A stretch of 46,093 bases of DNA from Calditrichia bacterium (GTDB lineage: Bacteria > Calditrichota > Calditrichia > RBG-13-44-9 > J075), in the NCBI GenBank assembly GCA_050633245.1, contig JBOEGD010000014.1:189860-235952 (forward strand), written 5' to 3'. Positions 1 to 46,093 of this stretch are shown piece by piece. Below the pieces are notes generated by a model. It had not been told where the DNA came from, searched no databases, and saw nothing but the letters and a program-made list of their open reading frames with translations. A program made the position numbers and the translations under genes. Positions within the stretch are counted from its first letter, which is position 1. Every line of letters begins with the position of its first letter.

Positions 1-225
1 ATTCATTCGTTGTACTCTGTTAAAAAATGGCTTACATACAATTTAAAATTCCGAAAAACGAACTTACCTTTTGCAACGTGCCTATTTTCCACTCTCTGTG
101 CTCTGTGCTCTATATTAAGTGCGGAGTGAACAGGCCTAACCCCGATACAAACTCACAATCGACTATAAAACTCGGCAATCAATGGCAATTATGCTGAGGC
201 TATAAAAACGCTTGATAATGCGGAC

Positions 226-334
226 ATCTGCCTCTTGCTATCTGACAATAGCCCAGTTATATTTTCCAACCAACAAAGTTCAAGTTTAGCAGACAGTCCC
301 AATAAGCGCATTGCGGATATTGGGACTGTTGTGC
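226..334 (+). repeat. Repeat A copy 1: sigma70-type promoter, hairpin and GTT junction (Pc/att-like module)
   Basis: TTGCTA (235-240), 17 nt, TATATT (258-263). 12-bp inverted repeat ACAGTCCCAATA..TATTGGGACTGT (293-329) running into GTTGTGC (328-334). Aligns without gaps to 3796-3870 at 53/75 identities. Confidence 0.75.
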
Positions 335-392
335 TTTATGCTAAGAAAAATGATAGCGCCAATAACAAACATTAACATAAGAGACAGAGTTT

Positions 393-1802
393 ATGCTTTT
401 TAACTCAATTGATTTTGCAATTTTCTTGCCGATAGTTTTTATACTTTATTGGTTCGCGACCAACAAAAACTTGAAGCTTCAAAACGTTCTAATCGTTGCA
501 GCAAGTTATTTATTTTACGGTTGGTGGGACTGGAGATTTTTATCGCTGATTTTATTCAGCACCATCATTGACTATACTGTCGGCCTAAAACTAAAAACAG
601 AAGAAAATCCGGGAAAAAGGAAATTTTTACTTTGGACAAGTATTTTAGTAAACCTTGGATTTTTGGGATTCTTCAAATATTACAACTTCTTCTTAGATAG
701 CTTCATAAACGCTTTTTCATTATTTGGGACTGAAATACAAGCAAACTCGCTGAACATTATTTTGCCCGTAGGAATAAGCTTTTATACTTTCCAGACATTA
801 AGCTACTCAATTGATGTTTATAAACGAAAACTTGAACCGACCAAAGATTTTATTGCCTTTGCTGCATTCGTAAGCTTTTTTCCGCAATTAGTTGCCGGCC
901 CAATTGAAAGGGCAAAAAATTTACTACCTCAGTTTTATGTGAAACGCACTTTCGCTTATAATCTCTTTTCCGGAGGAGTGAAATTAATAATTGTTGGGTT
1001 TTTCATGAAGTTAGTTGTAGCAGATAGAGCAGCTATTTACGTAGACGCTGTTTATAATAATGTCAACAATCATGCTGGCTTATCTTTTATAGCAGCAACA
1101 GTTCTTTTTGCATTTCAAATTTATGGTGATTTTGCAGGTTATTCGTTAATTGCAATTGGCACGGCACGCCTGTTCGGTTTCAAGCTGATGACAAATTTCA
1201 ACAGACCATATTTTGCAACCTCTATTGGTGATTTTTGGAAGCGCTGGCATATTTCCTTATCAACATGGTTTAGAGATTATTTGTACATTCCACTTGGCGG
1301 AAATAGAGTAGTTTATCCAAGATGGTTATTCAATATCTTTATTACTTTTCTTGTCAGTGGATTATGGCATGGTGCAAATTGGACTTTTGTTATCTGGGGT
1401 GCTTTAAACGGGTTTTATTTAATTATAGAAGCGGTATTGATTAAGAATGCTAAAAAAAATATAGTAAATGTGTTTACAACCTTCGTTTTAATATGTTTTT
1501 CATGGATTTTTTTTAGAGCAAACAATGTTAATGAAGCCTTCTATATTGTAAAAACTATTCTCACCAATCCGGGTAGACTATATATTCCCAGTGGTCCAGA
1601 TGTTGTTGTGCCAGTATATGCCGCAATCGCTATAACTCTTCTTTTTTTCACAGAGATAAAAAAGGAATACTTTAATAACGCATTTACACTTGGTGAAAAT
1701 AGATATGCCATTGTAAGGTGGGCCTTTTATAGCGGTATAATCTTTATGATTTTATACATGGGTGTATTCAATTCGAGTCAGTTTATTTATTTTCAATTCT
1801 AA
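393..1802 (+). CDS. MBOAT family O-acyltransferase (AlgI/DltB/PatA-like)
   Basis: 469 aa polytopic membrane protein with MLFNS start and LPVGISFYTFQ, FFPQLVAGPIER, NFNRPY, FWKRWHISLS and SGLWHGA (catalytic His) motifs. Confidence 0.93.
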   Translation: MLFNSIDFAIFLPIVFILYWFATNKNLKLQNVLIVAASYLFYGWWDWRFLSLILFSTIIDYTVGLKLKTEENPGKRKFLLWTSILVNLGFLGFFKYYNFFLDSFINAFSLFGTEIQANSLNIILPVGISFYTFQTLSYSIDVYKRKLEPTKDFIAFAAFVSFFPQLVAGPIERAKNLLPQFYVKRTFAYNLFSGGVKLIIVGFFMKLVVADRAAIYVDAVYNNVNNHAGLSFIAATVLFAFQIYGDFAGYSLIAIGTARLFGFKLMTNFNRPYFATSIGDFWKRWHISLSTWFRDYLYIPLGGNRVVYPRWLFNIFITFLVSGLWHGANWTFVIWGALNGFYLIIEAVLIKNAKKNIVNVFTTFVLICFSWIFFRANNVNEAFYIVKTILTNPGRLYIPSGPDVVVPVYAAIAITLLFFTEIKKEYFNNAFTLGENRYAIVRWAFYSGIIFMILYMGVFNSSQFIYFQF

Positions 1803-1806
1803 TGGT

Positions 1807-2778
1807 ATGAGATACAGTATGACAGAAAAAAGTGAATTTAAAACACTATTTATAAAGTCATTTCAATTTCTTTTAATCTTTATTCTAATTGAGTTATCCC
1901 TTGGCTTTATAGCAAAAGAAATTTTCTTTTCTCAGAAAACAGGGAAATATGCAAGACTAACGCATTCTATTAAGACAGATCGTTCTGAACTCTTGATTAT
2001 GGGAAGCTCACGTGCGAATAGGCATTATGTGCCTGATATCCTGGAAAAAGAACTAAAAATGACTTGTTATAACGCTGGCGTTCAAGGTCAATATCTTATT
2101 TTTCATACCGCCTTGCAAAAAATGATTTTAAAAAGGCATAAACCTAAACATATAATCTTAAATATTGACGAAGGTTGGTTGTATGAATCGGAAGAATCAT
2201 ACAAAAGACTTGCAGATTTACAACCATATTACTCGGATTTCGAAACGGAATTGAAACCGATACTAACATTAGATTCAAAGTTCAACACGTATAAATTATT
2301 GTTTAGTTCGTATCAAACAAACTCGACGTTAGCTCATTCGGTAAAATACTTTTTTCTACCTCAACAAGACTATAAAGGGTACAGACCTTTATTTATAAAA
2401 ATGAAAAAGCCTCTGCCTCGAAAAACAAAGCCTATTAATTCCCAAATGATAAAAGAAGACATACAAAAAATTGACACAACTTTCGTCAGGATGTTTGAAG
2501 AATTCATAAATAATGCTAAAACAAATAATGTCAATTTAATTTTTACTATATCCCCTCATCTGAAGCAAGCTAATGCCTTAAAGGTAAATAAATCATTAGA
2601 TTTGATGAAGTCTATGGCTGTAGAACAAGGGATACCTTTGATTGATTTCTCGGATGACAAAACTTTCATTGAACAATATCATTTGTTTTATGACCCTCTT
2701 CATTTAAATAATGATGGGGCAACTATATTTTCCAAATTATTAGCTGATACATTAAAAGTTAAAATTGAATTGCTTTAA
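1807..2778 (+). CDS. SGNH-like partner acyltransferase/esterase (AlgJ/DltD-like), membrane anchored
   Basis: N-terminal TM helix, MGSSR block I, YNAG and C-terminal FYDPLHLN (DxxH). Directly follows the MBOAT gene, the usual pairing. Confidence 0.8.
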   Translation: MRYSMTEKSEFKTLFIKSFQFLLIFILIELSLGFIAKEIFFSQKTGKYARLTHSIKTDRSELLIMGSSRANRHYVPDILEKELKMTCYNAGVQGQYLIFHTALQKMILKRHKPKHIILNIDEGWLYESEESYKRLADLQPYYSDFETELKPILTLDSKFNTYKLLFSSYQTNSTLAHSVKYFFLPQQDYKGYRPLFIKMKKPLPRKTKPINSQMIKEDIQKIDTTFVRMFEEFINNAKTNNVNLIFTISPHLKQANALKVNKSLDLMKSMAVEQGIPLIDFSDDKTFIEQYHLFYDPLHLNNDGATIFSKLLADTLKVKIELL

Positions 2779-2799
2779 ATTTTAATAAACGGCCCATTG

Positions 2800-3561
2800 A
2801 TGAAAACGAAAGTATTTATTAGCTACGCAAAAGAGGATTTAAACACTGCTTTACGACTTTACAGGGATTTGGCAAATAATAACATAGATATTTGGTTTGA
2901 TGAAGTTTCACTCCTTGGAGGGCAACGTTGGAAACCCAAGATAACTGAAGCAATTAAGGAAAGTGACTTTTTCTTTGCTCTACTTTCAAAAAACTCTGTA
3001 GATAAAAGAGGATATGTTCAAAAGGAACTTAAAATAGCTTTAGAAGTTCTTGATGAAATTCCTGAAGCAGGAAGATTTATAGTTCCAATTTGTATTTCTG
3101 AATGCAACCCCTCAAATCAAAAATTAAACGAGTTGCATCGAATAAACATTTATGAAAATTGGGATGAAGGGTTAAGAAAGATTTTAAAAACGATTGGGTT
3201 TGATTTAAAATCAATGACTAGTAACTACAAAATTCCTCTTGAAGAGTTTTTCCCCAATGAATCTTTATCTGAATTTAATTATAAACTTTCTAATTCTTTT
3301 TCGGATTCAATATTTATAAACCAATTAATCATATATCTACAACAACACTTTGATTACTGTAGAGAATGTGCAAAAACATTTTATTCAACGTCAAAAGATG
3401 TAGCCAACCATATCATTTTAAGATTTGATGATTTTAAGCAAAACGAATTCAATAAACTTGAGAGCACTCTTTTAGAAAAACTAATATTTGAGGAGCCTTA
3501 CAAGGATAATTATTGTCATACCTGCTGGACATATAGCATAAATAACAATGCTACTGATTAA
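2800..3561 (+). CDS. TIR domain protein (TIR_2-like) with a C-terminal double-CxxC domain
   Basis: KVFISYAKED, IWFD, LLSKNS, YVQKEL (catalytic Glu position) and IVPI. The C-terminus has CREC and CHTC. Confidence 0.88.
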   Translation: MKTKVFISYAKEDLNTALRLYRDLANNNIDIWFDEVSLLGGQRWKPKITEAIKESDFFFALLSKNSVDKRGYVQKELKIALEVLDEIPEAGRFIVPICISECNPSNQKLNELHRINIYENWDEGLRKILKTIGFDLKSMTSNYKIPLEEFFPNESLSEFNYKLSNSFSDSIFINQLIIYLQQHFDYCRECAKTFYSTSKDVANHIILRFDDFKQNEFNKLESTLLEKLIFEEPYKDNYCHTCWTYSINNNATD

Positions 3562-3656
3562 ATTTTTCGTTTTTAATTCTTAAGGAAATAAATTACAACT
3601 TAACTTGATCTCTATCAAACTGGGGAATCTCAAAACCTCCCTCGCCCAATAAACTC

Positions 3657-3675
3657 ATGCAGCAATCTGCTGCAT
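3657..3675. promoter_or_regulatory. 8-bp inverted repeat, possible operator or small hairpin
   Basis: ATGCAGCA-atc-TGCTGCAT, immediately upstream of repeat B copy 1. Confidence 0.3.
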
Positions 3676-3743
3676 CCACCTCTTAGCCATTTATATTTTC
3701 CAACTCAGCCCAAAGTGTAACAAATACTCCGGTAATCCAACTA
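3672..3743 (+). repeat. Repeat B copy 1: ECF-sigma-like promoter module with no gene directly behind it
   Basis: TATTTTCCAA-CTCAGCCCA..GTGTAAC shared with 4613-4684. TGTAAC (3716-3721), 16 nt, CAACTA. Confidence 0.6.
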
Positions 3744-3795
3744 CACACAAACAGCCAAGAAACTATCTGCATTTTTTGAAATGCTTTTTGCTGCT

Positions 3796-3905
3796 ATCGG
3801 CCTCTTGCTTTCCCACAACAGGCCTTTTATATTTCACTGCAAATACGGTTCAAATTTAATAAGAAGTCCCAAATGCGCAGTTGCAGTTATTAGGAAGTGT
3901 CAGGC
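3796..3905 (+). repeat. Repeat A copy 2 (degenerate hairpin)
   Basis: TTGCTT (3805-3810), 17 nt, TATATT (3828-3833). AGTCCCAA..TATTAGGA hairpin remnant, ending at GTCAGGC (3899-3905). Confidence 0.75.
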
Positions 3906-3944
3906 GCAATTACAAACAATCAACGAAAGAATATTGCCATATAT

Positions 3945-4544
3945 ATGAACCCTAAAGTTATCGCAGCAACAATAATTCGCCTTAGCAATGAAGACGAACA
4001 GCTTAGAAGCGAGCTCATAAAAACGGGTGAACTTTCCAATGGCTATAATGAAAGAATGGAGGCCTTGCATACCAGAAATGCAAAAGAACTAGACCAAATA
4101 ATTGATACCATTGGATACCCTACAATAGGCAACGTCGGCAAAGAGGCAAGCTAGGCAGCCTGGTTGATTATACAACATTCTATCAGTCAACCGGCTTTCA
4201 TGAAAAAGTGTGTGGCGCTATTAGAAGAGGCCGTGAATAATAATATGGCGAACCCAATAAATTTGGCTTATTTGGCGGATCGAATAGCGGTTTTCGAGGG
4301 AAAAGCTCAGCGTTATGGCACTCAATTCGATTGGGATAAAGATGGAGAATTGAGTCCGAACCTATATGACGACTTGAACAAAGTGAATCAGAGAAGAAAG
4401 TCTGTTGGACTGAACACACTTGAAGAGCAGATTCAACTTATAAGAGAACAAGCTAAAAGCGAGAACCAATTGCCACCGAAAGATTCTGAGCAAAGAAAAC
4501 GAGAGTACGACGCCTGGAGAAAATCAGTTGGTTGGATAAAATAA
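3945..4544 (+). pseudogene. DUF6624-like protein interrupted by an in-frame TAG at 4152-4154
   Basis: ORFs 3897-4154 and 4164-4544 share a frame. Readthrough gives ...IGYPTIGNVGKEAS*AAWLIIQHS...LAYLADRI...QRYGTQF...VNQRRKSVGL, a continuous DUF6624-type signature. Confidence 0.8.
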
Positions 4545-4612
4545 GAACGGTTCCACTAACACAGTTATGCGTCAGCAAACTCACCACATATAACGTCTCT
4601 TTAGTCAGCTTG

Positions 4613-4684
4613 GCAGCCTCCTTCACCCCTATTTATTTTCCAAACTCAGCCCAGTGTGTAACTAATCCCTCCCGCAAACCGTAA
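4613..4684 (+). promoter_or_regulatory. Repeat B copy 2: ECF-sigma-like promoter of the serine hydrolase gene
   Basis: TGTAAC (4657-4662), 17 nt, CGTAA (4680-4684). Homologous to 3672-3743. Confidence 0.55.
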
Positions 4685-4717
4685 TTGTGGAGATCGCAAC
4701 TATCAGGGGGAAAATCC

Positions 4718-6172
4718 ATGTTCAAAAGCGTTACATATGTACTTTTCACATTATCCATTCTTTCTTGCACTGAGCCTGGCAATGTTGCTAATGACTCAGA
4801 CTACTACCGCAGCCCAGCCGATTCTGTCCACGCCGGAAATGTAGTAAGCAATATGATTCCGATGTACTCCGTTGCCGGCAAGGTTAACAGAATGACCATT
4901 CCGGAGATGATGAAGCGGGATAACATTCCGGGCTTGAGCATCGCTTTTGTAGACAGTGGAAAAATAGCATGGACAAAGCATTATGGCTATGCAAGTCTGG
5001 AGGATTCAATACCGATAAATTCGGAAACCGTATTTACCGGAGCCTCATTAAGCAAACCCATAGCAGCAATTGCCGCGCTAAGCCTGGTCGAAAAAGGTCT
5101 GCTGAATCTGGATGAAGATGTGAACCTAAAGTTGAAGGAATGGAAAGTTCCTGAGACCGAATTGACCAAGACTGAGAAGGTCACGCTGCGAAGACTGATT
5201 GGCCACAGTGCAGGAATAAAGAATGATTTATGGAGCAGTTATTTACCACATGAAGAGGTGCCGACGCTCAATCAGATGCTGGCAGGAGAAAAGCCTTCTG
5301 TAGATCCTGCAACATCGGTGATCTTTGAACCGGGAAGCAGAACGAAATACTCCAATCCCGGTTATTCCATTATTCAAAAACTGCTGATGGATGTGAGCGA
5401 CGAAGGGTTTAATCCTATTATCGACAGATTTGTTTTCGAACCCGCCGGAATGGAAAATTCCTCCTTCAATCAACCGATCCCCGATCACCTGATGAAAAGA
5501 AGAGCGGTGGGTTACAAGAAAGACCTGACGCCATACCCATATCGACTGTTTCCCTACCTGGCGGCCGGCGGCATTTGGACAACCCCTTCAGATTTAGCAA
5601 AATTTATGATCACACTACTAAATGATTATCATAATGGAACGAATACGCTTATCTCCAAAGAAATGGCTGAAACGGTATTCAGGAAAGGTATAAGACGATA
5701 TGCTTTTACCTTATGGAATTGGGGAGATGATATTGTTTTTCAACATTTCGGGAGTAATCAGGGATTCAACTGTTTTATGTATGGGTCTATCGACAAGAAT
5801 CAAGGCATTATCGTCATGACCAATAGCGATAACAGCTTTGGACTGTTCGATTATATACAGCGGGCGGTTAACAGTGAATATCAATGGGAATATGTGAAGC
5901 CGCAAATACTGGACAAAATACCTGCGAATATAAGCTGGGTGAAGCCGTTTTTAGGAGAATATAATTGGAGAGGCAACCAGACAATATTTATCAAAAAAGA
6001 CAACAATTTAGCATTGCAAATTGACGATAAGACGTATGACCTGACTCAAACCGGAGAGCGCATTTTTGTACTTGCTGAAATCCCCTTAAAAATAACCTTC
6101 CCCAAAAGTGTGGATGCTCCGATTACTATTTGGGAATCAGATGGTTACCCATATCGCACAAAAAAAGAGTAA
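4718..6172 (+). CDS. Serine hydrolase, beta-lactamase/AmpC-like fold, probable lipoprotein
   Basis: SLSK (SxxK), YSN, LIGHSAG and HFGS motifs. Lipobox ILSC. AGGGGG RBS before ATG 4718. Confidence 0.9.
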   Translation: MFKSVTYVLFTLSILSCTEPGNVANDSDYYRSPADSVHAGNVVSNMIPMYSVAGKVNRMTIPEMMKRDNIPGLSIAFVDSGKIAWTKHYGYASLEDSIPINSETVFTGASLSKPIAAIAALSLVEKGLLNLDEDVNLKLKEWKVPETELTKTEKVTLRRLIGHSAGIKNDLWSSYLPHEEVPTLNQMLAGEKPSVDPATSVIFEPGSRTKYSNPGYSIIQKLLMDVSDEGFNPIIDRFVFEPAGMENSSFNQPIPDHLMKRRAVGYKKDLTPYPYRLFPYLAAGGIWTTPSDLAKFMITLLNDYHNGTNTLISKEMAETVFRKGIRRYAFTLWNWGDDIVFQHFGSNQGFNCFMYGSIDKNQGIIVMTNSDNSFGLFDYIQRAVNSEYQWEYVKPQILDKIPANISWVKPFLGEYNWRGNQTIFIKKDNNLALQIDDKTYDLTQTGERIFVLAEIPLKITFPKSVDAPITIWESDGYPYRTKKE

Positions 6173-6183
6173 TTGAAAACAAC

Positions 6184-6232
6184 CACCAACATTGCGTATG
6201 ATATATTCAAATACATTTCATATATGTTGGCT
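6184..6232. mobile_element. Compact attC-like hairpin between two cassette-like genes
   Basis: CACCAAC (R''-like) to GTTGGCT (R'-like). CCAACAT/ATGTTGG and TATGA/TCATA arms separated by an asymmetric unpaired spacer. Confidence 0.55.
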
Positions 6233-6255
6233 GCAATTACACCCAGGGGGAACCT

Positions 6256-6696
6256 ATGATTAACCGATTAACGTTTTCCATTGAAATCAATGCTGACAAA
6301 AATACGATTTGGAAAGCACTCTGGGACGAAAAGTCCTATCGTGATTGGAGCGGTGTTTTCTTTGAAGGGTCCTATGCTGTCGCTGAGAATTGGGAAGAAG
6401 GTAGTATTATCCATTTTCTTGCTCCTGATCATAGTGGTATCTACAGCATGATCGAGAAACACATTCCTGATAAAACCATACAGTTTAAGCATATTGGGAA
6501 TGTAGTGGCGGGGAAAGAGCAACCGGTTGATGATGAAGCAAAAAAATGGTCTGGAGCCACAGAAATGTATTCCGTTTCCGAAGGAACAGATACGAACATA
6601 CTTACGGTTGAGATAGATGTTCTCGATGAACATGTGGAATTTATGACCAACACATTTCCCAAAGCACTGGAGAAGATAAAGAGCAACTGTGGCTAA
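6256..6696 (+). CDS. SRPBCC/AHSA1 domain protein
   Basis: 146 aa with FSIEINA..IWKALWD..YRDW, NWEEGSIIHF and a C-terminal helix FPKALEKIK. Confidence 0.85.
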   Translation: MINRLTFSIEINADKNTIWKALWDEKSYRDWSGVFFEGSYAVAENWEEGSIIHFLAPDHSGIYSMIEKHIPDKTIQFKHIGNVVAGKEQPVDDEAKKWSGATEMYSVSEGTDTNILTVEIDVLDEHVEFMTNTFPKALEKIKSNCG

Positions 6697-6742
6697 GTAA
6701 GTAGTGAGACAAAGTTAAGTTTAAACCAATGAAAGTATAAAT

Positions 6743-7120
6743 ATGGAATTTAGAAGCGCAAGACATACCGACAACCTTAAATCCGTAACGGACTTTTACA
6801 CCAATATTCTGGGATTAAAGGTTTTATTCTCCTTTGAAGATCACAACGACTATAGCGGCGCTTTCATCGGTAAACCAGATCATAGCTGGCATCTTGAGTT
6901 TACATCCTCCAGAACAAAGGCCGAACATACATTCGATGCCGAAGATTTGTTGGTTTTTTATCCAACCGAGAAAACTGAATACGATAAAATCATCGAAAGC
7001 ATTGAGGCGAGCGGCCTTGAAAGATTGAAGCCGAAAAATCCATTTTGGGTTGAAAATGGAGTGCTGATTCAGGACCCCGATGGATTTGGCGTTATTGTAA
7101 GCCATCTGAAGGCAAAATAG
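6743..7120 (+). CDS. VOC/glyoxalase family protein (YycE-like)
   Basis: RSARHT..FYTNILGL, WHLEFT, DLLVFY, NPFW and QDPDGF motifs. Confidence 0.88.
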   Translation: MEFRSARHTDNLKSVTDFYTNILGLKVLFSFEDHNDYSGAFIGKPDHSWHLEFTSSRTKAEHTFDAEDLLVFYPTEKTEYDKIIESIEASGLERLKPKNPFWVENGVLIQDPDGFGVIVSHLKAK

Positions 7121-7175
7121 TCTGGGCATAACCCAACAAGGCTTCCCCCCACAACCTGGATTCCACAAATGAAAC

Positions 7176-7724
7176 ATGAAAACAATGAATAAGAAAAACA
7201 GTGTATTTATAGCGACAAGTTTAGACGGTTATATCGCGGATAAAAATGGTAGTATCGATTGGCTTCATTCCATACCAAATTCCGATCATGATGATATGGG
7301 ATATGTTGAATTCACCAAGGATATCGACGCTCTGGTTATGGGACGAACCACTTTTGAAACAGTATGCGGATTCGATGTTGATTGGCCATATGACAAACCG
7401 GTATTCGTATTGAGCAATACACTAAAAGAAATACCTGAGAGTCACAAAGGCAAAGCATTTTTAGTCAAAGGGAGACTAACAGAAGTCCTGAATCAGATTT
7501 ATGAAAAAGGCTTTCATAAACTTTACATCGATGGTGGAACAACAATACGAAATTTTCTAAAAGCTGATTTAATTGATGAAATGATAATCACGACCATTCC
7601 TATTTTATTGGGTGGTGGCTCGCCATTGTTTTCTGAACTGCCTAAGGAACTAAAGTTTGAATTGACTAAGGCTAGAACATATTTGGATCAGATTACGCAG
7701 AGTCATTACAAGCGAAGTCGATAA
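7176..7724 (+). CDS. Dihydrofolate reductase family / RibD C-terminal domain protein
   Basis: FIATSLDGYIA, VMGRTTFE, YIDGG, LIDEMII and PILLGGGSPLF motifs. Confidence 0.9.
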   Translation: MKTMNKKNSVFIATSLDGYIADKNGSIDWLHSIPNSDHDDMGYVEFTKDIDALVMGRTTFETVCGFDVDWPYDKPVFVLSNTLKEIPESHKGKAFLVKGRLTEVLNQIYEKGFHKLYIDGGTTIRNFLKADLIDEMIITTIPILLGGGSPLFSELPKELKFELTKARTYLDQITQSHYKRSR

Positions 7725-7782
7725 AAAACAATATGTCAACAATGGCTTCACATAAACAAACATAGGATACTCAAATAGAATA

Positions 7783-9255
7783 ATGAAAAGTCTCACTCTC
7801 ACACTCCTCCTCGTTCTCATCTCAAGTCTGTCTTACGGGCAAGAAAATGAAAATCATTTAAACGAATTTGACCAGAAGATCGAATCCCTCATCAAAGCAT
7901 ATACTGCCGTTGGACTATCGGTTGCCGTGGTTCAAAACAATGAAGTAATTTATTCCAAAGGTTTTGGATACAGAGATATGGAGCGCAAGCTACCGGTAGA
8001 CGACAATACCGTCTTCCATATCGCGTCGATGAGCAAAGCTTTTACCGGTACACTATTGGGAATATTGGAATCCGACGGACAGCTTTCCCTGCAGGATAAA
8101 CCTGCGCTGCACGTTCCAAATTTTCAATTCTACAATGAGAAGATGGACAATCTGATAACCATTGGAGACTTGCTAAGCCATAGAAGCGGTATCGGCACTC
8201 ATGGGTCCTCAATCGTCATGTTTCCCGAAGAAAACAAATTAAAAACGGTTCAGCGGTTGAAGTATCTAAAGCCGCAAGGGGAAATTAAGAACAGCTTCCT
8301 TTACAGCAATCTGGGATACACGCTGGCAGGTACCATTGTTGAGCAAATAACGGATAAGAGCTGGGATCAAAACCTTACAGAAATGATCTTTACACCTTTG
8401 GAGATGAACGCTTCTTACACCACCGTTGAGGAAATGGAGGGGTCGAAAAACTTTGCCAAAGGTTATGCCATGTATAAAGGTGAGGTCGTAAACGTAGCAT
8501 ATGAAAATTACTATTCGTATACGCCGGCAGGAGCGATAAAGAGTTCGGTAAAAGATTTGTCCAACTGGATGCTCACCTGGCTTAACAAGGGAATGTTTAA
8601 CGGAAAGCAGGTTATTCCTGAAAAATATGTCAGAGATGCAACCACGCTTAAAAACATGAAGGATGATCTCTACGAGAAAGAGGCATTTTTATGGGGAGAA
8701 GGATACGGCTGGCGGTTACGTGCCTGGCACGGGCATTATCGAATCCGCCATGGCGGTAATACCACCGGCTTTACTTCTCTGATGGATATGTATCCCTTTG
8801 AAGGCATCGGCGTTGTAGTCTTAACAAATCAAAAAAGCTCTCTGCTACCGTATGCTGTTTCAGACTACATATCCAGAGAACTGATGGACCTGCCCGAGTT
8901 CGATTTTCCTGTTAAGGTCGGTGATATTTATAAATCCAAAACACAAAAGTTACCGCTGAATAAAAAGAAACTGCCCGTCAATCCGCTGGAAGAATTTACA
9001 GGAAAATATTACGCAAACGGCTTTGGAGAAATTAAAGTTATTATTGAGAAAAATAAGCTACTTGCCGTATTCCCAACGTACAAATTTCAATTAGCTCATC
9101 TGAATTATAACTCCTTTTATCTGAAAGGAACAGAGGACTTCACCGGGGATTTCAATCCCGAGTTCAGGGTCGAATTCACGAATGACAGTAAAGGAAATGT
9201 TGCGATGCTAAAGTTATATTCTCAAAAAGAGCCTGTTGAGTTTATTAAAGAATAA
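7783..9255 (+). CDS. Secreted serine hydrolase (beta-lactamase fold) with a DUF3471-like C-terminus
   Basis: Signal peptide. IASMSK, LLSHRSG, YSN and HGG motifs. C-terminal FTGKYYANGFGEI. Confidence 0.9.
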   Translation: MKSLTLTLLLVLISSLSYGQENENHLNEFDQKIESLIKAYTAVGLSVAVVQNNEVIYSKGFGYRDMERKLPVDDNTVFHIASMSKAFTGTLLGILESDGQLSLQDKPALHVPNFQFYNEKMDNLITIGDLLSHRSGIGTHGSSIVMFPEENKLKTVQRLKYLKPQGEIKNSFLYSNLGYTLAGTIVEQITDKSWDQNLTEMIFTPLEMNASYTTVEEMEGSKNFAKGYAMYKGEVVNVAYENYYSYTPAGAIKSSVKDLSNWMLTWLNKGMFNGKQVIPEKYVRDATTLKNMKDDLYEKEAFLWGEGYGWRLRAWHGHYRIRHGGNTTGFTSLMDMYPFEGIGVVVLTNQKSSLLPYAVSDYISRELMDLPEFDFPVKVGDIYKSKTQKLPLNKKKLPVNPLEEFTGKYYANGFGEIKVIIEKNKLLAVFPTYKFQLAHLNYNSFYLKGTEDFTGDFNPEFRVEFTNDSKGNVAMLKLYSQKEPVEFIKE

Positions 9256-9305
9256 AACGACTGCTCTTGCACTAAACTGTTAACTTCTATTAAAAAGACA
9301 ACCTA

Positions 9306-9872
9306 ATGAAAATTGTCGATTCAAATAGCATGTTTACGCTGATTTCTGTTGATGGAGAATCGACAAAAGATGGTGTAAAATTAAAATTGGAAGGAAACCC
9401 TCAAAAACAGTTTAAATACCAATTGCTAATTTATGGTTTAAAAAAGAAAAGCGAATTCGTCAAAGAGATAAGCGAATTCGTTGGCGCTTTCATTGATGTT
9501 GACGAACTGAAAGATAGCAAACTGGATTTTTGGAGTGACGCCTACCAGATTGGCGAATTTGAATTCGAAAGATATGAAGAGATTGTAAAGCCTTTTGAAA
9601 TGGAAGATTGGATTTCAAAATACAATTCTCTGAGTAAACACTATGCTAAATGTTCGGAGAATTATTCCACAAGGAATCTTCGGTGGAGAAAGTTTATTGA
9701 CAACCTTGAATTTTTCCTAAAAAAAGAGATTGGTAATTACGAAGCCAAAATTGAATTCTTAGCAGAAGATCAAAAGGCGACCAATTCCGCTGTAAAAGCG
9801 TTCGAATTAGCCAGGGGGATTCAGAATTTACTTGAGCAATATCGAATAGAAGAACAAAAAGACGGATTCTAG
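9306..9872 (+). CDS. Hypothetical protein
   Basis: 188-aa AT-rich ORF in the array orientation with a helical C-terminus. No motif recognised. Confidence 0.7.
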   Translation: MKIVDSNSMFTLISVDGESTKDGVKLKLEGNPQKQFKYQLLIYGLKKKSEFVKEISEFVGAFIDVDELKDSKLDFWSDAYQIGEFEFERYEEIVKPFEMEDWISKYNSLSKHYAKCSENYSTRNLRWRKFIDNLEFFLKKEIGNYEAKIEFLAEDQKATNSAVKAFELARGIQNLLEQYRIEEQKDGF

Positions 9873-10004
9873 TTAAGGCAAAACTTTAGTCTCCTCTAAG
9901 TGCCAGAACGTCGCACAGCCAGACTGTTATGCCCAGAAATGTGAGTCATATGGTAATCCCCCCGCTCACCCGCTCACCATTTCTCCCGTTCCTCATTAAA
10001 TTTA

Positions 10005-10033
10005 TTGCGTACGCTGAACTTACGTTCCATATT
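10005..10033 (+). promoter_or_regulatory. Sigma70-type promoter of the SDR gene
   Basis: TTGCGT, 17 nt, CATATT, upstream of the AGGA RBS and ATG 10128. Confidence 0.45.
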
Positions 10034-10127
10034 AAAGTGTCTCCGGCAGCATAGAAGACGTTCATTTCCTGACAATCCAATTATTATCGCAATAGTTTCT
10101 TCACGTAAACCTATAGGATGTGCAACT

Positions 10128-11105
10128 ATGCCAACTCAAGTCCCAACCCTGCATCTCGCAACAGTACTGAAAGATCACTCACAAGATATGACCGGTAAAG
10201 TCGTTGCCATTACCGGCACCACCAGCGGCACCGGTTTTGTTTGTGCCCGAGAGGTCGCCAAAAAAGGTGCGACGGTTATTTTGCTGAACCGCAGTAGCGA
10301 GCGAGCTGAAAAATCGCTTGAACAGCTAAAAAAAGACGTGCCAAATGCCATGTTCGATGCAGTCGCCTGCGACCTGCAGGATTTCAACAGCGTCCGGAGT
10401 GCCATGCAAAACATCCAAACACGCTACCATAACATCGATGTGCTGGTGAATAATGCCGGTGTTATGGCGCTACAGGATCAGGCCACCAAAGACGGTTACG
10501 ATGTGCAAATGCAAACCAACGTGATCTCACATTTTCTGATAACCAAAGAACTGTTTCCGCTGCTGCTGAAAAGCCAGGGGGCACGGATTGTTAACCACAG
10601 TTCGATGGCTCGGCTTGGTCCACCGCTGGAGATGAAATATTTTGAAGCCAATGGCGGCAATCTCGGTGGCGACGGAACGGAAGAAGAGAACATGAGCTTT
10701 AAAGGTCCTCGCTGGATGCGCTATCACCAAACCAAGCTGGCCAATGCAGCCTTTACCTACGGCCTGAAGCAGAAGCTGGAAGCTGAAGACATTCCTCACG
10801 TGCTCTCGCTGCTGGCACACCCTGGACTGGCGCTCACCAATCTGCAGGTCACCACAGCTGCCGAAGGCGGCATGGACGGCGAAAGTGAATTTATGAACCA
10901 GGCGCAGTCCCAGGAAGACGGCGCAACCGGTATCATTCGGGCTGCGATGGACCCAGAAGCTAAGTCCGGTAATTTCTATGGCCCCACCGCCGGCTGGAAA
11001 GGCTTTCCCGACTTGCTAACACCGGAAGAATCGCTTTATGATGATGAAAATATGCGCATCAACTGGGAAGGCTGCGAAAAAGCCGTTGGAGAGTTTAAGA
11101 TCTAA
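10128..11105 (+). CDS. SDR family oxidoreductase (retinol dehydrogenase/WWOX-like)
   Basis: ITGTTSGTG, VNNAGVM, NHSS, YHQTK (YxxxK) and AHPG motifs. ATG 10128 has an AGGA RBS. Confidence 0.9.
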   Translation: MPTQVPTLHLATVLKDHSQDMTGKVVAITGTTSGTGFVCAREVAKKGATVILLNRSSERAEKSLEQLKKDVPNAMFDAVACDLQDFNSVRSAMQNIQTRYHNIDVLVNNAGVMALQDQATKDGYDVQMQTNVISHFLITKELFPLLLKSQGARIVNHSSMARLGPPLEMKYFEANGGNLGGDGTEEENMSFKGPRWMRYHQTKLANAAFTYGLKQKLEAEDIPHVLSLLAHPGLALTNLQVTTAAEGGMDGESEFMNQAQSQEDGATGIIRAAMDPEAKSGNFYGPTAGWKGFPDLLTPEESLYDDENMRINWEGCEKAVGEFKI

Positions 11106-11179
11106 GAAAGCTCTGCTCTAAAACTGCATAAATTAATGTGACAAACTCGAGGTTAATCAATAATCATCAAGGTTAAGCG

Positions 11180-12184
11180 ATGAAATCCACCATACGATCG
11201 ATTGTTGCAATCCTGATTCTTTTCAACATATTATTCTCGGCATATCCTCAGGAAATGCCGAGAATACGACACGCGGACAAGGTAAGGATTCAGGAGGCAA
11301 TACAGATTGCAGAAATCTATGCAGATTCCGTCTGGCAGGGGTTTAGCGAAACACCATTTACGATTATCCTAATCACCGACAACCATGAGTTTTTGATAAA
11401 TCACCCCTTCCCGTCAGATGATTTCAAATCTCTGGGTCAGGATGATGTATTGAACACCGAAGTCCACGTCAGACCGCAACAGTTCAACAAGCGCTTTCTC
11501 GCCACCTTCCCGGCTGTTAACGGAGTAAATTGTGTGGTTATTGGAACGCCGGAGAACACCGGACTTCATTCAACTCAATGGATTATTACACTTCTGCACG
11601 AACATTTTCATCAGTATCAGTACAACTCTCCAAATTATCATCAGGATGCCTTAAGTCTTGAGCTATCCGGTGGTGATGAGACCGGAATGTGGCAACTGAA
11701 CTATCCCTTCCCCTATGCGGATACAGCCGTAACATCTGCTTATGAAAGTTACACCCAACAACTAAAATTAACAGTTGAGAACTTAAGCGACGCGAACTGG
11801 GACAAGCTGTACCAAACATTGCAAGAGCGTCGAAATAAATTTAAAGCAACTCTCTCGGAAAAAGACTATAAATACATCGCGTTTCAGTGGTATCAGGAAG
11901 GTATTGCGCGTTACACAGAGTACGCCTTTTTGGAATTATTACAGAATTATCAATCCAGCGAAGAGGTTATCGCCCTCGCTGATTTCATTTCATATCGGGA
12001 CTATCTGAAAGACTTCTATACAAAGCATCTGTCAAACGTGATTAATATGTCCCTGAGTGAGATGAAGCGCTTCACGGTATACGATGTCGGTTTTGCTGAA
12101 GCATTGATCATCCGTAAAAAGAACCCCCATTGGCATAGAAGGTATCTAACCGATAAATTTGACCTGGAAATGCTGCACAAATAA
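11180..12184 (+). CDS. Secreted protein, putative zincin/gluzincin metallopeptidase
   Basis: Signal peptide, LLHEHFHQYQ (HExxH) and a downstream EGIARY. Confidence 0.6.
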   Translation: MKSTIRSIVAILILFNILFSAYPQEMPRIRHADKVRIQEAIQIAEIYADSVWQGFSETPFTIILITDNHEFLINHPFPSDDFKSLGQDDVLNTEVHVRPQQFNKRFLATFPAVNGVNCVVIGTPENTGLHSTQWIITLLHEHFHQYQYNSPNYHQDALSLELSGGDETGMWQLNYPFPYADTAVTSAYESYTQQLKLTVENLSDANWDKLYQTLQERRNKFKATLSEKDYKYIAFQWYQEGIARYTEYAFLELLQNYQSSEEVIALADFISYRDYLKDFYTKHLSNVINMSLSEMKRFTVYDVGFAEALIIRKKNPHWHRRYLTDKFDLEMLHK

Positions 12185-12253
12185 TAACGAGAAGTCAATG
12201 TTCTAAATCCGCAGATGACAAAAGAATTTTGCTTCAGAAGAGAGTGATTTAAT

Positions 12254-12778
12254 ATGCCCTTCAAACTACAAGACTCCATCAACATCATCAGTAGAACCCC
12301 AGCCGTTTTAGAAGCGCTGCTCAGTGATCTACCGGAAGCCTGGCTAAGAAGTAATGAAGGCAAAGACACCTGGAGTCCATACGATATCGTTGGACACTTA
12401 ATTCATGGTGAAAAAACAGACTGGGTGGTGAGGACTAAAATTATTCTTGCAAATTCCGGAAATAAACAGTTTGAGTCGTTCGATAGATTCGCACAAGAGA
12501 AAGAGGATAACTCAAGAAGCATTGAAATACTCTTGGCAGAATTCCGTGAGTTACGTGCGCAAAACATCCAAGAGTTTAAATCTTTGCAAATTTCTGAAAT
12601 TGATTTACGGAAAAAAGGAATTCATCCCGAATTAGGCGAGGTCAGCTTGCAACAACTTCTGGCAACCTGGGTTGTACATGACCTGGGACATATTGCACAA
12701 ATTTCCAGGGTTATGGCGAAACAATATGGTTCTGAGGTCGGACCGTGGATGGAGTATATTGGGGTATTAAAACGATAA
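12254..12778 (+). CDS. DinB/YfiT family protein
   Basis: TWSPYDIVGHLIHGE, HPELG and WVVHDLGHIAQI motifs. Confidence 0.9.
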   Translation: MPFKLQDSINIISRTPAVLEALLSDLPEAWLRSNEGKDTWSPYDIVGHLIHGEKTDWVVRTKIILANSGNKQFESFDRFAQEKEDNSRSIEILLAEFRELRAQNIQEFKSLQISEIDLRKKGIHPELGEVSLQQLLATWVVHDLGHIAQISRVMAKQYGSEVGPWMEYIGVLKR

Positions 12779-12858
12779 ATGTTGATTATTAGCTGGCAAC
12801 GGCTGAAATATAAAAACTCATCCTTTAATGCAATAAGCAAAGAAAGACAAAAGCGCGT

Positions 12859-13491
12859 ATGGAAAAGCACGAGTGGAGAAAAAAGGAAAAGGGATATTAC
12901 TTACCAAAGAATAAACCCACGGTTATTGATATCCCTGAATTTAAATTCGTGGCGATAAAGGGAGAAGGGAATCCGAATAGCCCATTCTTTTCAGAATATA
13001 TTGGCGTTTTGTATTCCATATCGTATGCGATAAAAATGATCCCTAAAAAAATGGACGTCAAACCAAATGGCTATTACGACTATACTGTCTATCCACTGGA
13101 AGGCGTTTGGGACATTAATGACGAAGCCAAGAAGCACTATAACGGGACGCTAAACAAAGACGATTTGGTATTCAACCTGATGATTCGCCAACCGGATTTT
13201 GTTGATGAAGCATTCTTTACTGAGATGCTTGAACGAACCAAAAAGAAAAAGCCTCATACATTATTAGATGAAGTAAAATTCGAACGAATTGCGGATGGAA
13301 GATGCATACAGATGTTGCACATAGGAAGTTATGACGATGAACCTGCAAGCTTTCAGCAAATGGAGCAATTTGCTGAAAGTGAGAGTCTTGCAAGATTATC
13401 AAAGAAACATCGGGAAATTTACCTCTCTGATTTCAGGAAAGTTGCAGCTGAAAAGTTAAAGACGGTACTAAGATTCAAAGTGGAAGAGTAA
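12859..13491 (+). CDS. GyrI-like small-molecule binding domain protein
   Basis: IKGEGNPN, VYPLEGVW, MIRQP, QMLHIGSYDDE, HREIYLSD and LKTVLR motifs. Confidence 0.88.
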   Translation: MEKHEWRKKEKGYYLPKNKPTVIDIPEFKFVAIKGEGNPNSPFFSEYIGVLYSISYAIKMIPKKMDVKPNGYYDYTVYPLEGVWDINDEAKKHYNGTLNKDDLVFNLMIRQPDFVDEAFFTEMLERTKKKKPHTLLDEVKFERIADGRCIQMLHIGSYDDEPASFQQMEQFAESESLARLSKKHREIYLSDFRKVAAEKLKTVLRFKVEE

Positions 13492-13528
13492 AGCCAGTCC
13501 GATAAACCAAAGCATAAAATGTCAAAAA

Positions 13529-14080
13529 ATGAAGTCAACAGGTTCAATGAGACTATTTAGAAATAGTGAAGACTTAAACGAGTTTCCTCAAATCCCTAAA
13601 GGCATTAAGGAATTTTCTGTCTTTAATAATAACATAGAACAAGTTCCAGATGAATTATGGAATGAAAAAGAGCTTGAAACACTGAATATATCAATGAATA
13701 GAATTAAGGTGTTATCCAGTCGAATTGGAGACCTGGTTAATTTGGTTAACCTGATGGTAACTTCCGCTGAAAATGAAATTTGCCGAGAGAATGCCCATCA
13801 AAAACACAAGAAGATCTCGGACTTATTGATGGACGTTAAACTTGACTGTATTGTGAAGAAGTTAGCGGAAACAGAAAAGGGATTTAATACAGAAGACAGT
13901 TTGATAATTATGACTAAATGGGTTACTAAAGTTTTTAGACAACCGGAGTATTTGATCTACGACTTTTCTAAGTCAGGTAGAATATTAGAGGACATTGACC
14001 AACCAAATGCTGCTTTTTACAAAAAAGGGTTAAAGGCAAATGGTATGCTGCTGAACAAGGGTTCGATTGAAGGAACTTGA
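13529..14080 (+). pseudogene. Chimeric remnant: truncated LRR N-terminus fused to an unrelated C-terminal fragment
   Basis: Only 2-3 LRR units (FSVFNNNIEQVP; LETLNISMNRIKVLSSRIGDLVNL), then an abrupt switch to non-LRR sequence. Confidence 0.5.
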
Positions 14081-14170
14081 ACGTAGATACATCGGAAAGC
14101 CCAGGATGGCAATTCCTGCGAGTGCTACAAAAGACAGCAGCTCGAACCCATTTTATACAGAAGGCAAGAA

Positions 14171-14632
14171 ATGATTAAAGGCTTATACGAAACGCATTTA
14201 TTTGTGGAAGACATAGACCGTTCAATCGACTTCTATGGCAAAACACTTGAGCTAAAGCAATGCCATTTCGAAGAAGAGCGCAGAGCAGCGTTCTTTTGGA
14301 TAGGCAAAGACAAGCAGGCCATGCTCGGCTTATGGGAAAAGCCAAAAAACGAAATCGACATCCGGCACTTTGCTTTCAAATGTGAGCCGGAGTGGATAAT
14401 AAACGAGTCGGTTGCCTATTTGAAAGACCGCAACCTCTCTTGCTATAATTTTTTTAACGACGGCAGCGAACGTCCGATGGTCTTTGCCTGGGTGCCGGCC
14501 ATAGCTATTTACTTCGACGACCCGGATGGGCACGTGCTCGAGTTTATCGGGATTTTGGACGGTAAGTCCAAACCTGAGAACGGTATCATCTCCTATGAGA
14601 GATGGCAAGAGCTTGAAACAATTGAACAATAA
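14171..14632 (+). CDS. VOC/glyoxalase family protein
   Basis: GLYETHLFV..RSIDFY, HFAF and IYFDDPDGHVLEFI motifs. Confidence 0.9.
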   Translation: MIKGLYETHLFVEDIDRSIDFYGKTLELKQCHFEEERRAAFFWIGKDKQAMLGLWEKPKNEIDIRHFAFKCEPEWIINESVAYLKDRNLSCYNFFNDGSERPMVFAWVPAIAIYFDDPDGHVLEFIGILDGKSKPENGIISYERWQELETIEQ

Positions 14633-14700
14633 TGCCATACAACAATTTGTAAAAGTAGTATCAAGTTTTATTCCCCTAACAAACGGCGGCTCACCTTTTT

Positions 14701-15795
14701 ATGAAAATCACGTTTACCTCGGTCATTTGGCTCCTGGCGATTGTTTCACTCTGTTTCGGGCAAACCTCCTACAAGTATTCCCAACCACAATCTCTGTCGG
14801 ATGGCTGGAAAACCAACAGCCTGCATTCTCTTGAGGTAGATACAGCAAGAGTGCATAAACTATTTAGCCAGTTAAAAAATGGCAAACATAAACTCCATAG
14901 CACGCTACTAGTAAGAAACAACAGTCTAATTATTGAGGAATACTTCGATAACAATTCGATAAACACACAGCACGATTTGCGATCCGCAACCAAAAGTATT
15001 ACGTCCCTTCTAATTGGCATTGCCATCGACAAAAAACTCATCACCAGTGTGGATGACCCAATCTCAAAATATCTGAACAATCTAAAGCCGGAAAAGAATG
15101 CTGATGCGTGGAAAGAAGACATTACCATCAGGCATCTATTAACAATGTCCAGCGGACTGGATTGCAATGACTGGGATAAGAAATCTAAAGGGCAGGAAGA
15201 TCGGGTCTATAAAAAGAAGAATTGGTTACAATATTTTCTGGATTTACCCATGAACAATGCCCCGGGAACAGTTTCTAACTATTGCACAATGGGGCAAATT
15301 TTAGCGACAGAGATTGTCAGCCGGGCATCGGGTATGCCGATCGACAAGTTTGCTGAAAAATATTTATTCCATCCGCTCGGAATTACCAATCTATCCTGGG
15401 GGCATACCTCCAAAAAAGAAGTAATTGCCTCCGGGAAAAGACTGTACATGACGCCGCGCGATATGGCGAAAGTCGGACAGCTAATATTGAATAAAGGCCT
15501 GTGGGACAACAAACAGGTCGTTTCTAAGAAATGGATAGATGAATCGACCTCCGGACAAACAAAGCTGGCCGGGCTCGACTATGGTTTTCTATGGTGGAAC
15601 ATACCGCTCAAAACCAAAGAGATCGAAACCTTATCAATCACGGCTACAGGCAATGGTGGGCAATATATCATGCTTATTCCGGAGCTGGATATGGTTGCAG
15701 TATTTACCGGTGGTGCCTATAATTCACAGGAAGGCAAGCTGCCGTTTGCAATTATGACGGATATCTTTTTGCCAACATTTACAATAGAACGATAA
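14701..15795 (+). CDS. Secreted serine hydrolase (beta-lactamase fold, NylB/6-aminohexanoate-dimer hydrolase-like)
   Basis: RSATKS, HLLTMSSG, YCT, YGFLWW and ATGNGGQ motifs. Signal peptide. Confidence 0.9.
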   Translation: MKITFTSVIWLLAIVSLCFGQTSYKYSQPQSLSDGWKTNSLHSLEVDTARVHKLFSQLKNGKHKLHSTLLVRNNSLIIEEYFDNNSINTQHDLRSATKSITSLLIGIAIDKKLITSVDDPISKYLNNLKPEKNADAWKEDITIRHLLTMSSGLDCNDWDKKSKGQEDRVYKKKNWLQYFLDLPMNNAPGTVSNYCTMGQILATEIVSRASGMPIDKFAEKYLFHPLGITNLSWGHTSKKEVIASGKRLYMTPRDMAKVGQLILNKGLWDNKQVVSKKWIDESTSGQTKLAGLDYGFLWWNIPLKTKEIETLSITATGNGGQYIMLIPELDMVAVFTGGAYNSQEGKLPFAIMTDIFLPTFTIER

Positions 15796-15960
15796 TCGAG
15801 TGTGGATAAAATTCAACGCACATGACTAGTACCTATCTCACTTAAGTTGCCTCTTCAACTGATTACCAGTATACTCCTTCACAATAATCCAATTCGCATT
15901 GAAGTGTAAACAGTGCAAATCTGATAGTTGTAGATGACATATGAAGGATCTGAATATAAC

Positions 15961-16431
15961 ATGATCACAACACATCCCACAAGGCTTAGCCAACAATCTC
16001 TCTTTCGTTTGCACATTGCTAATTATATAAAAAGAAGAAAGTGGTATTGGGTTGCACTCTTCGCACTTGCCGCATTCCATGCAACTTCTGATTCCTATGG
16101 CCCTCTGGAAATATTCTTTATCGGCTTCCCATTCATCTACTTTTTGTTACTAATCTGGGCATTCTGGAGACATGCTTATTCCGATGAAAATAAAGCTATG
16201 CTGTTGGAGCGTTATTATGAAATCTCTACGGATAAAATCAATTACATTATTGACCAGGAGACACAATCGACGATAAAGCTTGAACACTTCGTCAAAGTGC
16301 AATTCACTCAGGATATCTATCAACTCTACCTTACCAAACATCAATTTCTATATATCCCGACAGATTTATTCAAAAGTGCATCTGACCGGCAATGGTTTGA
16401 GAAGGAGATTGTAAGCAGGGTTTCAGCCTAG
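15961..16431 (+). CDS. YcxB-like membrane protein
   Basis: Two TM helices and a C-terminal beta domain (YQLYLTKHQFLYIPTDLFKS). Confidence 0.7.
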   Translation: MITTHPTRLSQQSLFRLHIANYIKRRKWYWVALFALAAFHATSDSYGPLEIFFIGFPFIYFLLLIWAFWRHAYSDENKAMLLERYYEISTDKINYIIDQETQSTIKLEHFVKVQFTQDIYQLYLTKHQFLYIPTDLFKSASDRQWFEKEIVSRVSA

Positions 16432-16567
16432 CTACAGTATGCCCCTAACATGTTGCTCCGTGCATTAGACTCTCCTCGAATTTGTCTCTTCAATAGATAA
16501 CCTGTATACTTCTGCACAACAATCCGACACGCATTGCAGCTTTACCAATGCAAATCTTCTTATCAAC

Positions 16568-18064
16568 ATGAAGGACGAGAAGCGAGCTATGACAGATCAC
16601 GATGTGAACCCACAAGACGAAGAGATTAATGAAAATCCCGAGCTAAGTCTTTTTGAGGCGTTAATTCCGGTTATCGCGCTAATACTCATGCTTTTTTACA
16701 ATGTGTTCTACGCCTTTGGCGATGATGCACTTAGTGGATCAAATCAGTTTATCCTGTTATGCGGTGCAGCAGTGGCCATAGCCGTGGGTTTTTATAACAA
16801 GGTCTCCTACCGAAAAATGATTGCTGAAGTCGGTGAGAATATTAAGCAAACCACCGGCGCGCTGTTGATCTTGTTAATGGTTGGCTCGCTGGCAGGTACC
16901 TGGCTGATCAGTGGCATTATTCCCACTATGATTTACTATGGCCTGATGATTTTAAATCCAACTATCTTTCTGGCAGCCAGCGTTATTATCTGCTCTATCG
17001 TTTCCACCGCAACCGGCAGTTCCTGGACAACCGCTGCAACAGTAGGCATTGCGCTTATCGGCATCGGAGAAACGCTGGGCATTTCACTGGGCATGACGGC
17101 TGGCGCCGTACTTTCCGGTGCCTACTTCGGCGATAAAATGTCACCACTCTCAGACACCACCAATCTGGCTCCGGCAATGGCGGGCTCAGATCTTTTCACA
17201 CACATAAAGTACATGGCGTTCACAACCGTGCCGACCATAACCATTACCTTCATCATTTTTAGCATCATCGGCTTAACCCTCGATACTTCCGGAACACCAG
17301 ATATTTCCAGCAAGCTGGCCGCAATGGACGCCGCAGTGAATATTTCGCCATGGCTGTTTGTGGTTCCGCTTCTGGTAATCGCGATGATCGTAAAAAAGAC
17401 GCCGCCGCTGATTGCTCTTTTTGCCGGAGCGATGCTCGGTGGCATTACTGCCGTTTTAGCACAACCGGAGATTGTTGCCGCCGTCGGTGGTGCAGAAAGT
17501 CTGACCTTCCAATCCGCCTATAAAGGCATAATGAACGCACTTACCGTTGAGACCAAAATTCCGGTAGCAGACGAAGATCTTGCCGGGCTTTTTAAGGGTA
17601 AGGGAATGGCCGGCATGCTCGGCACAATCTGGTTAATTATCTGCGCAATGGTCTTTGGCGGAGTGATGGATGCCATTGGCGCTCTGGCAAGAATCTCCGC
17701 AGCATTAATGAGCATGGCGAAGTCTGTTTTCGGGCTGTTCGCGAGCACGGTGGCAAGCTGTTTAGCACTGAACGTTACCGCCTCCGATCAATATTTGGCC
17801 ATCGTTATACCGGGAAAGATGTTCAAACAAGCCTATGAAGACAAAGGGTTGGCACCTGAAAATCTCTCCAGAACACTGGAAGACTCCGGCACGGTAACCT
17901 CGGTTTTAGTCCCGTGGAATACCTGCGGCGCCTACCATAGCGGCGTACTGGGTGTATCGGTTGCCGAGTATTTTGTTTACGCGATCTTTAACTGGCTGAG
18001 CCCAATCATGACATTGACATTTGCTGCGTTGGGTATCAAGATTAAGCAGCTTGCGAATCGCTAA
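16568..18064 (+). CDS. nhaC: NhaC family Na+/H+ antiporter
   Basis: ATGSSWTT, SGAYFGDKMSPLSDTTNLA, LSRTLEDSGT and VPWN motifs, about 12 TM helices. Confidence 0.92.
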   Translation: MKDEKRAMTDHDVNPQDEEINENPELSLFEALIPVIALILMLFYNVFYAFGDDALSGSNQFILLCGAAVAIAVGFYNKVSYRKMIAEVGENIKQTTGALLILLMVGSLAGTWLISGIIPTMIYYGLMILNPTIFLAASVIICSIVSTATGSSWTTAATVGIALIGIGETLGISLGMTAGAVLSGAYFGDKMSPLSDTTNLAPAMAGSDLFTHIKYMAFTTVPTITITFIIFSIIGLTLDTSGTPDISSKLAAMDAAVNISPWLFVVPLLVIAMIVKKTPPLIALFAGAMLGGITAVLAQPEIVAAVGGAESLTFQSAYKGIMNALTVETKIPVADEDLAGLFKGKGMAGMLGTIWLIICAMVFGGVMDAIGALARISAALMSMAKSVFGLFASTVASCLALNVTASDQYLAIVIPGKMFKQAYEDKGLAPENLSRTLEDSGTVTSVLVPWNTCGAYHSGVLGVSVAEYFVYAIFNWLSPIMTLTFAALGIKIKQLANR

Positions 18065-18075
18065 GATTAGTTTTC

Positions 18076-18240
18076 TGTCATCCTGTGCGGAGTCGAAGCG
18101 CTACAATTAATATAGTTAGCAGCTTGAATCCACGAAAATGTGCACTTCGATGGAGTTAATACCGAGCGAAGCCGAGGTGCCAGCACGATATTTTCTTCTA
18201 AGTGTACGTTCTCTCTAACTCCACTTCGCTCGGCGTGACA
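18076..18240. repeat. Cluster of REP-like palindromic units
   Basis: TGTCATCCTGTGCGGAGTCGAAG (18076-18098), ACCGAGCGAAGCCGAGGTG (18161-18179) and an inverted CTCCACTTCGCTCGGCGTGACA (18219-18240). Confidence 0.7.
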
Positions 18241-18256
18241 AAAATGACTATTAAAT

Positions 18257-19036
18257 ATGGAAAAAATACTCATACAGGGAATACAATACGATGAGAAATC
18301 ATCGTACCAGCGTGGACCGCGACTTGCTCCGCCGCTAATCAGGGAAGCACTGACCTGTGGCTCTGCAAACATGTTTGCCGAAGATTTGACATCTGTTGAA
18401 AGTCCGCACGTTGAAGACAAGGGTGATTTTACGATTACTGACTACTTCGAGATCGAGACGATTACCAGAAAGCATCTTGACTCCGGCAGCAAGCTTCTCA
18501 CCCTCGGTGGCGACCACTCCATAACCTTTCCCATCATCAAAGCGCATCAGGCCAACTATTCCAAGCTCGATATTCTACAGATTGACGCACATGGCGATTT
18601 ATACGATGAATTCGAAGGCGATAAATATTCTCACGCCTGCCCGTTCGCCCGCATTATGGAAAATGGATTGGCTGCACGGCTGGTTCAGGTTGGTATCCGA
18701 ACGCTCAATCCCCACCAGTCCGAGCAAGCAGAAAAATTCGGCGTTGAAATTCATCAGATGAAGAATCTGGACTTATCAAAAATCCGAAAATTTGAAAATC
18801 CTCTTTACATCTCACTGGATATGGATGGATTTGATCCGGCCTATGCTCCGGGCGTATCGCATCACGAACCGGGCGGACTAACCTCAAGAGAAGTCATCAA
18901 CCTCATGCAAAATCTTGATGCAGACGTCATCGGAGCAGATATTGTCGAATACAATCCCAATCGGGATTTCCAGAATATGACCGCATTTTTAGCCGCTAAA
19001 ATGATGAGGGAAATACTAGCTAAAATGTTGCTATGA
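18257..19036 (+). CDS. speB: Agmatinase / arginase family ureohydrolase
   Basis: GGDHSIT, DAHGD, SHACP, DMDGFDP..APG and DIVEYNP motifs. Confidence 0.88.
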   Translation: MEKILIQGIQYDEKSSYQRGPRLAPPLIREALTCGSANMFAEDLTSVESPHVEDKGDFTITDYFEIETITRKHLDSGSKLLTLGGDHSITFPIIKAHQANYSKLDILQIDAHGDLYDEFEGDKYSHACPFARIMENGLAARLVQVGIRTLNPHQSEQAEKFGVEIHQMKNLDLSKIRKFENPLYISLDMDGFDPAYAPGVSHHEPGGLTSREVINLMQNLDADVIGADIVEYNPNRDFQNMTAFLAAKMMREILAKMLL

Positions 19037-19647
19037 GAGATATCTTCAACAAAATTAAGCGAACGCTTCTGTTATATTACTGGCCTGCATTTCGTGGTAC
19101 GATTATTGGGATTGGCATAGGTATTCTTTTTGCCATTCTTGAAATCATTCTTGAAGGAGGTTCCCTCAAATACGATTGGAAAATAGTTTATTTCATAATT
19201 GGATTTACTTTGCTATCAAGCTTTTTGCTAGGAGGACTTTTACTCTTTTTCAGTGAGTATTTTCTTCCCTGGCGAGAAAAAAGATTAATTACCCATTCAA
19301 AACTTAACTTTCTGAAAGACTTGGAATTTCAATTCGATAGTGAAGATTATTTATATGAAGGATATTGGAAATCATACTACGTATTAGTGCAAGCAGAAAG
19401 TACCATAGATGCAGGCGAACGAATTACTATAACGGCCTTTATCAATCCGGGCGAGGAACAGGGAAGCATTCTGGATGAACTTCAGGAGAAATACGAGTTG
19501 AGGTTCTCGGATAATTACGTTTGGCTGATAAAAGGGGTTAGAAGTTTCTTTACTATCCCAAAACGCCAAACGTTCGAAGAGCAATTGAATCTATTCATTG
19601 ATGATTTAATACATAACAATATTAATCCGAAAGAGTTTGATGACTAA
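19033..19647 (+). CDS. Hypothetical membrane protein (2 TM)
   Basis: 204-aa AT-rich ORF with an ATGA overlap to the agmatinase stop. Confidence 0.7.
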   Translation: MRDIFNKIKRTLLLYYWPAFRGTIIGIGIGILFAILEIILEGGSLKYDWKIVYFIIGFTLLSSFLLGGLLLFFSEYFLPWREKRLITHSKLNFLKDLEFQFDSEDYLYEGYWKSYYVLVQAESTIDAGERITITAFINPGEEQGSILDELQEKYELRFSDNYVWLIKGVRSFFTIPKRQTFEEQLNLFIDDLIHNNINPKEFDD

Positions 19648-19705
19648 TTAAGCAGAGGAAATATTTTCCTCACTATACTCTGACATATTGGAAAGGATAG
19701 CAACA

Positions 19706-20194
19706 ATGAACAAGAACACGAGAATCCTGGTAATACTCTCATGTCTAATGCTGCTTCCATTTTTCAGCTATGCCCAAAATGAATCAACTCAAGACTTAGA
19801 AGCATACTTTTCGGCGATCATTGTCAGCGATTTGGACTCGTCAATTAACTGGTATTCAACTTCTTTAGGATTTGAGGTAGTGAACAAGGTTGAGTCTACA
19901 GAAAGAGGATTTAAACAATCGAATCTTAAGCGTGGAAGTACATTACTCGAACTAATTGAACTGGACAGAGCCGTTAGCTTAAAAGATACGGTGTCTAACT
20001 ACAGTGATAAAATGCGATTCATTGGCTTTTTTAAAATCGGGTTTTTAGTCTCCGATTTCGATAAATGGATTGACCGATTGACAGGTAACAATGTTGATTT
20101 TTATGGAAATGTTGTAACGGATAATAGCAGTGGAAAGAGAATGGTAATAATTACAGACCCTGACTATAACCGAATTCAAATTTTTGAGAAATAA
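19706..20194 (+). CDS. Secreted VOC family protein
   Basis: Signal peptide, then AIIVSDLDSSINWY..LGF, LELIE, KIGFLV and TDPDYNRIQIFE. Confidence 0.85.
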   Translation: MNKNTRILVILSCLMLLPFFSYAQNESTQDLEAYFSAIIVSDLDSSINWYSTSLGFEVVNKVESTERGFKQSNLKRGSTLLELIELDRAVSLKDTVSNYSDKMRFIGFFKIGFLVSDFDKWIDRLTGNNVDFYGNVVTDNSSGKRMVIITDPDYNRIQIFEK

Positions 20195-20311
20195 GAATTG
20201 CCCGCACAAAGTCAGCTCGATGAATCGGCACAAACGTAATCTTGTTTTTAGGAGAGAAGGATGATATCAACAAAATGAAGAACCATATTAACAATCGACG
20301 CGAACAGCTAA

Positions 20312-21025
20312 ATGAATAAAGACATGAAAAAACTCGGCTTAATCGGTGGTACCTCCTGGCATTCGACAATTGAGTACTATCGCACAATCAATCAGGCGGT
20401 AAATAATCATTTTGGCGATAATACCAATCCACCACTGTTGGTTTATACCATGAACCAATCTGCGATACATCGCTTGCAAAAAGAAGACAATTGGGCTGCC
20501 ATAGCTGAAGAGTTTATCACTGCGGCAATAAGTCTGCAACGCGCCGGTGCAGAAGCTATCATGCTTTGTGCCAATACCCCGCATAAGATATTTGACAAGG
20601 TAAGTTCAGAGCTGAATGTTCCCATGATCCATATTGCGGATGCCACCGGCAAAGCGATTAAAACCCAAGGTGTGGGGAAGGTCTGCTTTATTGGTACGAA
20701 GTTCACTATGGCAGAAGACTATCTGAAAGACAGAATTTCCCAACACGACATTGAGGTATTGGCTCCAAACAACAGCACAGAGATTGATGAACTGCATCGC
20801 ATTATTCATAAGGAGCTGAGCTACGGAAATGTTGTTGCTGAATCGAAAGTATATGTCATGAACGTCATTAAGGCGATGCTCGAGCAGGGGGCAAAAGGCG
20901 TCATTTTGGGCTGTACCGAATTCCCAATCATGATTGCTTCTGATGACCTGGATGTCCCGATCTTCAACACAGCTGAAATTCATGCAAAGGCGGGAGCAGA
21001 GTTTATTCTTCAAAAATACATGTAG
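20312..21025 (+). CDS. Aspartate/glutamate racemase family protein (YgeA/RacX-like)
   Basis: LGLIGGTSWHST, LCANTPH and ILGCTEF motifs. Confidence 0.92.
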   Translation: MNKDMKKLGLIGGTSWHSTIEYYRTINQAVNNHFGDNTNPPLLVYTMNQSAIHRLQKEDNWAAIAEEFITAAISLQRAGAEAIMLCANTPHKIFDKVSSELNVPMIHIADATGKAIKTQGVGKVCFIGTKFTMAEDYLKDRISQHDIEVLAPNNSTEIDELHRIIHKELSYGNVVAESKVYVMNVIKAMLEQGAKGVILGCTEFPIMIASDDLDVPIFNTAEIHAKAGAEFILQKYM

Positions 21026-21086
21026 TCATTGTACGGCAGGCAGAGTATTTAGCCGACCTTTTTAAATTGTCTGGGAAAGGAACAGA

Positions 21087-21809
21087 ATCATTATCGAAGA
21101 CCTAAACACAATTGGTATCCTTGGTGGAATGAGCTCCGCTGCAACCGGCGAATATTACAATCTGATAAATCAGAAGGTAAAAACAGTAAAAGGTGGACAT
21201 AATATTGCAGAGATGATAATCTGTAGCGTCAATTTTGCGAATATTGAACGTTGTGTAAGGAATGAGGATTGGGACGCGGCAGGAGAATATCTGGCACTTA
21301 AAGCAAAGAACATCGAGAGTGCTGGTGCAATCTGCCTGTTTCTGGCAACCAATACCTTGCATATCGTCCGTCAGCAAATTAAGGACGCGATATCTATTCC
21401 GTTCATCGACATTTTTGATATTGTTTCCCAAAAGATAAAGGCGAATGGCATAACACGTGTTGGCTTGTTGGGCACCTACCCGGTAATGACAGATCCTTTC
21501 TATGTAAACGCCTATCGAGACTGCGGAATAGAACTTGTGAGACCAAACGAGAAAGAGAAAAGAGAGCTTGATCGCATCATCTTTGATGAAATGACACATC
21601 ATAAATTCTTGCCAGCGTCAAAAGAATATTATCTGAACGTCAGCGAACGATTAACCCAAAATGGTGCTGAAGGCATTATTCTTGGCTGCACGGAAATCAA
21701 GCTGCTCATTAATCAGCAGGATGTTAAAGATATTCCTCTATTCGACACAACTGAGCTACACTGCGACATGGCTGCACAGATTTGTATGGGATTCAAAACA
21801 CCCGGTTGA
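21087..21809 (+). CDS. Second aspartate/glutamate racemase family protein, canonical start codon missing
   Basis: The frame upstream of ATG 21129 encodes the conserved N-terminus (..LNTIGILGG-MS). LATNTLH and ILGCTEI motifs. Only ATC/ATT codons follow the GGAAAGGAA RBS. Confidence 0.8.
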   Translation: MIIEDLNTIGILGGMSSAATGEYYNLINQKVKTVKGGHNIAEMIICSVNFANIERCVRNEDWDAAGEYLALKAKNIESAGAICLFLATNTLHIVRQQIKDAISIPFIDIFDIVSQKIKANGITRVGLLGTYPVMTDPFYVNAYRDCGIELVRPNEKEKRELDRIIFDEMTHHKFLPASKEYYLNVSERLTQNGAEGIILGCTEIKLLINQQDVKDIPLFDTTELHCDMAAQICMGFKTPG

Positions 21810-21846
21810 TTTTTACTGCAAAACTCGACTACTGGTAGGAGCTTAA

Positions 21847-22182
21847 TTGAACAAACTATTTGTATACGGTACTCTTTGTCCCGGACAGCCGAACGAACAT
21901 ATTTTAAAACGAATCGGTGGCACCTGGCAGTCGGGTAGCGTTCGCGGCACGCTCTACCCGAACGGTTGGGGAGCTGCGCTGGGATATCCGGGGATTGTTC
22001 TTGCCCGAGACGCAGAGACCGTAGAGGGCTATATATTTACTTCTAACCGCCTGGAAGAGCACATACCGGATCTGGACAGGTTTGAAGGCTTGGGCTATCG
22101 GCGGGTTCTTACTACAGTTGAGCTTCGTAATAAAACAGAGATAACAGCTTATATCTATGAGCTAAGCGAGTCCCCGCGGTAA
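21847..22182 (+). CDS. Gamma-glutamylcyclotransferase (AIG2-like)
   Basis: LFVYGTL, GYPG and LDRFEG..YRR motifs. GGAG RBS before TTG. Confidence 0.9.
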   Translation: MNKLFVYGTLCPGQPNEHILKRIGGTWQSGSVRGTLYPNGWGAALGYPGIVLARDAETVEGYIFTSNRLEEHIPDLDRFEGLGYRRVLTTVELRNKTEITAYIYELSESPR

Positions 22183-22316
22183 TTCTGAACTCATAGTTCG
22201 TGGAATCTTACTGCCAAGCAAAGCATTTTTACTGGCAGAAGACGACAAAATTACGGATACTACAATAACCAACCAGATTAAGCAAAACAGATAGAGCTAA
22301 AACTCAGGAGCGCCCC

Positions 22317-23696
22317 ATGCTGCTCTGTAAGAACCTGTATATCGTAGTTATGTATGTGATTATGTTTTCCTTATTGTTTTTTTGTTCCTCGAATCCTCCA
22401 GCGACGTTTGACCTGATTATCACAAACGTCAACCTTATTGACGGTACCGGTAACCCGTTGCAGTCCGGGATGAACGTGCTCATTCAAAATGGTAAGATTC
22501 GGGCCATCACAAAAATCAGCTCACAGCAAACCACCAACCGTATCGATGGTACCGGGAAATACCTGATGCCCGGTCTATTCGATGGTCATGTTCACACCAC
22601 AGATTTTCAAAAAACCTTCCCCAAGTTAATGCATTACGGCGTCACTTCAGTGTTCGTCCCCGGCGGTAGTACCTGTTCCGTTGAATTTTATACCGGCATG
22701 CGAGCAATGGGTTCGCAGGACTCAATTCCTGCGCCGCGCGTTTTTCATACCAGCCAACATTTTACCATGGAAGGCAAGCATCCGGTAAAAACATACGCTA
22801 ATAGCAACTGGGTAAAAGATAAGACCGTCTTCTTTTTAACGGATACCCTGCAAATAAAGCAGGTGGTGCAGCTGGTTGCACAACAGCCAATTCAGGGGAT
22901 CAAACTTACAATTGAAGATGGACCCGCTCCACCATTTGTAGAGCGAATCCCACAGGAGTTTGTTGACGCTGTCGTTCGTGAAGCTGCGAAGCATGATCTG
23001 CCGGTTTATGCTCACGCCAGCGACAATGAAGAATTCCTAATGGCAATAAAGGGTGGCGCTAAAAACCATGTTCACTTTGTCGGAATTGATATCGACTGGA
23101 ATAATGAAGAGCACATAACTGCAATGGAAACCGTTCGGGACAGGAACGGATCCATTATTACAACGTTGATGATCGATAAATCATTTATCTATCCGCTGCA
23201 TCCGGAATGGCTGGAAATCCCGGAATTTAATGCCGTCTATCCATTCAAAGAGCTGCAAACCATGCTTACTCCGAAAAACATACGCTTTGCTAAAATGATG
23301 GCGGAAATGACAAAGAGAGACTACGGCCTTGATACGCTGACAATGGAAGCCCTGTTTTCTCCAAAGGTTGAAGATATTCAGCGAGCCCTCGACATGGGAG
23401 TCAATATGGTTTTGGGAACGGATACCGGCAATCGCTTTATCTTTCATGGCTACAGCCTGCACGAAGAAATGCAGATTCTGGAAGAGGGCGGGATGGTACC
23501 GATGGATATTATACGCATGGGCACCATAAACGCCGCAAGGATGCTTAATGCCGAGGACAGCCTCGGAACTCTGCAAACAGGAAAGCTGGCCGATATGATT
23601 CTGTTAAACAAAAATCCATTGGAGTCTATTCGGAATACGCTTGAGATTGAGTCCGTTTTTAAAAATGGCAAAGTCCAGCATAGGTTTGAAAGGTAA
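22317..23696 (+). CDS. Amidohydrolase family protein (secreted)
   Basis: MPGLFDGHVH, YAHA, LGTDTG and GTLQTGKLADMILL motifs. Confidence 0.9.
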   Translation: MLLCKNLYIVVMYVIMFSLLFFCSSNPPATFDLIITNVNLIDGTGNPLQSGMNVLIQNGKIRAITKISSQQTTNRIDGTGKYLMPGLFDGHVHTTDFQKTFPKLMHYGVTSVFVPGGSTCSVEFYTGMRAMGSQDSIPAPRVFHTSQHFTMEGKHPVKTYANSNWVKDKTVFFLTDTLQIKQVVQLVAQQPIQGIKLTIEDGPAPPFVERIPQEFVDAVVREAAKHDLPVYAHASDNEEFLMAIKGGAKNHVHFVGIDIDWNNEEHITAMETVRDRNGSIITTLMIDKSFIYPLHPEWLEIPEFNAVYPFKELQTMLTPKNIRFAKMMAEMTKRDYGLDTLTMEALFSPKVEDIQRALDMGVNMVLGTDTGNRFIFHGYSLHEEMQILEEGGMVPMDIIRMGTINAARMLNAEDSLGTLQTGKLADMILLNKNPLESIRNTLEIESVFKNGKVQHRFER

Positions 23697-23862
23697 TGCA
23701 TTGAGCGCGGCATCGCAGGGAGTAAATGGATAAAAACATCCTTTAATTAGACGCAGCAGACAAACAAATCCACGCGTTGGTATAACCTCCAATAAATGTA
23801 TATATTGGGTCGCAAGATATTGGGATTTCTGCCATTGATGTTGGCTGATGTCTTCAAGTTTT

Positions 23863-23885
23863 TGTCACGCTGAGCGGAGTCGAGG
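23863..23885 (+). repeat. REP-like unit
   Basis: TGTCACGCTGAGCGGAGTCGAGG, same family as 18076-18098. Confidence 0.7.
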
Positions 23886-23951
23886 CACTAAGGCAGGTCA
23901 ATTATAATCTGATTCACAAAAACATATACTCGCATCATTTATAAATTTATC

Positions 23952-23967
23952 CGAATAACGTTATTCG
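23952..23967. other. Perfect 16-bp palindrome (collapsed attC core or operator)
   Basis: CGAATAAC|GTTATTCG, 28 nt upstream of ATG 23996. Confidence 0.5.
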
Positions 23968-23995
23968 CAACCCATTTAAACGAAAGATATATTCC

Positions 23996-24859
23996 ATGAA
24001 GAGTTTTATTAATCTGGCCCTTTGTATTCTACTATTGCTTCCGGTGACCATGCTTGCCCAAATCAATAAACCAAGTCTCAGCCCACGCGTCACCAAAACT
24101 ACATCCGTTGGTTTATACACAGTTAAATTGGATTATGGTCAGCCCGGCGTAAAAGATCGAGTCATCTTTGGCGGGCTTGTTCCTTATGGCAAAGTGTGGC
24201 GAACCGGAGCAAACAGCTCTACCAAGTTTTCCGTCGATGCGGAATTCACTTTTGCCGACAATACCGTTCCCACCGGTGACTATGCGCTGTATACCATTCC
24301 TGGTGAAAAAGAGTGGACAATCATTATCCACAAAAACACCAAGCTTTGGGGCTCTTCCAACTATGACGAAGCAGACGATCTTGTTCGCTTTACCGTTCCG
24401 ACAATCGAGTTGAAGGACAACGTGGAAACCTTCACGATACACTTTGCGAATTTCCATAACAAGGGAGCCGACCTCGTGATTGCCTGGGAAAAGACAAAGG
24501 TTATTGTTCCTGTTGTTGTCGATTCCGATCCGCTGATTTTCAAAGAGATTGAAGAAAAAGTCCTAAAGGCCGACGGTGAGATTTCTGCACAGACTTACTT
24601 CGACGCAGCACAGTTTTATTATCACAAAGAGAAGAATCTATCGCTTGCAGCAACATGGTTTGACAAAGCAATTGAGCTGCGTCCGGAAGCATTTTGGTAT
24701 GTATATTTTGCTGCAGAATTAGCCTACAAAATGGAAGACTATAAAGCTGCAAGAGCCGGACTCGAGAAATGCCTGGCCGCTGCTAAAGCAAATCCCTCCG
24801 GTGACTTTGGTTATATTGCAAAGTGTAACTTAATGCTGGAAAAGTTGGAAGGAAAGTAA
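23996..24859 (+). CDS. DUF2911 domain protein with a TPR-like C-terminus
   Basis: PSLSP, YGQPGVKDRVIFGGLVPYGKVWRTGAN and YALYTIP motifs. Signal peptide. Confidence 0.88.
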   Translation: MKSFINLALCILLLLPVTMLAQINKPSLSPRVTKTTSVGLYTVKLDYGQPGVKDRVIFGGLVPYGKVWRTGANSSTKFSVDAEFTFADNTVPTGDYALYTIPGEKEWTIIIHKNTKLWGSSNYDEADDLVRFTVPTIELKDNVETFTIHFANFHNKGADLVIAWEKTKVIVPVVVDSDPLIFKEIEEKVLKADGEISAQTYFDAAQFYYHKEKNLSLAATWFDKAIELRPEAFWYVYFAAELAYKMEDYKAARAGLEKCLAAAKANPSGDFGYIAKCNLMLEKLEGK

Positions 24860-24895
24860 TCGCATCGGTAATCAAATGACTACTGCTGTGAAGAT

Positions 24896-24951
24896 TATCC
24901 TGAGCCTGTCGAAAGGGCTCGGGAAGCACCGTTCTCTGAGCGTAGGCGAAG
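24896..24951 (+). repeat. Two degenerate REP-like units
   Basis: TATCCTGAGCCTGTCGAAAGG and CTCTGAGCGTAGGCGAAG share the CTGAGC..GTCGAAG core. Confidence 0.6.
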
Positions 24952-25036
24952 AAATTTCAACGTTCATAATTGTTTTGTCATAGCTGGATTTTAGCCACAA
25001 TTATCTATTCTGCTAAACATTTTTGACGGATGCGAC

Positions 25037-25662
25037 ATGAAAAAAATCATTCTGATACTGTTAATTAGCATCAATTCATTACCTGTTTTCGGACAAACCG
25101 ACCCGGAAAAAATCAAAATTATATATGACCTCAATACCGGAGAAAGAACTTTACTGCATATAGATTCGCCGTATGTTCCCCCGGCTCCTGAGGGGCTATT
25201 TTTACCTTATGACAAAATAGCAGAATATTATCCCCACTTGACTCAGCGGATATCAGCCGCTTACTTGTCGGTAATTGGCAAGAACAAAAGCTTTCGTCTG
25301 CATCAGGAAATGTGGACGCTATTGTAATGCCCGAGAAGTTTGTCTTTACAAAAGACAAACGCTTTACATCTTTCTCACCTGAAGATACTATTTACGGTAG
25401 CTGGCTGACTTCCGGGGATACTAAGGGGGATCTCATTCTTAAGTATGATAAACCGCATTACCGAATAAAAGATGAGCGAATACTAAAAATTCTAAGTGCG
25501 GAAGCAGTGAAGGCGCTAATCTCTACCTCTGCCACCCGATCGATTCATTTTATCGATGATTCAAAATTAACATTTTTTGCCTTTTTCATCTCAGAAGATG
25601 TTTCAACCACAACCGATACACTTTATCAAGTACTATTCAAGACTTACAACAGAGAAAATTAA
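25037..25662 (+). pseudogene. Secreted hypothetical protein split by a 1-bp frameshift
   Basis: ORFs 25037-25327 and 25312-25662 overlap in adjacent frames, and the second frame is open from 25213. Adding one C to CCCC (25232-25235) yields ...YYPPLDSADISRLLVGNWQ... Confidence 0.65.
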
Positions 25663-25742
25663 TCATATCAAGCCGGATATTAAAAGCAAAGATGTGAGAA
25701 ATTCACAGTCAGGCAAGACATCCACATTTATAACGAGGAAAA

Positions 25743-26942
25743 ATGAACTCAAAAACATTTATTTTAATATTAATATCCATTTTATGCTTGCAAGTCTATT
25801 CACAACATGTTGGTATCGAGGAAAATAATGTCGGGCAGAACATCCTCATCAAATCCAACATACTTGAGGAGGAAAGAGAAGTTCAGGTCTACTTACCCGC
25901 CAGTTATACGCAATCCAAGGACAACTACCCCGTGCTTTACGTGTTGGATGGGCAGCGCTACTTTCTACACGGAGTGAGTTTACAAAAATCATTTGCAGAT
26001 TTTAAGCAAGCCCCGGACTTTGTAGTCGTTGGAATAACTAAAAAGCGAGCGGATCGCAACAGAAATTATAGCACGAATTCAGCCGCATTTTTAAACTTTA
26101 TCGAACAAGAGTTAATCCCATATATTGATTCAACCTTCCGAACGTCACAAGTGCGATTGCTATTTGGGTGGGCATATGCCGGTGGGTTCGCAATAAATAG
26201 TATGCTCACCAAGCCCGATTTATTCGATGCGTACATAGCAGCAAGTGCATTTCCGCTATCGCAACGAATCAGCAAAATTGACCGCTTCCTTACGCAACAA
26301 GTCGACCTTAACACTTATCTGTATTTTACCTCGGGCACTAAGGAGGGTATTGTAAAAGAAGGAACCGCGAAATTAGCTGCGCTTCTGAATGGCAAAGCTC
26401 CAAAAGCACTGGACTGGACTTTTCGAGAACTTCAGGGAGAAGAACATCGATCGACTCCCTTCACAACACTCTATCATGGAATAAGAAATTACTATCAATA
26501 TTATCCCGAGTTACAGTTTAGCAACATAGAAGAGTTCAATGAATCCGGCGGCTTAAGATATGTGTATGACTATTATGAGCGCCGAGCAAAACAGTTTGGT
26601 TTTCCGGCTGAGTTAACAGACTGGACGATGTTTAGTTTAACAAGGAACGCCATTCGAGATGAGAACTTCAAGCAGTTCGAGTCACTGGTAAATGAGTTTA
26701 GAGAAACAGATTTTCTTGGGCGATTAAGAGTACGAAGAGCCTGCTCAATCGCTGAATTTTATATAAAAAACAAACAATACGAAAAGGCAATTGACATCTT
26801 TGAATTTCTATCTGGTAAGCATCCTGCTTCGGGAAATCCGTTGACCGGCCTGGGAGATTCGTATAAAGCGATGGGGGATGATAAAAAAGCCGCAGCTTAT
26901 TACAAAAGAGCCGAAGCGCTTTATAAGAAAAGTTCGAATTGA
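25743..26942 (+). CDS. Alpha/beta-hydrolase (IroE/Fes-like esterase fold) plus TPR, lacking the nucleophile Ser
   Basis: VYLPASY, YPVLYVLDG, FIEQELIPYID and EEH motifs. The elbow reads GWAYAG instead of GxSxG. C-terminal TPR. Confidence 0.85.
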   Translation: MNSKTFILILISILCLQVYSQHVGIEENNVGQNILIKSNILEEEREVQVYLPASYTQSKDNYPVLYVLDGQRYFLHGVSLQKSFADFKQAPDFVVVGITKKRADRNRNYSTNSAAFLNFIEQELIPYIDSTFRTSQVRLLFGWAYAGGFAINSMLTKPDLFDAYIAASAFPLSQRISKIDRFLTQQVDLNTYLYFTSGTKEGIVKEGTAKLAALLNGKAPKALDWTFRELQGEEHRSTPFTTLYHGIRNYYQYYPELQFSNIEEFNESGGLRYVYDYYERRAKQFGFPAELTDWTMFSLTRNAIRDENFKQFESLVNEFRETDFLGRLRVRRACSIAEFYIKNKQYEKAIDIFEFLSGKHPASGNPLTGLGDSYKAMGDDKKAAAYYKRAEALYKKSSN

Positions 26943-26962
26943 ACACCTAAAGAGAATCAAGA

Positions 26963-27814
26963 ATGTTTGCTATCTTAAATCAGAGCTACCCACCCCCGCA
27001 AGACGGGAGAAGAAGCATTGCTACCGCAATATTATTTGGTAGTTTTATCGGCTTATTTCTAATCTTCTTTGAACCCTTTGACCTCAACTTATCGAGTTAC
27101 AAAAACAAGACATTAACGCTATTTCTTTACGGCCTCATTTCAACAGCAGTTCTACTTATTTTTTTACATCTTCTACCCCGCTATTTTCCAGCACTTTTTT
27201 CTGAGCAGCACTGGACGGTAAAACACCACGCTATTTTTTATAGCGCCATACTTTTTACCATTGCCACATTGAATGGACTGTATGCCAATTTTATCAATGA
27301 CCTGAGTTTTAGCTGGCCTAACTACTGGTGGATTATCAATCGCACTTTTGTACTTGGCGGTATTCCCATCGCCTTTCTAACCACCCTTGACTATAATCGC
27401 AAGTTGCGGCAGCATGTAAAAGAAGCCAGTGATATTGTTGGAAACCTTGAAGAAGTAGAACGTTCATCAGATGAACCAGTCTGGAAAATAACCACGGATC
27501 TAAAAGATGAAACGTTCTCTGTTAGCGAGCAATTTTTTATGTATGCTGAGGCAATTGGCAATTACATAGAAATCCATCATATAGAAAGCTCCGAGGTAAA
27601 AAAAGCAACGTACCGACTATCGCTCTCTTCTTTCGAGAAGCAGCTCAGCTCAGATCATCTGATCCGCTGCCATCGCTCGTATTTGGTGAACCTGAAAATG
27701 GTTGAAGATGTCTCTGGAAATGCTCAGGGATTAAAGCTTAAGCTCAAAGAGCTTGCTCGACTGATTCCTGTCTCTCGAAAATATATCCCGACAATAAAAA
27801 AACGCCAGGCGTAA
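26963..27814 (+). CDS. Membrane-bound LytTR family transcriptional regulator
   Basis: Four N-terminal TM helices, then AEAIGNY, RCHRSYLVN and IPVSRKY. Confidence 0.9.
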   Translation: MFAILNQSYPPPQDGRRSIATAILFGSFIGLFLIFFEPFDLNLSSYKNKTLTLFLYGLISTAVLLIFLHLLPRYFPALFSEQHWTVKHHAIFYSAILFTIATLNGLYANFINDLSFSWPNYWWIINRTFVLGGIPIAFLTTLDYNRKLRQHVKEASDIVGNLEEVERSSDEPVWKITTDLKDETFSVSEQFFMYAEAIGNYIEIHHIESSEVKKATYRLSLSSFEKQLSSDHLIRCHRSYLVNLKMVEDVSGNAQGLKLKLKELARLIPVSRKYIPTIKKRQA

Positions 27815-27825
27815 ACCACTCAGCT

Positions 27826-27894
27826 TTGCCATTCAAAACTTTTCCTTGTCATTCATACCATAGCGGAGAATACCTCATTTAATCCAACTATATT
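27826..27894 (+). promoter_or_regulatory. Putative LytTR-binding direct repeat and -10 box of the DUF2306 gene
   Basis: TTGCCATTCA (27826-27835) and TTGTCATTCA (27846-27855), 20-bp period. TATATT at 27889-27894. Confidence 0.6.
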
Positions 27895-27900
27895 TTCTTC

Positions 27901-28509
27901 ATGAAAAAAACACTGTTTATGAGTTTTCTGCTCATCGGAGCGGTCTCTATGGTCGCAATGTCTTATCATTATCTTCAATTTGATCGGTCTGGCATCTTAA
28001 GGATGAAAGAGATCGCTAATCAGGACTGGTTCCTGCTTATGTTTCGAACACATATTTTACTCGGGCTCATCGCCATAACCATCGGACCGTTTCAGTTTAT
28101 GAAATCTATTCGCATCCGCCGCCCTTCACTTCATCGTAAGCTTGGCTATCTCTATATTTTCAGCGTTCTCCTCAGCAGCATCGCCGGACTGATAATCGCG
28201 CAATTCGCGATGGGCGGATGGATTTCAACGATTGGCTTTTCCCTGCTGGCGTTCGGCTGGTTTTACACCACTGCAAAAGCCGTTATTGCCATCAAAGCAG
28301 GACAGATACAGAATCATCAAATGTGGATGTTCTTTAGCTATGCACTAACCTTTGCATCAATCACACAACGCACACTACTCCTCATTCCTTTATTGACGAC
28401 AATTCCATTTATTCCTATCTATCAGCTTTCAGCATGGTTACCATGGGTAGTTAACCTGAGCGTTGCCTATGTTCTACACAGCAAAATATCTGAAACCAGA
28501 CCGTTTTGA
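27901..28509 (+). CDS. DUF2306 family membrane protein
   Basis: HILLG..GPFQF, LHRKLGYLY and HQMWM..SYALTFA..TQR motifs. Confidence 0.85.
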   Translation: MKKTLFMSFLLIGAVSMVAMSYHYLQFDRSGILRMKEIANQDWFLLMFRTHILLGLIAITIGPFQFMKSIRIRRPSLHRKLGYLYIFSVLLSSIAGLIIAQFAMGGWISTIGFSLLAFGWFYTTAKAVIAIKAGQIQNHQMWMFFSYALTFASITQRTLLLIPLLTTIPFIPIYQLSAWLPWVVNLSVAYVLHSKISETRPF

Positions 28510-28609
28510 AACGCGTATCATATTCATCATTGACACACAACCTCGATTTATCGGGAATAGCACATCGCCCGATGGATTCGCTTCTTGCTGAAATCACCGG
28601 GATAAATGC

Positions 28610-29671
28610 ATGTCCTCAAAAATACTTGTTGCACTTATGCTATATTTTGCACTCTGCATTTCCTGTGCGGAAGAGCAGACTACTTCTAAACCACAAATAC
28701 AACAACCGCAGACACAGCATCCTTCCGTAAGAAATGCACATTCTATGGCGTACGATTCTGTTAATAAGCGCCTTGTTCTGTTTGGAGGAGCAGACCACGA
28801 AAAGGTTCTCTCCGACCTGTGGGTTTATAAGACAGATAACTGGCTTCAATTGCAGCGCAAGACCACTCCCCCACCAAGAACCTTTGCCAGCCTTGTATTT
28901 GATGAGCATAACAATCAGCTCCTGCTATTTGGCGGTAATCGGGTTTTATTCGGCGAAAAAACAGACGCGAGCAATTTACTTAACGATACCTGGATATTTA
29001 AAAACGACCGGTGGCATAAGCTGAACCTGCCGGTTTCACCGCAGCCACGCGCAGAAGCGGGAATCGTCTACGACAGATCGACGAATCAGGTCGTCCTCTT
29101 TGGCGGTTACACCATACAAAAGGATGCCTACGTCAAACTTGCTGATACCTGGGTTTTTAAAAACGAACAGTGGCATCAAGAACATACCGAAGGGCCAACG
29201 GCAAGACATGGTGTAGCCATGTGGTATGATACAAAAGATGAACAGGTTTTACTTTTTGGCGGCAGCACTGTCGACAGGCAGTATGGAGCGGCAACAGGTG
29301 AAACATGGGCGTTGGAAAATAATGCCTGGAAAAAGCTTCCGGTTCAACAACCGGAGGGATTATTCAACCCGGCAGCTGCTTACGACAGAAGCATGAGCAG
29401 TTTACTGCTGTTCGGCGGTTGGGAAGGTACAAAAAGAGTGAACAAGACCTCTCGATTTAAGGATCAGAAATGGCAGGAAATAGCCCTTCCGGTTTCGCCA
29501 ACCCCACGCAATCATAGCCAGATGATTTTTGATGAAGCAAAATCGAGGTTTCTGTTATTCGGCGGACATGATGGTGAAAGGGTCTTCGGTGACCTGTGGG
29601 AGTTTAAGGACAACTCCTGGATAAAGCTTACCGGAGTGCAGTCTTTAGCGCGCATCGTCAACGCACACTAA
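28610..29671 (+). CDS. Kelch/galactose-oxidase repeat beta-propeller, probable lipoprotein
   Basis: Six LFGG...(D/E)xW repeats with PxPR linkers. ISC lipobox. Confidence 0.88.
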   Translation: MSSKILVALMLYFALCISCAEEQTTSKPQIQQPQTQHPSVRNAHSMAYDSVNKRLVLFGGADHEKVLSDLWVYKTDNWLQLQRKTTPPPRTFASLVFDEHNNQLLLFGGNRVLFGEKTDASNLLNDTWIFKNDRWHKLNLPVSPQPRAEAGIVYDRSTNQVVLFGGYTIQKDAYVKLADTWVFKNEQWHQEHTEGPTARHGVAMWYDTKDEQVLLFGGSTVDRQYGAATGETWALENNAWKKLPVQQPEGLFNPAAAYDRSMSSLLLFGGWEGTKRVNKTSRFKDQKWQEIALPVSPTPRNHSQMIFDEAKSRFLLFGGHDGERVFGDLWEFKDNSWIKLTGVQSLARIVNAH

Positions 29672-29715
29672 CCTACAATGCAACAACTTTATTGCGCAAA
29701 GAATTTGTTTCATCT

Positions 29716-29743
29716 TGCAACAAAACAGACTCCACTCTGTCTA
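29716..29743 (+). promoter_or_regulatory. ECF-sigma-like promoter
   Basis: TGCAAC, 16 nt, TGTCTA, upstream of ATG 29779. Confidence 0.4.
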
Positions 29744-29778
29744 TTACAAAAATCATAAGACCAACCAGTGGTGGTATC

Positions 29779-31308
29779 ATGTTAATAAGACCTTTTCTTT
29801 CTTTCCTTATCGGCGCAATTTTATTACTCACGTTGCCCTGGTGTAGCCAGAACAATCAAAATACAGCAAATGGTAATTTATGGAAGGCGAATCGGGCAAC
29901 GTTTCAACAGGACAATCCCAACTTCGCGTCCACCTTTGAAGCAAAAGTCTCCGATATCTTCACGCAAAACATGCTACAGGGAGATTTTCTTTTGGCCGTG
30001 GTTAACAAAGACGGACTCGCCTACTCATTCGCATTGAACAATGATATTTTAAACAATAAACCGAGCGCGTTAAGTGAAGATTCTCCGATATACATTGCTT
30101 CTCACTCTAAAGCATTTACCGGCACGTTATTAAAGAAGATGGAAGAAGACGGTGTAATCGATTTAAGCAAATCCCTTCACCATTATCTTCCTGAGCTCAC
30201 CTACGGCGACAGCATTGATACAAAAAAGATCGCCGTAAGACAACTGCTCAATCACACGCATGGTACAAACAGCATCGCACTCATTTTCAAAACGGCTTTT
30301 CTTGGCTATAAAGGCGGACGCTCAGAATTGATTCACGATCTGAATACCCACTTTCGCCACGATCCATCGCATCAGTTCCGCTATTCAAATACCGGCTCGG
30401 TTCTCGCGGGAATTGTTGTCGATAAGCTAACCGGAAATAGCTGGAAAGATGAGATGAAGGAGCGCGTCTTCCTGCCGCTTCAGATGAATAATACCAGCAG
30501 CAATGTAAGTGATTTCACTCGGAAAGATATTCGCCCAAACATACGTGTTGCCCAAAATAATAAGATCGTTCAGAGCGGATTCTTCAAAGAAGATATTACA
30601 ATGAATCCATCCGGTGGAACACTCTCTACTTTGAGTGATCTCAGCAAATGGCTGCATGCAAACATCAATCAGAGTCCGATTTTATTTAAAAGCGCGGCTG
30701 CCTGGAAGGAAATGCATGAACCAACTGTCAGTCAGGATCGCACCTACTTCACCTATAAACGTCATGGTTACAGTTTGGGTTGGGATATTGCGACTTATCA
30801 AAGCGATACGCTTCTCACCCGGTTTGGTGGATTTGCCGGAATTAGTTTTCATGCTTCATTTTTTCCGGGAAGAAAAACCGGTATCGTTGCTTTTTCAAAC
30901 GATCCCAGAGCAACGCGCCTTACACACATAGCGGCAAACTACGCTTACAATCTTCTCAATGAGAGTCTGGATGCCGAGACTATCTTTGCAACAGAAATGC
31001 AGCAATTCGACGAGGTATTTGAAAGAAATAAAAAACGTTTCCAACCTGCGGAGAAAGATATTATCCCAACAAGCAATGAAAATGATGCACTGCTTGGGAA
31101 CTACAAAAACGACTCCGGCTGGCCGGCGATTATTATAGATAAGCAAGAAGAAACCTACCGAATGACCTGGGGTATTCAGAGCGGGGTTATTTATAAATCC
31201 GCTGATCCTGACGCTCCTTTTGTCGGCATGCTGGGTGCTATCACCAGGCACTTTCGTGTAGAAAAAGACAGCTTGTTCACCGGTTCGCTACATTATAAAA
31301 AGATGTAG
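29779..31308 (+). CDS. Secreted serine hydrolase (beta-lactamase fold)
   Basis: IASHSK, LLNHTHG, YSN and RFGG motifs. GGTGG RBS before ATG 29779. Confidence 0.88.
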   Translation: MLIRPFLSFLIGAILLLTLPWCSQNNQNTANGNLWKANRATFQQDNPNFASTFEAKVSDIFTQNMLQGDFLLAVVNKDGLAYSFALNNDILNNKPSALSEDSPIYIASHSKAFTGTLLKKMEEDGVIDLSKSLHHYLPELTYGDSIDTKKIAVRQLLNHTHGTNSIALIFKTAFLGYKGGRSELIHDLNTHFRHDPSHQFRYSNTGSVLAGIVVDKLTGNSWKDEMKERVFLPLQMNNTSSNVSDFTRKDIRPNIRVAQNNKIVQSGFFKEDITMNPSGGTLSTLSDLSKWLHANINQSPILFKSAAAWKEMHEPTVSQDRTYFTYKRHGYSLGWDIATYQSDTLLTRFGGFAGISFHASFFPGRKTGIVAFSNDPRATRLTHIAANYAYNLLNESLDAETIFATEMQQFDEVFERNKKRFQPAEKDIIPTSNENDALLGNYKNDSGWPAIIIDKQEETYRMTWGIQSGVIYKSADPDAPFVGMLGAITRHFRVEKDSLFTGSLHYKKM

Positions 31309-31428
31309 ACTCTCTATTCCGAAATTGTGTTTAGGCTAAGTGCAAAAGAGATGTTATCCTTTAGTTCAGTAATGCACTGATGGGATAGCAACCCATCTCT
31401 CTGAACAGACACAAGGAAAGGTAAAATT

Positions 31429-32379
31429 GTGAGTCAACAGCTTGGCCTGGGTACCGCCGCAATTGGACGTCCACAGTATATAAATATTCGTGAACAGGAA
31501 CAGCAGCCTTTTCAAATGAACACCTTCAAAGAAAAAGGTCGTTCGGTTTTAGAGGCTGCCTACCAACAGGGCATTCGCTACTTCGATACGGCTCCCGGCT
31601 ATGGGCTTGCCGAGAAGCTACTTCTGGAATGGCTTTTGGAGAAGCAGGATGCCAGTATCGAGGTTGCCTCAAAATGGGGCTACACCTACACCGCCAATTT
31701 CGAGAAAAACGCATCCGTACATGAGCTGAAGGAGCACAGCCTCGCCAAACTGAATGAGCAGTGGGAGTTCACTCGAAAACTGTTACCCTTTCTAACCACC
31801 TACCAAATTCACTCCGCAACATTCGATACCGGAGTTCTTGAAAACAAGGCCGTTTTGGAAAGACTTGCCGAGCTAAAAGAACAGTTCGAACTGCATATTG
31901 GCTTAACCACCAGCGGGGCAAATCAGACCGACGTTATTCAAAAAGCCATGACAATTGAGCTGAATGACAAACCGCTATTTACGGCTTACCAGGTAACCTG
32001 CAATATTTTTGAGCAAAGTCTGTTTGAGATTTATCGAGATCTAACATCCCTTGGTGTGCGAGTCATTATTAAAGAGGCCATGGCCAATGGGCGTGTTTTT
32101 CCAAATACACACTATCCCGATTACAAAACAACTTATGAAATCCTGAATGAAATAGCTGAGAAGTATGGGGTCGGAGTGGATGCGGTTGCCCTTCGCTTTT
32201 GCATGGACAGCCTAAAACCATTTAAAGTTTTGAGCGGCGTGTCTGAAACAACCCATCTCATAGACAATCATAAATCATGTACATTCGCCTTAACCGAAGA
32301 TGAATTAGCGTCGCTAAAACAGTTAAAGGTTTCTTCACAGTACTATTGGGCGGAAAGAAAGCTGTTGCCGTGGCGTTAA
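31429..32379 (+). CDS. Aldo/keto reductase
   Basis: LGLGTAAIG, YFDTAPGYG, ASKWG, YQIH and KEAMANG motifs. AAGGAAAGG RBS. Confidence 0.9.
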   Translation: MSQQLGLGTAAIGRPQYINIREQEQQPFQMNTFKEKGRSVLEAAYQQGIRYFDTAPGYGLAEKLLLEWLLEKQDASIEVASKWGYTYTANFEKNASVHELKEHSLAKLNEQWEFTRKLLPFLTTYQIHSATFDTGVLENKAVLERLAELKEQFELHIGLTTSGANQTDVIQKAMTIELNDKPLFTAYQVTCNIFEQSLFEIYRDLTSLGVRVIIKEAMANGRVFPNTHYPDYKTTYEILNEIAEKYGVGVDAVALRFCMDSLKPFKVLSGVSETTHLIDNHKSCTFALTEDELASLKQLKVSSQYYWAERKLLPWR

Positions 32380-32439
32380 TTCTGCCCCTACATTAACTCC
32401 ATAATTGGTACATTGTGGTATAAAAGGCGGTAGCAAACT

Positions 32440-32832
32440 GTGGAATGGTACATACCTATTACAATTTTACCGGGAATCGGCATGTTGATTTTGTCTACTA
32501 CCGGACAAATGATGACGCTAAGCATGGAGATCGGTGAACTTCTCTCAAAAAAATGTTCTCCAATTCAGCATTCCATTTCAGATATGAAAATAAAGCAGCT
32601 CGAACGACTCACAAAGTCAGCAACACTGCTCTACATTTCTGCCGCATGCTTTGTTCTTTCAGGAATTCTTGACGCAGTTATGCCAATCGCCCTGTCATTC
32701 AATCTGCCGAACTACACGTTGATTACCGGTGTGATCATGGTATTTGTTGCACTTGCCCTGCTTATTAACTACAGTTTCCATACCGTAAAGATTCGCAAGC
32801 TTCAGCACAATCATAACCACACCATGGAGTAA
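32440..32832 (+). CDS. Small membrane protein (DUF2721-like)
   Basis: Three hydrophobic segments and an N-terminal PITILPGIGMLILST. Confidence 0.6.
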   Translation: MEWYIPITILPGIGMLILSTTGQMMTLSMEIGELLSKKCSPIQHSISDMKIKQLERLTKSATLLYISAACFVLSGILDAVMPIALSFNLPNYTLITGVIMVFVALALLINYSFHTVKIRKLQHNHNHTME

Positions 32833-32987
32833 CACCGCAAACACTATTGTTCAGTGATGCGTACCAAATCACTTTATGAAGGGCGCCTGTCAGACCATAT
32901 TGAAAAATAAGGCTTTAGAGTAGTGCGGAAGTAGAATTGAGCAAAAAGAAACTGATCGTCAGAGAAACTCAGGAGTTACGAAACATT

Positions 32988-33359
32988 ATGGTTACCACTG
33001 AACCGATTCTTGGCGTTAAAGATGTTACAAAAAGCTCAACATGGTATCAGACGCTATTCAACTGCGAAAGCGCACATGGCGGAGATAAATTTGAGATCCT
33101 AAAAAACAAGACAGGCGCGGTCATTTTGTGTCTGCACAAATGGGGAGAACACGATCATCCGACACTTCGCTCTCCAGACATCCCGACCGGCAATGGACTC
33201 ATCCTCTACTTCAGGGTTCAGGATTTAGAACAGACCTGGAACAATGCTCTTGAACTGAATGCTGAGATTGAAGCAAAACCTTCCCACAACGAGAACTCCG
33301 GGCAAAAGGAATTTGCCATAAGAGATCTTGACGGCTATTATCTGCTTATCTCGAAATAA
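32988..33359 (+). CDS. VOC/glyoxalase family protein
   Basis: PILGVKDV..SSTWY, GNGLILYFRV and EFAIRDLDGY motifs. AGGAG RBS. Confidence 0.88.
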   Translation: MVTTEPILGVKDVTKSSTWYQTLFNCESAHGGDKFEILKNKTGAVILCLHKWGEHDHPTLRSPDIPTGNGLILYFRVQDLEQTWNNALELNAEIEAKPSHNENSGQKEFAIRDLDGYYLLISK

Positions 33360-33402
33360 TCGGAATACCCGCATTCGTTTAAACCTCAGAAAGACAACTT
33401 AA

Positions 33403-34230
33403 ATGCGTCTCAATATCTGTCATACAACACCAACTTTCCGACCGGGCAGTTTCCGTCTAATTTGCCTTGCGCTATTTCTTTTTGCCGTTTCAATTAGCGG
33501 CTGCAATTCCGGTGAGACTGAAAAACAGTCAACAAACGAAGAGCCGGCACCCCTCGTCGAGTTATTTGAAGCCGATTTAGCAAAGCTGGACAAGACCGCA
33601 TTACAGTCTTTGGATAAGGCCACAAATTTATTCAAGGGTTATCAATCAAAGATCGAGAACCAAGAGAAGGGTGATCTGCTTTTTCAACCGTATTTCAATT
33701 TTTACAATTCGGGACGAAATATTCTGGTCGCTAAAAGCGATAGTCTTGTTGCCGCCTATGGCTTTAGTCGTAAAGTAAACGATGCAAAGGAATTTATTGT
33801 CCCCACATACAATGCATATTGGAAGATAAATATTTTACCCTATCTATCGAGTGCGATGAAGGACTTCACAACACAACAACTTATTGAGTTTGATGATCCC
33901 GGTACGCTGGAATCTCGCGCAAAATATGCCATTTGGTGGGAACAGTTTAATCGTGGGAACCCGGACTTTTTCATGGCAGGAATGTCACAATATCATTATA
34001 CCTATTGGCATGTAAACAAACTTTTGAACGGCACCAGGCGCGCAAATGTATTTAATGGTAAAGGTGTTTTAATTGCGAAGGCAAAATCCGTATATCAATC
34101 GGTCATTGATGAGTATCCCGAGTCAGGCACTGCCGGAATTCTAAAAGAATATCTGGCACTTCTTGAACAGACTAAGGGAAAAAAGACTGCCGAAGTAGAA
34201 GATTTCTTAAAACAATACAAATCGGAGTAA
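33403..34230 (+). CDS. Hypothetical lipoprotein
   Basis: Lipobox ISGC. Helical C-terminus (YQSVIDEYPES). Confidence 0.7.
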   Translation: MRLNICHTTPTFRPGSFRLICLALFLFAVSISGCNSGETEKQSTNEEPAPLVELFEADLAKLDKTALQSLDKATNLFKGYQSKIENQEKGDLLFQPYFNFYNSGRNILVAKSDSLVAAYGFSRKVNDAKEFIVPTYNAYWKINILPYLSSAMKDFTTQQLIEFDDPGTLESRAKYAIWWEQFNRGNPDFFMAGMSQYHYTYWHVNKLLNGTRRANVFNGKGVLIAKAKSVYQSVIDEYPESGTAGILKEYLALLEQTKGKKTAEVEDFLKQYKSE

Positions 34231-34294
34231 ACCATCAAACTTTGTGTATCATTCAAAGATTTAATATATTTTGTAAACCTTTGGAAAGCACATC

Positions 34295-34822
34295 ATGAGT
34301 TCAGAACAGAATGCTTTACACATTCCGCATATCCGGCCACGCTTCCGAATAACGGTTCCTTCCGCTAAAAACCAACTCATGGACCGGATTCGGAACCTTT
34401 TACACACATCCGATGAACGGATCGTCGGCACAATCGTGGACAATCACGTTATCCTCGACATCACAAAAGAGGACATCCACTATTGGTCCCCACAGGTAAA
34501 TTTTCGCATTGAAGAAGATAATTATGATCCAACCCAAAGCGTATTGTCCGGCATCATTGGACCCAGACCAAAAGTATGGACCTTATTTATGTTCATCTAC
34601 TTTGCGATTGGCGTAATTGGCTTTTTTATCTCTTCTTTTGGAGTGGCTAGACTTATGATGGGTGAGCAAACAATTTTGTTGTGGGCATTTCCTGTTGCAA
34701 TATTGCTAATGCTTACCGCATACCTCGCCGGAAAAATGGGCGAACGTCTTGGCAGTGATCAGGTCGAGGTACTCAAATCTTTTATCATTGAGGCCATCTC
34801 GAATCCGACTACAGAACTATAA
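34295..34822 (+). CDS. Hypothetical membrane protein (2 TM)
   Basis: IRPRF, HYWSPQ and GPRPKVWTLFMFIY, followed by two TM helices. Confidence 0.75.
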   Translation: MSSEQNALHIPHIRPRFRITVPSAKNQLMDRIRNLLHTSDERIVGTIVDNHVILDITKEDIHYWSPQVNFRIEEDNYDPTQSVLSGIIGPRPKVWTLFMFIYFAIGVIGFFISSFGVARLMMGEQTILLWAFPVAILLMLTAYLAGKMGERLGSDQVEVLKSFIIEAISNPTTEL

Positions 34823-34927
34823 GAAGCTGCACACCTTAATCAAAAGAAATGAAGATACACACTGGTAGTAAAAACGTAATAAACACGCCTTTCTATGACC
34901 AACTTATACATTACGCTATATTGATAA

Positions 34928-35035
34928 ATGGATTTACTCAATCAACTAGACGATTTGCTTCCGCTCGCCCGCGACTGGGTCGAGGAGCAAGAGCGACTGA
35001 TTGTCAGTAAGGGAGTTCTGGGTTCTGGGTTCTGA
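34928..35035 (+). pseudogene. N-terminal gene stub truncated at a heptamer tandem repeat
   Basis: MDLLNQLDDLLPLARDWVEEQERLIVSKGV, then repeat-derived LGSGF*. Confidence 0.55.
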
Positions 35036-35076
35036 GTTCTGGGTTCTGAGTTCTGAGCTCTCGCTTCTGACACCTG
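35014..35076. repeat. 7-bp tandem repeat (RGTTCTG)6 plus 3 degenerate units
   Basis: AGTTCTG GGTTCTG GGTTCTG AGTTCTG GGTTCTG AGTTCTG AGCTCTC GCTTCTG ACACCTG. Confidence 0.9.
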
Positions 35077-35163
35077 TTTTTCAGCAAATCGCCTCAATTC
35101 GCTAATATCAGCAAACCGATTCAATAGAATTCATTTTAATACCTCTGTAGAGTATATTATACC

Positions 35164-37515
35164 ATGAACGACAACAAAGATAAAATTGAGCTGCTGCTTG
35201 GCAAGCTTGAAACGCTTTTGCAGAAGCAGGAATCATTTGCGCAGGAAGTACAAGCATTGCGCAGTGAGATCCACAACTTAACCGGCGTTGAGCAAAAGGC
35301 AACCCCAGCACCGGAAGCTCCAACACCCCAGCCAACACAGACAGAGCAAACTGTTCAACCCACAACAGCGCCAAAGCCGCAAAGCAATCCTGTCAAGCGG
35401 CCTAAAGCACCGCGCAAGCCACTAATTCCGGAAGAACTTCAAAAAGATCTCGAAAAGTTCATTGGCGAGAACCTGATAAACAAAATCGGAATTGCTATCC
35501 TGATTCTAGGGGTTGCGATTGGTGCCAAGTATTCTATAGACAACAACCTGATTAGCCCGTTAACACGCATCATTCTCGGCTATCTGTCCGGGCTTGGTCT
35601 GCTTGGTTTCGGCATGAAATTGCGAAAGAAATACGAAAGTTATAGCGCAGTGTTGGTTAGCGGCGCGATGGCAATCTTTTACTTTCTTACCTTTGCCGCC
35701 TATAGCTTTTATGGGCTAATTCCGCAGAGTATTACCTTTGCACTCATGGTCATCTTTACGGCGTTTACGGTATTCGCTGCTCTCAGCTATAATCAACAGG
35801 CAATTGCTCATATTGGCCTGGTTGGTGCCTACGCCGTGCCGTTCCTGCTAAGCGACGGTTCGGGTAAAGTCGCTGTTTTATTCACCTATATGGCCATCAT
35901 CAATATTGGAATCTTGTTCACAGCATTTAAGCGCTACTGGAAACCCCTCTATTACGTGGCATTTGGGTTTACCTGGCTTATTTTTTTAAGCTGGTATTCC
36001 ATAGAGTATCGCCTCGAAGACCACTTTGGACTTGCACTGACATTCGCAATTATTTTCTTTGCGACGTTTTACCTCACCTTTTTAGCCTACAAGCTAATTC
36101 GCAACGAGCAATTTCAGGCAAGAGATGTTCAGCTGCTGCTTGCCAATTCTTTCACCTTTTACGGTGTTGGCTATTCAATACTAAGTTCACATGAAATCGG
36201 CATGCACCTGTTGGGTCTTTTTACGTTATTAAACGCAGTCGTGCATTTTATCGTCAGCGCAGTTTTTTATCGCCGAAAGCTGGCAGATCGGAACCTGTTT
36301 TATCTGGCATCCGGGCTGGTATTGGTATTTATTACTATCGCTATTCCGGTACAGCTGGACGGCAATTGGGTGACACTGCTATGGGTCGGTGAGGCGGCAC
36401 TGCTGTATTGGATTGGCAAGACGAAAAATATCGGGATTTATGAGAAGCTTTCTTACCCGCTGATGGCTTTGGCTTTTTTTAGCATCCTACACGACTGGTC
36501 AAATGTATATGATCGCTACGATTTTTCATCGACCGGCTTACACTTTACACCGGTTTTTAACATCCACTTTTTAAGTTCACTACTATTTATTGCGGCCTTC
36601 GCCTTTATTGTTTATTTGCAACAAAACAAAACATATCCATCAATACTTGGCAGCGGTCGATTGGCGAAGTTTGCCGCTATTGCCATTCCCGCGACTCTGT
36701 TATATGTAACATATTCAGCTTTTCACCTGGAAATTGGCAATTACTTCGAGCAGCGTCATGGATTGTCTGCGATTGCAGATGGTTCTGATTCGTATGGCGG
36801 GCAATACTACAATTATGATTTACTAAAGTTCAAAAACATTTGGCTAATAAACTACTCGCTACTCTTTCTAACAATTTTAGCGTTTTTCAATATTGAGAAG
36901 CTTCAAAATCGAATACTGGGAATCGTTAATCTTGGCTTTAGCACTTTTGCAATCGCGGCTTTTTTGCTTGGCAGTCTCTATTCGCTTGGCGAGCTACGCA
37001 GTTCTTATATAAACCAATCCATGGCAGAATATTATAACACCGGAATCTTTCACCTTGTTATTCGATATATCGCTTATGGCTTTGTCGCCCTCACTTTATT
37101 CAGCTGCTATAAGTATACGAAGCAAAAGTTTATGCAGAATGGGCAAGATCTTGTTAGACCATTTGATTTACTTCTTCACATCAGCTTGTTATGGCTAGCA
37201 AGTAGCGAACTGATTCACTGGTTAGATCTGGCCGGCGTTGCATCCGATAAGCTGGGTCTAAGTATTTTGTGGGGTGTGTATTCTCTGGCTTTAATTGCCT
37301 TTGGTATTTGGAAAGGCAGGAAACACCTACGCATCGGCGCCATTGCTCTCTTTGGAGTTACGCTCCTAAAGCTCTTTGCTTATGACATTGCTGATCTGAA
37401 CACAATTGCCAAGACAGTCGTATTTATGTCACTCGGCCTGCTGCTGCTAACTATATCATTCTTGTACAACAAATACAAACACCTGATTGTTGATGAAAAT
37501 GAAAACAAAGAATAA
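35164..37515 (+). CDS. DUF2339 family polytopic membrane protein
   Basis: N-terminal coiled coil and Pro-rich linker, LEKFIGENLINKIG, many TM helices and KLFAYDI..LLLTISFLY. Confidence 0.9.
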   Translation: MNDNKDKIELLLGKLETLLQKQESFAQEVQALRSEIHNLTGVEQKATPAPEAPTPQPTQTEQTVQPTTAPKPQSNPVKRPKAPRKPLIPEELQKDLEKFIGENLINKIGIAILILGVAIGAKYSIDNNLISPLTRIILGYLSGLGLLGFGMKLRKKYESYSAVLVSGAMAIFYFLTFAAYSFYGLIPQSITFALMVIFTAFTVFAALSYNQQAIAHIGLVGAYAVPFLLSDGSGKVAVLFTYMAIINIGILFTAFKRYWKPLYYVAFGFTWLIFLSWYSIEYRLEDHFGLALTFAIIFFATFYLTFLAYKLIRNEQFQARDVQLLLANSFTFYGVGYSILSSHEIGMHLLGLFTLLNAVVHFIVSAVFYRRKLADRNLFYLASGLVLVFITIAIPVQLDGNWVTLLWVGEAALLYWIGKTKNIGIYEKLSYPLMALAFFSILHDWSNVYDRYDFSSTGLHFTPVFNIHFLSSLLFIAAFAFIVYLQQNKTYPSILGSGRLAKFAAIAIPATLLYVTYSAFHLEIGNYFEQRHGLSAIADGSDSYGGQYYNYDLLKFKNIWLINYSLLFLTILAFFNIEKLQNRILGIVNLGFSTFAIAAFLLGSLYSLGELRSSYINQSMAEYYNTGIFHLVIRYIAYGFVALTLFSCYKYTKQKFMQNGQDLVRPFDLLLHISLLWLASSELIHWLDLAGVASDKLGLSILWGVYSLALIAFGIWKGRKHLRIGAIALFGVTLLKLFAYDIADLNTIAKTVVFMSLGLLLLTISFLYNKYKHLIVDENENKE

Positions 37516-38731
37516 TTTCTATCTACTCCTGTTACTATTCACCAGTTTTGCCTTTGGGCAAGCAGAAAACTACTCGTACTCGCGTGAAGTAAAAGGTATC
37601 GAAAACCTGTGGCATTCCATCGTGCTGCCAAATGAGGTCTTTCGGGCTATCTCGCCCAGCCTGTCTGACATCAGAATATTTGGTAAGACAGTCAAGGGAG
37701 AAATTGTTGAAGCGCCATATCTGCTGCGAGCGGCGGCAGACAAGGTGGTTAACACAGATATCAACTTTAAACAGTTAAACACCAGCTCTAATTCGAGAGG
37801 CCATTTTTTTACATTTGAAGTTCCGGAAAATACGGACATGAACCAGCTTCAACTAGAACTTGAACAGCAGAACTTCGATTGGAAGGTTGAGCTGGAAGGT
37901 AGTCAGGATCAGCGAGAATGGTTTAGCATCGTAAAAGACTATCGTATCGTTTCCATCAAGAATCAACTGACCAGTTATCGCTTCAGTACCATCTCCTTTC
38001 CCAAGGCACAGTATCGTTTTTTACGTCTGCGCATTCCAAGCAGTGAAAAGACTCTTTTGACAAGCGCAAAAATCACTCAACATCAGACAATCGCAGGCGA
38101 CTACCGCAATTATCCCATTCGCTCTATGGAACGGAGTGAGGATAAAGTTAGAAAGCAGACTATAGTTAACATCGCTTTGTCCTCACGCGTACCGGCAACC
38201 CGCTTGAAAATCGATATACAGGATGACTTCGATTATTATCGCCCGATAACAATTGAATATCTGGCTGATAGCGTTAAGACTGAGAAAGGCTGGAAGTATT
38301 CGTGGCGCAGCTTAACTTCGGGAACGCTGACATCGATTGAGCCCAACAATTTTTATTTCAATCACATTTTGTTTCGCAAGCTGCGGATCCACATTTCTAA
38401 TCAAGATAATCAGCCATTATCAATTGGCAGCGTGTCAGTAACAGGACCAGTATACGACTTGATAGTTCGCTTCACTGAATCAGCAGCCTACCACCTTACC
38501 TATGGCAATGCGAAGGCTACTCGTCCACAATATGACATCGCCCGCTTTAAAGAAAATGTTCCGCAAGACGTCAGTGAAGTAACACTTGGTGTTGAGAGAG
38601 AACTTGCAAAAGCGAGTAACCCTGAAGTAGAACCATTGTTTGGGAACCCATTGTGGCTCTGGGGCATTATGTTAGTAGTCATCGGATTACTTGGCTGGTT
38701 CTCACTTAAAATGCTTAAGAATGAGGGATAA
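37493..38731 (+). CDS. DUF3999-like secreted protein with a C-terminal anchor
   Basis: Signal peptide, LSDIRI, EAPY, YGN..ATRPQYD and a C-terminal TM. Overlaps the DUF2339 gene, its usual partner. Confidence 0.8.
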   Translation: MKMKTKNNFYLLLLLFTSFAFGQAENYSYSREVKGIENLWHSIVLPNEVFRAISPSLSDIRIFGKTVKGEIVEAPYLLRAAADKVVNTDINFKQLNTSSNSRGHFFTFEVPENTDMNQLQLELEQQNFDWKVELEGSQDQREWFSIVKDYRIVSIKNQLTSYRFSTISFPKAQYRFLRLRIPSSEKTLLTSAKITQHQTIAGDYRNYPIRSMERSEDKVRKQTIVNIALSSRVPATRLKIDIQDDFDYYRPITIEYLADSVKTEKGWKYSWRSLTSGTLTSIEPNNFYFNHILFRKLRIHISNQDNQPLSIGSVSVTGPVYDLIVRFTESAAYHLTYGNAKATRPQYDIARFKENVPQDVSEVTLGVERELAKASNPEVEPLFGNPLWLWGIMLVVIGLLGWFSLKMLKNEG

Positions 38732-38734
38732 ATA

Positions 38735-39085
38735 ATGGATAAAGCGCTCTGGTTGGAGAAACTAAAAATATATGACGAACTAGTCGCAAAGGTTCCTGGC
38801 CTTGAACGACTTGGAAAAACCATGCCCTACACCTCGGCAAACACCTATATGTTTTCCCTTTTTAACAAAGCTGGTGAAATTGGTTTACGTTTATCGAAAG
38901 AACAGCAAAAAGAATTTATCGAGAAGTATGATTCCGGCCCATATAAGTCTTATGGAGCCACGATGAAAGATTACGTTCTGGTTCCCGAATCGATGCTTGA
39001 TGATCTGGATCTGTTGGCTACCTATCTACAGATGAGTAAAGATTTTGTCGAATCTCTGAAACCGCAGCCACGGAAAAAAAAGTGA
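38735..39085 (+). CDS. Small protein, TfoX-N/MmcQ-like
   Basis: KTMPYTSAN.YMFS, GLRL and YGATMKDYVLVP. Confidence 0.55.
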   Translation: MDKALWLEKLKIYDELVAKVPGLERLGKTMPYTSANTYMFSLFNKAGEIGLRLSKEQQKEFIEKYDSGPYKSYGATMKDYVLVPESMLDDLDLLATYLQMSKDFVESLKPQPRKKK

Positions 39086-39204
39086 CTCCTTAACCGCAGC
39101 CGGCAAAACGCTACCAACATCTATTATATCAATTCAGGAAATTGAAAAGACTCCTATATTTCCGCCAATCTCACGCCCCTTTTCGCAACTACTTTTTACT
39201 TGCC

Positions 39205-39233
39205 TTGCCTCTCAAACACAGGCTTCCTAATTT
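39205..39233 (+). promoter_or_regulatory. Sigma70-type promoter, possible third diverged copy of repeat A
   Basis: TTGCCT, 17 nt, TAATTT. The spacer has ACAGGC at the same offset as copy 2, and TATTGCTGTT follows at 39271-39280. Confidence 0.4.
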
Positions 39234-39319
39234 TCAAGAGTAAAACACCTTTGTTAATACACGGATTGGCTATTGCTGTTTAGGGTATTTTAAAAAACCA
39301 AACCCCGGAGAGGCAGGTC

Positions 39320-40432
39320 ATGAAAACGGTATTTACTATCATCGTCGCGCTCCACGGACTTATCCATTTACTTGGCTTCGTCAAAGCTTTTAAAATTGCA
39401 GAAGTAAACGACCTGACTATACCTATTTCGAAGTCATCAGGAGTTTTACGGTTGATTGCATGTGTCCTTTTCTTAATTACAGCAATTCTTTTTGCGAGTC
39501 GTTCTGACTACTGGTGGCTGGTCGGGATTTTATCCGTCCTCTTATCTCAGACTCTTATCGTCATTTACTGGCAGGACGCTAAATATGCCACCCTTCCAAA
39601 TTTTCTTATCCTGTTGGTATGTGTCGGCGCATATGCGAATTTTCAGTTCATGAATATGGTTGAAAGCGAGGTTTTTGAGATGAATGCTGTACGCACCACC
39701 GGTCAGGAGGCAGGCACTCAACAGCCGGAGAATCTGCCTTTGCCTGTTAAAAAGTGGTTAAGCGTCAGTAATATTATGAGCCTGGGTAGAATAGAGACGG
39801 TTTATTTGGAGCAGGAAACATTTATTAAGCTGAAGCCCAACCAGAAGGATTGGTATTCGGGCACGGCAAAGCAATATTTTACAACCCAACCTCCGGCATT
39901 TATCTGGCATGTTGATTTAACCATGAATCCATTAATTCAGGTATCGGGTAGAGATAAATATGTGAACGGCAAAGGGGAAATGCTCATAAAGCTGTTTTCT
40001 CTGATCTCTGTTGCAGATGCGAAGGAGAACCATAAGGTCGATCAGGGAACGCTCCAGCGTTACCTTGCGGAAATTGCCTGGTTTCCTTCCGCTGCTCTAA
40101 ATCCGTATATCAGGTGGCAACCTATTGACAATCGGACGGCAAAGGCAACGATGTCGTACAACGGTGTGAGCGGCTCCGGCACGTTCTATTTCAGTAAAGA
40201 TGGAGACTTGCAAAAGTTTATAGCGATGCGTTATAAGGAAGTTGATGACGAATCGCAACCGATAGAATGGGTCGCTGAAGTACTGCGCACTGAGGAAAAA
40301 AACGGCGTGCGTGTACCGACAAGAATGCAGGCCACTTGGCAAATGGAAAGCGGTGCCTGGACATGGTTGAAACTAAATATAACCGATATTCGCTATAACA
40401 TAGCTAAAGAACCTATAGTACAGAGGGATTAA
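39320..40432 (+). CDS. DUF6544/DUF6920-like membrane-anchored protein
   Basis: HGLIHLLGF, LPLPVKKWL, GRDKY..GKGEM, RYLAEIAWFP and VRVP..MQATW motifs. Confidence 0.75.
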   Translation: MKTVFTIIVALHGLIHLLGFVKAFKIAEVNDLTIPISKSSGVLRLIACVLFLITAILFASRSDYWWLVGILSVLLSQTLIVIYWQDAKYATLPNFLILLVCVGAYANFQFMNMVESEVFEMNAVRTTGQEAGTQQPENLPLPVKKWLSVSNIMSLGRIETVYLEQETFIKLKPNQKDWYSGTAKQYFTTQPPAFIWHVDLTMNPLIQVSGRDKYVNGKGEMLIKLFSLISVADAKENHKVDQGTLQRYLAEIAWFPSAALNPYIRWQPIDNRTAKATMSYNGVSGSGTFYFSKDGDLQKFIAMRYKEVDDESQPIEWVAEVLRTEEKNGVRVPTRMQATWQMESGAWTWLKLNITDIRYNIAKEPIVQRD

Positions 40433-40442
40433 AACAGAGCCA

Positions 40443-40964
40443 ATGCATAATATGATTCTCCAACCAACACTCAAGGGCAAACTTGTCCTGCTTCGCCCAC
40501 TTAAAGAGAGTGACCTTGAGCCTCTTTACGAAGTTGCCAAAGATCCGCTAATCTGGGAACAACACCCATGTCCCACCCGCTATCAGCGTGCAGAGTACGA
40601 GGCATTTTTCAAAGACTCGCTGGATTCGCAGGGAGCGTTAATCGTTATAGACGCCGCAAGCGATCAGGTAATCGGCAGCTCACGCTTCAACCCCATAGAG
40701 AGACATTCCAATGCCGTTGAAATTGGCTGGTCATTTCTCGCAAGAAAATACTGGGGTGGAAAATATAATCGCGCGGTAAAAAAGTTGATGATAAGTCACG
40801 CACTAGAGACTCTTGACTGCGTCATTTTTTATATCGGAAGGGATAATGTTCGTTCGCAAAAGGCTGTAGAAAAGTTGGGAGCAATAAAAATAATCGATTC
40901 CTTAAATCCACTTATGAAAATTAGCGATATTGATATTACATATAAAATCTCAAGCCAAATCTAA
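40443..40964 (+). CDS. GNAT family N-acetyltransferase (RimJ/RimL-like)
   Basis: LLRPL, IGSSRF, EIGWSFL..YWGG and NVRSQKAVEKLGA motifs. Confidence 0.9.
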   Translation: MHNMILQPTLKGKLVLLRPLKESDLEPLYEVAKDPLIWEQHPCPTRYQRAEYEAFFKDSLDSQGALIVIDAASDQVIGSSRFNPIERHSNAVEIGWSFLARKYWGGKYNRAVKKLMISHALETLDCVIFYIGRDNVRSQKAVEKLGAIKIIDSLNPLMKISDIDITYKISSQI

Positions 40965-41002
40965 TAATGCCTACCAAGCGCCTTGGCATAAAAAGGTTAT
41001 AC

Positions 41003-42679
41003 ATGAAATTACTCATACTCACAATATTAATTAGTGCTTTTGCATGCAAAAGTGACGATAGCGGAACAGATCCGATGCAAAATAAGGAACAGGTTTATAT
41101 TAATGGGAAGATTTACACAGTAAGTAACGATCTTCTATGGGCAGAGGCAATGCTAATCAGGGATGGTAAAATCATCGCTATTGGTACAAATCAAAGCGTG
41201 CAAAGTCAGTCTGCTGCGGGCGCAACACTTGTAGATTTGCAAAACAAGATGGTCATGCCGGGCATTCACGATGTGCACCTGCATCCGCTGGAAGCAGCTT
41301 CGAATAATTTTCTATTTATTTTGGACGAAACAGAGTCGGATCCGGAAAATTATGCTACAGATATCCAGCAGGCGATTCAGGACAACCCCGGTTCCGAGTG
41401 GATTTTAGGCTGGGGATTTGATATTTATACTGCGCTCGATGCCACGCGCGAACCAATAGACATTTTGGACGACATTTCTCTGACAAAACCGATTGCGGTC
41501 ATGGAGCAAACCTCGCACTCAATGTGGGTCAATTCAAAAGCCCTGGAAATCGCCGGGATTACTGCTTCGACGGCAAATCCCGCGGGCGGAGTAATTATGA
41601 AAGATGAGACTGGACAGCCAAACGGTTTGCTCATCGATAATGCCGGAAATCTCATTGTCGATTTGGCAATTGCCTCCATTCCCAATAGTGCACAAAATGA
41701 CTATGATGGTTTGGTAAATACCGCTCTGCCAGAATTGGCTAAAAATGGAATCACCTCAGTATGCGACGCGCGAACCTACTGGAAAAGAGACCATCATTTA
41801 ACCTGGCAACAGGTTGAAGACAATGGAGAACTAACCGTTCGCGCGAATCTTGGACTTTGGTTATATCCTACCGAAGATGACGCTTCGCAAATTGCCACTC
41901 TAAAGTCGCTTTATTCAAACGAACCAGGGAGTTTTTTAAAGGTCAATCAAATAAAGCTATATGCGGATGGCATTGTTATTAATACCACATCGGCAATGCA
42001 GCAAGACTATTTAATTGATCTTTTCGAATTGTCGACCAATAATGGTCTTAACTACGTATCAGAAAATCGCATTGCCCAATACATTGCTGTTCTGGAGCCA
42101 ACCGGATTTGACTTTCATATCCATACTATCGGAAACCGCGGTGTTCATGAAGCGCTTAATGCCATCGAGCAAAGCGGAACGTCGACGGGCAGACATCGAT
42201 TAACGCATGTCGAGTATGTCGATGCTGTTGATTACCCACGTTTTGCTCAACTCAATGTAACGGCCGATGCACAGGTTGCCGGAGACTTTACCAAACCAGA
42301 GAATTGGCATGAAAATGATGAATTAGTCGATCCGGTATTGAATGACAACATTATTCCAATAAAAAGCCTGCTCCAGGCAAATGCCCGAATTACCCTTAGC
42401 AGCGATTGGGATGTGAGTTCATTAAACCCGTTTGTCGGCCTACAGAACGCCGTTACACGCGTTCCGCAGGAAATTAGCTTGTCAGAGGCCATTAAAGCGT
42501 ACACCTTAAATGCGGCATATGTAATGAGGCAAGAAGATATTGTTGGTAGCCTGGAGGTTGGCAAAGAGGCCGATTTTATTGTGCTTAGCCAAAACATCTT
42601 CGAAGTGACACCGAATCAGATTGCTCAAATATCGGTTTTGGCGACTTATTTGAAAGGTGAGTTGATTTACGAGAAGTAA
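41003..42679 (+). CDS. Amidohydrolase_3 (YtcJ-like), probable lipoprotein
   Basis: MPGIHDVHLH, HSMWVNS, KLYADG, HIHTIG, HRLTHVE, SSDW and GSLEVGKEADF motifs. FAC lipobox. Confidence 0.92.
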   Translation: MKLLILTILISAFACKSDDSGTDPMQNKEQVYINGKIYTVSNDLLWAEAMLIRDGKIIAIGTNQSVQSQSAAGATLVDLQNKMVMPGIHDVHLHPLEAASNNFLFILDETESDPENYATDIQQAIQDNPGSEWILGWGFDIYTALDATREPIDILDDISLTKPIAVMEQTSHSMWVNSKALEIAGITASTANPAGGVIMKDETGQPNGLLIDNAGNLIVDLAIASIPNSAQNDYDGLVNTALPELAKNGITSVCDARTYWKRDHHLTWQQVEDNGELTVRANLGLWLYPTEDDASQIATLKSLYSNEPGSFLKVNQIKLYADGIVINTTSAMQQDYLIDLFELSTNNGLNYVSENRIAQYIAVLEPTGFDFHIHTIGNRGVHEALNAIEQSGTSTGRHRLTHVEYVDAVDYPRFAQLNVTADAQVAGDFTKPENWHENDELVDPVLNDNIIPIKSLLQANARITLSSDWDVSSLNPFVGLQNAVTRVPQEISLSEAIKAYTLNAAYVMRQEDIVGSLEVGKEADFIVLSQNIFEVTPNQIAQISVLATYLKGELIYEK

Positions 42680-42712
42680 TCTTTACCGTATTTTAGTTCT
42701 AGGTTCTTCCCA

Positions 42713-45700
42713 TCAATGCAACAGCTTGCGCACGTTCTTGCGGCACATTCGCTTAAACTCGCAATGCGATTCGCAGGCCGCCTCTTTTGGAAAACGAGTA
42801 TGCCGAAATACGCCTCCACGAATTTGCTCAACGTATTTGAAGACCATTTCTTGGCTGCGATTCAGCATATCATCAAAGCTCAATTGCGTATCATACTCGT
42901 CTTTTATGTAACCGTTCGGCAGAGCAGCATGTCCCCTCTGAGATAGTGGAATACCAGATTCCTTGTCGAACATAACCGGCTTGCGTTCGCAGTTATCGGC
43001 ATCGCGCACCTGATAAATCGCAGTCAAAATGGCCTTAGCTTCTTTACGTTTACCAGCCTTTCCCAAAAGGCGCGGCAGAACCACTGCATATATCGGAAGC
43101 TGCAAAGACATTCCATCTCGCACATTCCGTGGGCCAACAGCGCTGAAGCCGGTTTTGTAATCCAATAGCATCGCCTGCTTACTGTCTGCACTTAAATCTA
43201 TGCGGTCAATTTTTCCAATCAGCTTCAACGTTTTGCCATCCTGTTGAATCTCAATCGGCTGCTCCAGCGAGATCTTATCCTGCTCTTTTTTCAAACCGGT
43301 CTCGCCAAATCCAACCTCAAAGAACGCCGGAAAGAACTGCAGGTTTTCGATCTGCTCTTTTTCTTGCTCCAAAAAGGCATCCCATAAACCGGACTTGTTC
43401 GGCGAACCAAAGTAGCGTTCACGTTCAATCTCAAAAAGCAAACCACTGAACGGCAACTTATCAAATTCTTCAGCAGCAATTTCATACAGTAAATCACGAG
43501 CCTCCCAGGGACGTTGTAACAGATCCGGGGTTTCCTCACGTAATGCAGAGTAAAAGCGAAAAAAGGTATTGTGAACCAGCTGACCGCGTTCAAGAGCTGT
43601 CATTCCAGATTCCGCTTCGCGCTCTTCTTCCAGCTTCATAATGTAGCGAAAGAAAAATTGTATCGGGCAAAAAGCATAGCTTTCCAGGCGCGTGACAGAA
43701 AATGCTGCATCGCCAAAAGAAGCATCCAGGCTGGCCGTAATATCGCTATGCTTGTCCAGCATACCCTCGTAGTCGTTAAACACCTCACGACGACGTTTCC
43801 TGTAGCTTACGTCTACTTTTTCGAGCCACATGCTCGCCGTAGTATCAATTTCGTTCGCTCGCTTCGGAGAACGCGTCTTTTCCAGGCTCTGCCAAATGCC
43901 TACTGCCCGCCGATCGAACTCCTTCAGTCCCGGAGGTATATTTCCCGCCACGCGTTCTAATAGTCGCCTCGGGCTGCGTAAAAAAGCTGCAGACGGCGGT
44001 CGCTTGCGAAAACGCAACTTTAGCCGATCTTCCATAATATTTAGAAAGTTTGATGGTACACGTGCAGATTCGCGTTCAAACTGCGGATAGGTAAATATCA
44101 GTCGCTCTGCAGGCGCCCGTAGGATCTGATAAAACATATAGCGATCCTGCGCTAACAAATCTTCCGTTGCCGCCAGTCCCAGACTTTCACGCTTTTCATC
44201 GTTAAAAAAAACGTCATGTGTAAACGGTCGTGGAAAACGGTTCTCCACCATACCACCAAAGAGCAGCACCTGTGGCTCCATTGCCAAAATTTCCAATCGT
44301 GGCATGACCTGCACACCGTATTGCGACCATTCGCGAGTGTTGTAGGTTGCATCTGAAATCAACAGGGTTAAGTATTGATGAAGCTGCTTAAGTGACATCT
44401 TGCTGCCTTTTTCAGAAGCGGCAGACTTTTGCAGGTTACTCACTATCCAGCTAAACTGATCTAGCAGCTTATTAAAGCGGTTAAAAGCGCGATATTCTCG
44501 TTCCTGTTCGATTAATGTTAACACATCCGACTCATCGCCTTTATACCAATCAAGAAAGCCAAGCGTGTCGAGAAGATCTAAAAATGTCTCACGAAATTCT
44601 GTTACATCCTGCTTTCCGGTTAGAGGAGCAAACAGTTCCAATAAGGATTTTAATTCAGCTGCCGCAGATTCATATAGATCAGCCTTGCGACGAATTGCTT
44701 CAATGGCAAAGCTATCGTCATCTTCCGCATCAACGCTACGCAGGTAACTCAGGCGGTTAGCGACTTTTTCTTTCCAACTGGAATGTAGATGCGTGAGACG
44801 AAGTTCGACAGCCATTTTTTTAAGCAAATCCGAGTCCAGTTTGGATGCCGTATCCTTCTTGCGATAAAATGGTGAGCCGAGTAGCTGCACAATTTTTTTT
44901 ACTTCAAAGCCCTGAAGCGGTATTTCCAATAGAAGCAAAAGGCTGCGGATCAATGGAGACTGGCTGAGTGCATAGCCAGTTGAAAGATTGTAGGGAATAC
45001 CATATTCCTGAAAAATCTCATGAATCAACGGTGCATACTCTTCAAGGGAAGGAAAAGTAATTCCAATATTGCTCAACGGAATGCCTTTATGGGAATGCAG
45101 ACGACGAGCATAAGCTGCAATAAATGCCACCTCTTCGCGTTTATTGCGATTGGCTTGAATCAGCAAGTCTTTCCCCGGGAGCACAGTTTGTTCAGTTACA
45201 TTTTTCCGTTGAAAGAGTTTTTCTTCCCAGGGATGCGGCTCAGCAGTCTCCTTGCGTAGGGGGTTCAATCCGGTTAAATCGTAATGTGCTTTTTGCAGGT
45301 GTTCGAAGAGTAGCGGCTGGCCTTCAAAATAATCCATCTTTATTTTAACATTGCAAACCGTTTGCAAGTTTTCGATGGCATTCAGCATTGGACGCGTAAA
45401 CATACCATAGCCATTCAGATAAACCGACTGAAGCTCGGGGAAGTGTTCTCTCCACGTTAGGCCATCCATCTCCATGCTCAGCTGCTGGATAGCACCCGCT
45501 TCATCCAGAAGTCCCTGAGAAGTGAGTGTCTCATCGAACTGCTGTAACAGCAATGAGAAGTCTTGTAATCGCTGATCGTCGATATCATCCTGATTTAGCA
45601 GTTGATCCGGTGTGTAGCCATACTCGCGCAGTTCGGTAATCAGCTTGTCTACTTTGCGCACCAATCCGCGACGTTCAGCATTCTCCTTCGAAAAGAATCG

Positions 45701-46036
45701 CAGGTTCTTCACGTTATTGCGCAGGATTTCTTCTACCAGAAAAAGTTGCATTGCCGGAGAGATCACCTTGGGAGCCTGCGGTCTGCTCCGATGCACTTTC
45801 AGCATAAATTCATAGAAGGTATAAACGGGTGGGTCAATTAATGCCCGGGCGGGAAGGGCATCCATAAGCAATTCTTTGAAGCGGCGTACCGCTCGCTTTA
45901 CAGGCAGAAGATAAACAAAGTCATATTCATTTCCACGCGTAGCACGCACCCGTTCGACAATCTCATCTTTAAAGAAATAATATCCGGCGGAGGGGCCGGT
46001 TATCAATTCGAATGTTGGTTTGCCGGGCATACTCAA
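42713..46036 (-). CDS. addB: AddB-like ATP-dependent nuclease subunit (inactive helicase scaffold, PD-(D/E)XK nuclease, Fe-S cysteines)
   Basis: SVTRLESYAFCP, GQLVH, GKIDRID, LDYKTG, QLPIY and C-terminal CESHCEFKRMC. Central REEV..IA, YGIPY and FP..F.HD motifs typical of AddB. Confidence 0.8.
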   Translation of the reverse strand: MSMPGKPTFELITGPSAGYYFFKDEIVERVRATRGNEYDFVYLLPVKRAVRRFKELLMDALPARALIDPPVYTFYEFMLKVHRSRPQAPKVISPAMQLFLVEEILRNNVKNLRFFSKENAERRGLVRKVDKLITELREYGYTPDQLLNQDDIDDQRLQDFSLLLQQFDETLTSQGLLDEAGAIQQLSMEMDGLTWREHFPELQSVYLNGYGMFTRPMLNAIENLQTVCNVKIKMDYFEGQPLLFEHLQKAHYDLTGLNPLRKETAEPHPWEEKLFQRKNVTEQTVLPGKDLLIQANRNKREEVAFIAAYARRLHSHKGIPLSNIGITFPSLEEYAPLIHEIFQEYGIPYNLSTGYALSQSPLIRSLLLLLEIPLQGFEVKKIVQLLGSPFYRKKDTASKLDSDLLKKMAVELRLTHLHSSWKEKVANRLSYLRSVDAEDDDSFAIEAIRRKADLYESAAAELKSLLELFAPLTGKQDVTEFRETFLDLLDTLGFLDWYKGDESDVLTLIEQEREYRAFNRFNKLLDQFSWIVSNLQKSAASEKGSKMSLKQLHQYLTLLISDATYNTREWSQYGVQVMPRLEILAMEPQVLLFGGMVENRFPRPFTHDVFFNDEKRESLGLAATEDLLAQDRYMFYQILRAPAERLIFTYPQFERESARVPSNFLNIMEDRLKLRFRKRPPSAAFLRSPRRLLERVAGNIPPGLKEFDRRAVGIWQSLEKTRSPKRANEIDTTASMWLEKVDVSYRKRRREVFNDYEGMLDKHSDITASLDASFGDAAFSVTRLESYAFCPIQFFFRYIMKLEEEREAESGMTALERGQLVHNTFFRFYSALREETPDLLQRPWEARDLLYEIAAEEFDKLPFSGLLFEIERERYFGSPNKSGLWDAFLEQEKEQIENLQFFPAFFEVGFGETGLKKEQDKISLEQPIEIQQDGKTLKLIGKIDRIDLSADSKQAMLLDYKTGFSAVGPRNVRDGMSLQLPIYAVVLPRLLGKAGKRKEAKAILTAIYQVRDADNCERKPVMFDKESGIPLSQRGHAALPNGYIKDEYDTQLSFDDMLNRSQEMVFKYVEQIRGGVFRHTRFPKEAACESHCEFKRMCRKNVRKLLH

Positions 46037-46051
46037 TTAGGTCTCTTAAGG

Positions 46052-46093
46052 AAGTTCAAAGTTCAAGGTTCTAAAAGTGAAACGTGAAACGTG
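46052..46093. repeat. 7-bp tandem repeats upstream of addB, running off the window edge
   Basis: AAGTTCA AAGTTCA AGGTTCT, then AAAAGTG AAACGTG AAACGTG. Confidence 0.75.

Follow-up and report, generated by a model that had tools for sequence, protein, structure and literature searches.

The window, a stretch of 46,093 nucleotides on contig C14 of a draft bacterial genome, carries most of a same-strand store of accessory genes (the array) whose content changes between relatives. This store is fixed and no longer mobile. Among the readings weighed below, we tentatively prefer the one in which a sedentary chromosomal integron, of a type that relatives still have, decayed and left this remnant; the genes of the array would then have arrived as cassettes.

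Extent and composition of the same-strand run

All long ORFs at positions 393-42679 of the window lie on the + strand, and a greedy ORF call with a cut-off of at least 70 aa yielded 53 ORFs on the + strand and 0 on the - strand. The co-oriented array described in the first-pass annotation was thus borne out, and the real run is longer, comprising 52 ORFs (52/52 on +) over 49.7 kb (C14:182982-232538). Its left end lies 6.9 kb outside the window, directly after mutL (-), with repeat-rich DNA in between, and a 92-aa ORF at this end, which overlaps repeat-rich DNA, is doubtful. At the right end, the array is bounded by addB (-), and the contig ends 57 nt past the addB start. Among the 1234 same-strand runs formed by 4862 ORFs in the 6.3-Mb genome (a 59-contig, 97%-complete draft; the ORF caller is crude, taking the longest ORF first), this run is the longest, the median being 2 and the 99th percentile 25.7. 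Under a neighbour-switch model with a switch probability of 0.246, 0.0007 runs of at least 52 ORFs are expected in the genome. A second such run, at C24:187261-224031, contains two HigB toxins.

The earlier description of jumps in base composition and of scarce terminators also holds. Gene GC in the array spans 0.30-0.51, with a standard deviation in the top 4% of 3082 52-gene windows, and no + strand terminator-like site was found in the spacers of window positions 1-40000. The mean gene GC is 0.412 compared to 0.454 for the genome, a value equally low in only 0.03% of windows, and 16 of the 52 genes fall below the 5th percentile of the genome. The coding fraction is 0.88, the median ORF length is 237 aa, 38% of the ORFs have at least 300 aa, and several neighbouring genes overlap or lie only 2-10 nt apart, forming operon-like pairs. 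Strong Shine-Dalgarno sites had been taken as a hint of mixed donors. However, Shine-Dalgarno-like motifs occur at 19% in the array, below the genome-wide 38%, and therefore are no marker of foreign donors.

Gene content and promoter-like elements

The features of the window are listed in Table 1. Pfam families were assigned to the window ORFs, with 10 of the 46 remaining without a match, and they confirm that neighbours are functionally unrelated. PF00144 serine hydrolases and glyoxalase/VOC proteins occur four times each; further families include GNAT, TIR, DinB, GyrI-like, RibD_C, SDR, AKR, arginase, NhaC, and others. Of the cassette-type families that had been named, GNAT, VOC, DinB, TIR, and RibD_C (DHFR-like) are thus present, whereas SRPBCC was not found.

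Table 1. Features of the window. Positions count from the first nucleotide of the window; percentages are identities to homologues in L127 or G007.
Feature	Positions	Strand	Evidence
P-element copy 4 (~130-nt promoter-like element); TTGCTA-17 nt-TATATT at 235-263, then short palindrome; upstream of MBOAT unit	205-345	+	
MBOAT O-acyltransferase, 469 aa, GC 0.34	393-1802	+	PF03062, 96 bits
338-aa ORF, no Pfam match, GC 0.30; 41-nt overlap with MBOAT gene (likely one operon)	1762-2778	+	
TIR-domain protein, 254 aa, GC 0.30	2797-3561	+	PF13676; PADLOC: TIR models only
P-element copy 5	3775-3896	+	
85-aa ORF (no Pfam match), then DUF6624 protein (4164-4544)	3897-4544	+	Pfam
Beta-lactamase-family serine hydrolase	4685-6172	+	PF00144
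146-aa ORF, no Pfam match	6256-6696	+	
YycE-like VOC/glyoxalase-fold protein	6743-7120	+	Pfam
RibD_C (dihydrofolate-reductase-like) protein	7176-7724	+	Pfam
Beta-lactamase-family hydrolase with DUF3471	7783-9255	+	Pfam
188-aa ORF, no Pfam match	9306-9872	+	
Short-chain dehydrogenase (SDR), GC 0.51; L127 93%, G007 70%	10005-11105	+	Pfam
334-aa ORF, no Pfam match; L127 homologue (65%) elsewhere in L127 array	11180-12184	+	
DinB_2 protein; L127 73%	12254-12778	+	Pfam
GyrI-like protein (12859-13491) and weak-LRR protein (13529-14080); L127 lacks both between DinB and VOC	12859-14080	+	
Glyoxalase/VOC protein; L127 79%	14171-14632	+	Pfam
Beta-lactamase-family hydrolase; L127 69%	14701-15795	+	Pfam
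Promoter/leader copy 1, TTGCCT-17-TATACT, upstream of YcxB gene	15840-15933	+	
YcxB-like protein; absent from L127	15934-16431	+	Pfam
Promoter/leader copy 2, TTGTCT-17-TATACT, upstream of NhaC	16476-16567	+	
NhaC-type Na+/H+ antiporter; L127 93%	16568-18064	+	Pfam
Spacer with GC-rich REP-like inverted repeats, dispersed genome-wide	18065-18256		
Arginase-family enzyme (18257-19036; L127 86%) overlapping 204-aa ORF (19033-19647; no Pfam match, absent from L127)	18257-19647	+	
Glyoxalase/VOC protein; absent from L127	19688-20194	+	Pfam
Two Asp/Glu racemase paralogues (20312-21025, 21129-21809) and GGACT protein (21847-22182); all in L127, 66-79%	20312-22182	+	
Amidohydrolase	22317-23696	+	Pfam
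DUF2911-TPR protein	23996-24859	+	Pfam
Two small overlapping ORFs, 96 and 116 aa, no Pfam match	25037-25662	+	
Esterase-TPR protein	25743-26942	+	Pfam
LytTR-domain protein (26963-27814) and DUF2306 membrane protein (27901-28509)	26963-28509	+	Pfam
Kelch-repeat protein	28610-29671	+	Pfam
Beta-lactamase-family hydrolase	29692-31308	+	Pfam
Aldo/keto reductase	31429-32379	+	Pfam
DUF2721-like protein (32440-32832, slightly below Pfam cut-off) and glyoxalase/VOC protein (32937-33359)	32440-33359	+	
Two ORFs, 275 and 175 aa, no Pfam match	33403-34822	+	
DUF2339 membrane protein (783 aa) overlapping DUF3999 protein (414 aa); operon-like pair	35164-38731	+	Pfam
116-aa ORF, weak sub-cut-off TfoX_N match	38735-39085	+	Pfam
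DUF6920 (39320-40432), GNAT (40443-40964), and Amidohydro_3 (40967-42679) proteins; gaps 10 and 2 nt	39320-42679	+	Pfam
AddB-type helicase-nuclease subunit; convergent with array, right boundary	42713-46036	-	Pfam

Promoter-like elements precede at least seven units of the array. The P-element is present in five copies at the array head, before five consecutive unrelated units and confined to the first 11 kb; the one other copy in the genome is on contig C7, and none was found in the examined loci of relatives. The copies are about 60-75% alike (aligned by eye), with no compensatory changes found in the hairpin. The other ~40 spacers have no common motif, and no k-mer is enriched in the array spacers. 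The strict motif of the second, promoter/leader element occurs only twice in the genome, and the occurrence upstream of NhaC is conserved in L127.

Comparison with the closest relative

L127, the closest relative found, has 10 genes in common with the array; their identities are 65-93%, and only one of them is out of order. Inside the shared segment, 7 genes are specific to L127, including two additional genes between the Asp/Glu racemases, and 5 are specific to the host; all 12 are on the + strand, for which the chance is 2^-12. A simple explanation would be that the two lineages underwent differing losses from a larger same-strand ancestor. Comparison with relatives, which had been proposed as a check, showed variable content and a gene order that is partly conserved in L127. 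In most relatives, no orthologue-level matches of array genes were found.

Search for integron parts

Integron attC sites are imperfect palindromes whose ends read RYYYAAC and GTTRRRY. The claim that many spacers keep AAC/GTT core motifs did not survive comparison with shuffled sequences: the 39 spacers contain 123 AAC (shuffled 115.4 +/- 9.4), 58 GTT (61.8 +/- 6.6), 2 GTTRRRY (3.6), and 5 RYYYAAC (6.7). A model, R1, for which 25 attC sites of the related genome G007 were used, gave no hit under E = 0.5 in the window and its left flank with filters off, and none in the genome. A generic scan for AAC...GTT stems at or below -22 kcal/mol found 1-3 in the array; four control regions taken from this genome gave 2-8, and in the array of another relative, G008, the scan detected 82-89 strong stems per 50 kb. 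Neither scan thus revealed an attC relic. The array spacers also show weaker structure (mean z of -0.54) than spacers between same-strand genes elsewhere (-1.35).

An IntI-like recombinase had been thought worth seeking, especially left of the window. At the threshold used for IntI (NCBIfam TIGR02249, at least 265 bits), none was found in the host genome, the best match, of 83 bits, being to Xer-like genes on other contigs. There is no tyrosine recombinase on C14, with only six PF00589 genes in the whole genome, and no IntI remnant or stump on C14 or in the rest of the 97%-complete genome. A stump of this kind should be detectable in the host, given that the 62-aa one in G007 reached 89 bits. 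No tRNA was found in the window. The idea that homologues of array genes sit in attC-flanked cassettes fared no better for the one gene tested widely, SDR: attC-like hairpins followed 10 of 59 homologues compared to 11 of 59 control positions. SDR homologues with 51-75% identity occur in many phyla, without conserved neighbours. Spacer ends had been likened to cassette boundaries of Bacteroidota, but the host is probably a member of the Calditrichia.

Integrons and their decay in relatives

Half of the relatives (15 of 30) encode true IntI (TIGR02249, at least 265 bits), as do 8 of the 15 that belong to the same family. Because IntI is common in relatives and absent from the host, its loss in the host lineage is plausible. 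In G008, an intact intI leads into a + strand array that spans 2,800,095 to ~2,937,000 (~137 kb) and contains a ~130-nt TAAC...GTTA site in 215 repeat islands. In G007, a 62-aa C-terminal IntI stump (C64:77284-77436, -) is followed by 46 attC matches, all on the + strand, which become sparser and more degraded the farther they lie from the stump. The 29 matches at 78.1-99.5 kb each score at least 59.8 bits, whereas 5 of the 17 matches at 100-125.3 kb score below 40 bits or are truncated (hypergeometric p = 0.0045, calculated by hand). No attC was found past 125.3 kb, although + strand genes run on to ~212.5 kb.

The resulting attC-free same-strand tail of 87 kb (C64:125.4-212.6 kb) belongs to no described class. 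Its median ORF length is 212 aa, 31% of its ORFs have at least 300 aa, and its coding fraction is 0.88, close to the values of the host array. For comparison, ORFs of at least 300 aa make up 5% in the G008 cassette array, 6% in the G007 attC zone, and 38% in the host array. With cut-offs of 40% identity and 70% coverage, 16 tail ORFs have a host homologue, and for 3 of them the best host match, at 50-70% identity, lies inside the array. The content is diverse: 122 Pfam families are represented in 132 + strand ORFs at C64:100-220 kb, a sample that also extends 25 kb into the distal attC zone on one side and 7 kb past the tail on the other. Some tail genes are core-like and are 67-75% identical to host genes scattered on other contigs. 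No close homologues of array proteins were found among the examined cassettes of G008 and G007.

Relation to known systems

A complete integron or In0 was considered and rejected, there being no IntI beside the array. A CALIN comprises two or more attC sites close together and no integrase; Cury et al. (2016; PMC4889954) name a clustering threshold of 4 kb and suggest that CALINs with very degenerate attC sites are a step toward stabilizing captured genes. As this definition needs attC sites, and neither R1, the stem scan, nor the motif counts point to any, the array is no CALIN. Like sedentary integrons and CALINs, it is long and same-strand, contains unrelated families typical of cassettes, and resides in an IntI-rich lineage; unlike them, it lacks IntI, an IntI pseudogene, and even degenerate attC sites. 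Cassettes are typically promoter-less (PMC13108822), whereas the array, rather than consisting mostly of single, small, promoter-less ORFs, has larger genes, tight pairs, and promoter-like elements of its own at several units.

The G007 tail resembles the array in ORF size profile, coding density, and diverse content, and through its three ORFs with best matches there; however, the tail is physically continuous with attC sites and an IntI stump, neither of which is present at the host array with its mutL and addB boundaries. Flexible islands, or plasticity zones, share with the array accessory content that varies between close relatives around a kept backbone, atypical base composition, and conserved flanking genes. 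They are usually of mixed orientation, often with integrases, tRNA targets, or insertion sequences; the array, in contrast, is all on one strand, and a search for tyrosine recombinases on C14 and for tRNAs in the window revealed no mobility gene or tRNA at a border.

Alternative explanations

Nearly as likely as the decayed integron is a plasticity zone without any integron past: an old hotspot in which single genes and small operons were gained and lost by ordinary recombination while selection maintained orientation. With almost no terminators and presumed read-through from a few promoters, an opposite-sense insert would be lost because antisense transcription silences it. The missing integron parts, the terminator-free, weakly structured spacers, the promoter-like elements (the NhaC one kept in L127), the many large ORFs and operon-like pairs, the backbone common to L127, and the occurrence of SDR homologues in many phyla without conserved neighbours or attC-like hairpins all fit such a zone. 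However, neither a tRNA in the window nor a tyrosine recombinase on C14 marks a hotspot, read-through transcription is itself a presumption, and strict order over 52 genes and 12 lineage-specific ones would need strong, hypothetical selection. A relative's integron leading directly into a similar tail would also go unexplained. We consider it unlikely that units were captured in one orientation by an undescribed system without IntI and attC, possibly tied to the P-element, with each new unit bringing a copy or landing behind one. The placement of the five copies before consecutive unrelated units, with one other copy in the genome and none in the examined relative loci, is suggestive, as is the promoter/leader pair flanking the YcxB gene that is absent from L127. 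Yet the P-element covers just the array head, its copies are only about 60-75% alike, its hairpin has no compensatory changes, the remaining spacers share no motif, C14 encodes no tyrosine recombinase, and a shared regulator binding site would explain the element more simply.

In many bacteria, genes tend to point the way replication runs, and 61% of the host genes lie on the locally G-rich strand. Selection for genes co-directional with replication (leading-strand bias) is nevertheless an improbable cause of the array, as the bias is weak in this genome, judging from the switch probability and the median run of 2. Furthermore, the rest of C14 combines a negative + strand GC skew with mixed orientation, which hints that the array is head-on, and the G008 integron lies left of dnaA and points towards it (the skew in the examined G008 pieces is noisy). 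Finally, the fragmented assembly, the crude ORF caller, and a window touching the contig end could suggest chance or an artefact of assembly or ORF calling. This reading is very unlikely, given the tiny number of such runs expected; in addition, a separate program-made ORF list gives the same layout, and L127, which comes from an independent record, shows this co-oriented backbone too.

Origin and present state of the array

For the decayed integron count the rarity of such runs, the IntI-rich lineage, the G008 array, the decay and tail in G007, the pattern in L127, the cassette-type content together with the HigB-containing run on C24, and the AT-shifted, heterogeneous, patchy genes. Against it count the lack of any intI or attC relic in the genome, motif counts at shuffle level, weakly structured spacers, large ORFs, operon-like pairs, promoter-like elements, and the lack of close homologues among the examined cassettes, as well as the core-like genes in the G007 tail and a link between the G007 attC array and its tail that was seen in one genome. 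The proposal of the first-pass annotation, a gene-capture locus that loses its sites, is matched by the same process in G007 but not by any integron part in the host. Judged by the refuting conditions set out in that annotation, the case fails for the host genome.

Under the decayed-integron reading, an IntI integrase would have inserted cassettes in one orientation, after which the integrase gene was presumably lost and the unused attC sites may have decayed or been deleted. Small, useless cassettes would then have disappeared, and the surviving genes would have kept or acquired their own promoters. At present, the array would be ordinary chromosome that changes mainly by single-gene loss, lineage by lineage, so that all remaining genes stay on the same strand. 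The context, an integron-rich lineage and the decay in G007, still favours an integron origin despite the missing parts.

Layout and gene content of the array

The co-oriented array described in the first-pass annotation is borne out by the ORF list, in which every long ORF at window positions 393–42679 lies on the plus strand. It begins 6.9 kb to the left of the window, directly after the divergent mutL gene, and is bounded on the right by the convergent AddB gene. With a crude ORF caller of our own (longest ORFs first, 90-aa minimum), the whole 6.35-Mb, 59-contig genome (G000) yields 4862 ORFs in 1234 same-strand runs, with a median length of 2 and a 99th percentile of 25.7. The array, at 52 ORFs, is the longest of these runs, counting one doubtful 92-aa ORF that sits in repeat-rich DNA at its left end; the runners-up comprise 50 and 44 ORFs. 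Adjacent ORFs differ in strand with a probability of 0.246, which gives an expectation of 0.0007 runs of at least 52 ORFs. The 50-ORF run, on contig C18, is tightly packed and, judged from spacing only, looks like ordinary operons. A second cassette-like same-strand run is found on contig C24, with 44 ORFs of median length 140 aa; the 43 of these that were scanned contain 50 Pfam families, and the run includes two HigB toxins with HTH partners, HTH_3, SnoaL, AlkZ-like and other proteins. Neither a repeated site nor an adjoining integrase was found for the C24 run. The right edge of the window is the contig end, 57 nt past the start of the AddB gene, on whose 3' end the array converges; no addA gene follows.

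Pfam scans of the window and its left extension agreed with the view that neighbouring genes are functionally unrelated. The window encodes four PF00144 serine hydrolases, four glyoxalase/VOC proteins, two Asp/Glu racemases and two amidohydrolases, together with GNAT, TIR, DinB_2, GyrI-like, RibD_C, SDR, aldo/keto reductase, arginase, NhaC, MBOAT, LytTR, Kelch, DUF2339 with DUF3999, and other proteins, and 10 of its 46 ORFs have no Pfam match. In the left extension these are joined by a TIR-TPR protein, a fifth PF00144 protein, DUF1963, an esterase-TPR protein and a second GNAT. The list of typical cassette families proposed earlier thus holds for GNAT, VOC, DinB, RibD_C and TIR, and fails for SRPBCC, which was absent from the Pfam scans. 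PADLOC recognised TIR domains alone in the array, and neither Rfam nor tRNA scanning of the window gave a match. For most array proteins a paralogue in the genome is absent or distant, and an origin by tandem duplication was therefore rejected.

The reported jumps in base composition were also confirmed, with the GC content of array genes spanning 0.30 to 0.51. Their mean is 0.412 vs 0.454 for the genome, a value equally low in 0.03% of 3082 52-gene windows; their spread ranks among the highest 4% of such windows, and 16 of the 52 genes fall below the genome's 5th GC percentile. Array genes are patchily distributed among 30 relatives of the same family and order: the GyrI-like protein has matches in 3 (35–38% identity), DUF6920 in 7 (24–31%) and DUF2911 in 19 (28–49%), compared with all 30 for the core protein MutL (54–62% over full-length matches). 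Three of the longer spacers carry GC-rich REP-like inverted repeats, copies of which are scattered across many contigs, and the 341-nt spacer ahead of the DUF2339 gene holds a short stretch of GGGTTCT/GAGTTCT heptamers in tandem.

Two kinds of promoter-like element occur in the array. The P-element (about 130 nt; TTGC(T/A)T-17-TATATT followed by a short palindrome) heads five consecutive, unrelated units at the array head, namely TIR-TPR, PF00144, DUF1963, an MBOAT operon and an 85-aa ORF, two of which encode TIR proteins; a sixth copy, on contig C7, precedes one gene. Beyond these six it is absent from the genome and from the other loci examined, and a check of its hairpin for RNA structure gave no compensatory changes. 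This distribution points to either a small regulon or duplication of a promoter module. The second element, a promoter/leader (TTG[CT]CTCTT...TATA[CT]T), has two copies in the genome, one ahead of the YcxB gene and one ahead of NhaC; they flank the YcxB gene and are about 70% alike by eye. The YcxB gene, which is absent from the closest relative locus found (L127), may have been inserted along with a leader duplication. Judged from their sequences, the promoter-like elements argue for transcription of the units singly or as members of a regulon, in contrast to typical cassettes.

Features of the array, of its genome and of relatives' integrons
Feature	Sequence	Positions	Strand
Array	G000:C14	182982-232538	+
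P-element copies	window	205-345; 3775-3896	
P-element copies	locus L009	13320-13483; 15160-15312; 16420-16565	
P-element copy	G000:C7	165170-165297	
SDR gene	window	10005-11105	+
Promoter/leader copies	window	15840-15933; 16476-16567	
REP-like inverted repeats	window	18072-18103; 18219-18244; 23859-23890	
Heptamer run	window	35013-35068	
AddB gene	window	42713-46036	-
Second same-strand run	G000:C24 (loci L052, L053)	187261-224031	
intI	G008:C1	2798187-2799122	-
Repeat islands	G008:C1 (loci L036-L043)	2,800,095-2,936,969	
IntI stump	G007:C64	77284-77436	-
Proximal attC sites (29)	G007:C64	78.1-99.5 kb	+
Distal attC sites (17)	G007:C64	100-125.3 kb	+
attC-free tail	G007:C64	after 125,318 to about 212.5 kb	+
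Imperfect palindrome	locus L214 (G017:C151)	6560-6680	

Search for integron parts

An integron integrase (IntI) was not recovered from the genome: the best score against TIGR02249 was 83 bits, vs a cut-off of 265, and the hits were Xer-like genes on other contigs. Six genes match PF00589, none of them on the array's contig, and the HARP-domain recombinase PF07443 has no match in this genome or in the control genomes. Recombination sites were likewise missing. The AAC/GTT core motifs said to persist in many spacers are no more frequent than in shuffled sequence: the 39 array spacers contain 123 AAC (115.4 +/- 9.4 in shuffles), 58 GTT (61.8 +/- 6.6), 2 GTTRRRY (3.6) and 5 RYYYAAC (6.7). Folding is weaker in the array spacers, with a mean z of -0.54 (n=39) vs -1.35 in 120 sampled from the 1995 other same-strand spacers, and with 13% vs 33% of spacers below -2. 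A generic stem scan of our own (AAC...GTT pairs 45–150 nt apart with pairing arms, at most -22 kcal/mol) gave one plus-strand and three minus-strand stems in the array vs 2–8 in four control regions of the genome; as positives, the attC zone of the relative G007 gave 23–28 and 50 kb of the array of the relative G008 gave 82–89. A covariance model (R1) built from 25 attC sites of G007 had no matches in the genome, k-mers were not enriched in the array spacers, and repeat families across all spacers of the genome comprised dispersed REP-like elements alone, with no array-specific site. Because the defining parts that were tested were not found, the array counts neither as an integron nor as a CALIN (a cluster of attC sites lacking an integrase).

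The remaining observations on the spacers had mixed outcomes. Terminators are indeed scarce, as no plus-strand terminator-like site lies within the spacers of window positions 1–40000. The strong Shine-Dalgarno sites attributed to several genes were not characteristic of the array: such motifs precede 19% of its ORFs vs 38% genome-wide, being used by the host and depleted in the array.

We also looked for attC sites next to homologues elsewhere. The SDR gene has homologues of 51–75% identity at 70 loci, in at least six phyla (hosts include Bacteroidota, Balneolaceae, Myxococcota, Gammaproteobacteria and Chloroflexota) and in one archaeal MAG. The best of these matches are in Bacteroidota and not in Calditrichia, which suggests a gene that moves between phyla. 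Around these homologues the gene neighbourhood is not conserved, and the expectation that they would be flanked by attC was not upheld, since strong AAC...GTT stems follow the gene at 10 of 59 loci vs 11 of 59 control positions. Nine small contigs of relatives were also scanned for stems beside distant homologues. In G017, a relative with a broken IntI gene, an imperfect palindrome of about 100 nt with TTAACCTG ... CAGGTTAT ends follows a DUF6920 homologue (30% identity) and, from its sequence, may be an attC site; at locus L060, an attC-like stem without surrounding repeats follows an SDR homologue. Both stems were set aside as evidence on the array, being at chance level and next to homologues that are too distant.

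Large integrons in relatives

IntI scores at or above the curated cut-off in 15 of the 30 relatives (8 of the 15 of the same family), and large classical integrons appear to be common in what is probably the Calditrichia lineage. In the one-contig genome of G008, an intact intI is followed by plus-strand ORFs to about 2.95 Mb; its array of about 137 kb (GC 0.347, to about 2937000) contains at least 215 repeat islands with a site of about 130 nt, TCTAAC...GTTAGA. No repeated sites were found for the integron of G023.

In G007, IntI is reduced to a stump, a 62-aa open frame read by eye that aligns to the final 51 positions of the IntI model at 89 bits. It is followed by attC-like sites of about 130 nt, GCTAAC...GTTAGC, whose outer stem contains unpaired bases, a trait of attC sites. 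R1 finds 46 sites, all on the plus strand (loci L034, L035, L020 and L021), and their density and scores drop with distance from the stump, with half-sites distally. Each proximal site scores at least 59.8 bits, and 5 of the distal 17 are truncated or below 40 bits; the probability that all five low scores fall among the distal sites is 0.0045 (hypergeometric calculation by hand), with the caveat that R1 was built from 25 sites of which 17 are proximal. Beyond the last site R1 gave no match even with filters off, and the plus-strand genes run on as an 87-kb attC-free same-strand tail. One relative thus shows attC sites decaying away from the integrase end until an attC-free same-strand tail is reached. 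The upstream flank of the G007 integron is syntenic with contig C4 of G000, where ordinary genes occupy the site.

ORF sizes and coding density of the compared regions
Region	Median ORF (aa)	ORFs >=300 aa	Coding fraction
G008 cassette array	163	5%	0.51
G007 attC zone	177	6%	0.72
G007 attC-free tail	212	31%	0.88
Array	237	38%	0.88
Whole G000 genome	315	53%	

Homologues in G000 (at least 40% identity and 70% coverage) were found for none of the 67 attC-zone ORFs of G007 and for 16 of the 103 in its tail. Three of these 16 homologues fall in the array (SDR 70%, DinB 51%, GNAT 50%); the others are scattered over other contigs, and some, 67–75% identical, look like core genes by sequence. Array proteins have no close match in the G008 array, with two weak SDR matches only. 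From ORF sizes, coding density and homologues together, it follows that the array resembles the G007 tail, not the cassettes.

The closest relative locus

L127, a 21-kb metagenome locus from a contig about 1 Mb long, holds ten array genes on the same strand at 65–93% amino-acid identity (SDR, DinB, VOC, PF00144, a 334-aa unknown, NhaC, arginase, two racemases and GGACT), in the order of the array except for the 334-aa unknown, which is placed elsewhere. Within the shared segment, seven ORFs are specific to L127, including a c-type cytochrome, a 1051-aa BNR/sortilin protein, SUKH and an aldo/keto reductase, and five to G000 (GyrI-like, LRR, YcxB, a 204-aa unknown and VOC); all 12 are on the plus strand. 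Such a pattern is equally consistent with differential loss from a larger same-strand ancestor and with gains confined to one orientation. No attC was found in L127. Its spacers and those of G000 have diverged beyond recognition, save for the promoter-like element before NhaC, and a functionless recombination site is therefore unlikely to survive over this distance. In five family-level relatives mutL and addB lie apart, in neighbourhoods of mixed orientation that contain no array genes; overall, family-level synteny with G000 is too weak to give the ancestral state.

Origin of the array

The strict same-strand order of 52 unrelated genes needs a cause even if it is not integron-derived. Our reading, held tentatively and short of calling it probable, is that the array is fixed and derived from a decayed sedentary integron. 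It accounts for the L127 pattern because losses alone suffice, and it would supply a cause of orientation that the lineage demonstrably has; it rests on context, with no relic in G000. A fossil origin would require preferential loss of small cassettes. A non-integron plasticity zone, its orientation kept by selection under read-through transcription, is a serious if somewhat doubtful contender: it agrees with every direct test on G000, but requires putative selection for orientation. An undescribed orientation-specific capture, perhaps linked to the P-element, seems improbable to us. Selection by replication strand is quite improbable, in view of hints that the array is head-on, with a GC skew that is noisy in the G008 pieces. 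Chance or artefact is barely credible.

Returning to decay from an integron, we propose, as a possibility and with reserve, that the giant integrons of Calditrichia act as conveyor belts yielding attC-free arrays that outlive the integron. New cassettes would enter a chromosomal integron at the integrase end, and older ones would shift distally, shed their attC sites and become fixed. The outcome would be attC-free same-strand arrays of 50–100 kb that persist after loss of the integron. The window would be the end state, an entire integron made ordinary chromosome and undetectable by integron finders.

In their treatment of CALINs, which they define, Cury et al. (2016; PMC4889954) suggest that those whose attC sites are very degenerate represent a step to the definitive stabilisation of a captured gene; the idea of the first-pass annotation is therefore already in print as a hypothesis. 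A study of Xanthomonas (PMC12444791) describes repeated inactivation of integrons, and attC-free arrays are not reported in that account. Our literature search found nothing relevant on co-oriented arrays that have lost attC. From titles and abstracts, no work on Calditrichia integrons is apparent, and supplementary tables of IntegronFinder papers may list some. A by-product of the analysis is that large classical integrons seem to be widespread in Calditrichia, whose phylum, Calditrichota, is missing from the 14 that a 2021 review (PMC8618304) gives as integron hosts.

The array bears on two questions, the long-term fate of cassettes and the share of accessory genes contributed by integrons, for which the count obtained with current tools is restricted to what retains attC sites. 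If arrays of this type are indeed fossil integrons, the lineage would show all stages together, from an active 137-kb array through a decaying array with an attC-free tail to an array without integron parts, and the imprint of integrons on chromosomes would be far larger than surveys indicate.
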